The notes below the pieces were generated by a model. The model saw only the letters and a program-made list of their open reading frames with translations, ran no database searches and was not told the DNA's origin. DNA of 64,000 nucleotides, from positions 21,824,001-21,888,000 of the forward strand of contig OX597818.1 of assembly GCA_951406725.2 (NCBI GenBank), in the 5' to 3' direction. Shown one piece after another: positions 1 through 64,000 of this stretch (positions within the stretch are counted from its first letter, which is position 1; the number at the start of each line of letters is the position of its first letter). Source of the DNA: Octopus vulgaris (Eukaryota). The position numbers and the translations under genes were made by a program.

Positions 1-2230
1 GACAGTAACTTTGAAAATTTGATTTATGCTTTCCTGTTATGACTCATAGTTATAAGCATTTATGATGTATAATACTTACAGTGAGGTAGATGTTGATCAA
101 TTTGGTTATGATCATTGTATGGTTTGCACTGTTTTAGGTCATAGCTAAGATTATTATCTAATTCTATAGATTTAAAAGTATTAAATGGTTGGAGGGTTTG
201 GAAAATTTGTCAGGTGAAAGACTGAAGGTAGTAGGGACCAGCATTGAGGTAGAATGATTTTTATACACATTGAAAGTGTAGTTGGATGACTAGGTGAGTT
301 GATTACTAACAAAGCTGCTTGTATTGAGAAAGAGAAGAGAGGAAGATTGTTTGGTCTCAGTGGATATGTTGTTCAGTAAGGTTTCAAGATGCGTGACTGC
401 AGATGAAAAGGGGTGAGCATGCATACACACACACTATTGAAATGGATTTGGTGGGGGTTAGTTTTTTATACATTTGTTTTCATAAACTACTGAATATAGG
501 ATATGACCGATATTCTACATAACAAAGAAAAAAAATATTTATATATATATAAATATGTATTGATTTTTATGAGTCTACATAACAACTGTTGCTATTGAAT
601 GTTTTACTTTGAGCCTGTTAGTTGACTATTACGTATAAAATTGTGCTTGCTACCTACACAGACTGGCAGCTACAGGTAACTTGTTTTCTTTGGCTCGAAA
701 ATTTTCATCGTTTTATTAAGACAATTTTAAAAGATCATCTTTGTGCGTGTGTGTTGTGCATATGTTTTTTCAGAAGCTTTTCTAGAGAAGTAAAAAGTTT
801 TTGTTTTTGTTTCCTTTTAGATTAGTATCTTTCATCTCAATTGTAGCTACTTTTCTATTCATGTTTTCTCATTAAGATTAAAATACGAATAGCTAAAATT
901 CAATCACTATTAAAAAATATTAGCTTTGTTCTGCTCCTGTAGTGAATTGTCATTTAAAAAATAGCAATTTCAGATAATCTGTAATTTTATTTTCCACTTT
1001 CCTTTTTTTATTGATATTGTTTAAGGCAAAATGAATGAAAGTGTTTTCTATTTTATTTTTCTTATTTCTTTTCAGCGTTTAACACTTTTCAGTATATTAA
1101 TTTATAATATATTTTCAGTTTTTTTCTCTTTTGCCTAGCTAACATATAATTTTAAAAATTAACTATCAATATATAGTTAACTCTTGGGTCTAATCCATAT
1201 TTGAAAGAGTAATATAAGTTATATTTTTGTGTACATAATCATTGATTTTTCTTAATTTCAATTGTACTTTTACTGACGAAATTGATATGATGTGGCCCTA
1301 CCAGGTGATAACACTACTGTTCACATCTTATAGACAATACTATTACTAGTAAAAGTACTGAACTCCCAAGTGTCCAGTCCATTTGGATAGAAATAGTACC
1401 ATAGAGGAATGCATTTTACTAATGTAGACTGCAGTCTGATCTGTTAGAAATAGCAGCCAAATTTCCCTTATCATGTTAAACAAGCTAATATTTCAGACTA
1501 CATTGCAGAGCATTGTATTGGATCACCCAATGCCTGGGTGGTCATGGCTGGGATGCATTTAATCATAGATTTAGTTAAGCAAGACCTACTTTGGTTAAAT
1601 AACATTAGAATGATATATTTTATTAGTTGGCAGTGTTGGCCTAAAATTTTCCCTTGAGTAGCAATAAGATGTCTAATAGCAAAGGCATTGACTTTCTGCC
1701 AGTAGGTTAGTAGTTCAAATCTTGTGCAGGCATTCTATAGTATTTCTGATTAGGAAATGTTTTATATAGTTTCATTTCATCTTAGCTGTTGAGAGAGGAT
1801 ATCGAATTATCTTGGAATGTCACACAACTTAGGAATAAATAACAAAAGATTGTTTTAATGTGTCCTTTTTGAAGGGATCCTGAAACAGACAGCAATAGTA
1901 AATATTCAATTTTGAAGAAATTTTCAGTAAAATAAAAGGTTAGAAAACCTAACAAAAGAAAAAAAAAATCACCATATGATATTTCTAATTAATTTAATTC
2001 AAATCTTTATTAGATCATTAACTCCTTATTTACCACTAAACAAAGATACAGTTTAAAAAATTATAGAATATACAATTCCATTCCATCTTTCTTTACGATA
2101 TGCAAATTGTTTTGGCTATTAGCACTTTTGATAACTGGAACAATTTTTATATTTCTAGTAAAGATGGAAAAAGGCTTGTATACTTCTTTTTTAATATTAA
2201 ATTCTTTTTTTTTCTCTCTCTCTCTTTTCT

Positions 2231-4835
2231 GAGGCTGTGAGCTGGCAGAAATGTTAGCCCATTGGGTAAAATGCTTGGTGGCATTTTGTTCACCTTCACA
2301 TTCTGAGTTCGAATTCTGCTGGGGTTGACTTTGCCTCTCATCTTTTTGGTGTTGATCATTGGGTTTGATGTAATCAACTTGCCTCATCCTTCAAACTTGC
2401 TGGCCTTGTGCTAAAATTTGAAACTAATGTTGAATTCTTTTGAAATTGTTGATATCCTTGTCAAACAATTAGGTTCTCTGAAAAATTATATACATTCCAG
2501 CTTCAAACTCTAAAGAAGCTCAAATTTCTATTCAATGCAAAATTTTATGCAAATATTTCTTTAAAGCAAATCTTCAATCACTGCTAGCGTTACTGCTGCT
2601 GTTGCTATCAATATTAATGATAATAGTAATAGTAATAGTAATAATTTTGACACAAGTCAGCAGTTTTTGAGGTGAGGGGAAGTCAATTACATCAACTCCA
2701 GTACTTGACTTGTACTTAATTTATAACCTAAAAGGATGAAAGGCAAAACTGACCTTGGCAGAATTTGAACTCAGAATGTAAAGGCAGACAAAAAGTCACT
2801 AAGCATTTTGTCTGCCATGCTAATGATTCTACCAGTTTTTAAAACAATAATAATAGTAATAATCCTTTCTGCTATAGGCCCAAGGTCTGAAATTTTGGAG
2901 AACAGGGTGAGCCGATTACAGTTTCCTCAGTTGTCAACTGGTACTTAATTTATCAACCCTCAACAGGATGAAAGGCAAAGTCAACCTGGGTGGAATATAA
3001 ACTCAGAGCATAAAGATGGACAAAATGCCACTAAGCATTATATTTGGTGTGCTGGTGAATCTGTCAGCTCATTGCCTTAACAACAACAACTACTACAACA
3101 ATAATAATAATAATAATAATTCTTTCAACTGAAAGTACAAGGCCTGAAATTTGGTGGGGAGGGGACTAGTCAATTACATCAACCCCAGTGTCTCACTGGT
3201 ACCTAATTTACCGACCCCAAAAGGATGAACGGCAAAGTCAACCTCAGCAGAATTTGAACTCAGAAATAATGATGGATGAAATGCTGCTAAGCATTTTGCC
3301 CAGCATGCTAATGATTCTGCCAGTTTGCCACCTTAGTAATAATAATAATAAAAATAATAATAAGAAGAAGAAGATATGACAATCTAGGGAAAGCAATCCA
3401 CTGGGAGCTATGTAGAAAGCTAGGATTTGAACATACTGATAAATGGTATGAACATGAACCTAATAAAGTACTAGAAAGTAAGAAATACAAGATGTTGTGG
3501 GACTTTAGCATTCAGACTGACAGAGTAATAGAAGCTAGAAGGCTTGATTTGGTAGTAGTAGATAAAGAGAATAGAAAGTGCCAAATAATTGACTTTACAG
3601 TCCCAAATGATGAAAAAATAGCAAAGTACCAGGACCTAGCTATTGAATTACAGAGACTATGGAAAGTGTGGGTAAAATGCATCCAAGTAGTTGTAGGTGC
3701 ATTAGGAAGTACCCCTAAAGATCTGAACAGATGGATAGAAGAAATTGGCATAAAACCCAGATTAGTACAGCTGCAGAAAACAGTGTTATTAGGGAAAGTT
3801 AAAATACTTTGGAGGATTCTTGGCATCTAAAGTTACTTGTTGTAGCCCGATGTTAGGATTCTTTTCTTTTCTAACAGTCTATTCTGTTGAGTGTTTATGA
3901 ACAATAATAATGTGGTGTTATTACATCAAGTGTAGTGGGTTGGTAGAAACATTAGTGTTAGACAGAATACCTTGTGGTATTTCTTCTGACCCAAAGCATG
4001 AAAGACAAAGTTGGTCTTGCCAAAATTTGAACTAAGAATGTTCTTCTGAGTTCAATTCCTGCAAGGCCCAAGTTTGCCTTTCATCCTTTAGTGTTGATAA
4101 AATAAAGTACCAGTCAAGTAGTGAGATTGATAGTATCAGCCAACAGCTTCTCCTCAAAATTGATGGCCTTGCACCTAAATTAGGAATCATTAGTGTTAGC
4201 ATAATTAGTATATTATAATTATTTGTTCTAACTCTACATTCTGAGTTCATATCTGGCTGAAGTCAACTTTGTCATTTGTACTTTCAATGTCAATAAAATA
4301 AAGTATTAGTCAAGTACTAACTCCCACTCACAAATTTAAGGCCTTTTGCCAATATTAGAAATGATTGTTTTGTTATTATTTTTAGGGATTGGTGATAAAA
4401 TCAGTAGTATGCTGGGTAAAATACCATGTGGTAGTTAGTTCGCTTTATGCCCTGAGTTCAAATACTATTAAAGCTGACTGGATTTCATACTTAAAAGTGT
4501 CAATAAAGTAAGTACCAGCTAAGGATTGGGGTCCATTCAATCAACTATATCCATACCCGCCAAACATATGACAACAAACCTATGCTAGGAATCATCATCA
4601 TCATTGTTATATTATTATTATTATGGCTGTGAGCTGACAGAATTGTTTGCATGCCAGAGAAAATGCTTAGCAGCATTTCATCTGTCTTTATATTCTGAAT
4701 TCAAATTTTGCTGAGGTTGACTTTACCTTTCATCCTTTCAGGGTCAATAAAATAAATAGCAGTTGAGTTTGGGTTTGATGTAATCAACTATTCTTCTCCC
4801 CACAAATTTCAGGCCTTGTGCCTATATTAAAGTGA
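2231..4835. mobile_element. Cluster of tRNA-derived SINEs (family with GCCTTTCATCCTTT..GGGTCGATAAAATAAGTACCAG body and (ATT)n tail): copies at ~2231-2430(+), 2645-2838(-), 2862-3080(-), 3120-3335(-), fragments 3930-4600, 4624-4835(+)
   Basis: Repeated head TGAGCTGGCAGAA..GTTAGC (A-box-like) and GAGTTC[G/A]AATTC (B-box-like), shared body, copies separated by (AAT)n/(ATT)n tracts. Confidence 0.85.
3364..3903 (+). mobile_element. 5'-truncated R4/Dong-clade non-LTR retrotransposon 3' end (restriction-like endonuclease domain plus 3' UTR) inserted in (AAT)n
   Basis: Translation YDNLGKAIHWELCRKLG..KWYEHEP..MLWDFSIQTDRVIEARRLDLVVVDK..CQIIDF..KYQDLAIELQRLW..VVVGALG matches the RLE C-terminus of R4-clade elements; AAT repeats on both sides. 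Confidence 0.85.
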
Positions 4836-5556
4836 ATTATTATTATTATTATTATTGTTATTATTATTATTATTACAAGTACATTGTGAGAATCACTCTC
4901 CTGCCCATTTTTAGCAAGGCAAGTCATGCAGTGTTCCTCAGTCTAGTGGCTATGGAGAAAAAGGTTATGTGATAGGAGCTGTTGAAAGGATTGTGAGCAG
5001 ACAACTTTATCTTCAGTGAAACCCTTGTCAACTTTCTTTCAAGTTCTCCTTGGAAAGGAAAATGAGAGTGGAAATTTGCTAAGAGATAGGCATCTGTGCA
5101 AAAATGGTCAGGGTGAATAGAATTTCTCCAAGCATGCATCTGTAGATTGGAGAATAACCGTTGTGCAAGGGCTTGTGCTCTTTGTGGTCAGGGTGATCCT
5201 GGTTCTATGGGGTTCCTTGATTGGCTCCAGTTAGAGATCTGTATTAGGAGGACTGTATCATACATGTGTTCACATATTTTGTATACTATATATACTTTTT
5301 ATCTCAACCTCCTCTCCTCATCATTTTCTATGTAAAACACCACACAAATTGGAAACTATCATCTTCATCAGATGCCCTTGTGGCAAATAAAAGAAATCGT
5401 CTTAACCATCATCATTATTATAAAATTAGTGTTTCCTATAGTATATATATATGTGTATATGTATGTATTAATGTTTGTTTTTTGTGAAGATATATTTATA
5501 TAATTTTGACATTAAGCTGAAAAAAATCACTCAATACTTTTTAGTAGAGTATATAT

Positions 5557-5640
5557 TTTTTCACAAGGAAAAGCTTGATTGTCTGATGATGGCAAGTAAG
5601 TTGAAACTTTGAAGTCCTTGTCAACCTTTTCCTTGTGAAA
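5557..5640 (+). ncRNA. Degenerate type I hammerhead ribozyme motif (Penelope/retrozyme-like repeat)
   Basis: CTGATGA 5583-5589, GAAAC 5603-5607, GTC 5614-5616, near-palindromic stem III ACTTTGAAGT, closed by ~20-bp inverted repeat TTTCACAAGGAAAAGCTTGA / TCAACCTTTTCCTTGTGAAA; stem II and proximal stem I decayed. Confidence 0.7.
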
Positions 5641-5693
5641 ATTTATATATATATTTATTTATTTATATTCACTGGCTATTTGCATGTTTCCAG

Positions 5694-5732
5694 ATCAGAC
5701 CATTGTCTTATCCAAGCAGACAAAGAAATAAG
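5694..5732 (+). CDS. Candidate 39-nt exon (IRPLSYPSRQRNK or SDHCLIQADKEI), protein unidentified
   Basis: tgcatgtttccag acceptor, AAG|gtattt donor, length divisible by 3, two open frames; no homology recognised. Confidence 0.25.
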
Positions 5733-6004
5733 GTATTTCTATTCAATATTTCATGAGCACTAGTCATTTTTACTTTTTAGCACTATAATAGGCTTTTGTA
5801 AACTTTGCGTCTTCAAGAAAAATGAACAGCAAGTATAGTAGATATTTAGAAATGTCAAGTAAAGGTTTTAAATATTACAGGCAATCCCTAAAATTATATC
5901 TGTTTGTATATATGTGCAGGTGTATTTGTGTGTGTGTGGGGGCACACTCACATATATTTATTTGGAGTAATTCTATTTGAGTTTTGGGTATTCTCTTTTC
6001 TTAT

Positions 6005-6041
<37 letters not shown>

Positions 6042-6118
6042 ATGTACATACATATCTGTAGCTTTTATGAAATACACCATATATATATATACACACAGAC
6101 ATACACACTCATACATAG

Positions 6119-6151
<33 letters not shown>

Positions 6152-6475
6152 TATATATATTTTTTGTAGAAGATAAAAATTTCAGTTGTCAGTACTTTAC
6201 ATCCAAAAATGAAATCATGCTTACAGTGATTTATAAGACTTGGATGGGATATATGTTTATATTAAAAATTTAAATAATAAAAAGTAATAAAACATAATTA
6301 AAAGATATAAACAATAAAAATAACAAGATATAAAATGTAAATAAACTAACATATAATACCATGAAAACCATCTATGCTTTTGTAGATACATGTATCCGAG
6401 GGAGAATAGAGTTCAGTAATACGAGATATGAAGGTAAAAGTCAGTTAAAAACCATGAAAAGTAAAAGTCAGTTAC

Positions 6476-6560
6476 AACCTACGGCAGTTTCAGAAAATAT
6501 TAAGGGGCTGCAGGAACAGTCTCCATTCAACTCCATCGAATATTTCCTTCTTCAGGGTTC
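6476..6560 (-). ncRNA. Type I hammerhead ribozyme motif with intact core, in a probable Penelope-like element tail (~6270-6700)
   Basis: Minus strand: AACC-CTGAAGA-AGGAAATATT..AATATTTTCT-GAAAC-TGCC-GTA-GGTT; 4-bp stem I, 10-bp stem II, minimal stem III. Confidence 0.7.
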
Positions 6561-7587
6561 ATTGTTTGTGGTAAAGTTCAGGTTAAAATTTTACATGATG
6601 AATTCCTATTGGTGGGTGGACGTCGAATGATTAAATAATTAAAAATATAACTAGTGAAATTGATACAGGATCATCCAAAAATTAAAAAATATATATATGG
6701 TGTATTTCTTAAAAGCTACAGATAACTCCATGTTCTTCAACTTATGTTTCTATACAATAGCTAAGTAGTTATATATCTAGTCTAAACGATTGATAATGAC
6801 AGTCTTTATTATTCATTGTTCATTACTCACAGAAACATATGTAATAATAAAACACTTGCATGCACATGCACATATGGATGCACACACATACATGCACACA
6901 TGTGCTCATTTGCGTAAGTGCATATGCACAAATATATTTGCTTGAAAATAGGTCCCATTGAAATCCTTGACCTCTGTTTCATCTCATGTCACCCCAGTCA
7001 CCATACAGCCTATAAGAGTGTCTCCATTTGGTCTGTTTATCTGCTTCAACTAGAAGCCATATCTCCCTGTACTCTCACTCTACCATCTTAAAAACGGAAG
7101 CATGCATAAGATGATATGGTTCAAGACATACCATATATGAAAAGGAATTGGATCATCTTGACTAGAATGCTCTTGATCATAAGTTTGTTTGACTCAGATC
7201 AAACTGGGACTAAAGAGCAATAACAACATCTATCTCTTTTGTTGTTCTGAATTCATGGTATTTCATGGTGACATACATCAATGCTAGGCTACCAATTTTG
7301 TGAACAGACACGTGCGTGCAAACACACGCACACACCATTAGTTATAATATGTATAAATACTCAACATAAATGAGTATATTTGTGTGTGTGTGTGTGTGTG
7401 TAATTAATAGTGATAGAAGCAGTATTAATACCAAAAGGTAATCTTTATATCCAACTTAATATGAATGACTTGTTAGAACACAGAATACTGTGTTATTTAC
7501 CTTCAGAGGATCTCTTATATGGAATCTTGGTACATAAAAGCATTCATATTTATATCATTGACAGATGAAAATCATCTGCTATGACTA

Positions 7588-7626
<39 letters not shown>

Positions 7627-8649
7627 GCACACACACATGCATATACACTCCTTTGTACTGAGTATTTTTATTTCTTGTTTGTACATTCATGTGTGTGTGT
7701 AGAGCAGGTATGGGAGGCAGTGTGAATATGGAACTGGCTTCATAACTACTTGTCTTTGAGTCCTATCTCACTGTGTGATCCTCTGTGCAAATATCTTTGG
7801 TTATTGTCTCAGGTCAACAAACACCAAATGCTATGTAAGTGGATGTGCTAGACAAAAGCTTATCATGTGTATGTATGCAAATTGAGCTTATGCAAAAAGT
7901 AAATAAATAAACAAGCAAGCAAATATAGAACCTAAATTAAGATTTTTCCCTCACAGTTTTTTTTGTTGTTTCCTAGGAAATTTTTTCAAAAAAACTGTGC
8001 TAATTTACATAATTGTATGAATTATTTTTCCAGTCAATAACTTTTATTAATGTCTATTATAATGCTGGTTCCACAACAACTTGTTACAGATGTTTGCTGC
8101 TATCAGATGTTGCTTACTTTTAGCCACATCTGAATTACTTTCTTTGGGGAATGGGAGAATACTACATTCAGCTTACTTCTTAATTGGTAGTCTGATTATT
8201 TAGTTGTACCTTGAGTTTTCTCTGGTACCCCATCTCTACCATATTCATCTTCATCATCTTCCCAATTATTGCTACTCATTTTTATATAATGTGTGGTAGC
8301 CACACATCTCCTCTGTGCTTCTCCTCCCATAATACTTTAGCCTCTCATCACCTGGCATAAAGCCACCTTCCCTTTAATAAACCCACCAATACTGTTTTCC
8401 CTTTTCTGACTTGCGACTTACTTGGTAACTTCAATAGTGTGACAGTGGCACAAAAAAAATAGCAACCTGTATACACCTGTAAGTTGATTGGTTTTAGGAA
8501 GGGCATTCAGCTGTAGAAAACACGTCAAAGCTGACACAGCTCACTGAATCCTCTCAAACCATCCAACCTATGCCAGCATAGAAAATGGTCATTAATTGAT
8601 GATCACTACATTACAAAATTGAGGGCAGATATTACTGAAATGTTGTATA

Positions 8650-9560
8650 ACCCAAACTTCTTGTTTTTGTTTTCTTCTCTGTTGGTCCTTTTCAGGATAC
8701 CAGTAAGTTCATCTCATGTGAAATCACAAAGTTTGATGTCAAGATTGTGTTTAATATAAGCTTCTGTGTTTTATCTGAAATTGCTCCTGAATTACTGAGA
8801 AAGTTTTGAAAGTGTTCTTTGTACTTGTTTAGTTATTCCTGCAGAATTGTGGCTTTTAGTTTCAATTTATTCATATTTGTCTGCCACTGATTTCATTAGC
8901 AATTTGCAATGCTCTGGAGTATTGTTTGTTTACAGCTGCATGCTAGCATTTTGCTTTCAACATATTTCTGTTGTTAGGTTGGAAAGCTTAGTTGATTTTA
9001 AAATAAGATGTACATCCTTCAATTGATTGCACATCTCAGTAATTGTTTAAGACTCCTATGAGAGTTAACATTCGATTTTTGTCTTGATAGGAAAACATTC
9101 TTCTGTAGTTTGTTGTTGAGAGATAATAAAATTACTGTATATTGCATTTGACGAGTTGATTTAAGTTTCTGCTTGTGTTTGATCAAGATGACGTACTGTT
9201 GTTAAGTACTGACCAGTCATATGAAAGAAATTTTGAGGTTTCTTCTTTATGGTACATAAGCTTGGTTGAATTCTGGTAGATAGTACTAGATGGCCAGAAC
9301 TAACTCAGTCAATGGAATTTTATAGAGCACTTTTTTTCACTCCGTGTTTATGAAGACATAGTCAAGTTGGGCTGTGACTCCAATGGAATAGGTATGTGTC
9401 TATAGTCTAGATCTCTCTTTTTGAAATTTGGTATTTAGGCTTAGATGGTTATTTTCAGTGATGAAATCTAGCATGTGTTGACCATTTCAGATGGTTGAAT
9501 AGTAAAAAGTGAATTGGAGATTGTTATCATGCTCTATCTGCAGAGATAGAATATGGTGTT
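8650..9560 (-). mobile_element. Highly decayed RTE/RTE-X-type LINE relic (APE endonuclease C-terminus and linker)
   Basis: Minus-strand patches LDFITENNHLSLNTKFQKR, GVTAQLDYVFIN, HNLDIKLCDFT*DELTGILKRT with frameshifts and stops. Confidence 0.6.
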
Positions 9561-10602
9561 TTGAGACTCACCTAACAAGAAAGGACTGGCGGTTGTAAAA
9601 AAATTTATGAACTGCAGTTTTAAACACTATTACAATTTTGTCACAACCACTTACATTTCTTTCAACTAACCACTATTGAAAATTATTACTATTATGCACT
9701 TTGTCAAACCAGGTGTACTGATTTGAATATTTGACAGATTTTTGATTGTTTGATTTCTAAATAAAATCAATACAAAATCAATCCATTATTATTAATGGAG
9801 AGAATGGGGATATGTTCTAACCATTCAAAAATTAATTTGTTTCAAGAAACACCAGTTTTTACTGACACTTTTCAAACTAGCATTTACCATCTGCAAATGT
9901 TTCATCTCTATGTGTTATCTTGGGCAGAAGTCTTTAAATAAGTATTGTTTTTCTCCAAGCCTTGTGCGTAAAATTGGGTACATTATTAGTGGACTGTATC
10001 TGTAATTTAGTACTAGAAGCATCTGAAATGTTGAGAACTGAAATGGGTAATTTTTTATGCATTTCAGTTTTTACCTCACTACTTCATGATGCACATAAAA
10101 CTTAGCATGTTGAACTTTCATAACTTTCTTGAATTTTTGTAATTGTTTCTTATGATAAATTCTATTATTGATGTTTTATATACTTTTTCTAAAATTTGTG
10201 CACATACCTACAGAGAACAATGTCTGTGTGGAGACACTTAAAAGAAAATATGGTTATTTAGCATATTTCTAAATGTGTTTTCAGGAATTCTAGGATATAA
10301 ATCATAGCATGTCTCTTATTTCGTGGTTTCTGGAAATTCCTCATCATCATTGTTTTGACATCCGCTTTTTCATGCTTGCATGGATCAGATGGAATTTATT
10401 GAGGTAGATTTCCTATGACCTGATGCTCTCCCTGTCACCAACTTTCATCTGTTTCCAAACAAGGCATTATTTACCCATGGCCTGACATGTTTTTTTTGGG
10501 TTTTTTTGCATAATATTCTAGGGAAAAAAATCATGAAATATAGTATCCCATCTTTTGATCATTTCTGGGAATTTGAAATTATTGTATATGTGTGCATGTG
10601 TG

Positions 10603-10645
<43 letters not shown>

Positions 10646-10815
10646 AAATAGGTTGGCTAGCAGCAAGCTGTTTCGCCTCATACCGAAGGAATTAGAAATG
10701 ACAGTCAAAGACCGTTTTTTCCATTTCTATAAGTGGAGATTCCCAAAACGAAGGCCCTTGCGGCTCACATACACAAAATCGGAGTGGCAAATACACGAAG
10801 GCAGTCACTTACCGT

Positions 10816-10890
10816 TAATAGCGAACACCGTGTTTCTGGATCACAAACATATAAAAAAAGGGAGTTTGAATTCCGTCATCAGCGCTATCA
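10816..10890 (-). ncRNA. Type I hammerhead ribozyme motif within a CpG-rich, probably Penelope-like insert (10641-10897) between (TA)n tracts
   Basis: Minus strand: TGATAGCG-CTGATGA-CGGA..TCCA-GAAAC-ACGGT-GTT-CGCTATTA; 8-bp stem I, 3-bp stem III, GUU cleavage triplet. Confidence 0.7.
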
Positions 10891-10891
10891 G

Positions 10892-10923
<32 letters not shown>

Positions 10924-10954
10924 CTTATATATACTTATATACACACACATGTAT

Positions 10955-11785
10955 ATGGTGAATAAACTGTTCTCTAAATTATATAAAAATGAAAATAACA
11001 CTGACATCTCATTTTAACTGATATATTTACCAAATTTACATAAAAATATCTTGAAATGCTAAAGAGTAAATTTATTCAATAAAATCACCATTGGCTTCAG
11101 TCACAGCCTCCAGATGACTTCAGAATCTCCTGCAGCTCTTTTGGATAGTCTCCTTGTTTAAGTTAATGAATGCTGCCATAATCCTTGCCTTCAGTTCATC
11201 TTTGGTGTTACAAGGAGTTTTGTTGGTCTCTCGCTCAACTGTGCCCCACACATAATAATCAAGGGGTTGCAGCCTGAGGATGTTAAGGGTGATGTGGTTG
11301 CAGAAATTGTCTGACAGCCATGACTGGGTTCTCCTGCATGTGTGGCATGGTGCAGAATCCTGTTGCCAAACACAGGGTCATCCAGCAGCCACCCTTTTGA
11401 CCCAGAGCAGCACTACCTCCTGCAGGCACTTGATGTAGGCCTCGATGTTGAGTCTGAGGCTGTGTGGGAAGATGGATAAAGACATAATGTCACAATTACT
11501 AATGATTGCTCCAAATACTATGATGTTGCCTAGATGTTTGATATTTATCACTCTCAGTACATATCCTCAGATTGCACTGTTCTCAAATTGACACCCAAAC
11601 ACTCCAAAATGTTCATATTGGAACATCTGGTGCAAATGCCAAGCAGTACAGCATGTCATTTCCAAATTTCTGGCAGAGTGAATTGCGTCATGGTGGTGTT
11701 TTTTCTCACTGAGACCCTACAAAATCAAAAACAAACAATGCACATAAAGATATAAAATGGCAACAATTTACCTATTGCACACTGT
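10955..11785 (-). mobile_element. Decayed Tc1/mariner DD37D (maT-like) transposon fragment
   Basis: Minus strand VWQQDSAPCHTCRRTQSWLSDNFCNHITLNI..CNPLDYYVWGTVERETNKTPCNTKDELKARIMAAF..HLEAVTEANGDFIE*; third catalytic residue is D; DD37 spacing is inferred after restoring a small deletion; TIRs poorly preserved. Confidence 0.75.
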
Positions 11786-11830
11786 ATATGTGTCTGTGCA
11801 TGTGTGTGTGTATGTATGTATGTATGTATG

Positions 11831-11874
<44 letters not shown>

Positions 11875-11955
11875 ACCAAGTAGTTTTGGTATGGAAAAAG
11901 AACCATTATCAGTAGAAACTTTTGCAAAAAGTTTTTTTTATATATAATTATAAAT

Positions 11956-11995
<40 letters not shown>

Positions 11996-13183
11996 CACAC
12001 ACACACACATATAATCACAAAGATTTGAATCCTATTGTTTTGTCATGTAATCCCTACCATAAGTCTTCCTCTGTTGCATACATAATCATATAATCATGTT
12101 AATTTTCTCACCACCAAAACCGCTACTACCACCACTACTACTATTATTATCCAGATATTGTTAGGGATTGCCTGTATTATACAATAAGATAGTCTTTCAT
12201 TTGATTGACTTGCTAAACTAGGACAATTTATGCGACTAACATTATCAATTTTTGCTTGTCTGAACAAATGTCAGTTACATTTCATGTTGACAGCTATATT
12301 CTCTCCTGTTCATATTTCTTAACAAATCTGTAGATGATCTCTTTGGTGTCGGAACCTTGCTTTGGCAAAGGGTTTCTTAGCAAAAGCTATTTCTGTTTCT
12401 TAATGTCTCTCTGTATTATGTATTTCATGTTAATATCTATTGCATTTCCTTCAATACTTTATGATCAGCACATGCATTTTTCTATTATCAAATTATTACA
12501 GCAATTAAATTTTGTTGTTGTTGTTTTTATTGATTCTTGTAGCAACTGTTGTGACATCAGGTTGAGTTAGTCATGTGTGTATATACATATACAAAGGAAA
12601 GAAATCAATTGAAAAAGTAAATGAAGATATATATATATATATTTGTTCATTTGTTTTTACATCTGCAAAGAGAGAGAGAGAAAACAGGTTTCATACAATT
12701 TTACTCTATCAGATTCTCTCACAATGTATTGGTCAGCTTGGGACTACAGCTTGGACCTTGATATGGTTGAATTTTAAGTACTAGAATTTATATTTCTGAA
12801 ATAATCTTGTATGTTATAATAAAAAATTTAATCGTAGCAAAAAGCAACCATATAAAACTCAGATAACCAATGATATAAAATCTGTTTTTAATTGTTAGTG
12901 TTAACTCTACTGTGTGTATTGAATATTCATCCCTCACATTTGTTTATATATTGATAGATGCACATGAATAATGCACATATATATATACGTTTTAATGGAA
13001 TTTAATTATCCAACAGCCTTGCATCAATGGTCTAATTGGCTGACTAACCAGTTGTTATTCAACAAAGGGGTATGTTTGAATTACTTCTAGCTAATTAGCC
13101 TGTATGAAACTGTTGGTACTAGGTTGTTGACTAAAATTCCTTTAAAAAATCTCTCTTTCTCTCTCTCTCTCTCACACACACAC

Positions 13184-13220
<37 letters not shown>

Positions 13221-13829
13221 ATAAAATATGAGTGAAAACAATAAAGGAAAAGAAAGATGTAAGATTGTATATATTAGAAATGAGAAATTTATTGGGCAGT
13301 GGCCTGTCTGTGTATTGTGGGTTTCTTTTTAATCTCATTTGTTATTGCAGACTTCACATGTATGAAATATACTTTATATTTGTGTAGGAAATATAAAATC
13401 CATTATATATACAAAAGTTTACTTTCTTTAAATAAAATCCCTCTAGATCCATCTTCTTCCACTTCAAAATATTTTGTGACATATAAGAAAGCAAACACAT
13501 GTGCCTGAAACTATATTATCAAATGAAAAGTTTTCATTGTCAGAAATCATTTCAATTATCAGCATGATTGTGATAACATCTTGATGTAGCATTAAGTTAT
13601 TTTTCAGTCGTTCAGAATCCTGAAACACCTATTAATAATACTTGATGCTTCAAATAGTATACTATTATGGAAGGGAAAATGACAAAAGTGAGGGCTTGGG
13701 TGGGCTCATATACTTCTTTACATTTGTGAGCAGTATTATTGCTTTCAAGCAATTGTAGAACATTTTACTTTTAGTTTGTTATAGAATTCTAAACATTTCC
13801 AGTGTAAGAAATCAATATTGTTGTCAATG

Positions 13830-15310
13830 AAGAGTGTTGGATTAGCTAAAAAAAAATAGTTATAGTTTCTGTTAACTTCTGAGTTCAAATCTCCTTGGTG
13901 TCAATTCTGTATGTCATTTTCCAGAGTCAATAAAGTATGTTACCAGTGAAGTTGTGCAGTCAATATAACTGATTGTTCTGCTCCACAAAATTTATGGCTT
14001 TGTTCTTATTGTAAGAAACAAATAATTCCATCAATAATGTTCAGAGTTGAAATGCTACTGGGGTAGACTTTGCTGTTAACTCCTCAAGAATTGATAGTCT
14101 TGTGCTGGATTAATTTGATCGACAAAACACTTTTCTCATAAGTTTGTGATTTTGTATTAATGAAAAAATCAGTAGCACTATCAATAGAAAAATATTTCTC
14201 ATACAGTAATACTGGTGATATAAATCTTCAGGTTGTGGTTTGGTAGAATTGTTAGAGCATTGGACAAAATAGCCTACTGCATTTAGTTATGACCTGTTAC
14301 ATTTTAAATTTAATCCTGCTAAATTCAACTTTACCCTTCATCCTACCAGTATAGTTACAATGAAATACTTGAGTTGATCTTCTTAACTATATCCACCTTA
14401 CCAAATTAAGGTGTTATTTCCAATGTGGTTTTTGATTTAGGCTCAAGTCCAGCAATTTTGAAGGGAGAGTATCAGTCAATATCATCAGCTACTTGAAGGG
14501 TACATTATTTAATCAACATTAGCAGAATGAAAAGTTTCTGATTAGGTGCAAGGCCAACCATTTTGATGAGAGAAGGTCAGTCAAATCCATCCACTCCAGT
14601 ACTTGTCTGGTGTTTTATTTTTTTGAACCCCAAAGGATGAAAGGTAAAGTTGACCTTAGCAGAATTTGAACTTAAAACATAAAGGACAAGAGCAAATTCT
14701 TTTAATTCTGTAACAATTCTATCAATATCGTTTAGAGCATTGGTGTAATGATGATGATAATTGAATGTTAAATATTAATTTTTTGCCATTACTATTTCAC
14801 ATCTACTCATACATGTTATAGAATACATGGATAAAATAAATTTTGAAAACTTTTCTATTTTTGTATGGCTGCATTTGAAACAGTCAACAGTGTCATCTGC
14901 AAGGGACTTAACTAAATGTTAATGTCTAATATTAACACAAAGCCACACTTTTTGAGAGAGAGTGTATAATCAATTAAATCAACCCCAAAACTTGGATGGT
15001 ACTTTATTTTATCCATCCCAGGGAGATAAAATGCAAAGTTGATCTTGGTGGGTTTTGAATTCAGAATGAAAGGACCATAACTAAATAATTCAAAGCATTT
15101 TACTTCATATTTAACTGATTCTGCTATCCACTATACTCAAACACAGTAATGACAGTAGTAATTTCTACAATTGGCCACATGTTTGTGAGAGGAAAACTTG
15201 GCTGGCATGCAATGGATTGGTAGAATCATTAGGTCATCAGACAAAATTTTTGCAATTTAAATCTCACCAAAGTCAAGTTGATACCATAAAATATCAATTA
15301 AGTACTGGGA
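13830..15310. mobile_element. Cluster of old, degenerate copies of the tRNA-SINE family in both orientations
   Basis: Fragments such as CTGAGTTCAAATCT, CCCCAAAGGATGAAAGGTAAAGTTGACCTTAGCAGAATTTGAAC (14628-14670) and 14935-15130. Confidence 0.65.
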
Positions 15311-15818
15311 TCGATTTAATATATCTATAATGCATACACCTTTTCTCCCCTTCATATTATAACATAACAGAAGGCATGTTTAGTCAAATTAGTTTTAATT
15401 GCATTGAAAAAGTTCATATCCCCCCAAAATTCAAAAGTGACTTTTGAACTTTACCATTGTAGTCTGTAAAAATGTATCTACAGAAAAGTGAACTTGTGAA
15501 AAGTCAACCGCCACAGAACAATATAAAAGGCATAAAGCAGAATGTAAACATTTCCATGATACTTCCATTAAATACTTTCATTGTCAGACATGTTTGTCCT
15601 TTCAACAGAAATGTATACCGTGACAGTTCATCCCAGTAATTACAGTGTTTCAGAAACAAAAGTATTTATATTTTCTCAATTTATATTCTCATTTTGATCA
15701 TGGTAATATTTTTGTATTATCTATCTTGATTATAATAATGGTAGTCTCTTGGGACTGTAAAAGATGGTTCTGCTATTTCTTGCAGGGATGATTTGTTTAT
15801 GGTGATCCAAATCTTCAC

Positions 15819-16412
15819 AAAAGCCTCAATTCTCCTTTTACCTAATTTCCCCTTCATACCACATTAAATAAATCAGGTTGTATTTTCTATACTGGCAGTA
15901 TTACATTCTAGCCTTCCATACTCAAGGTTGATGGCAATAATTCCACTGGATCTACCAGTTCTGTTAAACATTAAATATATTACCACTGTTATGGTGTTAG
16001 TGATGGGGACCAACATTATTAAAGTTATTCTAATCGATTGTTACACATGAGTTAGCTTGGACAGTAAATATAACTAACTTCTTGTCATGCTATCCTGAAT
16101 ATAGTGATACGCTTAATAGAATGTGCAATCCCAAAAAGCAGGGGGAGAAAAATTGTGTATTATACACAAATACAGTTGTCACCAGCTGAAATTGAACATA
16201 GAACATAAAGAGATAATGAAATACTGCAAGACATTTTCTACTATATTCTATTGATTTTGTTACCCACCACAGATAATGAAGTACAAACTGTTGATTCTCA
16301 TCTTTTTTTATTTTTTGTTTTTCAAGCCATCTTCACATTGGCCCCGTTTCTGTAACAGCCACCATGACAAATTCCTTAGTTTATGTACTGTAATTTCATT
16401 TATATATATATA

Positions 16413-16457
<45 letters not shown>

Positions 16458-17289
16458 TATATAAATTATATACGTTTTTATTATCATTTTTTTGCAATTT
16501 ACTTAATCATTGACGTTTTATTGTTATTTTAATTTTAATATTTCTATTATATGTAATTTTCTAGATGGTGTAATTTAATTGTTCATTTTGAATTGATAAA
16601 AGGTGTTTTTTTTCTAATTTTTTATATATATATTATATTGTGTGAAATGTGATTTAGTATTTCTAAATTGAATTTTTTCCTTGTAAGTTTTGGATTTTAT
16701 TCCCTCAAATAATAATTGTTATTTATATATATATAATAGTAGGGAATATAATTTCAAAACTTACAGGGAAATCTTCAATTTAACAATTTTAAATCAAATC
16801 TCACAATGTATAATATGTATATAATTTAGAGAAAAACCTCTATTAAACAATTCATTAGTGGAAGATGTTATTCACACCATATAGAAAACATATACTATAA
16901 AAACCTTATTCTAAAAATCGATAAAGTACAATAAATAATAAATAGTAGTAAAAAGACTATGCGCGTTTCGTGGCTATATTTTCAAATTGATAATAATAAT
17001 AATAAAATCAATTCAATTTATAATTGAATCGATCTAAAATTAATTCTATTTAAAAATATAGTCACTCATGTGTATCAATATATTAGAATGACTATAATAA
17101 TGTTGGTCCCCATCACTAACACCATAACAGTGGTAATATATTTAATGTTTAACACAACTGGTAGATCCAGTGGAATTATTACCATCAACCTTGAGTATGG
17201 AAGGCTAGAATGTAATAAAGAAAATACAACTTGATTTATTTAATGTGGTATGAAGGGGAAAATTAGGAAAAAGGAGAATTGAGGCTTTT
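15819..17289. repeat. Local inverted duplication: 15819-16052 vs 17064-17289 (~230 bp arms, roughly 90% identical)
   Basis: GGTGTTAGTGATGGGGACCAACATTATT pairs with AATAATGTTGGTCCCCATCACTAACACC; TTCTAGCCTTCCATACTCAAGGTTGATGG pairs with CCATCAACCTTGAGTATGGAAGGCTAGAA. Confidence 0.95.
16585..17069. mobile_element. Two inverted AT-rich Penelope-like tail fragments (~16585-16705 vs 16741-16850); the minus-strand copy carries a truncated hammerhead (16955-17069)
   Basis: TTCCTTGTAAGTTTTGGATTTTATTCCCT vs AGGGAATATAATTTCAAAACTTACAGGGAA; minus strand ATGA-GTGACTATATTTT..AAAATATAGCCAC-GAAAC-GCGC. Confidence 0.55.
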
Positions 17290-18183
17290 TTCTCAGATTT
17301 TTCTCTCTCTGACCAGAAAAAAAGATGCTCTGATTAATTTCAACTATTACTAAAACTTCCATCAGAAATTGTTTAATTTTCTGTCCACATAACTATAAGC
17401 TACTATTTTCTCTGTAGGAAGAAAATAAGTGACCTTTGACATTAGTTTAATAAAACCTGAAACCAGTCACTATTTTTTGCTCTTGTTTTGACTAAGTATA
17501 GAAAAATTAGTGTTTACTTTTGACTATAAAATTAAATTTACTAAAGGAATATGCATTGAAGGTTTACCTTCATTTCATCTTTCTCTCTCTTTCTCCCTCC
17601 TTCCTTCATCCATATATGTTCATAATCTTATAAGGAGAATTATTATTCTGTTTAAACCCCCTTCTAGAAATATAGCATATGCTGAAGTTGAAAATAGCCC
17701 TAAACAGAAAATTAAATCAGCTGAGGTTAACTGTGGTTAAGAAATTTGCTTCTTAATTCCACAGTTCTAAATTCAGCCCCATTGTGCAGCAACTGCTTAT
17801 CTTCTTAACTCTTCACGAATCAAAGAACTGTTGCTACCATTGCGTGTGTATGGTTCCTAATAAAGATATTTATGTGTAATGCTGATGCATTTTTCAGGGC
17901 AGACACTTCAGAGTATGGCTGCTCCTAGATTGTATACATAATATCATTCAAAATACTGGTAATGTAAGAGAGTGTCTGACATTGATATAACTCTGTAATA
18001 TAATATATCACATTCCATATGTTAGACTTCAGGTATTAAAATTGATTTACATTAAAATCAATTTGATAAAAGCTGTTGTCAACTGCTCTGGACAAATTTT
18101 CTTAGTAAATTTGAATTGTGTTTATATCTTAAATTTCCCTTGATTCTGTTAAGGCAGTTTTAATTTTGAGAAAATGATATCTA

Positions 18184-19669
18184 CAGGGGCTGGACAAATA
18201 ATGGAAACACCTTAAAATTTCAAAATTTATTTTAATATGGGGTAGGCCTACCTTTGGTAGTAATTACAGCTTGAATTCTATGAAGTATGGATTCGTAAAA
18301 AGTTTGAATTGTTTCCAAAGGAATTTTTGTTCATTCTTCTACTAAAATAGTTTCCAGTTCTTGTAGTGGTGTTGATGGAGGATATCGACTCTTTACTTGT
18401 TTTTCTAAAATTCACCATAAATGTTCAATAATATTGAGATCTAGAGATTGTGGTGGCTAGATAAGATGTTCAACTTCACTAGAATGTTCCTCGTGCCATT
18501 CAGTAACAACTTCAGCTGTGTGAATTGGTGCATTATCATCCTGAAAGATTGCATTTCCCTCCAGAAACAGTTCAGCAACCATAGGATGAATTTGATCAGA
18601 TAGGTGGCACGTAAAATGCACCAATCCGACTGTGGCCGATGCCAGCCTCGCCTGGCACCAGTGCAGGTGGCACGTAAAAAGCACCCACTACACTCTCGGA
18701 GTGGTTGGCATTAGGAAGGGCATCCAGCTGTAGAAACTTTGCCAGATAAGACCGGAGCCTGGTGCAGCCTTCTGGCTTCCCAGATCCCCGGTCGAACCAT
18801 CCAACCCATGCTAGCATGGAGAACGGACGTTAAACGATGATGATGATGATGATGAAAACGCTTAAATAGTCTTGACTATTAATTCTGCCATGAAGGGAAA
18901 CCATTGGGCCAGCAGATTTGCGAGATATAGCACCCTAGATCATCACAGATCCTCCTCCATATTTAACAGTTGGAAGAAGGCAGTCTGGGATAAATGCTTC
19001 TTCTTTTGGCTGTCTCCACATGTATACTCAGCCAGTGGTCATAAATAAGGTAAAGGATGACTCATCTGAGAAAATAACATTCTTTCGCTGCTCTAGGGAC
19101 CTGTTCTGTTTTCATTCCACTCTAAATGTTTTGCAATGTTTGTTTTTGAAAGTAGTGGTTTTCTGATTGCAGCGCTCCCGTGAAATCGTGCTTTGTGCAC
19201 CTCCTGGCAAACAGATTTGTGGAAATTGGATTCTCAAGCTTTGCAGTAATTTTGGTAGCTGTACTTTTGTGATCCTTTCTAACAATTCATGTTAGAGTCC
19301 GATGGTCCCTATCTGAAAGTTTTGGTTTTCTTTCGGAGTTTTGTTTCAATGAGGAGGTTTTTCTCTCTTTCTCAAATGCTGTCATTACTTTCGAGACAGT
19401 AGTTCTTGATACACCAAACATTTCCGCTATTTTCATTATACTAGCACCAACAATTTGGACTTCTTTGAAAGTCCAAAAGATCTGTCATTTTAATGAATTT
19501 TAATTACCTTTTTCTGATAATATCTGAAAAGAAACAGCAATTTTAGCAGAACATATTAAGCAACACTAATAATAAATGAAAAGACATAAAAATAAACAAG
19601 CTTTTGACAGTTTTATAGATATTTCAAAATTATGATGCTAGGTGTTTCCATTATTTTGTACAACTCCTG
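18184..19669 (-). mobile_element. Full-length but decayed Tc1-like DNA transposon, DD36E catalytic spacing, TA target duplication
   Basis: TIRs CAGGGGCTGGACAAATAATGGAAACACC / GGTGTTTCCATTATTTTGTACAACTCCTG flanked by TA; transposase pseudogene from ATG 19488 to TAA 18232 with VIFSDESSFTL, TVKYGGGSVMI, FQDDNAPIHT, PQSLDLNIIEHLW, KGRPTPY*. Confidence 0.93.
18603..18854 (+). mobile_element. RTE-LINE 3' UTR fragment with (GAT)n tail inserted into the Tc1 transposase
   Basis: Ends CCAACCCATGCTAGCATGGAGAACGGACGTTAAACGATGATGAT, same terminus as 35184-35250 and 59631-59700; removing it rejoins YLSVLSDQIHP. Confidence 0.85.
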
Positions 19670-19769
19670 TATATTTCAAGTTAAATCTCCTTTTAATTTT
19701 TTATAGAAATTTACTAATATCTTAATTAGAATACTTATCTTTGTTGTTATCTTTGTTAGTAATATTGTG

Positions 19770-19975
19770 GTTTAACCCTTGGTCAACCCTGATTGAGTAG
19801 ACTTCTGATGATAGATTTCCCAGTTATGATCATTTCATCTTTTCACATGTAACAATTTACATGATCCAATGTGTCCTTTTAATCATGCTTTCTTTATGAT
19901 ATAGCATGATTTGAGCAAGATTTGGCTGCTGTTTCTAGCAGGGTGACTGCATAGCTGCTCCCTTGTTGAGTTGTT
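19770..19975 (-). mobile_element. SINE-like repeat family with (AAC)n tail; other copies ~1400-1600, 7000-7230, 31915-32360, 39270-39750, 45045-45240, 46625-46845, 53270-53480, 55850-55975
   Basis: Recurrent motifs GATTTGGCTGCTATTTCTAGCAGG, GACTACATTATCCAATGTGTCC, CAGACCTATGATCAAAGG in many degenerate copies. Confidence 0.7.
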
Positions 19976-20981
19976 TCAAATTCAATTTTGAGACCATTTG
20001 GACATTTAACTAGGTTATCTACAATAATTTATCTCAAGCACATTCTTAAAGCCAACTAACTCTGGAACAAAGAAACTACTCTGGCTTTCAACAGAGTCTT
20101 TCAAGTAAAGCACATACTGTGTTACTTTCTAATACCTCACATTGGTTTGTATTTATTCTGGTCTCTTATCCCAGCCACCACCACCACTACCACTAGCAGT
20201 TGGCTTGCTATTTAGAGTTGTTTGAGATACAGAAGATTCATTGTTTCAAAATCTTCTGTCTTTCTGTTCTTTAGATTTTTACTATCTGCTGATTGAAAAG
20301 AAATAAAAGGGAGGGTATTTTACTGGGTTATATATATGTCATTGAACCCTTCAAAAATTGTATGTAATTTGTCCCATTTAATTTTTGCTTGAATATAACA
20401 TGAATACAAATATAAAGACAAGCTATACTTTCTTTCTGCTTAGTCTTTTATAAATTGTAGTATCTTTGAATTGTTTAGGGTTTGTCTTTTATTGTTTCTG
20501 ATTATTTCAGTACTCCCCCTCTTATCTCTCTGCTGGTAATGATTGCTATCTGTCGTTGTAGATTAAATTTATCTCTTCACATCCCCCCATTCTCTCTATT
20601 ACTATTTTTCCTTTATGTGTTTCGATAGAAAGGCATTAGAGAATTTGGTAAGAATCCAACAGGAGTCTGATAGGAATAGATGAACAGGTTTTGAATTCTC
20701 TTATATATGCCTACACTCTATTTAAAAACTACCATTCTTGGTGTAGGGTTTGATTCGTCTTCAAACTCAATGAACATTTCAAATTATTGTTCCTGCACAT
20801 TAGCACTTAAATAGCCATTCTCTATAAGGACATTTCATTTTAGCACTTCCCCCAATCACATATACTCACATATAAAACTTCACTACTGTTACAGTTACTC
20901 AGTGTTCTCAATGTTTTTTTATGAAAACAATTTTGATTTCAATGGAAATAGAATGAAAAAAATCTCCACTAACTATTGTCC

Positions 20982-21908
20982 ACATTAACTATTCAGAGAC
21001 ATTTAGACATGCTTAATATTATTTTCAGTAGTAATACTGGAAAAAAAAATGATGGCTGTTGCCCACAAATCAGTATGACCTAGACACATGTACACACACA
21101 CACACACACACACACAGTCTTCTGGACTTCTTACCACATGGATCATCTGACAGCTGAGGGAGAAAGCACTAGGCTAGAACTCATTTTCAACTGAGTGAAT
21201 TCAAGTAACATGAAATGAAATGACTTGCTCAAGGATATAACATGCTGCCTACTTCAGAAATTGAATCCCAGCATCATGAACCCAACACTAACCACAAGAC
21301 AATGTACCTTCACACTGTATAAATGTAGTTCTGACATAATCAGCTGCATTACTTTTGTTGCATGATTGCAACTGTAACTAGTAAGGAATGTTGTTTCCAT
21401 TTAGGAACTGTACAAGCGAAGGGAGAGAGAGATTTAGCTTTCCACACTTTTCTGAAAATATCAGTGGTAAAAGTGAAGTGAATTAGCTTCAACATGATGT
21501 TAACACCAACTGACATGAAGTATTTGAATCTAACAGAGTGCATTGCCTTGCGGTTAGTTTTGGGTTCAATATACTGGGATTCAATTTTTGAAGTAGGCAG
21601 CATGTTGTGTCCTCGAGCAAGTCATTTCATTTCATGTTACTTGAATTCACTCAGTTGAAAATGAGTTCCAGCCTCGTGCGTTCTCCCTCCAGCTGTCACA
21701 TCTTCAATATTTTATTGTTCCATGTGGTAGGAAGGCCAGAAGAGTGTCTGTATTCACAACTATATATACACTGAATACAATTAGCAAAAACATGGTACAT
21801 GTGTCTAGGTCATACTGATTTGTGAGCAACAGCCATCATTTTTTTTTTTCTAGTATTACTACTGAAAATAGTATTAAGCATGTCTAAATGTCTCTGAGTA
21901 GTTAATGT
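20982..21908. repeat. Local inverted duplication: 20982-21307 vs 21538-21908, ~230-bp spacer, roughly 85% identical with indels
   Basis: CAGAGACATTTAGACATGCTTAATA pairs with TATTAAGCATGTCTAAATGTCTCTG; AACTCATTTTCAACTGAGTGAATTCAAGTAACATGAAATGAAATGACTTGCTC pairs exactly with its complement at ~21614-21667. Confidence 0.95.
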
Positions 21909-23476
21909 TAATATTATAATTTTTTTAGATGATTAACATTTCTCATAATGTTGGTATAAATATTTAAATATTTATGCCTATACTGTATTTCTCTCATTCA
22001 TCAGGTGTATCATTCCCGGGTGTGTACTTTGCACACATTAGGGAAGATGTAAATGTTAAAATATTTTTCCATCTCTAATGATGAAGTTAATAGTTTTAAA
22101 AAGTTATAATAGTATGATTAAGCCATACACAACCAAAGATTTTCTAAAGTTTATCAACATTTTTTGTACATCTAGAAGCCCATTTCTGGTTCAGTGATAT
22201 AAAATTGTTGCAGTACTAGTGGCCTAAACTATACTACAATTTTTGTCGCATAACTTCAACCCAGCAATCTTGTGCGATTGTGACAAATCAAATCAACATC
22301 ATGTGTAAGCTTTTACTGACTCTTTTTTCATACTGAGCAGTATTTATCAATAGTGACTTTATGGTTGTTTGTGGGAGGAAATAGGACTTACGATACTCAT
22401 TCAGGCACTTTAAATAACAGTATGAATTGAGATAATTCTGATCAGAATCCGAAGCAAAAGAGAACTCGGTTAAGAAACCATTGCTATTCAGAGTTACCAG
22501 TTATAACATAAGTGAGGTATGTAGCTGACTGAATGAATTAACTACTGTCCTTATTTTATTGACCCAACAAGGCTTTTTTTCGGGCAGTGGATTAAATAAC
22601 AAAATGAAATTCATTTGATTCTGCCATTATTTATACCAGCTTAGTCATATTTGTAGTAATAGCAATATCTTATATTGTAACGATTGCACAAATTTGCTGA
22701 AGGGAAGTAGAGTCATTCAAATTGACTTCAGTACATGCTTAGTTTATTAATTTTATTGATCTTTGAAGAATGAAAAGTTTAAACTACCTTTTTTGTTTTA
22801 GACTTAGGAAAAAATAGTGATAACCATGAATTTCAAGGACTCTCTCTAACTTATATGATTGATGCTGCTATTTTCTAACAAGCAAATATGCAGGTCAATG
22901 TCTACAGACTAAACAATGATGTGTTATAAGTAACCCAAAGTCTTACTCATGTGTAGAATAGTAACACCAATTACAAGATGTGAATCACAAGTTAAAAACA
23001 AAAACCTGCAAAACATCACTGCCACCTCACCCACATCTAAATATCATCAAAATGTCTTCAGTGGAACAACCCTATAAAAATACTAAACCTACCATAATTT
23101 ATATAGTACTTTTGTCTTATTTTTAACTTTAACTTTTGAGGGGTTTTTATCCTGAGTGGTGGGGGTGCTTTGTACTATCAGGAACTGCAGACACCTCAAT
23201 GTTCTGATATCTATAAACTTCAGCAACTACCATGAATTACAGATCCCCAAACTAATAGTCCAACATCTAGATACCAATAAACCCCAGATACAATATCTCA
23301 AAGCCAAGACTCTCCTTATCAACCATAGATCCTTCAGTCATTATCTAAACCAGTTTTGACTTTGTCCTCAGGGACCAATGAATTAAATATCAATCAACTA
23401 CTTTGATCATTTAATATACCACTCCTCTGTAAGCTTATGTTTTTGCACACCAGTGTAAGAAATCATTATTTATTTA

Positions 23477-23479
<3 letters not shown>

Positions 23480-23529
<50 letters not shown>

Positions 23530-24365
23530 GATGTGGTGAGTAGGCAGAATTGTTAGCACACCAGGCAAAATGCTTAGCAGTGTTTTGTCCATCTTTACAT
23601 AATGAGTTCTAATTCCACTGAGGTCAACTTTGCCTTTCATCTTTCAGGGTCAATGAAATAAGTACTAGTAAAGTACTGTGATTGATATAATTGACTTCCT
23701 CCTCCCCTCAAAAACTGCTGGCCAGTGCTGAAATTTGAAATTATTATTATTATTATTATTGATAGGCAGTGAGCTGGCAGAATCGTTAGCATGCTGGGCA
23801 AAATGCTTAGCAGCATTTCATTTGTCTTTACATTCTGAGTTCAAATTCCGTTGAGGTTGACTTTGCCTTTCATCCCCCCCCCCCCCCAATTGCTGCCCTT
23901 GTGGCAAAATTTGAAGCCATTATTATTATTACTTAGGCAAGCTGAAAGAATTGTTGATGCATTGGACAAAATGCTTAGCAACATTTTTTCCAGGTCTTTG
24001 CATTCTGAGTTCAAAACCCACCAAGGTTAACTTTGCCTTTCATCCTTTTGAGGTTGATAAAATAAAATATCAGTCAAGCACTGGGGTTGATGTAATTGAC
24101 TTGTCCTACTCCCTCCCCTCAAAATTGCTGGCTTTTTGCCAAAATTTGAATTCATTATTATTATCATCATCACAAGTGTGGTAGATTGGCTGAATTGTTA
24201 GTGTTGAACAATATCCCTTGCAGTGTTTCCTCCAACTTTACATTCTGGATTCAGAGTTAACTTGACCCTTCTTCGTTCCAGGCTTGATAAAATTAAGTAC
24301 TAGTCAAGTACTGAGGTTGCTATGATCAACCCAGAAATGCTGGCTTTGTGCCTAAATTAGAAATT
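23480..24365 (+). mobile_element. Head-to-tail array of four tRNA-SINE copies separated by (TTA)n
   Basis: Heads at ~23531, 23764, 23935, 24175, each with a B-box-like GAGTTC(A/T)AA motif (decayed in the fourth) and ending in AAATTTGAA/AAATTAGAA plus ATT repeats. Confidence 0.85.
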
Positions 24366-25090
24366 GTTGATGGTGTGGGTGTTACTTGTGTCCTGTTATT
24401 AAAGACTTAGAGGTTTTAAATCCACTTACTATATATTCTTAGCAACAATCTGTGTTAATTGCCCTCCAGGATTACTTTAAAATCTAGTTAGAATTGTTTG
24501 ATAAAAATAAGTTTTAGAAAAAGAAGTAAGTTTGCTTTTTAACGAATAAGACAGTGTAAGTGAGAGGTGTTATCTGTCTAAACTATCCTATAAGGCTAAA
24601 TTTAACCCTTTGGTGGTTTTCAGAATATCTGATTTTAATAGCAAGCTTTTGTAAAAAAATAAAATAAAATAAAAATAAATAGCTTTATTGATTAGATACT
24701 ATTTAGTTTCTTTATTTCCCCACTCTACCACTGTACAACAACAAAAACATTAACTACCACCTCCACCACCACTACTACAGCTATGGCTATACTGCACCAG
24801 GTTATTGTTTGTCAGTTTGCTGTTGTTGTTGTTTTGTGTTTCAGGATGTGTTGAGACTGGAATTAAGTTTATTTGTGTAGTTAAGATATTGATTCTAGAA
24901 TAGAGATACTCAAAGATGTGACCTAAGGTAGGATGAGGTGTTTGGGCGAAAGTGGGGGCTAAGGCTATATTGTTTTTGTTTTCCTTTTTCGTCCTTGGTG
25001 TTATCTTTTTTGTTTGTAGTTTTTAGTTTTATTTAGTAATTAATAAATGCAAGTAGACTGCTTCCTTTCTTGTACCTGTTACCTTGATAG

Positions 25091-25130
25091 CCGATTGTAG
25101 TCAGTCACTCAAGACTGTCAGCCCAAGTTG
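25091..25130 (+). CDS. Candidate small exon (40 nt, or 30 nt from the AG at 25099-25100: SVTQDCQPKL), unidentified
   Basis: Pyrimidine-rich cttcctttcttgtacctgttaccttgatag acceptor and TTG|gtaagt donor. Confidence 0.3.
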
Positions 25131-25299
25131 GTAAGTGATATATATATGTATTCTATAATGCTATAATGCTCCTGCTACTACTACAATTCATAGCCAGTAC
25201 AGGGACTGTTGTGATTACTAAGCTTCTTTAAACTGATACCTGAGTGAAAACAAAGAAAACTCATCCTTTGGGAGTCAATTATTGGTTCTCTCTCTTTGT

Positions 25300-25363
<64 letters not shown>

Positions 25364-25861
25364 CAGACACACACCACAAACTTACTATTTGCATGCTTTA
25401 TATTATGGTCCCTCTTGGATTTATTATTGAATATTAGGTAAGGAAGAACTCATTTTTAAAAGTTTCTTTTCTTTTTCTGCACTGTATTTTTAATATTAAA
25501 TTCATAGAGAAGTGAAAAGGGAAGGAGAAGCTCTTTGATACTTGCGATAGAATGTAATTGGATGAAGTTCCTTGTGTATCAAGGCGATGCTTAGTGAAAT
25601 TTCATTGTATATATTATTACAAGTGTCTTTGTTAAATGATGTGAATTCATTTCTTTCTAATGTCATATTGACATTTACAGAAAAAAATAAAGCAAGTGCA
25701 TTTATTTTTTTAACGTTTTTATTCAAAGGACAAATATTTTGCTGAATTTGTTGTTATACTATGAAATATTTGAACATGTTTTTCCCCTAATCTCAAAGCT
25801 TATATTATTGTTACATGCACACGTGCACACACGCACACACAATATATGCATATATAACATA

Positions 25862-26470
25862 CAGTGGAAGCTGTTTATTATAATTATGGATAATGTTATC
25901 AATTAGCTATCTATCTATTATCTGTGTTTGTAAACAAACATGCACATACACACAAAATACATGTGATATATAATATATGCATACATAGTGCAGTGAAAGC
26001 TGCTTATTATAATCGTGGATAAGATTATCAACTGGTTATTGCTACCAAAATTAATGGGTCCAAAACCCCATATTTAAAGTAAATTAATAATTATCTGCTT
26101 ATGAGAATTAAAGTCCTGAATGTTATCAAAATTTTCAAATATATTGCAATACAGCCACAATCTCTATGGAGATTTTTTTTAAAAAAGTGCCGCTTGCTAT
26201 GGAGACACGGTAGGGTGTGGTTATGATGGTAATGGTGGTGGTGGTGGTGGAATCATGTTTGTGTTAGGAGTGGAGATACCTGTTCAAGTTTGGTTGATGT
26301 GGCTAATGGCATTGATATATATGTATTTAGACAGAAGAAGCTATTTGTCATGATCATGGATAATATTATCAAATGGTTATTGTTATCATAATTAGCAAGT
26401 CACAAACTTTATTTAAAAGAAATTAATATTATTTATCTATTTATTAGAATCAAAGGGTCAGATATTATAT
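25862..26470 (+). repeat. Three diverged direct copies of a pogo/Tigger-like MITE left end (25862, 25991, 26332)
   Basis: CAG(T/A)(G/A)(G/A)AAGCT..ATAAT/ATGAT..TGGATAA..TTATCAA recurs three times; the first copy is preceded by TA. Confidence 0.55.
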
Positions 26471-26809
26471 TCCTTAACTAATGTTATCAGGCAGTTATTG
26501 TTCTCGAAATGGCTTTTCATCAAAGTGATAAAAAAGTGATCTCTATAAAATATATATATATATTTTATTTAATTTAATAACTCATATGTGTTTGCATGTG
26601 TTTTATATTTTTAAAACTAAATTGTAGACATTATATGATCCAGTAACATTTACAAAATCTTCTGTCTAAATACATAAATGGAGACTGTGTGGTAGTTTAT
26701 CATATATAATATAATGTAAGTGCAGTACAACTGAATGATTAAGAATATTTTGCTTTGCAGCCATGAAATCCTGGGCTCATTCCCACCATGGCATCTTGGG
26801 CAAATATAA

Positions 26810-27192
26810 TTTCTGTAGTCTTAGTTCAATTCATACCTTGAGAGTGGCAATTAGACAGATGGAACTGGTATAGAAGCTCATCAGGTGAAATGTACTCATA
26901 ATTCAAAAGATATAGCCTTGTTGCACACAGTGTCATACTTGTTGCACACGGTGCCTAGAATTATAGTAAGGGTACACGTGCTTATGGAATATTCAGCCAC
27001 TTACATGTTTAATTCAGGAAGAGATAATTCAGTTCCACCATCATATATATAATGATAATGCATTATAACTTCAAGTTTCATACTTCGTTAGTGCTAAACA
27101 ATTATCAGATAAAAAGAAATTCAGCTGATCATTAAAATATAATTGACATGTCACTGATATTTTAGTATGTGGAGTTTCCAGTATCACATCCT
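26810..27192. repeat. Donor segment B (SINE 3' part plus unique flank), copied inverted to 30600-31003; its part 26966-27137 also has an older direct copy at 27477-27649
   Basis: Near-exact reverse complement of 30600-31003 apart from one 21-bp repeat unit and one substitution seen. Confidence 0.95.
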
Positions 27193-27788
27193 AGGATAAA
27201 AAGTTTAAAGTGGCATAGTCCATTACTTGTTAATATTGTTGGGATGAGTTATTTTTAACTTTCATTGTTAGAAATATAGTCTTGGAATACTTATGTAAGG
27301 TGAAAATGTATAAATATATTTGGAGATGAGGAGAGAAGGAAAGTGTATAAAAAGCTATTTGGAAAGAAATATAAAAAGTTAGAGTTGAAAATGTAATGTA
27401 ACAATATATTATCATATATAATAAGATCTGGAGTGGCTGAAATTGAAGAGGGAAATTGAGAGTTTCATTGTTTCTGGTAAGGATACATGTACCTATGGAA
27501 TATTCAGCCACTTACATCTTTAATTCTGGAACAGATAATTCAGTTCCACCATCATATTATATAATGATAATGCATTGTAACTTCAAGATTCTTACTTCGT
27601 TAATGCTAAACAATTATCAGATAAAAAAAAATCCAACTGATTATTAAAACGATAATTTATTTAGGCATTGAATTTATTGCTACATAAAAATTAATGTAGA
27701 AGGATAAATAGTTGGCAGGGTTATAAAGTGTGTTGTTTAAATATTAGTAATATCAGGAATATTTGTCATAAGGTTATCTTACAAAAAA

Positions 27789-27842
27789 TAATCTTACATT
27801 TCCCTCTTCATACTTAAGTATGAAGAAGGAAATGTAAGATTA
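27789..27842. repeat. 54-bp spacerless palindrome centred on TT|AA
   Basis: TAATCTTACATTTCCCTCTTCATACTT|AAGTATGAAGAAGGAAATGTAAGATTA, 26 of 27 pairs. Confidence 0.95.
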
Positions 27843-29926
27843 CTCCTAGTAAAAATTTAGGTGTCAATCTAATTATTCAAGTGTTAGTATAATCTTCCTA
27901 TGTTTCAAGAGATACTTTTTGAAATAGCAGCAGTTAATTAATATTTCTAATCAATATTGAATAGTTTGCAGATTTAAGGTTTCACAATATGAAATTCTTC
28001 TCAGCTATACATAACTTACATCATTTTGCCCTGTTTCTGTGTGGTGTATATCACTCAAGAATCTTCCATTTGATATTCATACTGCTAGCATTTACTTAAA
28101 AGTGTTAGATATAATTGGATAGTTGCATTGTATTCCTCATACCTGTATCTCTGAAGGAAGAATTATAGTTAAAGTATCATTGTTTAAATTTACCTTCCAC
28201 TATAGATTAGGAAAAGTTTGCTTTTCAATAAAGTTTCTGCTTGTGTTAAGAAAAAAAAATCTCCCAACAGCTGCATTTGAAATCAACATAGGGTCATTTG
28301 CAATCTTGTTGGCCTATATATACCAAACGGATTCTAAATTTGCATCTGTAAATATTGATTCATATTGAGACACTGCATTGACAATATCCCAGCATGCCAA
28401 TGCACATTATTGAAGATACTTTTGAAAAAGACCTTATTTCAGATTTTTAATCCTTAGTAAATATATGGATTTATTTCTTCCAATAACTTCTCTGAAATAA
28501 CTCGCGATGTAGATGGCATTGGGTTGGGTAGCTTTTATATTTATTATATTTCTAATTAGACTGCCAAAGGCAATAGCAGTATATGTGTATTTTAAAAATA
28601 AAAACTGAAGCAAATTTGCAAATGCTATTTGATGTTAAAAATAAAGGAGAAAGAATAAAAACTTTTAAAGTCAAGCCACCATATCACTATCGACAGCGCC
28701 ATCATTATTCCTATGTTCTTCATCATCTTTATTTGATCTTCCATTTTCCTATACTGATGTATTTGAATAGCTCTACATTTGCCTTCATCTGTTTCATCTC
28801 AGTTCTGAGAGCCAATAACAATTATTTCTTACATTGGTTAAGGTTTTTAAGGGTGGTATTTAATTGGTTGAACTGACTAAGGCATGAGAGGTACCTATTT
28901 TGTTTTCCTTTGAATGGATAAAATGCACATGAAAGTATTTACTCTGGCAATCTACCACTTATGCCACTCCACCCTCATCATTTATTATAAGCATATTCTG
29001 ATTTGTATTGGGATAAACAATTGGAAGTGAAGAGATTCATGCCTTCAAGAGTTATGCTCCAAGCTCTTTCAACATGAGAAATAATTCATAAATTTGTTAA
29101 TTTGTAAATGATGTACTTTCACATAAGCCATGATAAACTTAGCCTGTCACCTTGTTTGGCATCACTGGTTGGTTCCTGGATACCTTCAGTGGAATCCACT
29201 AATTTGCAAGAATTTGAGCCCTCTCTCCTGTCTGAGGATAACTTATTCCTTACCTCTCACCAGTCTTGGAGACCATGAAAAATTTCATGGGCATTTCTAT
29301 TCCTACTCTAAACCATAACAAAAAAATATTTTTTTAAAGAAAAATACAATACTGATAATGGAAATATCTTTTAGAAAGGACATGTGAAATATTCGTGATT
29401 GTATCAAGTTTAAGGAGGCACTTTATAAGTAACAATACAGCTTACATTCTATGTCAGCCCTAAAACATAGGTCATTGGCACGAACATTTTCTGAATGTAA
29501 AACTGTCTTTGCATACAAAATTACTGAAGATAAGAGAACAAACGAATGTATGTGTTTAATTATTCAAAAATGGACATTAATACCTTTCTAGGTGAGATAA
29601 TGGATATAAATATCTTTATCAATGTAGAAGAAAAAGTGTAAGGTATTGTTAAAGTGAGACATAAAAATATTGGTCAAGATAAGTAAACAAGAGTATCCCC
29701 CTCCACACACACACACACACACATTTTGTGTATGTGACTTTATACTTACAAATTAACTAACAGCCAATACATTACATGAAGTAAAGTTGGTATGTTTTTT
29801 GTTTGTTTATTGGTTAGGGATCTGTGCAGTTATGTGCTGCCCAGTCATTCATCAGATGACTTTCTTTTCTTCAAATGCCATCTGATGCATCTTGTCAGCT
29901 CAAAAGTTTAAGTAATGTCTCTTTAA

Positions 29927-30148
29927 CCCTTTAGCATTCAGATTATTCTGTTAAATATAATGCTTATCTATTCATGTTGTTTTGAATTAATTATGCATTT
30001 ATATTGCAGTTTTGAAATTTTGACGATGTGATTGTTTATTTTTTAGAATTTCATTGCAGGGTAGGTGTGAGAGGCCAGATATGGCCAGTTTGAACAGAAA
30101 ACATGTAGAATATTTGGGCTGGATATGACCAGTTTGAATGCTAAATGG
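29927..30148. mobile_element. piggyBac-type MITE (~220 bp)
   Basis: TTAA (29923-29926) then CCCTTTAGCATTCAGA; right end TTTGAATGCTAAATGG (2 mismatches); the right TTAA is split by the 30149-31543 insertion. Confidence 0.75.
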
Positions 30149-31543
30149 TCACTACCCATGTCTTCTAAAAATCTCACTACCCATGTCTTCAACACTTACT
30201 ACATTCCTCTCCTCCACTCTCTACTCATGCTTCTTTGGCAATACCCTACCATTTACATTATGACCTCCATACTTCAAGGGTATGCCTTGGCACTTGCCAC
30301 CATCCCTCTCCTGCTCCCTCTTGTACTCCTGCTGTCTCCCACCCTCTTTTTCCTGCTCTTCTCTCAGGTTGGGTAACCATGTATCTCCTTTACAGTAGCA
30401 CACCTCATTTCTTTCTCTCTCTCTCTGGCTGGGTAACCATGTACCTCCCCTACAACAAGACACCTGTTTCTATCTCTGCCTCACTATAACCTTTCATCAT
30501 CTGACACAAGATTCCCACTTCCAATTCCCCTTCCTCTCTCAAAGGATCTTTGTTTTGCAAGTTACTGGGTGACCCTGCCAGTGCTGGTGCCACTTAAAAA
30601 GGATGTGATACTGGAAACTCCACATACTAAAATATCAGTGACATGTCAATTATATTTTAATGATCAGCTGAATTTCTTTTTATCTGATAATTGTTTAGCA
30701 CTAACGAAGTATGAAACTTGAAGTTATAATGCATTATCATTATATATATGATGGTGGAACTGAATTATCTCTTCCTGAATTAAACATGTAAGTGGCTGAA
30801 TATTCCATAAGCACGTGTACCCTTACTATAATTCTAGGCACCGTGTGCAACAAGTATGACACCGTGTGCAACAAGTATGACACCGTGTGCAACAAGGCTA
30901 TATCTTTTGAATTATGAGTACATTTCACCTGATGAGCTTCTATACCAGTTCCATCTGTCTAATTGCCACTCTCAAGGTATGAATTGAACTAAGACTACAG
31001 AAAATGGTATTAAAAAGCAGGATTTATATGTTAATCCTAGCAGAATCTTCCTGTAAGTTAAACAATATAATTTTGAGTTATATCTGTAAAGGTTAAATGA
31101 ATAGGTAAGATATTGAATTACCAATACAAAGGCCATGTTATGTTCCAAACTCACTGCTATTTGAGCAGAATATGAGGAGACTTTATTCCATGTAACTCAG
31201 CTTACCAAACACTCAATATTAGGTATTATAGCATCCTCAAAGATTTCCTCTTATACATTAGTACTCTATCTACATTATCGATAGCTGTTTTATTTAGGTC
31301 TTTTGTAGTACTGTATATGAAGGCATATGGCATTGTGGTTAGGATGTTAGACGCATGATCATAAGGTTTGATTCTAAGATTGAGCAAGTAGCACTTCATT
31401 TCACATTGCTTCATTCTACCTAGCTGAAATGAGCATGGATTGAGTGCTGATGCAGTCCTCTCTTCCTCTAGCTTCACATACTAGATATTCTGTTGTTGAG
31501 GGTGGGAAGGTTCAAGAAGGTTTCTATGTTTGCTCCACCTAAA
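30149..31543. repeat. Composite templated insertion: A 30168-30601 = rc(33750-34183); B 30600-31003 = rc(26810-27192); C 30999-31543 = 37783-38327
   Basis: Near-identical sequence (paired ORFs 30235/33862, 30221/33888, 31226/38010 in the ORF track); junction microhomologies AG, AGAAA, TAAA; 17-bp false start TCACTACCCATGTCTTC at 30149-30165. Confidence 0.95.
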
Positions 31544-32447
31544 CATATTTACACACACATATTTCTGTTCTTGCCTAACTGTCATAGCTCTGTGAATCCC
31601 TAATGTCTGCTCAGATATAGTCATGAAAGCCTGGTTTAGTGATATACAGATACACACATCTTTGCTCTTTTTTAAAGATTGCTTTGCTAAAGTTGGTGAT
31701 TTTATTTCTCATGCCAATGGATTGTACACTGGCTTTGTGCCTTCAAAGACATGTGGAATAAAATATCCCTTGAGTGACAGGTATGGATTAGCAACAAGAA
31801 GAACATCTGATTGTAAAACAATGCCTCAGTAATATAATCATCTAATCCATACTAGCATGAAGAATAAAACAGACATGAAAATGAATGATTAGATTTTAAT
31901 GAACTTGTTATTATCTAACCATAATGTCAGCCTTGATCTAGCAGATCTTTGATCAAAGGTGCACCTGTCATGACCATCCCATTTTCTATTCAGACAGTGT
32001 ATCTAGGATTACATTGTCCAATGTATTTTTTTAAAGATGGATAGGAAGATTTGGCTGTTATTTTTGGCTAGTCAGGGGACCACTTAAGGACTAACTTATT
32101 GGCTTGTGCTGGTGCTTATTACTATCGTTGGAGGTTGTGGTTTTGTTGGTCATGATGGTGTAAATGGTGGTTGTGATGATAGCACTGTTGTTATGCCCTA
32201 GGTCATCTGTGATCAAACAGACATGATTAAAGGTACCTCAATTATGACAATCCATTATCTAACACATCCTTCTTTTTTGTTTTTAAGATGGTATGGTTTG
32301 GTTTAAAGGAGATTTGGCTGATATTTCTTGTCAGTCAAGCGACCATGTGGAAGCACCGAAAATGATTTTGTTTAATGTTGAGTAATAACAAACAGTCAGA
32401 GGGAAAAATGGTTTTAAAATATTTAAATATTGTTTTATCTCTTTCAG

Positions 32448-32497
32448 AATTACACCTACAACCCACCAGTTGAAAAACCTGGAGATTTCAGCGCATA
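32448..32497 (+). CDS. Candidate 50-nt coding exon (NYTYNPPVEKPGDFSA.. or ITPTTHQLKNLEISAH), host gene unidentified
   Basis: ttgttttatctctttcag acceptor, gtaaga donor, GC-richer apparently unique sequence between AT-rich flanks. Confidence 0.55.
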
Positions 32498-32778
32498 GTA
32501 AGAATCTTTTCTTTTTAATTTAAAAAATATATAGTTTTTATATTTTATTTCTATTTATTTTTTTGTGATTAAAATAACAGCTTTCAAAATGGAACATGGA
32601 TTGATTTAACAGCCCTGTGTAATAATCAAATGAGTTACCATTAACAGACAGCTTGTATATCTTCCTGTCTATACCAACACTGCTATGTTGTGTTTTAATT
32701 TATTACTCCAATCACATATATGTTTATAAATCTAAAACTGTTTGTTTAATACATCCATGTTGCTCTATTTTTTAACAT

Positions 32779-32834
<56 letters not shown>

Positions 32835-32958
32835 CTGCTCTCTCACTTCATTCAGCATCACCTCATTCCCCAGTGTTTTTATTGTTAAAGAAAGAAGTGT
32901 GTAAAATTTTGATTCCAACTAGTTTGTTAACCTTTGTAGCATTTCTCTGTCCTCCTGC

Positions 32959-32986
32959 AGCTTCACAGCTAATGCCAAACATAGAT
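32959..32986 (+). CDS. Possible next or terminal exon start (would extend ..DFSA-Y-FTANAKHR*)
   Basis: Strong acceptor catttctctgtcctcctgcag; phase compatible with the NYTY.. frame of 32448-32497. Confidence 0.25.
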
Positions 32987-33487
32987 AAGCCCATAAACTT
33001 AAATCCTGACTGATTGATTTAGTAGGTTGTTTTTATAACATCAACACCAATCATTGATTTCAAATAGATCAACAAAGTGAAACATCAAGCTAAGCAACGA
33101 TGTTACTTCTACTACTGAAAAAATATGTTGCATTTAACTACTTATCTAGACTGATAGGTCGAGGTGCATTGAAAATGATGTCACTAAGATATTGACCTAC
33201 TGACTGGAAGGTCAAGAAATCATATACTGCTTTCTGTGCTCTGCTGTGGTTTGTAGCCAAGATACTTAACTCTAAATTAGTCCAGTCCACTTAGTTGTAT
33301 ATAGATACAATGATGTAATAGGCTGATCATTTCAAGCTGCTGAAGCATTATGTAATTGAAACATGTTTTGTTAGCTTGCAGGGCTGGATTAAAAGTCTCT
33401 GATGAGTGTTGTTTCATCATCATCATCAGGTGTGCTATTAAGTTAGACATGAGCTGGGCCTATACTGGCCGAAACCTGTCAAAGTTA

Positions 33488-34183
33488 TCATCATCATCAT
33501 TGTTTAACGTCCACCTTCCATGCCTGCATGGGTTGGACAGTTTGACAGGAGCTGGCCTAGCAGGAGCCTGCTCCAGACTTCTGTGTTTGTTTTGGCAGGG
33601 GTTTTATTGTGGGATGGTCTTCCTCATCGATCACCCAGCAGAGTGGACTGCTTTTACATGCCACCTGCTCAGGCGAGGTCAGTTTGGCATGGTTTTTTAT
33701 AGCTGGATACCCTTCCAAACACCAACCACTTTACAGTGTGGACTGGATGCTTTTTAAGTGGCACCAGCACTGGCAGGGTCACCCAGTAACTTGCAAAACA
33801 AAGATCCTTTGAGAGAGGAAGGGGAATTGGAAGTGGGAATCTTGTGTCAGATGATGAAAGGTTATAGTGAGGCAGAGATAGAAACAGGTGTCTTGTTGTA
33901 GGGGAGGTACATGGTTACCCAGCCAGAGAGAGAGAGAAAGAAATGAGGTGTGCTACTGTAAAGGAGATACATGGTTACCCAACCTGAGAGAAGAGCAGGA
34001 AAAAGAGGGTGGGAGACAGCAGGAGTACAAGAGGGAGCAGGAGAGAGATTGTGGCAAGTGCCTAGGCATACCCTTGAAGTATGGAGGTCATAATGTAAAT
34101 GGTAGGGTATTGCCAAAGAAGCATGAGTAGAGAGTGGAGGAGAGGAATGTAGTAAGTGTTGAAGACATGGGTAGTGAGATTTT
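33488..34183 (-). mobile_element. RTE-tail-type retroposon copy; 33750-34183 is donor segment A
   Basis: (CAT)n then TGTTTAACGTCCACCTTCCATGCCTGCATGGGTTGGAC, the reverse complement of the RTE 3' terminus; related fragments at ~8330-8600, 10340-10495, 34300-34540, 51235-51440, 51710-51860. Confidence 0.7.
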
Positions 34184-35183
34184 CATTTCTAAGCTGATCA
34201 AGTGTACTACATCACTTCATGAAGGCATAAGACTAGATATATATTAAAAACAAAGTCGAGTCGTTCTGGGATGAAAATTAAATTTCTAATGATGATGAGC
34301 ATCATTTTTTAACATAGATCCACTTTTCTATGCTTGTATGATTGGATGGAATTTTTGTTGAGATGGATTTTCTACTGCCAGAAACCATTCTTGTTACTAA
34401 CCCTCACCAATTTCTAAGGTAATATCTCCCAGTGACCAGGTATGCTTTTCATAGAAGATTGGGAACAAATGACACCACTTGTATGAAGGAGACACTCATT
34501 TCCAACTATCATGTGATGTCAAGGCAAAGAGAAATTTGTGTGTGTGTGCCTACCAAATCCACTTGCAAAGCTTTGGTTGGCCTGGCACTGTAGTAGGTGT
34601 CATGCAGTGAGATTGAACCCAGAACCATGTGTTTGGGAAGCAAACTTTTTACCACACAGCCATGCCTGCACCTAAGTATACAATAAATTAGAAATTAATA
34701 CTTGTAAATAGCAAATCAGTTATAATTAGTCAAAAGAGATTATTATTTCATTATTATCATCTTCATGTCTATTTTTACATGTTGGCATACAGTGAACTAT
34801 TTATTGAACAGCATATTACAACTTCTCACAATAATCTTTCAATTTGCTTGGGAAGTTGAACAAGCTCAGATCTCATCTCAACACTTCTTATTTGTCTGTT
34901 TCCATCCTTTGTCTGTTATCATCACGCAGTGTTGTTTCATCCCACATTCATTATACTTTTAAATATCATTTCTAGTATTCTCATATAGATTCTTAATTTT
35001 TTATTTTATATTTCTGTGTAAAGAATCATTTGACTAACATCTGTGAAATGAAACAGTAACAGATTGATAATATTTGATAAAGCATTAGAAGCACCAATCT
35101 GATAGCAACAGACACTGACAGGATTTGAACCATCTATCTATCCCTTGCCACTTAATAATATCATTACAAATTGAAATATTACT

Positions 35184-36540
35184 ATCATCATCATCGTCGT
35201 CATCATCGTTTAATGTCCGTTTTCCATGCTAGCATGGGTTGGACGATTTGACTGGGGTCTGGGAATCCTTGAGGCTGCACCATCATCATCTGGAAAAGAC
35301 TTTCTAACTAGAAAGGGTATGGCCTGGTCAGCCTGTAATGACATGCATAAGATCTGGTCATCAAATCTAAGTAGAGACTTCAAACTTGAAATATTCAAAG
35401 CCACAGTCGAACCAATTCTACTATATGGCTCAGAAACCTGGACGTTATCAAAGAAGCTTGAGAGGCGGTTGGATGGAACCTACCCTCGCCTCCTTATGAG
35501 AGCTCAAAATCTCTCGTGGAAGTGCCATCCAACCAAAATGCAAATATATGGGAAATTACCACCTGTGTCATCTCTTGTGAAAGGTAGGAGAGTCCAGTTT
35601 GCTGGACATTGTTGTAGAGCTGAAAAAGAAGTAATTTCTACTCTTCTCCTCTGGAAGCCATCTACTCGCAATACCAGAGGGCGCACACTCTCCTACCCTG
35701 ATGTAATCTCCAGGGATACAGGCATCCAGCAACAGGACCTCCGTAATGCTATGATGGACCGTGAAGTCTGGCGTAACATAGTAAATTCCATTGTCTCGAC
35801 CATGGTCGAACAATGATGATGATGAGGCTGCACCAGGCTCCAGTCTGATCTGGCAGTGTTTCTGCAGCTGGATGCCCTTCCTAATGCCAACCACTCCATG
35901 AGTGTAGTGGGTGCTTTTTACATGCCACCAGCACAGGAGCCAGAGGAGGCTGGCAACAGCCACGATCGGTTGGTGCTTTTTATATGCTACCGGTACAGAA
36001 GCCATTCAAGGTGGCGCTGGCATCGGCCACATTCAGATGGTGCTTTTTATGTGCCACCGGAATGGGTATCACAACTACAATTTCCATTTGATTTTCATTT
36101 TGATGTTGATGTACTTGACTCAATAGGTCCCTTCAAGTACAGCAGGTCACCCCACAATCCAAGGTACTTTTGAATGGGCTAGGGCTGGTTATACGAAACT
36201 GGTGTAGGATACAGCCGTGAACTCACTTTATTTGCTGGGTCTTTGCAGTCACAGCATATCTCCAGAGGTCTCGGTCTTTCATCATTGCCTCTGTGTGGCC
36301 CAACGTTTGAAGGTCATGCTTCACCACCTCATCCCATGTGTTCCTGGGTCTACCTCTACTCCAGATTCCTTCAACTGTTTGGGAGTGGCACTTCTTCACA
36401 CAGCTCTCCTCATCCATCTGTAGTACATGACCATACCAGCGCAAATGTCTCTCTTGCATGCCATATCCGATGCTTCTTATGTCCAACATTTCTCTCAGAG
36501 CGCTTACACTCTGTCATGCATGCACACTGACATTACACAT
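35184..36540 (-). mobile_element. 5'-truncated RTE (BovB-like) LINE: C-terminal ORF remnant, 3' UTR and (GAT)n tail, interrupted by a second LINE
   Basis: ORF 36223-36489 MQERHLRWYGHVLQMDEESCVKK..VEG..RGRPRNTWDEVVKHDL..DRDLWR is the typical RTE C-terminus. Confidence 0.88.
35283..35822 (+). mobile_element. 5'-truncated RTE/RTE-X-type LINE nested in the previous element, 13-bp TSD
   Basis: Open frame RKGMAWSACNDMHKIW..FKATVEPILLYGSETWTL..RLDGTY..RRVQFAGHC..AMMDREVWR; TSD TGAGGCTGCACCA at 35270-35282 and 35823-35835; (GAT)n tail. Confidence 0.92.
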
Positions 36541-36764
36541 TATTATGTTAAACATTTATCAGTTGATTCATTGCTGATATTGGTAAACTCAGTTTGTGTT
36601 TGCTTTAAGTAGTACAACAAAAGTATAAACCTTTGATAATGAACTTTATCTAAAAACATACTATAGTGACTGATATGTTACAAGAAGAAGGATATTAATA
36701 TAAACTGAAATATTGAGAACTTTACAACTTTTTATCTGTTATGTATTTTTATTTATCATTATCA

Positions 36765-37100
36765 AGAAGCTTGCTTTGCAACCACATGGTATTGAGTTCA
36801 GTCCCACTATGTAGTACTTTGAACAAGTGTGTTCTACTATAGCTCTGGTTCAGTCAATTCTTTGTGAGTGAATTTGGGTAGAGGGAAACTGTGTGGAAGC
36901 TTGTCATGTAGATATTTGTGTGTCTTTGTTTTTGTTCTTCCCTCTCCCATTATTGGTTTGTTTGTGTCCCCTAGCAAAAGAGGCCAATAGAATAAGTACC
37001 AGGCTTAAAAGATAAGTACTGGGCTCAATTTGTTCAGCTAAACCCTTCAAGGCAGTGCTCTAACATGGCTGCAGTCCATTGACTGAAACAAGAAAAGGAT
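36765..37100 (+). mobile_element. CORE-type tRNA-SINE (octopus OR-like); other copies ~26730-27040, 34545-34670(-), 45460-45825, 46185-46580, 48715-49015, 51490-51640(-), 51960-52345
   Basis: Family motifs AAGAAGCTTGCTT.CCAACCACATGG..GGTTCAGTCCCACT..GGCACCTTGGGCAAGTGTCTTCTACTAT..GTGAGTGGATTTGGTAGA.GGAAACTG, internal (GT)n, ending GACTGAAACAAG.AAAAGATAAA. Confidence 0.85.
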
Positions 37101-37782
37101 AAATGAATAAACTTAATCTTTTGACATGGATTTGACCAGCTATGTATATTTTCTTTGTTATAAATTTCCTTTTTCAGCCCTTTTAATATAATCACCTTAA
37201 GCTGTTCGAAGTTATAGGGAAGTTGTAGAACAGGTTGTGGTGTGGCACTACAGTTGGCTTTTGTTTGTTATTCCATACACTGTAGACAGCAGGTGTGAAT
37301 CCAATGCTGACATATCTTTATTCATATACAGTAAATAACTGCAGACATAAAGGAAATAAATAATAATGATCATAATTATAATGATCCAGTTGATACATGT
37401 CAACATGTATCAAATGACTGCAGCACAGTATCTCTCTATTCTTCTCAGTCTTGCAACATCATGTGTGAGGACCAACATTCTCAAATCTGGTTTCACCACT
37501 TCTTCCCATATCTTCCTTTGTTTGTTTGTATATAACCACAAGTTCCCGCCACTGTCATCTCATTTTCTCTCAGCAGGTGATATATTATTGTCTATTAGTG
37601 TGATTTTTCTAGAGCAATATAGTTTTTCTGTGTACATATAGACCAGTACTTTTTAATGTCCATCAACTTATCAACTTACTTACACTTAACCTTTCTTGTA
37701 ATGATTAAACTGTTTTGTCTGTGCTTAGATATTAAAATGCAATATTCATTTATCATTACTTTAGGATATTAGTATAAGACAA

Positions 37783-38327
37783 AGAAAATGGTATTAAAAA
37801 GCAGGATTTATATGTTAATCCTAGCAGAATCTTCCTGTAAGTTAAACAATATAATTTTGAGTTATATCTGTAAAGGTTAAATGAATAGGTAAGATATTGA
37901 ATTACCAATACAAAGGCCATGTTATGTTCCAAACTCACTGCTATTTGAGCAGAATATGAGGAGACTTTATTCCATGTAACTCAGCTTACCAAACACTCAA
38001 TATTAGGTATTATAGCATCCTCAAAGATTTCCTCTTATACATTAGTACTCTATCTACATTATCGATAGCTGTTTTATTTAGGTCTTTTGTAGTACTGTAT
38101 ATGAAGGCATATGGCATTGTGGTTAGGATGTTAGACGCATGATCATAAGGTTTGATTCTAAGATTGAGCAAGTAGCACTTCATTTCACATTGCTTCATTC
38201 TACCTAGCTGAAATGAGCATGGATTGAGTGCTGATGCAGTCCTCTCTTCCTCTAGCTTCACATACTAGATATTCTGTTGTTGAGGGTGGGAAGGTTCAAG
38301 AAGGTTTCTATGTTTGCTCCACCTAAA
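37783..38327 (+). repeat. Donor segment C (545 bp), direct copy at 30999-31543
   Basis: No differences seen by eye; ORFs 38010-38261 and 31226-31477 translate identically. Confidence 0.95.
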
Positions 38328-38725
38328 ACAATTAGCGAAATTGTGGTATGTACTACCAAATCATCTTTGATTCTGAGTGATAGCTGTAGTTATAATATAG
38401 CATGTGTGCGTGCACACACATACATGCATACACACACACACATGCGCACACACACACACACAAAGAAATTGAAAGTGTATTAGACAATCAAAGCTGTAAA
38501 GCGTTTTGTAAAAATGTCTCTCAGAACATTCTTTTTGAAAAATAACAATAAATAAATAAAATATTAATAAAAATCTTCAGAATCATTTTTACTTTTAATG
38601 TCTTAGTTATGAAGGGAAGGGAGCACTCATAGCTTTTTGCAAGGTCTCTAAGTGAGAAAGAGAGAAAAAAACAGCTTGGAGATTAACTTAAAATAGCAAA
38701 TCTTTTTATTTTATTTAAAATATAC

Positions 38726-38757
<32 letters not shown>

Positions 38758-40514
38758 ATTATTTGAAAAATATGAATATCAAAGTAAGAAATAAATCACA
38801 GAATATGATCTAAAATAAAATAATGAAAAATAGAAAACGCACAAGTGTGAGTTTATGTATATGTATGAGTATATTTACATACATGTGTGCATCTGTATAG
38901 ACATGTATGAGGGTGTATATAAAAGAAGCAAATAAAAAATAAAATAATTCAAAGAAAACAAAAGCAAAATAACCTTGAACAAATCCCAAATAAGCCATAT
39001 GTTCTTCATTTTCCACCTATAATTTGGTCACATCTGTTTAGTGGTAATTATAAATATTTCACCTCCCTAAGTTTGACAAACAAGGATATAGTTCTGCTAT
39101 TTATATTACAGTTCCCTACAATTTAAAATATCTGCACCTGATATAACTTGCATATTTATTTAGTAGATTGGATTCTTTAATTCTCTGGATGAACTACAGA
39201 AACCAGAGTAGAGAATGGACTGTGGAGTTTCACAACAGGATTAATCTACTTTTCTATTTTACTGTTGTAGATGTTTTTTAGCCTTATGTTAACCCTTATG
39301 TCCTGATCCTGTAGATCTATGATTCAAAAATGTTCTAGCTGTGACTAACCCTTAGTTTATTCAGATATAGTATATCTAGATCTACATTATTTAATGTGAC
39401 TGCATTTTTTAAAGACAGTTTGTCAGAGAGAGATTGGGTGGTTATCTCTAGCAAGTTTTGTGAACATGTAGAAGTGTTCTTGATACTTTAAGGAGTTTTG
39501 CTGCTACTGTTTAACTTTATACCAATCCTGACTGAGTAGAATTCCGTTATTCAATCTATCTTTTCTAAGATGGTAGAATAGGATTTGAGAGAAATTTAGT
39601 TAATGTTTCTTGCAGGTCAATCAAAGGTGTTCCAGCTACACCCATCATTCTTTATTCAGATGTAATGTCTAGAACTGCAATAACCTATATGTCTTTTAAC
39701 CTGTTATATCTAGCAGACCAAATTGTCATGTACAGGCACATTTATTGGCTTTTAGAATTTGAGCTAAAAGTATGAAGTGCTTCATTTCAAAGACTGTTGA
39801 GTTTCTTGTAGATTTTGGAGTTTCTTGGTGTGGGCACTCATACATTTAGTTGAATATCTCCATGGAGCTTCTCTAGCTACCTTGTGTCTACTTTGGATAT
39901 TTGTGGCATATTCAATCTTTGAGGTGATGAAGTTAAAGCAAAATCACATTCATTCTTTGTCATTTGAACTTCTAGCAGACAATGGAACTGTATAGATAAA
40001 AAGAAGGGAAAAACTGATCGATATAATTAAATTAATTACATTAATTTGTAACTATCAAGAAAGTAACAACAGAAACAAAGAATTAGTTACAAACAATGGG
40101 CAGAAATGAAATTGAAGGTTTTCTATATGAAATAATCAACATATATGGCATTACTGAATGTCTCTTCTTTTATAGTAATTAAGTAATTAATGCTACAAAT
40201 CTCATAGCTGTTTTATCCTTTACTTCATTGTCCAAATATCTTCTTTGTTTTGCTACTTGTTGTTGATGGTGCTCCTACTGCTACTATTATTATACATTGT
40301 CTTTTACTGTTTTCATGAAAGAATGTCTTTAAGAGACATGTTTTGGCTTAAGAAAAGTCATCTGTTGAAATCTCCTTTGTTGCTACTAAGTCTTGTTTAA
40401 ACTTGACAGAAAGTTACTCAGTAGACAAGCTACATGTATTTTACAATCACACAGAAATTTACTACCACTACTACTGCTACTGCTGCTAATGCAAACACCA
40501 CCACCACATAATAA

Positions 40515-41154
40515 TATATTTGTACCCGAGTGTAATTTTGATGGCGTATGCTGCTCTCTCACTCAATAATAATAATCCTTTCTATTATAGGCGCAAGGTC
40601 TGAAGTTTTTGAGAGGGGGATAGTCAGTTAAACCAACCCCAGTTTTCAACTGGTACTTATTTCATTGATACCCCCAAAAGATGAAAGGCAAAGTTAACCT
40701 TGGTGGTATTTGAATTCAGAATGTAAAGGTGGATGAAATGCTGCTAATCATTTTGCCCAGCATGTTAATGATTCTTCCAGCTCATTGTCTTAATAATGAT
40801 AATAATGGATTATCAGGAGGATTCTAAGCACTTGAAAGACTACTGAAACTGTGTGGATACCTAAGGTTATAGATAGTCACCTGCTACCTACATAAATCCT
40901 ACCAAGAACAAGACCGAATCTGAGTCAAACTAAATAATAATAGTGACCTTTTGAGCAGGATGAGCTACTTGACATGAAGAAAATTCTAACTAGGCCCCAC
41001 CTGCAAGATCATGTGCTGTTTATCTTGATATGAGATTGCCATGCTATGTATATATGGGTGTGATGCATGTGCCTGGTAGTCATGCTGGATATGTTGGGTT
41101 TTGTATATATGTACCCTCAGTGTTACTTTGATGGTATGCACTGCTCTCTCTCCC

Positions 41155-41210
<56 letters not shown>

Positions 41211-41460
41211 CTCACTCAATAATAATAATAATAATCCTTTCTACTAAAGGCATAAGGCTTGAAATTTTGGGGGAGTGGACTAGCTGATTTCATCAACCCC
41301 AGTGTTTCACTGGTACTTAATTTATTGACCCCGAAAGGATGAAAGGCAAAGTTGACCTTGGCAGAATTTGAACTCAGATCATAGCAATGGGCAAAATACT
41401 GTGAAGCATTTCATCCAGTATGCTAATGATTCTGCCAGCTTGTTGACTTAATAATAATAA
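40515..41460. mobile_element. Nest of (AAT)n-associated retroposons: tRNA-SINEs 40576-40792(-) and 41234-41450(-), R4-like terminal fragment ~40807-40933(+), another short repeat ~40945-41225(+) with a second tail copy at 40515-40575
   Basis: SINE motifs as in 2231-4835; IIRRILST* resembles the R4-clade C-terminus; shared tail GTACCC..AGTGT.A.TTTGATGG..CTCTCTCACTCAATAATAAT. Confidence 0.65.
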
Positions 41461-42730
41461 CAATGATAATTGGATAGCAACATGTAAATACTTTACTGTT
41501 ATTTCTCCTCACTATTTTGGAAAAAAAGACCTATATCCAAAATATTGATGTTTTCCCTTTCTCTCACAACAAATATTTATAGTTTTATTACAGTTTTCCA
41601 TTATTTTAATTAAGACAGTTTCTCTATTAAATAAAAGTGATTCTTGTACTCTGCTAAAGTGGTTAAAGTAAATATGCAGTGCAATAACAGTAAAGAGCAA
41701 GATATGTATAAAGGTGCAATGTATTTACCCTCCTGCTTTACTTTACAATTTTCTTTCTTCTGTTTTGAACCTTAAGACTCCTCAGGCTAGTGACCCAGTT
41801 TCCATAGCATATAAGTGACTGAGATCACAACGTTACCCTTGAATGGACACTGGTCTGTCACATAACTGTAGAGGATGAAACAATGTAAAAGGAAGTGATT
41901 TGCTGTAGAATACAATGCACCACTCAGTCCCAAAACCAAAGCCCTAATCTAATGATTGTGAATGCAACACCCTAATCACAAGGTCACTCACCTTCACAGT
42001 TTTCTTTATCAACCTTTAATGGCAACAAACAAGACAACTTGTTTGTAGTAAATTAATTTAAGGATCCAAGCAAGAACACACGTTTGGCAATTAGAGAATC
42101 CTGATTTAGAATCTATTTGGAATTTCATTAACTTCGATATAGAAAGGGTCAAATGTTCTCTTAGCAAAGTGTAAACATACAGAACCCTGTAGTTTCACAA
42201 AAAATGGTGTTAGAAGCTTGGAAATGTACAAAATAGTATTGCAAAACAAATAAATTTATTATCAATTCTGTATAGATTAATATTTGATCTTTCATAAAGT
42301 AATTTGTTGGATTAATATTCAAAATTATAAAAGAGCATTGTTTGTGTGTGAGCACAATGCATGTTGCAATTTCTGATGCAGCCAATATCACATCTACACT
42401 TTATTCAAGTGCTTAGCTGTTTATATGATTCATTTCAATTAGAACATAGTTTGAAATTACTTTTTATTTGAAAATTGCTTTTTTTTCTAATATAGTAGTT
42501 TCCACACTGAGCAATGTGACACACTGACATAACACAAGATGTGAAAAATAGCAATGTTGTTTACTGTTTAAAGAAATAACTACTTAATCATTTCTATAGT
42601 TGGAATTATATATATATTTGTATCCTAAAATATGTAAATATCTTAGTGCTCTTGTAACAAGGTGCATCAAAATAGTTTTAATTGCTCGAAGGTGTGTTGT
42701 GAATAAAATAAATATAAATAAAAATGCAGT

Positions 42731-44970
42731 CATTTGATGAAAGCTTCTGCCTGCACCATCAGACCTCAGCTCTCTTTGCCAAATTTTTACTAATTTTAAA
42801 TACTGATTTTTTTTTTCTTCTTCTTCCTTGTTTTTCCAACACAGACAATCATTGTTTCTACAAACTCTAGTAATTTCCTGTAGAAGCAGAGTTAGATACC
42901 TTTGTTCAGCAACACAGTACAATAACAATAGTATGAACTAAGCCTATGACTATGTGATCAATATTCTGCCTGAAACTTATATCCATTACGCCTCATAAAT
43001 AGCACAATAAATATATATTCAGAAATGTACTAAATCAAAAATTTATTAGCTTTATTTTCATCCAAAATTAACAAAAACTTTGTCCTGCATCTATAAACAA
43101 TTCATCAGTTGTTCGATTTCTTTTGGTCAAAGATGTTAACTGGTTTGATGAGAAAACTTGTTCTTATACTAGTAAGACCATTAGAAAGCTCAAGAACTCA
43201 TCATTCAGAGATAGAAGGGAATATATAAAAATAAATGCAATATTTTAAGATTATTTAATAATATTTTGTGCAATCAGCTCAGAACAAACTTGCAATGGTT
43301 AGAAGAATGTCATTTCAAATTGCATTTTATTGTTCTTTCATATAGTGTTACTTACCTTATAATTTATCATTTCACTGTTGATAATAGCTGTGTTGTTATA
43401 TTCTGGAAATGAAAAAAACTCTCATGGTCTAACTGCAGTTAAAATGCTGGAAGAGTGGGGGGTTCAAAAGAAGTTTTAGCTAGAAATGTAGAACAAATGA
43501 ATCCAGAACCAAAGTCTTTGGAAAACGCACATTAGGTAATCATCATAATATATTTTTCTGGAAAAAGAAAAGAAATAATTGCATACTGTCAACTTAATGT
43601 GACAGTCCCATGAAGGGAATAATGGCAGTTCCAGTGCTATGTACATATGGAAAGAATAAATAAGAATTATGTAGAGAATGCTACAGGTTAAAAATACATC
43701 AAAGAATTCTTGGAGTGAAGAGGTTTCTTATGAATCTGAAATTTAGTAGGAGTGTTTTGCAGCATTTAAAAATTTATTGCACCATACTGGTATGGTGTAG
43801 ATTAGTCTACTAAACAAGTTAATGCTCAAATGTGTATAGCAAAGCATAGATCAGGATCAATTGGCCAACAGCTGCAATAAGATTTGGTGTATGAGGACAT
43901 TTACATTTGGAATAGAAATGTCATGGCTGAATATTCTGTCCAACAGCTGCCACTTTGACATACTTAAACATTATAAAACTGCACTTTTGTATATTTGTAT
44001 AATACAAGCTGTAGGCTGGAAAACAAAACATGAACTTCAGTAGTGTGTAAATTTATAATGTCTCTGTAGGTGATTATATTCTGTTCTTTTATCTTTCGGC
44101 ATTATTGAACCCATTTTGTTTTGTTCAGGCATGCATAAGTTGATAAGTGCTCAAATTAACATTTCTGTGGAGTATTTAAAAAATTGGGACTTAACAGTTG
44201 AACAACCCACTCATATGGGAAGCAAGAATGGTGCCTATTTTTCAGCTAGATAGATTACTCTTATGCATGCCTGAAATATTTGATAATTTAGCAAAATAAT
44301 TAGGCTTGAAATGTGCTAAATAAATACAGGTATATATGAAATTATAAAATCTAGATAGTCAAAGAAAATAACTGTTTTGTTATAAATTAGAAATTTACAT
44401 TTTAGATCTTCAATAACTTTCATCTCAAGTCTTTTTATAAAGTAAAAGAGAGAAGATGCAGTACCCATGATCTTTGTACACTCACTGAGACTCATGGTAC
44501 TGATGTAGCTTATGCCCATGGTTCAAGTATTTTCCAAGTGTGATCTGGTTTGAATATTTACAGGAGTTGAACCCTACTAATGGCACTTAACTTCTTAATC
44601 ATTCATGTTATTTTTTCCCTTATTCTTTTGTCACTAATTATTAGATAAACTGGAGCAAGTATAGACAAGTTCTCAATTTACAGTCAGGGCTTGCATTTGA
44701 TGAAAGGTTCTGCTTGCACCATCAGGCCTCAGCTCTCTTTGCCATTTTTTTACTAATTTTAATAATTGATTTTTTTTTTGTTCTTCTTCCTTGTTTTTCC
44801 AACACAGACAGTCATTGTTTCCACAAACTAATAATTTCCTGGAGAAGCAGAGTTAGATACCTTTGTTCAGCAACACAGTACAATAACAATAGTATGAACT
44901 GAGCCTATGACCATGTTATCAATATTCTGCCTGAAACTTATATCCATTACACCTCATAAATAGCACAATA
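42731..44970 (+). repeat. Local direct duplication: 42731-43009 vs 44694-44970 (~280 bp, roughly 90% identical)
   Basis: AGAAGCAGAGTTAGATACCTTTGTTCAGCAACACAGTACAATAACAATAGTATGAACT is identical in both copies. Confidence 0.95.
43356..43402 (-). CDS. Candidate 47-nt minus-strand exon (xYNNTAIINSEMINYK)
   Basis: tttttttcatttccag acceptor and AAG|gtaagt donor; only one frame open; opposite strand to the other candidates. Confidence 0.25.
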
Positions 44971-47099
44971 CAATTTTCATTTCTCCAAAATTAATTTAAT
45001 TAAAAAATAAAATTATATGCTTTAAATATTTTAACTATTTTGTTTAGTCTCAAGTTGGCTATCACTGAGCATATCCATGATTAAAAACATTCAAGCTTTG
45101 ACTATTCCATCTTTTTGTATATGTCAGACTACATTGTTTAATGTGTCCTATTTTTTTAAGATATTAGGAAAGAATTTACTATAGATTCAGCTGCTATTTC
45201 TTGCAGGTCAAGCAGCCACATAGATGCTTCTCATTAGATTCTTTCAAACTTAATCATTTTTAAAGCAGTCAAATATTGTGTAGAGCAGTAAGTATACTGA
45301 AGGAAGATTGAAATCTTTCAAGATGAGAATTAGTCTATTCCAAAAGTTAAAAAGAACTGATGAATGGTAAGCAATTAACTTGTATTCTTAAAAGAATATT
45401 GCTTTACACTGAGAAAACAAGTGCGTGTGTGTGAGAGAGAGAGACAGAGAGAGGGATAGCTATGTGCTAAGACGTTTGCTTCCCAACCACATGGTTCTAG
45501 GTTTAGTTCCACTGCATGGCACCTTGGGCAAGTGTCTTCTACTATGGTGTTGAGCCAACCAAAGCCTTGTGAGTGGATTTGGTAGATGGAAACTGAAAGA
45601 AGCCCATTATGTGTGTGTGAGTGTTTGTGCCTGTGTTTTCACCTCCTCCCAACACCACTTGATAACCAGTGTTGTTGTGTTTATGTTCCCTTAACTTAGT
45701 GGCTTGGCAAAAGAGTTCAATAGAATAAGTACCAGGGGTGGTTTGATTGACTAAAATTCTTCAGAATGGTACCCTAGCATGGTCATAGTCTAATGAGTGA
45801 AACAAGTAAAAGATAAAAGATAGGTATATATATATATTTACACATATTCAAATCTCTACATAGTTGTGTTTAACCATAACCTATTGCTTATGTCATGCTT
45901 TAAGTTATCATTCAACATCACTTAGAAAATATCAAATTTTGAATTTCTGTTTATGACATATATTATGTTTTAATGATATATATTAAATTGAATCATGCTT
46001 AAGATAACGCCAAATTTTCAAACACCCAACAAACTACATCTAGTGAATTGGTGAAGTTAAGTCATCTAAATTTGCAAGTGATCTTTTAATATGTTAATAT
46101 CTCATGAATGGCAAAAGTAATAAAAGTAATGAGAAAGAAAATTAAACAAAACAGTAAAAAAAAAAATAGATGAAATTATATAAAGGGCAGGTATGGTTGT
46201 GTGGTAAGAAGCTTGCTTCCCAACCATGTGATTCTGGGTTCAATCCCATTGTATGGCACCTTGGGCAAATGTTTTCTACTATAGACTTAGGCTGACCAAA
46301 GCTTTGTAATTGGATTTGGTAGATGGAAACTGGAAAAAGCTCATATATATATATATTCATGTTTCTGTGTGTATGTGTGTCTTTGTGTCTGTGTTCCCCA
46401 CCACCACCACCACCACCTCTTGACAACTGGTGTCAGTTTGTTTACATTCCTGTAATTTAGTGGTTTGGAAAAAACCGATAGAATAAGTTGCAAGCTTACA
46501 AAATAAAAGCATTAGGCTTGATTCCTCTGACTAAAAGTCCAAGGTTGTGCTCCAGCTTTCATGCAGTTAAATGACTGAAACAAATTCAATTGTAACTATC
46601 ATCATTGTCATCAACATCATCATTGCTGAGTTAACAAGGGAGCCTCTATGTGACCAGACCTGCTAGAAAAAGCAGCCAAATATCTATCAAATCATATCTT
46701 ACAATATCACACTGAAGACAAAGGGCACCTTGGATAATGCAGTCCTGTGGAACACTTTGTTCAAATTAAAGTTGATTTAGTAACAGCTGGAATGTCTTTG
46801 AGTGTAGGTCTGCTCGATTAGCACTGACATGAGTCAAGACAACATTGCCAATCATTGTCATTATTTCAGTGGCTAATTTCTCATGATTTTATGAGTTGGG
46901 CAAGTTGTCAAACTCTCTCTACACTCTCCCTATCAGTGATAGATAAAATGTTACTAAACCTCAAAAACAATGATTTTATTCAACTTCAATCCTGGATCTG
47001 CACTTCTCTGTGACAGATTTGATGCAGCTGATTTTCGCTTTACATATCTGTTAGGTGCTGAAGGAAAAATGTGAGCAGGAACAGAATTTCAGTGGCTTT

Positions 47100-47530
47100 T
47101 CATTTTGGGGAGTGAGGAATGGGTAAGTGTTTAGTGATGTATTTGGTCTTTAAAAGACATAGTAAAGGTAGATTGTGGAGGACATGTATTGAAAGGACTT
47201 GACAGAGAACTTGTTCAGAAGAACAGAAGTCATAATAGCAACAGGAAAGGCAAAAATGAAACAGCATTATCTGAGCTAGTGGTTGAAGTGCAAGAGTTAG
47301 TGAATCTTTGCCAAACTGACTAATTTTCTTTTGATTTTGCCTATGATGTTTGTGTGCAAAGTTGTAACACCATCTCATATATATTAGCAGTACTCCAATG
47401 TTGGCCTTAATTAAGTTTTGTAATAGTGAGTAGATATGAATGTCTAGAGGGGGGACTCCTCCTTCAGCCAGGATATTTTTGGCTAGACAGAGTACAGAAG
47501 TGAAATGTAAAATAGACCCTAACAAGTGAG
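47100..47530 (-). mobile_element. Old I/Nimb-type LINE relic; a possible endonuclease remnant of a similar element lies at ~49085-49450(-)
   Basis: NILAEGGVPPL resembles the post-RT SLLAEAGEPPL motif; otherwise heavily decayed. Confidence 0.35.
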
Positions 47531-47807
47531 TGTTTCATACTAATGGAGACATTTCTACTTCAAGTTTAAGTAGTTCAATATTTTAGAGATTCATTTCAGT
47601 TGTGAAATGAAAGGTTAATTTTAACTTTAGAGGAGAAAAATGATATAATGGACAAACAATCAGTAGACACTATTACATTTTTATGTTGTTTGTCTCATTT
47701 CCATTTCTCTAGCCAAAAATATCCTGGCTGAAGGAGGAGTCCCCCCTCTAGACATTCATATCTACTCACTATTACAAAACTTAATTAAGGCCAACATTGG
47801 AGTACTG
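47388..47807. repeat. Perfect 100-bp inverted duplication: 47388-47487 vs 47708-47807, 220-bp spacer
   Basis: CAGTACTCCAATGTTGGCC..GGATATTTTTGGCTAGA is the exact reverse complement of TCTAGCCAAAAATATCC..GGCCAACATTGGAGTACTG. Confidence 0.97.
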
Positions 47808-48145
47808 AAAAATTATCCTTCATATACCTAACAATATGAAACCAAAAGATGTAGAGGTGAGATGACTGTGTAAACCAGGTATTGAACCACTTTCTCCTAG
47901 ATTGGGAATTCAAGTTTACTGCAGGTGATCCATTCTGTTTATGGGCAAAACACTTTACTAAAGTACACCTAGCTATTAGTTGGAATATGTAACATATTAA
48001 TTTGAGAATGTATCTAACAGAGGATTAATTCAACTATGTCGCTGATCCCTAGAAATTTGTAAGTTTTGTACCAAAGTTAGAAGTCAGTATTGGTTAATAA
48101 GAGAGGTGAAGTTGTGTAAACAGTAGTACACCGGGACTGATAAAA

Positions 48146-48533
48146 TCTCTCTATATATAAACGGCAGTTTGTCTGTGCGTGTTTCTGTGTGTCTGTTTTC
48201 TCGTACCCTCACCCTGACCACGGCTTTCAACCGATTCTGATGAAACTTGACACACACATAGCCCAATGTCATAATTCAAAACTAACGCAGCGAAAATTTT
48301 GAAAAGTTAACCCCAGTTCTGAAAAAAATCGATAATTTCGACATGGGGTCGAGAATCAAAAAAAACAAACCACAGACTGTCTAGGGGACGCAACTCAACC
48401 TTTTTTTACTCTCAAAAAAAAATTTACCATAATTTTTTTTCCATTTTTTTGCTATTTTTTGGCTATAACTCTCTAAAAATGCTTTATAGTTATTTCCCTT
48501 ACAAACCTGAGCAACGCCGGGCGATACTGCTAG
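48146..48533 (+). mobile_element. Non-autonomous Helitron, relatively young, inserted in an old SINE
   Basis: A|TC start (TCTCTCTATATATAAA), subterminal hairpin CCTGAGCAACGCCGGG, CTAG|T end, no TSD, CpGs retained. Confidence 0.88.
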
Positions 48534-49046
48534 TCAACTATACAAATTAACTACACAAATTTATGACCTTGTGTATGAAATACAACCTATGTCATTTTCT
48601 TAGCTTAACACAATGAACACTATAGTCAAAATATCTTACCTAAAAACAATGTTAAATTCATAAATGCATAATGTGGCACAAATATTGAAGTAGAGATTAT
48701 ATCCTACCTTGTCATGGCCAATTGGTTAAGAAATTCATTTTACAATCACAAGTCCTCAGTTTGATGCCCCTTGAATGATATCTTAGGCAAGTGTTTTCTA
48801 CTGTTGCCCTAGTTAATCTGAGCCTTGTGAGTGAAATTGGTTAGACAGAATCTGCTTAGAAGCCTGTCAGATTAATTGTAACTGTTATTCAAAGGCGTAG
48901 CCCTGTCACACTGATTCTTTCTAAGGGTGTGTTGAATAGTCAACCACTTATATGCTAATTCAATGAGCAGGTGAAATCAGTTGATTAAACAACTGGATCC
49001 TCCTCACTGAAACAAATGGAGAGCCATTAAACCTTGACCTTAAAAT

Positions 49047-49082
<36 letters not shown>

Positions 49083-49676
49083 CTTGTGGTTAGGAGAGGG
49101 TAGGGTATAAAGTGTATAATCCCCACTTTGAACTCTGTCACATTTGAATGTAGTGTATGTTACTATCACTACCTCCAAGTAATAGGAGGGGCACCACTCT
49201 TGTGGTTTGCAGCCCCATCCCCCTCAGACATAGGTAATTGATGTGGTTGAGCTTCAGTTTGGATATCTGTAAACAGAAATGTAGTTAGTGAGTGAATTTC
49301 CAAGTAGTTGCAGTTCTGGAGAAGAGGGATAGAGTGAATGTTTAGTGCAATATCTTGGATGTGCAACAGGTGAAGAGTGATGAAATGTGGAATGGAAATG
49401 TTTATGACCAAATTAGAGCATATGACCTGCAAACTTGTTGATGTAAGCACCTTAACTACTAAATTGTTCTGGCCTCTGTGTGTGTGTGTGTGAAGAAGAA
49501 GAGAGATATGTCATTTGTGTAATGTATGTCTACTCTGTGTGAATTAAATGAGTTATTAATTAATTAATATACCCATTTTATAACCTGCAACTAATTAACT
49601 ACTAAACTTTATTGCATGTTTATTCTGTAATTGACAGTATTTTACATACTTATTACCACTGCTACTATTATTATTA

Positions 49677-49790
49677 TCATCATCATCATTGTTCGACTGT
49701 GGTCGAGACAATGGAATTTACCATGCTACGCCAGACTTTACGGTCCATCATGGCATTACGGAGGTCCTGTTGCTGGATGCCTGTATCCCT
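49677..49790 (-). mobile_element. Short 3' end of the same LINE family as 35283-35822, inserted in (ATT)n
   Basis: Reverse complement matches 35712-35822 (GGGATACAGGCATCCAGCAACAGGACCTCCGTAATGC..GTCGAACAATGATGAT). Confidence 0.9.
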
Positions 49791-52700
49791 ATTATTATTA
49801 TAACTATTATTATAAGAAAGACTTATCCATACAACTCAATAATTTTGTAGTTATTTTATATAAATTCATTTGTTATTTCTTGGTTTTGCATTCTTACTGA
49901 TTCTTTGGCTTTATTTTGTACATACTAAATATGTACATGGCATTCAGCAACATTGTTGTAATATCTCATTTTTGTTTTCCTATACCTAATGCCAAAAATA
50001 GAGAAAGAACATATCTTAGAAGATGGTTTATTGTAAACCCATTAAAGTTAAATGAAGGAAACACAAACCACATTTTATAGATTGCAATAGTTAACTGCCA
50101 CCACCTACTCACTCTCATGGCTGACAGGAATGTAATTGCTGCAATTAATATATTCAACAAAAGAACTTGCTCTTATTTCTAAACTCTTCGTTTTGTCTTC
50201 CTTAGTTTATATTCTGTGATTCTAGTGTTGAGAGTGAATTGTGTCAGTCAACCACTTTGTTGTATGTTTTGTTCCATGTCTGGAACAGATTCCTTTAAAG
50301 TGGTGGTGGTGGTGGGGTTTCACATTTTCCACTCTTTGGTTTCTCATTTTCTGTTTTGTTAGTTCACATTTAACTGAGTTGTACCTTCCATCTTTGTTAT
50401 CTGGCTGGAATAGATTCATTTCCAGTATTGAGAATTTTCTGTGGAAAGATAAGAATTCCTGAAAGAACATGTATTAACTCAACTTTCCAGTTTCTACTTC
50501 CCCATATGCTTTGACTTAATGTCAAATCAAGATTTTATTGATATGTTCCAAGTGGAGTAGAGACGATGGTGGGAGGCAGAAACACTGGGCTTACAGTAAT
50601 TTTCCATTCCTTTTGGTACTAAATTCATATTCCACTAGAACTGATTCAGTTTTTCATCATTTGAAGCAAGTGAGATGTCCAAGTTGTTATTATTCAGCCA
50701 CAGAGCAGCTCTGAGTAAGAAGCTTTATGACCAGAGGTGATTTAGTGACCAACTAATTCCTCTTCTCTACATACAGTGTATCAAGAACTACATTATCTAA
50801 AAGGTGAGTTTTGAAGAAAGACTCTCCTAAAATGTCAGAATTCACATTTGGTTTCTCCAGTTTAATTGATAATCAAACCACAAGCTGCACTCTCATGTCA
50901 TGGTTGAGTAATTAGTAGCTGTAAGAAATGCATTTATACACTTATAAAACAATTATTCCAACAAAATCACTCCACCATGCAAATTTGACAAAAGCTGTAA
51001 AACAGTCTTGTATTTACTATAGTAATGTTAATAAAAAAAAAGATTTTTTAAAAATAAAAAAGTTTGTTAATATATAAATGCAAGCAATTTTTCTAGAGAT
51101 TGGGTCCCTGTATAAAGTGTCATTTGTCATTTTGTAAAAAAGTAAATAAACAATAAAAAGGTCCAGCAAATTCAGTTGATTATAATACCCACCCACCCTT
51201 ACAAAAATTCATTTGGATTATATAAAGAAGACATCATCGTCACTTAATGTCCACTTATCTATGCTTGGCATCAGAGGGAATTTTCTATGACCAGATGTTC
51301 TTCTTGTCATCAAACCTCACCTGTTTCAAAGCTAGGTGATATTTTCTCATGGACATGTTCTTCGTTGAAATTGAAAATGAACAGCACCACTTGTATGTTG
51401 GTGATGCTTGTTTACAATCATAGATAATGTTAAGAGAAAGATACACAGAAAACACACGTGCACACGCATATGCGCAGACACATACACACACACACATGCA
51501 CACACACGATAGGCTTCTTTCAGTTTTTGTCTGCCAAATCCACTCACAAGGCTTTTGTTGGCACAGGGCTAGAGTAGAAAAGACTTGCCCAAGGTACTGT
51601 GCAGCGGAACTGAACCTGAGACTCACATGGTTGGGAAGCAGTGCTTTCTTTTTTTAAAATATGAATATGAAAACAGTATTCATGAACATTTTTTCTTGAA
51701 AGTCATATGGTGGTTGGAGTTAGGAAGGGCATCCAGCCATAAAAGCCCTGCTAAAACAGACAGTGAAGCCTGGAGCAGTTTTCTGCTTAGCCAGCCCATC
51801 AAACCATCCAACCCATGCCAGCTTGGAAAACAGATGTTAATTGATAATGATGATGATGATGATATACTTTTCTCAGTCTGTTAAGATTTTTCTGTCCTTT
51901 CTTATTGTTGCTGTTGTGTAGGTTGTGTGACATATTTTATTTTTAATAATCTGTAGGTTAGGTGCAGGTGTGGGTGTGTTGTAAAATGTTTGCTTCCGAG
52001 CCACATGGTTCTGTGTTCATTCCCATTGCATGGCACCTTGAGCAAATGTCTTCTACTATATCCTCAGTCTAACCAAGGCCTTATGAGTGGATTTGGTAGA
52101 TAGAAACTGAAAGAAACTTGTGTGTGTGTGTATGTGAGTGAGTGTGTGTACTTGTGTTTGTCCTTCATCACTGCTTGACAACCAGTGTTAGTGTGTTTAC
52201 ATCCTCATAACTTAGCAGTTTGGTGAAAAGACCAATAGAAAAAGTACCAGGCTTTAAAAAAGTAAGTACTGGGGTCGATTTGTTTGACTAAAAGTCTTCC
52301 AGGTGGTGCCCCAGTATGGCCACAGTATAATGACTGAAACAACTAAGAGGTAAAAGGTATACTATTCCAAAGGGAAGATTTTGTATGCACAGTTTGCTTC
52401 ATATCCTCCTGTACTCCTTTGTCTTTGTGTGAGTGGCTAATGCATCCTTCAATGGTTAATGTATCCTTCCCCTTTTTAAGAAGGTAGAGTGTGATTTGAA
52501 TAAATTTGATGGGTATTTCTATCACAGCAATCAGCTTCATAGAGGCTCCCTCATTGATTGAATTGCTGTATTGTGCGATGAATCTATCACAATCTTTTAA
52601 TCTTAAAAGGCAGAAAAAGACCAGTCTCTTACTTGAGCGGACAACAGGAAATAGTCTCACACAGCAGATGAAGTTGTATTACTTTGAATTCAAGTAGCTC

Positions 52701-52811
52701 TATAGCAAAAGAAAATTTCAATATCATATGTTTCGAACTTAATTGTATGTGGGCTTGTTTTAAAGTAAATAATTTCTTCATCTAAATGAATTATGTGGAA
52801 CATGATCTTCA

Positions 52812-52817
<6 letters not shown>

Positions 52818-52860
<43 letters not shown>
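52818..52860. repeat. (GT)n microsatellite; other long tracts: (TA)n/(TACA)n 6011-6160, 7591-7620, 10605-10640, 11800-11870, 16400-16465, 25303-25360; (TC)n 32780-32832, 41145-41205; (TTA)n 23480-23530
   Basis: Directly visible. Confidence 0.95.
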
Positions 52861-52863
<3 letters not shown>

Positions 52864-55464
52864 AGAATAGGTACATTGTATTGTGGTAAACTGTAACAGG
52901 CAATTAAAAGGGTTTATTTAAAGAAAAGCATCTGGCTTTTAAACAGGACCTCTAAAAGTCTCATTCAACCCATACCTGCTTAGAGATGCAGATGTAAAAA
53001 CTATGATGAGATATATATATATATATAGAGAGAGAGAGAGGAGAAATGTGTGTGTGTGTGTATCATATACTGTTTTTCATGTAATAACTACAAATGAAAG
53101 CAACAACAATAGTAAATGTGTTTGCTTTCAATTATTAAGTAGTAATTAAAGAGAAATGGTTAATAAAAGAAACCCATTAATAAATCTATCTTAGTTAATA
53201 TGTGTATTAATGACTTCATGAGTGTGTAGGTATTGGGTCATAGAGAAAGATTTGAATAGATTGATGTTAACACCTGGTCAGGTCTGATTGAGTATGACCA
53301 TAAGCACTCCTGTTGAGACCAGGTTATCTTTTTTTTTATAAATATAGTTTATCTCAGTCTATATTATCCATCATTTCCTTTTTCTTTTTTTTCCATGACA
53401 TTTGAATTGGTTTTATGGGATTTTGACTGCTATTTCTACCAGGTCAAATGACAATATAGATGATCCTTGACTATTTTTATGTAGATTTGCTGATGTTTAA
53501 TCTCTGATCAACCATGATCAAGAAGATTTAGATCAAAGTTGTTCTAGCCTTATAGATACCCCATCACCCAATACCAGAATTCCGATATCTAATTTGTCTT
53601 TACTTTCTTGAAGACGATTTTGTAGGTGATTTGGTTGTTCTTTCTTGTAAGTTGAGTGATTGAGTAGAGGTTTCTATGCTGTTGACTCAATTTGTGAGGG
53701 TCTACTCCTAAGAATGAGCTAAAGGCATTATATGACAGAGTCAGTAGTTGAGTGGAAGATTTAAAATTCAAAATGTTAGGTGCCATTGTTGTAGATTTCA
53801 AGAAATATGCAATGTTTTAAGTAATTTTTATTGTCTTTTCTCTCAAAATATTTTTGTTGCACTAGATATTGAAATATATACTACCACTTCCCTTAAACTA
53901 AACTAAATTTTTACAGACTATTAAACTAAATACATGGCAGTTTATATCTCATTAGAAGCAACTTTATTATTCATTTTCGTGTCAATAAAATAAGTATGAG
54001 CCATGTTCTGAAGGGTAATACAATCAACTAAGCTTCTTCATTACAAATTTCTTGCCTCAGATCATTATTTGTATTGCCTTTATCTAAAATAGTTGGCATA
54101 TTCTAATTTAAAATAAGTGCTTCTGTCAAATACTTTGTTGTTAAAATTATGTTTTTCTTCTTAATTTTTCCAATAAATTTGTATGAGACACAATTTCTGT
54201 AAATTTTAGGCTCTAGATTACTTCCTACAATCTGTTCATACAAATCTTATTGGGAAGCAGTAAGAAATAGTAGTTGGGTCTCCTACAAATCACATCCTAC
54301 TATTTAAACAAAAAAATGAAAACTGTGTTGGATAATTTAGTCATGTATTGAGTAGGCTTAGTTATGACTAGTTGGTCACAACTAAAACACTTTTGTTTAC
54401 ATTGTAGTGATTTTAAGTAAGGCTCATAACTCTGCTTGTCTCAGTTTGTCTAACTGATGCAATTAAGTTCTGCAGCAACTGGCATGATATCCAGCTGCAA
54501 TAGTACTTCCTTTAACAAAATTCTTATCTTATTTCTGTCATAGAGTTGTGCTATTACAAAATCTGTCACTTTAGTTTCCCTGACTGAACAAAAGATGTTT
54601 CACTCCTACTTCATAGTTCACTGATTAGTGGCAGAAAGAGTTTTCATTTATTAAAAAAAAAATTGCTCCAATAAATAAACCATCCTTAGAGTTATTTATT
54701 CTTGAAACAATTCTAATTTTCTATATGGACCAGTTACATTCTTGTACATTTATTTAATGATTCTTCCATCACTACTTCAGTTAGTATGGCAAAGGATATG
54801 CTTCACTGATAATGCTATTTACTGTTAGTATCTGGAGTTATTTCCCATACTTTACTGACCCAAACAATATTAGCCAATGACTAATTTTGTTTTCCCCCCT
54901 CAGTATAATTATTTGTAGTTGGCCTCTTAATGCTCCCTAATTAGGTATGTTAACATTTTCTCAACATTTTAATTAATATATATTTCAGATATAGAGGAAC
55001 AGAAGTAAATAGTTAAAACAAAGCTAAACAAAAAGGAATCCCCTGCAATTGATATTTTATAGAAGGTTGTATGTAAATTGACAGAATCAAGTAAATCATT
55101 GGACAAAATGCTTTGTTGTACATTCTGAGTTGTTTTTCATCCTTCCAGACAGAGATAAAAATTAAGTACCAGTGAAGCACTGGTGTCGATATAATTGCCC
55201 ATTATATTTGAAGCCGCATAACTCTGTTAGAAATTATTATTTTGCAATGTCAAACATGGAAGGTATTTTTATATATCTTTAACATGTAGTCTGAGAAAAT
55301 TTTAAAAATTGCAAGAACAAAATTATATTTTAGGCTCTATATTTATTTATTTTGCATATTTTAATGAAACATAATTTAAACCATCTTTTAGCTGCCTTCA
55401 ATGCAACATTGCTGAGTGAATTAACATTTCCTGATCAACTGAACAGTGTCACAGTTTAGATATT

Positions 55465-55499
55465 AATTAATCCAAGCAAGGCTGGGCATGGCTACTAGT
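55465..55499 (+). mobile_element. Probable Helitron 3' terminus (5' end not located)
   Basis: CCAAGCAAGGCTGGG hairpin remnant followed by CTACTAG|T. Confidence 0.45.
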
Positions 55500-56907
55500 A
55501 TTTATATATATATATATATGTATGTGTTTGTGTAATTAGCCTTTGATATAAGTTAATTAATTACATAATTTGAAGATAATTAAGTCATATATGTGTAAAA
55601 TGATAAATTTTTTCTGGGGCAAAGGATTTCATAAAGCTGGAGTTTATTTGTGGCCTATTTAGTTTGAAACATAATTATGGACCATGCAAAAGATGAACCT
55701 GCCTATAGAATATTTTCGTAAGTAACATTCCCAAAATATTAATATTTCCTTTGCTGATGTCTAGACAACTTCTGATTGTAGCTTTTGAACTAGCAGAAAG
55801 CTATTCTGTTGGTGAACATCTTGTTTTTTTTTTTTCTTCCTCCCTAGTTGAAGTTTCTCTAGGACTACATTATCCAATGTGCCTGTCCTGTTTTAGGATT
55901 GTAGGCTATGATTGGTGTTTGAATACCATTTGCAGCAGGCTGAGAGACAAAATTGTACCTCTCTTATTGGCTCATTCTCACTGTCGATGTGTGCATTTGT
56001 GTATGTATCCAATCTGTCAGATACATTGTATATTTGATATATGTTACTGCCTGTGTTGCAAATATCCTATGTAGAAGTAAAGGCCAGGGTTGTTTATTTT
56101 ACTTTCCATTTTAACAGATTTTCCTCTATCAGCATACTTGGGTTGTGAAAGAGTTTGATGTCTTTAACAGGCTTTTACCTGTGGCCATCACTTGCCACAA
56201 GACAACTGATTCTTCTTTGTTCTTACATTCCTCTCTACAGTTCATTAAGTTGAAACTACCCCTGCTCTCTAGACTGTCTTCCAATTTTACCCAAAGTAGG
56301 TCTTCCATATGAATTTTATCAACATTCCATTATTTGGCTTAATCCTGGCTTTGTTGTCAAAACCCATTTCTAACATAATGTTTGGTTTGTACCTTTATTA
56401 ATGAAAGATCAGTAAAATAACAACCAGTAAGATATTAGTAGGATAGGATTAAATTTTAAATTAATTCACAAAGAGAAGAATTTGTTTTCAAGTATGAGAA
56501 ACCTTTTTTTTCCTCTCATATTAAAAAGGTCTGAACCTTATAGCCTTTGAGACCATTTTATAGTGGAAATATATACTCAATATTCAAGTTGTGTATATTT
56601 TCTACTCTTTTTGTTTAAGTCAAATAGCTACTTCTGATTCAGAGGTGAGAAAGATAGTACTACACCAGTGACTGCCTATAGATTCTGTCTGAATCCATAA
56701 CTGTTCCTTGCCTCTAAAATGAAAATACTTTCTTTCAGGATATCAATTCATTGTGGAGTATTTTTTTCTTGAAATTATTTCCCATTCTCATTCAGAGCTG
56801 CTGAAAGTCAGTGAATGCTAGATTTTCCTTTATTTTCTCTGTCCATGAAGGAAATTTCCAAAATTATGAATTTATCATGCATTATATCCAGTACACCTTC
56901 CAGCTGC

Positions 56908-56940
<33 letters not shown>

Positions 56941-59630
56941 GACAAAAGTGAGCTAAGAGAAATAACTCAGAGTGACCAATGGCATGTATGTGAACAACAC
57001 AGACAAATACAAATATGTCAAATACCATACAACATAAATTCTTGATTTACTAAAGTTATCTTTGCCTCATGAAGACGTGTCATAATTACCAAATGGCAAT
57101 TAAGATGAGCGCCATATAAGAAAGGGAGATAATCTCAAGAATCATAAATTTGCCAAAGCTGACATGCCATTAAGGAAAATAGCAGGCTTATTGTCTGGAG
57201 ATAAGAGCACATTCATGGATATGTGTTCCTGCTTCAGTAGGTGTAACTACTACTGAAATTGACCAGTATCCAAGGAATTTACATAAAAAGAGTATAAAAT
57301 TTCTGGTACAATGTTAAATTCAGTATAGTTAAGTGGAGGGAGGTGTTATTGTTTAAGTTCTTTGTCATTTATATTCTTGAGCTTGTTGATGGAGGCTGCA
57401 TTGTCAGTTTCATCTGTGTACCGTATTTCTATGATGGGATACATTTGCTGAGCTTAATGCTTTAAATTTTTAGCCAGAGATGAAGTGGACTAGAAGGATA
57501 GTTCCCATCATTTTAACAGCATAGTAAAAAGAACACTAGGTCTTTTCGCTGTGTCGTATATAGAAGTTACTGATTATGATGTACCCTACTGGCCACTATC
57601 ATCTAGTAATCCAAGTATAAGGCATATAAGTGGTGCAAAATTTGCTCTTTACCATTCAAAGATCTTGAAATGAACTTGAACTCCACATTTTATGGAGAAG
57701 TCAAAGAAAAATGCATTCATGTATACAGTGTACTCTCTTCCAATGGCACAGTCATCCTTCATGTCTGGTTAGTTTTCAGCAGCAACACTTTGTTTCTGTA
57801 AGGGGCTAATACTGCTACAGTTTACAAAAGCTATAAGCATTGTGTCTCTTAGAACTTATGCTTGTGTGGCAGTTTCATGAGTGAAGTAAATGTACTGAAA
57901 ATTTTGTGTATGGACAAGTTGTTGAATGCTAAGGTTTCTTTATGAATAAAAAATGTGAAAAAGCATCAGAATGCCTCATTGCTGAAGATGCATTGTCATT
58001 GCTTTACCTTGCTGGTATTTGGGTAACTTCATCAAACCTGTTCTGCAGTGTAAGAACAAACATTGCAGTATTAGATCTCTTGATGATTATATGTACAGAT
58101 GTATTTGATGAACTTTATTGAATTGCAGAACTCAAAATTGATTTTTATAAAATGTCTCAGTAGGAGTAGGAAGTAGGGAACTATCCAGCCATTGTAAATT
58201 TTGTGCTACCCAACCAAAGTTTGAAAGTCTTAAACCTCTTTTCTTCTTCTTCTGTATCAAGGATTGCAATCTTCTATTTAGGTCTTCTTGTTAAGTTATC
58301 CTGGAAACTCTTTGGTGTATTTGATGCTTTTCATACAAAGTGATTTTTTGTTGAAGACACTATAGGGACCATTAGCCATCTGAAAACTGTTGATGTGATG
58401 GAATCAATTTTGATTAAATTGATATTCTATTTGTAAATCAAATGTGTGCCTGTAACAAGTCCTTTTTTTCCATGGCATTGTGGATGGAAGCATCATGTAC
58501 CTACTTCTTGTTGAAAAACAAATTATATTTGGACTTGGCCATAAATTGGAAGCTACATTTATAAAAAAATTTGTCACCTTGCTTAAATTAAAATCAGCTG
58601 TCATGTCATAATCATCAGCAGCACAACATTAATAAAGTCTTTTTGCTATAAATTGTCATGTTGCTCATGATTCTAGAGGAAGAGAGAAAGAGAAAATCAA
58701 GCAGAAGGAAAGGGCGAGAGAGAGAGAGAGAGAGCGAGAGAGAGTGAAGTGGTGAGAAAAAAAATAAAAGAGAAAGAGGAATACATAGCAGTAGAGAGGG
58801 AAGAGAAATAAAATGACTAGAAATTAAAAAAACAAAACTTCAATGAGAAGCAGGAAGAGAAGTAGAATAGAAAAACAGAGATTCAGCACTGTGGTGGTGG
58901 TGAAGAAGTGGTGATACAAATGAAAAACAGAAGAAAATGGATAAAGTCATATAATATATGCTTCTGTGAATTATGTTTCTATTTTGTCTGACTGAAATTA
59001 CTAAAAATATGATTTAGTGTAGTAAAGTTGTTAGAAGCAGGTGAAAAAGTGTCACCAAGGATTCTAAGCAAAAAAAAAGGGATAACTCATTGCAACATGG
59101 TGGGGCATTTACATTGGGGAATTCAATGAAGAAGTATTAGAAAACTTTATTCTAACATTTGTCATTGTGGTAGATAGCCCTCCCCCTTTTCTGTCTCCGC
59201 CCATGTACATCCAGATCATATCTATTTGAGTCTCCACTCCTGATTACAGAAGATTGATATGATAGGTGATAAATTTTGTTTCTTCTTGTTTAACTACCCA
59301 TGCAGACAGATACACTATACATGCAAAGACATGCATGTGAATAGACTCATATACGAGAGTAAGCATGCATAGTACACTTGTGAAGGTGTGAAAATATACA
59401 TGCTGATGAGCATGTAGTCGCTCTTGCATATGCACACATGGTTACTTATGTATGCTCAGTGACATGCACACGCATATAGCCACTCCTGTACACACATAGT
59501 CACATATAACTACACATATATACACATATGAAGATCTACAGAGTAAAGACATACAGAGATTCTAAAAATTTCATTTTTGTCTTTAAACATTGCCTTGGAT
59601 TTAAGATTGAAATTAAAGGATCAGTATTAT

Positions 59631-60012
59631 TCATCATCATCATCATCATCATCGTTTAACGTCCGCTTTCCATGCTAGCATGGGTTGGACGGTTCAACTG
59701 GGGTCTGGGAAGCCCGAAGGCTGCACCAGGCCAGTCAGATGTGGCAGTGTTTCTAAGCTGCCTTACCAGGAATATAGCATCAGTGGTGCTTTTCCCTGGG
59801 ACAAACCTAAACTGCATCTCATCTAAACTAACTCTCTCTCTAATTAGTTGGGCTATGACCCTCTCCGTAACCTTCATTACCTGATCCAACAGCTTGATAC
59901 CTCTGTAATTATTTGTATCCAGGGCATCACCTTTACCTTTGTAGCAGTTGACTAGTATGCTGCTACACCAGTCATTGGGTATGACTCCTTCGTGTATCAC
60001 CTGGTTGACTAT
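59631..60012 (-). mobile_element. Internally deleted RTE LINE: RT N-terminal fragment fused to the last ~125 nt of the 3' UTR
   Basis: IPNDWCSSILVNCYKGKGDALDTNNYRGIKLL..MKVTERVI..EMQFRFVPGKSTTDAIFLVRQL, then directly AGAAACACTGCC..GGACGTTAAACGATGATGAT. Confidence 0.9.
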
Positions 60013-62739
60013 TACTTACGTAAATCTAGTCAACAGCACTATCTTCCACTGGCCTTTTGCCTTATCAACAGAAACTAGTGTTTTCTAAATATCAAAGAAA
60101 TAACTGGAAGCTTGTTCTATTGTGTGGTTGCCATGAAGAAAAATATAAGGTGTATGTGTATATTTGGAGCAAGATTAAAATACATTGCCTCACATGTGCT
60201 AGTACTTCACAAAAAAAAATTGACATCATCATCATCATCATCATCCAGTTGTTGAAAGAGTGAAGGCTTAAGCTGTGATGATAAAAAGTCTGTTTATGTA
60301 TATTGTTCAGAAATTTAAGGTTTGATGACATAGCAGTGGTTATGACTAAAGCAGTGTTGGTATGGGTGGGAGTATTTTCAAAGCACAAAAGGTTTGATAA
60401 AATACTCCCCATAAACAGCTGGATTTGGGGTAAAATGGAAAGTAGTCAAGAAGGAAATTAGGGTTAGTTTCTCTGACTCAATACAAGGCAAACAGTCAAA
60501 TAGAAAACAAAGAACCCTCAATATTTACTTGTGCAGTAAAAAAATATTCATTATAGCTGTAATATCAAAAAAGTCTTTATGGTTTTGCTATAACTGAAGA
60601 CATTTTCATTGACCAGATGGCCCTCTGTTATTTACACAAAATACTTCAGCCGGCAGATGTAGTAGCTCTCCACTGTTGTTCTGAACCATAGAATTAACTG
60701 AATTATCAGAAAATATTAAAATATAAATGTAGATATAACACTGCCACCTTGTCCTCTCTCTTATTTATCTATTTTTTTTCAACTTTAATTTAAATTTTAG
60801 TAATGATGATATTGATTTGATTTTATTGATCCAAGAAGGATGAAAGGCAATGTTCAGCTTAGTGTGATTTTGACTCAGAACACAAAGAGATGTAACTAAA
60901 TATTACAAGGCATTTTGTTCAATGATTTACTGATTATTGTCAGCCGCTACCTTCCTACGAAATATTTATTGGTGCTATATTTTGGGGTATGCATGTTGAC
61001 TTAGTTTATAGTATAAACATGTAGTGTAAACACTCAAACATTGTTGTTATCTTTCCAAATCCTGTTGTATTTCACATGAAATTTTTGGTCCTTCAAAGTT
61101 GTCTTAGTGTATAAGTTGACCTACCTTTTCTGATTGTAAATTTTGGTCTGGTTGTAAATTTTGTATGTCAGAAAATACAGTACTATTATTATTCATAATA
61201 ATAATATTCTCAAAGTTCAGAAAATATATCCTTATTTGGCACTTTGCAGTGTTTCATCATTTTTACATTCTGATGGGATTGACATTGCCTTTCATCCTTA
61301 TAGATGTCGATAAAATAAATACTTGTCAAGTGCTAGGGTTAATGAAATCAACTAAACCTCTGCTCCATTGTTTCCATTTTCCCCACCAACAAAGAGCTTA
61401 GGAATATTTTAAAATTCTTTGACATTTTCTCAAAGTGGTGCTCCTGCATGACCACAGTCCAGTGACTGAAACTAGTAAAAAGATAAAAGGATTTTATAGC
61501 GTACATATTTATTTTTTGATAATTTTGCATTGTTCATTCATTTTGCTTTGTTATGTATCAGGACATTGCATCCTTCAAAAGTTCCATGCTTCCTGAAATT
61601 CATAAGCACCACTACTGCACCTATGCACCCTTTCTTTTTTATGCCTCTTTTACTGTTCACTTTTCTGTCTTCTTGTGTTTTATTCTGTGTACTGTGCATA
61701 TACTTCTTGCTTACATTACTGTCTTTCTTTACTTGACATATTGCTACTTTCTGTCCTGAGCATACATTAATCTCATTATTATTATCAGTGGTTCTATATG
61801 GCCACCTCTGTAGTATTGGTGTTTATCATAATGGAAGTAGCAGTGAACATGCTGCCTTAGCAAATTTTGTAGACACAGCTATAAACAGAAACAGTTTGAG
61901 GGGGCACAAAAAGATTTTTTTTAAATTGTAAAAATGTAAACTGAAATGACAATAGCAAAAGCACTACCAGTACCAATTTATTTTTTCTAGCATTACTGAC
62001 TAAAAAGAGCTATTGGACATGTGTAAACTCTGGACAAAAGAAAGTGTAGAAGTGATATATCATAAAAGTGAATGATTACTTGTCCAAAGAACTTGTGCAA
62101 GAAACATGAAGGGGAAAATTATATGCCTCTGATTCTTTAAAAAGTGGGGTTGGAAGGAGGTTATTCAGACTGGTTGTTGAAGGCAGGCCGCCTAATTGTT
62201 TACACCAGGATCTATTGCCCAAAACAAAGAAAATCAGTAAGGGAGATGGATAGTATTAAACAACAGCAGATAACTATGATCACTCTGAGGTTGCAAAGCC
62301 ATAATCACAGCTCCAAGAATAGCCAGGGTGAAAGCAAATAGAATCACTTCATTCACAGAACCACTGGCACCTGGAGCCAATGAGACTTGGCTCTAGGATG
62401 CTGAGGGATCTTAACTTTCAGCTCAATGCCAACCAGAAGTTACAGACAGCAGTTTCACCTCACAGTCTTGTACTAACAGGAAGATGGAGCTCTGGAAAAG
62501 ATAGGAAACCGTCAGGGCACACACAAAAAGATTATGAGCCCAGACTGGAGGCAAATATAAAACTGGAAGTCTTTCATCAAAAATTTCCACTCTAGAGTGC
62601 CTAAACTTTATAGTAATTTGAAGGATTAACCAAAGCCTGATCAAGTTGATGATAAACCTACAAGGGATAAAACAAATTTCATGCTGACTGAAGGAAGGAT
62701 AAGGGCAAATTTTGGTTAGAGTGGGATATGTGGTGATCC

Positions 62740-63340
62740 CACCTTCCTTTTACTACAAGTGAAAGGAAAAGTGTATATGCATTTTATTAGCTTGCAATGC
62801 TGACTTTGTGCCCCAAGGTTGTTTAGTTCCCTGCTTTCCTTTTTCTATACTTCAATTACCTTTTTTGCCTCTCTGTCCAGCAATGCCCACTCTTATACAG
62901 ATGATACAACCTATCATTCCTCCCTAGTCCTCCCCAGTTCTGCATCATCTATATGCAATCTAGAGTACACACATCAAAGCTGTACTTAGATTACATCCAA
63001 AGAAAGGTCACTTGGTTGATTGGCATTAAATCAATAACAGGCATGACCCACAGGTATGCTGTCTCCTCTCTTTGTCTTTAGTATCATTATCACGGCCTCC
63101 ATTCCTTAGAATTGGCTTGTCTCTCCTGTTCAATCTTTTTTCCACATCTTATCACCAACTCCTCTAGCTCTGCACTAATCACCTTCCCACAACATCAGTC
63201 CTCTGGAATCTTCCCCCTACCAATTTCTGCAAGTGTTGATCTGCAACAGTTTTAAACATACAGCTTACTAGTTTTGGGAGGCCTGTGAAAGTCATGGGCA
63301 CTGTCCTTTCTTTCAGACTCACAACTTAAAAAAAACAAAA
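62740..63340 (+). mobile_element. Decayed CR1/L2/Jockey-group LINE RT remnant with A-rich tail
   Basis: GTGCCCCAAGGT (VPQG) at ~62808 and CACTCTTATACAGATGATACAACC (HSYTDDTT, YADD-like) at ~62888; A-rich end at ~63328. Confidence 0.5.
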
Positions 63341-64000
63341 AAACTCAAAAACCCCCTCCAAAAACTGAAAGAAGGGTGTTAGAGACCCACATCCCATACA
63401 CATTTTCTGAAAATCATCAATATTTTCCATCCAGAGATTTACGGGATTCCTCTGTAGTTTGATAGTGGTACTTTAAACTGAGTTTGTACAGTAGTGTTTT
63501 ATGGTTGAATCTGAAGTCATAAATCTGTGTGTAAGGTTTTTTGAATATATCTATACCACTCAAGATCTGTATGTAAGTTTTTTCCCTGTATTTTTAACTT
63601 TGTAAATTGATAACACAGTGCAGCAATAGTATTAATTACCTTTACCTATGTGGCTACCATGGCAAAACAAAGTCTTTTGTGTGCATTCTTTACATATCTT
63701 CATTCACCTTGTGTGCGCTATTGTAGTTAATAGGATAGGAAAATAGTTATATTCATAACTTCTTTCTGGTATACAATTCTAAGTTGGATAGAAGAATTAC
63801 TCATTCTTCTGCCTACATGTTTTTGTTATTTTAGATTCATCCATTTTTAGATATTCGCCATTGATTCATTTAGTCAAGACCTCCCTCATTTGCAATGTTT
63901 TCCACATATTTCTGTAATAAATAAATTTTAAAAGAGTGTAAGAGAAAACTGTCTTTTTTAAATTAAAAAAAAATTTTTATCCCTACAATCCTAACTATAG

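Follow-up and report, generated by a model that had tools for sequence, protein, structure and literature searches.

Local copies of nearby DNA in a 64-kb window of the Octopus vulgaris genome: probable repair-mediated duplications

Our window is a stretch of 64,000 nucleotides of the Octopus vulgaris genome (contig OX597818.1), dense with repeats, in which we have found six local copies of 100-550 bases; we consider it quite probable that these copies are repair-mediated duplications, i.e. insertions made at germline breaks and templated from nearby DNA. One of them, a three-part insert of 1,390 bp, takes the place of 3 bases of a TTAA that is located next to a piggyBac-like miniature element, and its site is empty in a related animal (run X3; public contigs), so that the copying process has been recently active here. 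The mechanism belongs to a known class and represents no new system: the process that the preliminary description had inferred has already been described as repair-mediated duplication (PMC2671141).

Inventory and proximity of the copies

The inverted, direct, three-part, 19-bp and palindromic copies that had been listed earlier have all been recovered at matching coordinates by self-BLAST and alignment of the window (Table 1); their divergence is 0-9% and their distance from the donor is 0.2-6.2 kb, or 0.2-1.7 kb for the pairs other than the three-part insert. The listed copies total approximately 2.6 kb, i.e. 4% of the window. Six events are not significantly clustered in half of the window (P = 0.11), while eight events give P = 0.035. 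The copies differ in age (JC 0-0.095), which is compatible with the persistent process that had been proposed; E3 has been found in every run that covers its site, and since its second copy is present in X16, E3 predates that split. In Markov simulations, the 19-bp match has arisen in 0 of 30 cases within 1 kb and in 1 of 30 within 10 kb.

Table 1. Positions of the copies, their donors and associated features in the window.
Feature	Position	Relation	Remarks
E1 arm	15819..16052	inverted, 17064-17289	10 mismatches/225 aligned; two-copy in window; unpolarised
E1 partner arm	17064..17289		adjoins AT-rich stretch with old inverted repeat
E2 arm	20982..21318	inverted, 21533-21908	24 mismatches/312 plus large indels in the alignment of 20982-21307 with 21538-21908; part presumably SINE-like
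E2 partner arm	21533..21908	inverted, 20982..21318	
Likely donor of 19-bp copy	26320..26338		within older three-copy local direct repeat
19-bp inverted copy	26658..26676	inverted, 26320-26338	
Donor B	26810..27192		3.4 kb from insert; spanned by single contigs in X2, X3
E3 first copy	26966-27144	direct, 27477-27657	16 mismatches/179; inside donor B
E3 second copy	27477..27657	direct	present in outgroup run X16 (record 9)
40-bp insertion	27774..27813		8-nt false start, A run, inverted copy of 27814-27842
Miniature inverted-repeat element	29923..30149		high-copy, TTAACCC-type ends, piggyBac-like; right TTAA contains insert's break
False start	30150..30165	inverted, 34161-34176	16 nt
Segment A	30168..30601	inverted, 33750-34183	3 mismatches/434; mostly repeat-derived
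Segment B	30600..31003	inverted, 26810-27192	1 mismatch/383 plus one additional 21-nt unit
Segment C	30999..31543	direct, 37783-38327	0 mismatches/545; final 4 nt common to right flank
Donor A	33750..34183		3.1 kb from insert
Donor C	37783..38327		6.2 kb from insert
E5 arm	42731..43009	direct, 44694-44970	17 mismatches/277; unpolarised
E5 partner arm	44694..44970	direct, 42731-43009	
E6 arm	47388..47487	inverted, 47708-47807	0 mismatches/100; unpolarised; assembly sequence only
E6 partner arm	47708..47807	inverted, 47388-47487	perfect match

The local copies sit far nearer to each other than dispersed repeats do: in the self-BLAST of the window, 8 of the 9 pairs with at least 90% identity lie within 7 kb, the nine consisting of eight BLAST rows and the 100-bp pair E6, which BLAST fuses into one row, and one of the eight near pairs (27477/30826) being only a consequence of two others. 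The probability of this proximity is 2e-5 under uniform placement, and 1e-4 when the multi-copy repeats of the window itself (38 of 148 at no more than 7 kb) serve as the null. The ninth pair, 35712/49677 (94.7%, 14 kb apart), has been set aside as the 3' end of a LINE.

The copied DNA had been called unique, and this holds in part: parts of segments B and C are at baseline depth and the E1 arm, among others, is two-copy within the window, while segment A is mostly high-copy repeat, with a summed contig depth of 16,000-217,000 versus 45-95 in plain bins. Judging by contig depth, B, C and E3 also coincide in part with repeats. Donor A (99.3%) is nearer to segment A than the other listed repeat copies are (approximately 88-90%). 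The crossing of borders between repeat and plain DNA, also described previously, is seen in the baseline-depth bins 27122-27367 and 31058-31303.

The three-part insert

The empty allele of X3, which is represented by one contig of one run with the side lengths of the joint not displayed, joins position 30149 to 31540 with 3 letters between them and restores the right-hand TTAA of the element. When compared with this site, the ends of the insert have neither tail nor target duplication; in agreement with the preliminary description, the arm ends of the other copies have none either. The joints of the insert have microhomologies of 1, 2, 5 and 4 nt, whereas the mean of the null is 0.76 (P = 0.0015; P = 0.004-0.009 when the restart junction is scored 0 and the first is scored 0 or 1), which is the enrichment that had been set out earlier as a check.

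The junctions of the insert have not been seen in the contigs of X2, X3 and X16, where missing junctions do not prove absence; record 22 of X2 departs from the window sequence at 31540, for 29 letters, and the sequence of segment C is embedded in contigs of greater length, which extend beyond it on both sides in X2 and X3 and on the one visible side in X16. Contigs of X1 end exactly at the limits of segment C (depth 86 versus 59-64), and one of them crosses the right junction of the insert with a short side of 26-30 letters, under the 31-letter rule; X1 is possibly the source of the window.

For the insert, the site is thus known in its empty state, only 3 bases have been lost, a first copy was aborted after 16 nt, the three donors are 3-6 kb away and the joints show short homology. 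In the mechanism that we propose, a free 3' end at a germline break would pair, by a few matching bases, with DNA located from hundreds of bases to several kb away, copy this donor and rejoin the other end of the break; the local copy that remains could have either orientation. The insert would be a product of two-ended synthesis-dependent strand annealing: synthesis from the left end would run through A and then switch to B, that from the right end would run through C, and the tails would be joined by annealing at their longest homology (5 nt exact and 6 more nearby).

The palindrome and the break sites

The 40-bp insertion creates a 54-bp palindrome at 27789-27842, and in record 9 of X16 position 27773 is directly joined to 27814, corresponding to the empty site of the insertion. 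The break is located at GG|TTAA; the template 27814-27842 ends 29 bp from it, and the self-complementary TTAA closes the joint. Judged by its sequence, and with the direction taken from the single outgroup X16, where the missing bases could alternatively be a deletion, the insertion appears to conform to the repeat motifs of SD-MMEJ (a motif of at least 4 bp with its far end at most 30 bp from the joint, together with primer and microhomology repeats). Short synthesis of the polymerase-theta type may have produced both the palindrome and the 19-bp copy. Of the false starts that had been reported at several junctions, two stand, one of 16 nt at the insert and one of 8 nt at the palindrome, whereas the other 24 arm edges are at chance, with false starts of at least 8 nt at 4 of the 24 versus approximately 2.6 expected under a random null.

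Templated insertion at breaks, as previously suggested, is directly supported for two of the eight events, those that have an empty site, each seen in a single contig from a single run; the other five pairs, which are older or unpolarised, are placed in the same process by resemblance only. Both mapped breaks, of the insert and of the palindrome, occur at GG|TTAA, a coincidence that hints at a piggyBac-type nuclease. The end motif of the miniature element is as in PMC12324416, and contigs of other copies of the element lose their match just beyond the TTAA at both ends; the copy in the window ends in TGG and not in GGG, an ending shared by 46-61 contigs per run in X1, X2 and X16. For O. vulgaris, 474 piggyBac insertions are listed as recently active (PMC13282606), to which the 29923-30149 family may or may not be linked. 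At the unpolarised arm edges, TTAA occurs within 6 nt in 2 of 22 cases, with GG|TTAA in none of these, and this scarcity argues against a general transposase origin. The earlier verdict that the process is not transposition is upheld for the copying, while the breaks themselves were perhaps made by a transposase.

Alternative explanations

Template switching at a replication fork (FoSTeS/MMBIR, U-turns), in which the nascent strand visits nearby templates and returns with no two-ended break, is in our judgement unlikely, even though it yields identical joints and its signature, according to PMC5120786, consists of serial switches with microhomology and templated insertions. The spacers of E2 and E6, only 220-230 bp long, and the additional 21-nt unit of segment B, a sign of slippage, are also in its favour; against it, the insert resumes within 3 bases of the exit point after visits to sites 3-6 kb off on both sides, a near-exact return for which two tethered ends are simpler, although sequence alone cannot distinguish the two mechanisms. 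A transposable-element origin of the arms, each inserted independently or by a local hop (Helitron, LINE transduction, MITE), is very unlikely: the repeat content of A and, in part, of B, C and E3 would agree with this, as would the boundary of E2, about 8 bp from what we take to be the 5' end of a SINE, but the copies cross repeat/plain borders, their proximity has a P of at most 1e-4, a single insert combines inverted and direct segments, tails are absent, as is a target duplication at the insert, and no arm has a Helitron end pair (A|TC...CTRR|T at 0 of 11 arms, on either strand). As the origin of the three-part insert, the insertion of a transposable element is already refuted.

We regard it as highly improbable that the copies are RNA-templated, by reverse transcription of an unspliced transcript into the break. 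The two-ended model does read all three donors and the false start from the + strand (inverted, inverted, direct), 25 of 32 blocks contain more T than A, a hint of + strand transcription, and LINE reverse-transcriptase fragments are present in the window; however, chance gives a + strand fit in 4 of 8 orientation patterns, no host gene has been found by the searches given below, and DNA templates account for everything observed. Assembly or amplification chimeras would be conceivable for the near-identical copies, i.e. the insert and E6, given their divergence of 0-0.7%, the insert being unseen in X2, X3 and X16, and E6 coming from the assembly alone; this origin is extremely improbable, as the short-read contigs of X1 have their breaks precisely at the segment ends and extend over the right junction, both flanks are preserved nearly to the base, pairs with 4-9% divergence cannot be chimeras, and E3 is also present in X16.

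Comparison with known systems

Repair-mediated duplication, our preferred reading, is documented in the vertebrate survey of Pace, Sen, Batzer and Feschotte 2009 (PMC2671141), which describes, as found here, copies of at least 50 bp, donors mostly at <5 kb, joints that lack a poly-A tail and carry microhomology, filler or a short deletion, chimeric acceptors whose parts meet at microhomology, a range of ages and one polymorphic case. The survey gives 0.08-0.65 events per Mb of TE DNA, a mean of 162 bp, a maximum of 619 bp, two-donor chimeras (n = 20) and a total of 133 kb for the human TE fraction as a whole; here, the host is an invertebrate, the insert has three donors and a false start in 1,390 bp, and the 94 events/Mb come from a looser count, by different methods, in one selected window. 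The insert agrees with the criteria of the survey in its empty site, at least one donor within 5 kb, microhomology, deletion or filler, and lack of a tail; with respect to the single-donor filter, there are two copies in the window, segment A being mostly high-copy but closest to the local donor. Since that pipeline, for the sake of detection and not as a trait of the class, requires an acceptor to interrupt an annotated TE, the insert, located at an element's edge, would probably be missed, and the counts are therefore not comparable.

Templates at most 30 bp away, new inverted repeats and repeated synthesis, as described for SD-MMEJ (Khodaverdian 2017, PMC5728401; Yu and McVey 2010, PMC2943611), are shared with the window, and fit the insertion of 40 bp at the palindrome as well as the false start of 16 nt; SD-MMEJ insertions are mostly <15 bp and do not account for copies of 100-550 bp from kb away. 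Gap filling in single-copy Pack-TIRs (Tan 2021, PMC8277862) is similar in its nearby capture, mostly <5 kb, in its median microhomology of 2 bp and in its occurrence in animals; those captures lie inside the element, are skewed to internal positions and are judged independent of transposition, whereas the break here is in the flanking TTAA at the element end, so that nothing is packed between the inverted ends. Cases of FoSTeS/MMBIR (Gu 2016, PMC5120786) likewise have iterative template switches, microhomology and templated insertions of hundreds of bases, but accompany large disease rearrangements, while the events here are small and local with intact flanks. Doublets (Thomas 2004, as described in PMC2671141) are short, local, non-tandem copies approximately 1 kb apart, like those here. 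Our copies are longer and mostly inverted (7 of 10 copied segments). The doublets of Thomas et al. are reportedly 25-100 bp long and mostly on the same strand. Literature searches that covered few subscription papers have retrieved no mollusc paper by title on repair-mediated duplication, and none on templated insertion in octopus.

RNA folding, gene setting and significance

The inverted copies would form long RNA stems only if their arms are transcribed together. Folding predicts a 100-bp stem for the E6 arms (z = -28), and among the 25 longest inverted pairs of the window all 9 with at least 90% identity belong to these copies; their predicted perfect stems are 54-296 bp long, versus 12-22 bp for 7 dispersed-repeat pairs, so that the copies, if transcribed, would be the best editing substrates. 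A host gene has not been found by a crude splice-site scan of the window, by Pfam on 95 of 218 candidate frames and a few long ones, or by a homologue search with one candidate exon at 32449; the only Pfam matches, a reverse-transcriptase fragment and DUF6451, are both below the curated cut-off. The Rfam search of the window has given no match, and translation of 16465-17063, considered as possible mitochondrial DNA, with table 5 has given no long open frame.

The copies are likely neutral scars. A wider proposal, which we offer as speculative and rather doubtful, is that local repair-mediated duplications occur in octopus at tens per Mb (50-150x the vertebrate count), many at piggyBac-type cuts (element ends and look-alike GG|TTAA) and mostly inverted, and that the intronic RNA that folds back near-perfectly, on which the cephalopod editing enzymes act, would come mainly from them and not from old SINE pairs. 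A process that is known from vertebrates has been recently active here and may be much denser, with the GG|TTAA breaks pointing to a possible cause that can be tested. If the density of the window is genome-wide, break repair would be a sizeable and uncounted gain of DNA in the octopus; if it is ordinary, the window would still provide a clear case, in an invertebrate, of a mutational process that is already known.

Local copies and their setting

All of the copy pairs that the preliminary description had listed are present in the window, as seen by self-comparison and alignment, and their Jukes-Cantor distances (see table), at the octopus substitution rate of 0.0036 per million years used in PMC13282606, correspond to rough ages of 0-13 million years. 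In eight of the nine pairs of at least 90% identity the copies lie at most 7 kb apart, one of the eight being a by-product of two others; this clustering (P = 2e-5 under uniform placement, P = 1e-4 when multi-copy repeats of the window serve as the reference) is not explained by the independent insertion of dispersed repeats. Seven of 10 copied segments are inverted.

The three-copy repeat at 25813-26455, whose third copy contains the donor of the 19-bp copy, probably represents earlier products of the same copying process, and the pairs 6069/6689 and 36244/37419 are possible further local copies. The AT-rich stretch that directly adjoins an E1 arm contains an old inverted repeat that may be a foldback element or an older inverted copy; read with the invertebrate mitochondrial code, the stretch shows no long open frame.

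The window is repeat-rich, with 34% G+C, and a crude splice-site scan, Pfam on 95 of 218 candidate frames plus a few long ones, and a homologue search with one candidate exon have found no host gene; T outnumbers A in 25 of the 32 blocks, a weak compositional hint of + strand transcription. For this candidate exon, at 32449-32498, the search has found no homologue. The two truncated LINE 3' fragments share 94.7% identity over 114 bp, and each lies within or next to a short TGA/CAT-type run; they have been rejected as a local copy and are independent insertions.

Features of the window (d, Jukes-Cantor distance between the two copies)
Feature	Position	Partner or donor	Orientation	Remarks
E1	15819-16052	17064-17289	inverted	d 0.046
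E2	20982-21318	21533-21908	inverted	d 0.081
E3	26966-27144	27477-27657	direct	d 0.095
E5	42731-43009	44694-44970	direct	d 0.064
E6	47388-47487	47708-47807	inverted	d 0
19-bp copy	26658-26676		inverted
Palindrome	27789-27842
Insert	30150-31539
False start of insert		34161-34176	inverted	16 nt, then two extra bases
Segment A	30168-30601	33750-34183	inverted	d 0.007
Segment B	30600-31003	26810-27192	inverted	d 0.003; one extra 21-nt unit
Segment C	30999-31543	37783-38327	direct	d 0
Older three-copy repeat	25813-26455		direct	~63-75% identical (25997-26113/26338-26455, 74%)
20-bp match	6069-6088	6689-6708	inverted	601 bp apart, partly TA repeat
Weak pair	36244-36345	37419-37517	direct	71%, 1.1 kb apart
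AT-rich stretch	16465-17063
Old repeat within it	16541-16705	16741-16901	inverted	82% ungapped
Short stretches	32449-32498; 17898-17959			splice-like flanks, + strand
LINE 3' fragments	35214-35813; 49677-49790			truncated
LINE endonuclease-like fragment	3315-3830			presumed
Reverse transcriptase-like fragment	59659-60015			weak Pfam RVT_1
Mariner-type transposase-like fragment	11120-11377			presumed
GC-richer, CpG-rich block	48102-48535			presumably Helitron-like; CTAG at end, after short hairpin-like stretch

The 1,390-bp insert

The insert's joints share 1, 2, 5 and 4 bases in order, with additional homology near the second (8 nt, 11 bases away) and the third (6 nt more); the summed microhomology exceeds what joins made at random within the region give (mean 0.76; P = 0.0015, or 0.004-0.009 under harsher counting). 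Only three bases have been lost at the target, and the earlier claim that tail and target duplication are absent is borne out here. The claim that unique DNA was copied is only partly right, segment A being mostly high-copy repeat by contig depth; it is 99.3% identical to its local donor, against ~88-90% for the other copies listed. Segment A differs from this donor at three positions, all of them within 18 bp (30288-30305), as could result from a short conversion, or if the donor lay on the other haplotype.

We have compared region 25400-32770 with contigs of four of the 24 listed sequencing runs: X1, X2, X3 and the outgroup X16. An X3 contig carries the empty site, in which three letters (TAA) separate 30149 from 31540, and an X2 contig parts from the window sequence at 31540 and runs on for another 29 letters, as expected of an empty allele. 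Segment C is embedded in longer X2 and X3 contigs that extend beyond it at both ends, and likewise in X16 at the one end seen. In X1, contigs begin and end exactly at the limits of segment C (depth 86, against 59-64 alongside) and at part of segment B (30885-31003, depth 117), and one contig, 31514-31771, crosses the right junction; since the short side of this bridge has only 26-30 letters, below the 31-letter rule applied, and X1 is possibly the window's source, it validates the assembly but does not count as an independent animal. As X1 and X2 bear the same organism label, the insert is likely polymorphic.

The palindrome

One X16 contig, which differs from the window at 147 of ~3,050 letters (4.8%), carries 26596-27773 and 27814-29692 at consecutive positions, i.e. 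it misses the 40 bases 27774-27813, which consist of an 8-nt false start, an A run and the neighbouring flank copied in inverted orientation, with a self-complementary TTAA closing the joint. With direction set by this one outgroup, the insertion has the features given for synthesis-dependent MMEJ in part of PMC5728401; a deletion in X16 is a possible alternative, the outgroup being single. Both E3 copies, which differ by 8.9%, are present in the same contig, so E3 predates the X16 split. The range of ages proposed earlier thus holds, with products from before this split (E3), after it and within the species. Of the several false starts proposed, those of the insert and the palindrome are clear, while 24 other arm edges are at chance.

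Break sites and mechanism

Two empty sites, local donors, microhomology and aborted first copies are observed directly. Repair synthesis would have proceeded from break ends, and from both ends in the case of the insert; E1, E2, E3, E5, E6 and the 19-bp copy may belong to the same process, by resemblance. The main rival is that fork template switching made the copies.

Both mapped empty sites (27773/27814 and 30148-30149/31540) read GG then TTAA. This site occurs 29 times in the 64 kb; a random break would fall on one with a chance of 0.05-0.3%, and among all 4-nt palindromes such sites account for 0.7%. The insert occupies a TTAA next to a miniature element of high copy number, whose TTAACCC-type ends have the motif seen at the termini of piggyBac-like elements (PMC12324416, in part). 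The cuts of piggyBac fall at the 3' end of the element and, in the flank, four bases further on (PMC7351741, in part); if such a cut were one-ended and were resected, the TTAA would be lost and the ends would lie exactly where the insert junctions allow. The O. vulgaris genome holds 474 recently active piggyBac insertions (PMC13282606). That a transposase made the insert's break nevertheless seems to us rather unlikely: the pattern consists of two cases noticed after the fact, is found at 0 of 22 unpolarised arm edges, and captures at DNA transposons are, in the relevant part of Tan et al. (PMC8277862), mostly independent of transposition.

Comparison with vertebrate duplications

Repair-mediated duplications, i.e. 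local copies from nearby donors during break repair, have been described in vertebrates by Pace et al. 2009 (PMC2671141, in part), with 824 cases in human. Donors lie within 5 kb, copies average 162 bp and reach 619 bp at most, and 20 are chimeras of two donors; the junctions show microhomology, a deletion or filler, a single case is polymorphic, and densities run from 0.08 to 0.65 per Mb of TE DNA. The insert shows every biological feature of the class, as given there, that was tested, and surpasses that set in donor number (three) and total length. Searches thin on subscription journals have found no paper on such duplications in octopus.

Six events of at least 50 bp per 64 kb amount to a density of 94 per Mb, with a 95% interval of 34-204. 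If the human density applied, the probability of a window like this would be 5e-12, too low to be accounted for by its having been selected from 250,000; at 10 per Mb, ~14 such windows would be expected among that number. The rate in this DNA is therefore likely to lie well above that published for vertebrates. The published density is a filtered lower bound, with a filter that would drop most of the window's events, and the comparison is with vertebrates only, so the excess is not established.

Fold-back RNA

E6 is predicted by folding to form a 100-bp stem (z = -28). Of the 25 longest inverted pairs with arms no more than 10 kb apart, nine reach at least 90% identity, and all nine are pairs of local copies; perfect predicted stems span 54-296 bp in local copies versus 12-22 bp in seven dispersed-repeat pairs. 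Animal RNA editing favours fold-back regions and young repeats, and a supplement compares the fold-back potential of repeats and non-repeats by species (bioRxiv 10.1101/2020.01.19.911685, in part); untranslated edits in squid mostly overlap annotated repeats (PMC9068888, in part). The copies are real and are best classed as repair-mediated duplications, here in a lineage new for them; a link of the inverted ones to RNA editing is predicted, if they are transcribed.

Follow-up and report, generated by a model that had tools for sequence, protein, structure and literature searches.

How did 1.4 kb of local sequence come to lie at the end of a transposable element, and what kind of break did it close? 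The window, i.e., the whole stretch of 64,000 nt of Octopus vulgaris DNA that was analysed (all coordinates are window positions), carries between 30149 and 31543 an insertion composed of pieces that are also found a few kilobases away. The copies were mapped by self-BLAST of the window, followed by exact extension and base-level alignment. Sequencing evidence was taken from Logan contigs, a separate assembly, for four of the 24 listed runs, belonging to four studies (X1, X2, X3, and X18), and the contigs of these runs were placed on positions 28000-32700. Contig depth is a weak measure of copy number, and the bridging of a join was counted only with at least 31 letters on each side. X1 may be the source of the window sequence itself.

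Read from left to right, the insertion opens with a 17-mer (30149-30165, plus strand) that aligns with the minus strand of 34177-34161, and whose first T (30149) is equally readable as the first T of a lost TTAA. Two unmatched letters, TA (30166-30167), fit neither neighbour's donor continuation and precede the three long pieces, all numbered on the plus strand, that we will refer to as A, B and C. Copy A (30168-30601, 434 nt) is inverted from 33750-34183 with an identity of 431/434, its three substitutions (30288, 30301, and 30305) all falling within 18 nt. Copy B (30600-31003, 404 nt) is inverted from 26810-27192, from which it differs by one substitution (30884) and one additional 21-nt unit, and copy C (30999-31543, 545 nt) is direct from 37783-38327 and shows no differences. 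The letters common to both sides of the joins are AG (A/B), AGAAA (B/C) and TAAA (C/flank), the last of which (31540-31543, plus strand) closes C and at the same time opens the flank past the lost target-site copy; counting all four joins, the microhomology amounts to 1, 2, 5, and 4 letters. BLAST bit scores of 645-987 for the copies exclude a chance origin of the A, B and C matches. The sequence-only reading had described a patchwork of three inverted or direct local copies with these same extents, the overlaps AG, AGAAA and TAAA, a 17-bp abortive first copy ahead of A, and difference counts of about three in A, one plus a 21-bp unit in B and none in C; self-BLAST and alignment bear out all of it.

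All three donors are still present in the window, as recovered by self-BLAST. With the insert removed, the donor of A (minus strand) lies 2.2 kb to the right of the break and that of C (plus strand) 6.2 kb to the right, and the donor of B (minus strand) is situated 3.0 kb to the left. The template order therefore follows rising distance (2.2, 3.0, and 6.2 kb), and B and C, not A, are oriented as expected of resected single strands; with n = 3, both patterns are too weak to count. Part of copy A is a high-copy repeat, the summed depth reaching tens of thousands over 30355-30668, and because of this its local donor is assigned by its identity only, with the window as the search space. Contigs of X2 and X3 with single-copy-like depth equal the insert over 30216-30299, including 30288, with no differences. 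Since these contigs match the insert and not the window donor at 30288, the differences of A are at least partly donor variation, and at least one of the three is probably a donor allele rather than a copying error; the cluster is possibly one multi-base change in the donor. The donor at 34046-34063, opposite 30288-30305, has a 10-bp palindrome that is absent from the insert and from the X2 and X3 contigs. Copy C equals the window donor exactly, and X2, X3, and X18 each differ from it at 1/545 letters; this pattern is consistent with recent copying from a donor on the same haplotype.

The serial-copy reading overlooked where the breakpoint lies, namely in a TTAA target-site copy that adjoins one end of a high-copy element, a position that suggests a cause for the break. 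This inverted-repeat element (29927-30148, plus strand) is a non-coding, high-copy, piggyBac-type MITE of 222 bp, and is the only one of its kind within the window. Its left TTAA target-site copy (29923-29926, plus strand) is intact; its terminal inverted repeats are 14 bp long and match at 13/14 positions, with CCC at the left end and, in this copy, TGG at the right end, where other family copies read GGG. The CCC...GGG ends, which we take to be a hallmark of piggyBac-type elements, are the basis for this placement. Summed depth over the element exceeds 100,000, and many contigs in all four runs start at 29920-29923 with unrelated flanks (agreement 0.36-0.43). Loose ends past 30145 read GGGTTAA in 29 contigs of X1 and 42 contigs of X2, the flank agreement of loose contig ends at both element termini being 0.36-0.48. 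A TTAA is present on both sides, on the left in the window and on the right in an empty site from X2. Judging from its ends and flanks, we classify it as a miniature element of piggyBac type that is present in high copy number and duplicates its TTAA target. No piggyBac transposase with matching ends was found in 34 of the 47 window frames or in 13 frames from 26 metagenome loci. In O. vulgaris, recent activity has been attributed to 474 piggyBac insertions belonging to six families (PMC13282606, Table 1), and the repeat library behind that work may already name the present element.

The 26 metagenome loci hold a different TTAA-flanked family of about 230-250 bp, in DNA of 41-49% GC, that shares only the first 20 letters with the window element; among its distinct-flank copies with enough sequence, 8/16 end in AAAGGG (at most one mismatch) followed by TTAA. 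Related transposases or horizontal transfer are possible origins of the shared letters. These loci do not settle the superfamily of the window element, because only 20 letters are shared and the family is another one.

The insertion point falls within the right TTAA target-site copy of this element, and both edges of the damage can be located closely. The left side stops at the last base of the element, 30148, or at 30149, with only TAA or TTAA lost; the right flank resumes at 31540, directly after TTAA, with no more than four letters ambiguous through the shared TAAA; the left end of the element and its TTAA are undisturbed. The empty site is carried by one X2 contig (depth 80.4) that joins 30149 to 31540 via TAA, and the empty allele that had been predicted from the sequence was thus three letters too short. 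According to one preprint, piggyBac nicks the 3′ end of the element, after which a hairpin forms and both element and flank are left with 5′ TTAA overhangs (bioRxiv 10.1101/015289). Trimming of both overhangs with retention of the two 3′ ends would remove nothing but TTAA, in line with the observed loss (TAA or TTAA). A random left join would fall on these two positions at either of the two element ends with a probability of 6e-5, and on the same two positions at any of the window's 551 TTAA with a probability of 0.017, both values being post hoc. Moreover, one-ended events have been described for 11/23 piggyBac autointegrations in HeLa cells (PMC3952818).

On this positional evidence, a one-ended transposase cut at the right end of the element is the trigger that we find rather probable. 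For the whole explanation, i.e., a one-ended cut, a free element end that primes synthesis on three templates, and subsequent rejoining, we estimate a probability of about 0.58. Against the trigger stand the facts that there is a single event whose coincidence was spotted post hoc, and that the cut end carries TGG, the perfect left end being untouched. Furthermore, a piggyBat structure suggests that cleavage is blocked until two ends are paired (PMC11707139); we conjecture that a paired complex with the left end uncut or seamlessly religated would reconcile this constraint with the scar.

Under the one-ended cut, the scar could be laid down as follows. A staggered cut around TTAA would place one 3′ end at the last base of the element and the 3′ end of the flank beyond TTAA, and both 5′ TTAA overhangs would be trimmed rather than religated. 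The 3′ end of the element would then make a 17-nt false start on donor A and restart 6 nt upstream; 434 nt of A would be copied before a switch to B (404 nt) via AG, aided by an 11/12 match upstream, and a further switch would lead from B to C (545 nt) via AGAAA. Finally, the closing TAAA would pair with the terminal four letters of the flank 3′ end. Judged by the length of the tracts, the copying may have been MMBIR-like or multi-invasion synthesis, with microhomology joining as the closing step. The earlier proposal of serial copying from three nearby templates, with microhomology joins and near-zero loss, fits every check made.

The direction of synthesis was addressed with a junction-homology score of our own, comparing the 20 letters before a join with 30 letters of the next donor, against 11,314 control positions. 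Left to right, the primer homology at A/B is reached by 0.5% of the controls and that at B/C by 0.9%, A/B having the 11/12 match directly upstream of the shared AG; the first two joins are ordinary (18% and 85% of the controls). Right to left, 4/4 joins are ordinary (26-36% of the controls). When the shared letters are left out, A/B alone stays significant, with B/C at 26%. The junction homology thus weakly favours synthesis primed from the 3′ end of the element.

A real templated insertion may also have arisen without a transposase, through a fork stall at the element stem or a chance break, followed by FoSTeS/MMBIR-type switching in either order; we hold this second reading to be possible and distinctly less probable than the one-ended cut. 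It draws on the folding of the element strand, which with its ends paired reaches -21.2 kcal/mol (z -2.6, 3/200 shuffles equal), and on the base of that stem, which including TTAA sits exactly at 31540, where the flank restarts. The mutated right end is possibly a poor transposase substrate, and microhomeology at joins has been published as a sign of replicative repair (PMC6902434). Four older local duplicate pairs lie in the window with no piggyBac-type element beside them, so that a transposase trigger may be dispensable for local copying. However, a stall at the stem base predicts right-to-left synthesis, and extra primer homology in that direction is found at 0/4 joins; re-entry at the last base of the element is not predicted either, and the AT-rich stem would have to span about 190 nt.

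Both of these readings take the insertion to be real DNA, and the alternative is a library or assembly chimera, arising from a mis-join or from template switching of the amplification type. Chimeras formed during amplification are local and joined by microhomology, and they are often inverted. Signs of the insert were found in one of the four runs, X1, the one that is possibly the window's source. In X1, a 258-nt contig (31514-31771, no differences) crosses from C into the right flank, and its 30 C-side letters (26 without the shared TAAA) are one short of the 31-letter bridging rule. No contigs across the other three joins (flank/17-mer, A/B, and B/C) were found among those listed for the four runs, and all four joins on one molecule are present in the window sequence alone. 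In addition, the X1 donor-B contig is unbroken through the point of the expected A/B fork, which we can only ascribe to graph cleaning beside a high-copy repeat.

Several observations weigh against such a chimera, which we consider improbable. The separate assembly shows a join together with break points: besides the C/flank contig, X1 has a 545-nt contig that is exactly C (545/545) with a depth of 86.1, against depths of 53.9-70.4 in those X1 contigs that were listed from outside the copies. In the same run, a contig of 119 nt (30885-31003) with a depth of 116.6 is limited by the substitution of B and the end of B; one end of an X1 donor-B contig also falls beside that substitution. Contigs ending at the limits of B and C are the graph forks expected if B and C each have two contexts. 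The X1 depth ratios are about 1.5 for C and about 2 for the shared part of B, which a single chimeric molecule would not give, depth being weak evidence. Joins of two to five letters would, we infer, be too short for a graph mis-join, and a breakpoint at a transposon end is unexpected of a chimera. In the other runs (3/4), C lies inside unbroken donor-context contigs of 1347-1426 nt, and the C-to-flank depth ratio is 1.07 (X2), 1.31 (X3), and 1.06 (X18) vs. 1.60 in X1. In X3 and X18, the match of the flank contigs begins at 31540, beyond which lie 37 and 29 letters of other sequence, respectively. The insert therefore appears in one of the four runs, and the other three appear to be without it, which together argue that the insertion is real DNA and not fixed. 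We are highly confident that it is a real, recent, multi-template repair product. Two outcomes that would have undone the sequence-only reading did not appear: an assembly chimera, given that X1 contigs hold the C/flank join and stop at both ends of C, and an A-B-C mobile unit, given the unbroken donor context of C. The event is known from one non-coding allele.

An RNA-templated origin, through cDNA that was spliced or had switched template, is very unlikely, and so is a composite mobile element: A and B are both minus-strand pieces in transcript order, and a pyrimidine run plus AG precedes the start of B, but the donor of A continues with CA instead of GT, C has the opposite orientation, poly(A) is lacking, the site shows a deletion and no new target duplication, and the intact donor context of C in three runs speaks against a composite element. 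Splicing of A to B was accordingly rejected, there being no GT after the donor of A. A search of Rfam gave 0 matches within 26000-39000.

By its tested features, the event works like, and belongs to, the local n-jumps or bridges of templated insertions: the donors are local (two inverted, one direct) and retained, the raised depth of C in X1 points weakly to a gain in copy number, and the string returns to the host site. In the PCAWG work, such n-jumps and bridges likewise string local template copies together through inverted and direct joins, and the string returns to its starting chromosome leaving a gap, as here (PMC7025897). Those events, however, were found in human tumours, whereas the present one is apparently constitutional, in an invertebrate, with a gap of 3-4 nt and at a transposon end (PMC7025897). 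FoSTeS/MMBIR complex insertions share the iterative switches, 2-9-nt microhomology and imperfect matches by the join (PMC5120786; PMC6902434). The described cases are large human copy-number variants for which an initiating cut is not defined (PMC5120786; PMC6902434); unlike them, the present event has pieces of 400-550 nt and two break ends that can be located with base precision.

Regarding end joining by polymerase theta, microhomologies of 1-6 nt are characteristic, and the four joins (1, 2, 5, and 4 letters) lie within that range. Typical theta inserts are short. The copying of short inserts from the immediate flank, also characteristic of theta, does not agree with tracts of 404-545 nt drawn from 2-6 kb away, and the earlier statement that the tracts exceed typical theta inserts is upheld. 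The repair of Tc1 breaks by polymerase theta in the C. elegans germline resembles the present case in starting from a transposon break, in being heritable and in its minimal homology, and templated inserts from nearby DNA were described in 24% of the deletions (PMC4490562). There, the element is excised with deletions of about 7-13 bp, whereas here it stays and the insert of 1.4 kb comes from 2-6 kb away (PMC4490562). A possible parallel from worm repair mutants (200-500-bp inserts from 2-8 kb) was dropped, as it was not found in the literature searched.

Single-ended piggyBac transposition frees one end and leaves the other untouched, as proposed here, and the freed end integrates at another TTAA, from a plasmid in cultured cells (PMC3952818); unlike that system, the end proposed to have been freed here lay at a natural site in a chromosome and would have served as the primer for repair synthesis. 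Yeast Dna2, Rad27 and RPA mutants also give multi-fragment inserts joined by microhomology, 5-7% of the insertions being complex (PMC11724301). They are mutant cells whose donors are mostly distant, whereas the donors here are local (PMC11724301); capture of pre-made fragments is a possible alternative route to the present scar. Template switching in human germline break repair has been reported as well (PMC7615360). A literature search covering few subscription journals and no supplements found no report of templated insertions in cephalopods, nor, within the texts accessible to it, of a repair scar of this kind at piggyBac or other transposon ends. The class of event is known, and a transposase trigger would be new.

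Complex templated insertions are usually read without knowledge of what caused the break or where its ends lay. Here, the position of each end can be given to the base and agrees with the cut of a known enzyme, and therefore the scar reads as an ordered record of a false start, three tracts and a closure. More broadly, it is conceivable, albeit doubtful, that in this lineage numerous TTAA-flanked miniature elements are still cut one-ended by piggyBac transposase, even at imperfect ends, and that such germline breaks repeatedly give rise to kilobase-sized patchworks copied from within the neighbouring 10 kb. If true, this would be a transposon-driven shuffling of local sequence in which the transposon is left in place; if recurrent, it would turn resident non-autonomous elements into permanent sites of breakage that rearrange their neighbourhood without moving. 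No functional effect is claimed, because the event is one allele and no gene was found in the window frames scanned (34 of 47).

The gene scan found no gene in 34 of the 47 stop-to-stop frames (at least 85 aa) of the window, in which short exons could be missed. The sole hits, both under the curated cut-off, are DUF6451 (35214-35813) and RVT_1 (59659-60015), and the stretches 35310-35813 and 59659-60015 are fragments that resemble retro-elements through these weak matches. The former fragment splits a short repeat, the halves of which match 18603-18855 and 59631-59760.

The window also contains several local duplicates. One older direct pair, 26966-27144 vs. 27477-27657 (90% over 181 nt), overlaps donor B; the matching part of the insert has low summed depth in all four runs, and the pair looks low-copy rather than like a transposon. 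Three others, 42731-43009 vs. 44694-44970 (direct, 93%), 15819-16052 vs. 17064-17289 (inverted, 91%) and 20982-21307 vs. 21538-21908 (inverted, 79% with gaps), are 230-370 nt long and 0.2-1.7 kb apart, and on their arrangement are possibly older products of local templated copying. Finally, a single X1 contig spans positions 28000-29700 with one difference (28931), where coverage in X2, X3, and X18 is thin or lacking; filtering or a further presence/absence variant may be behind this gap.
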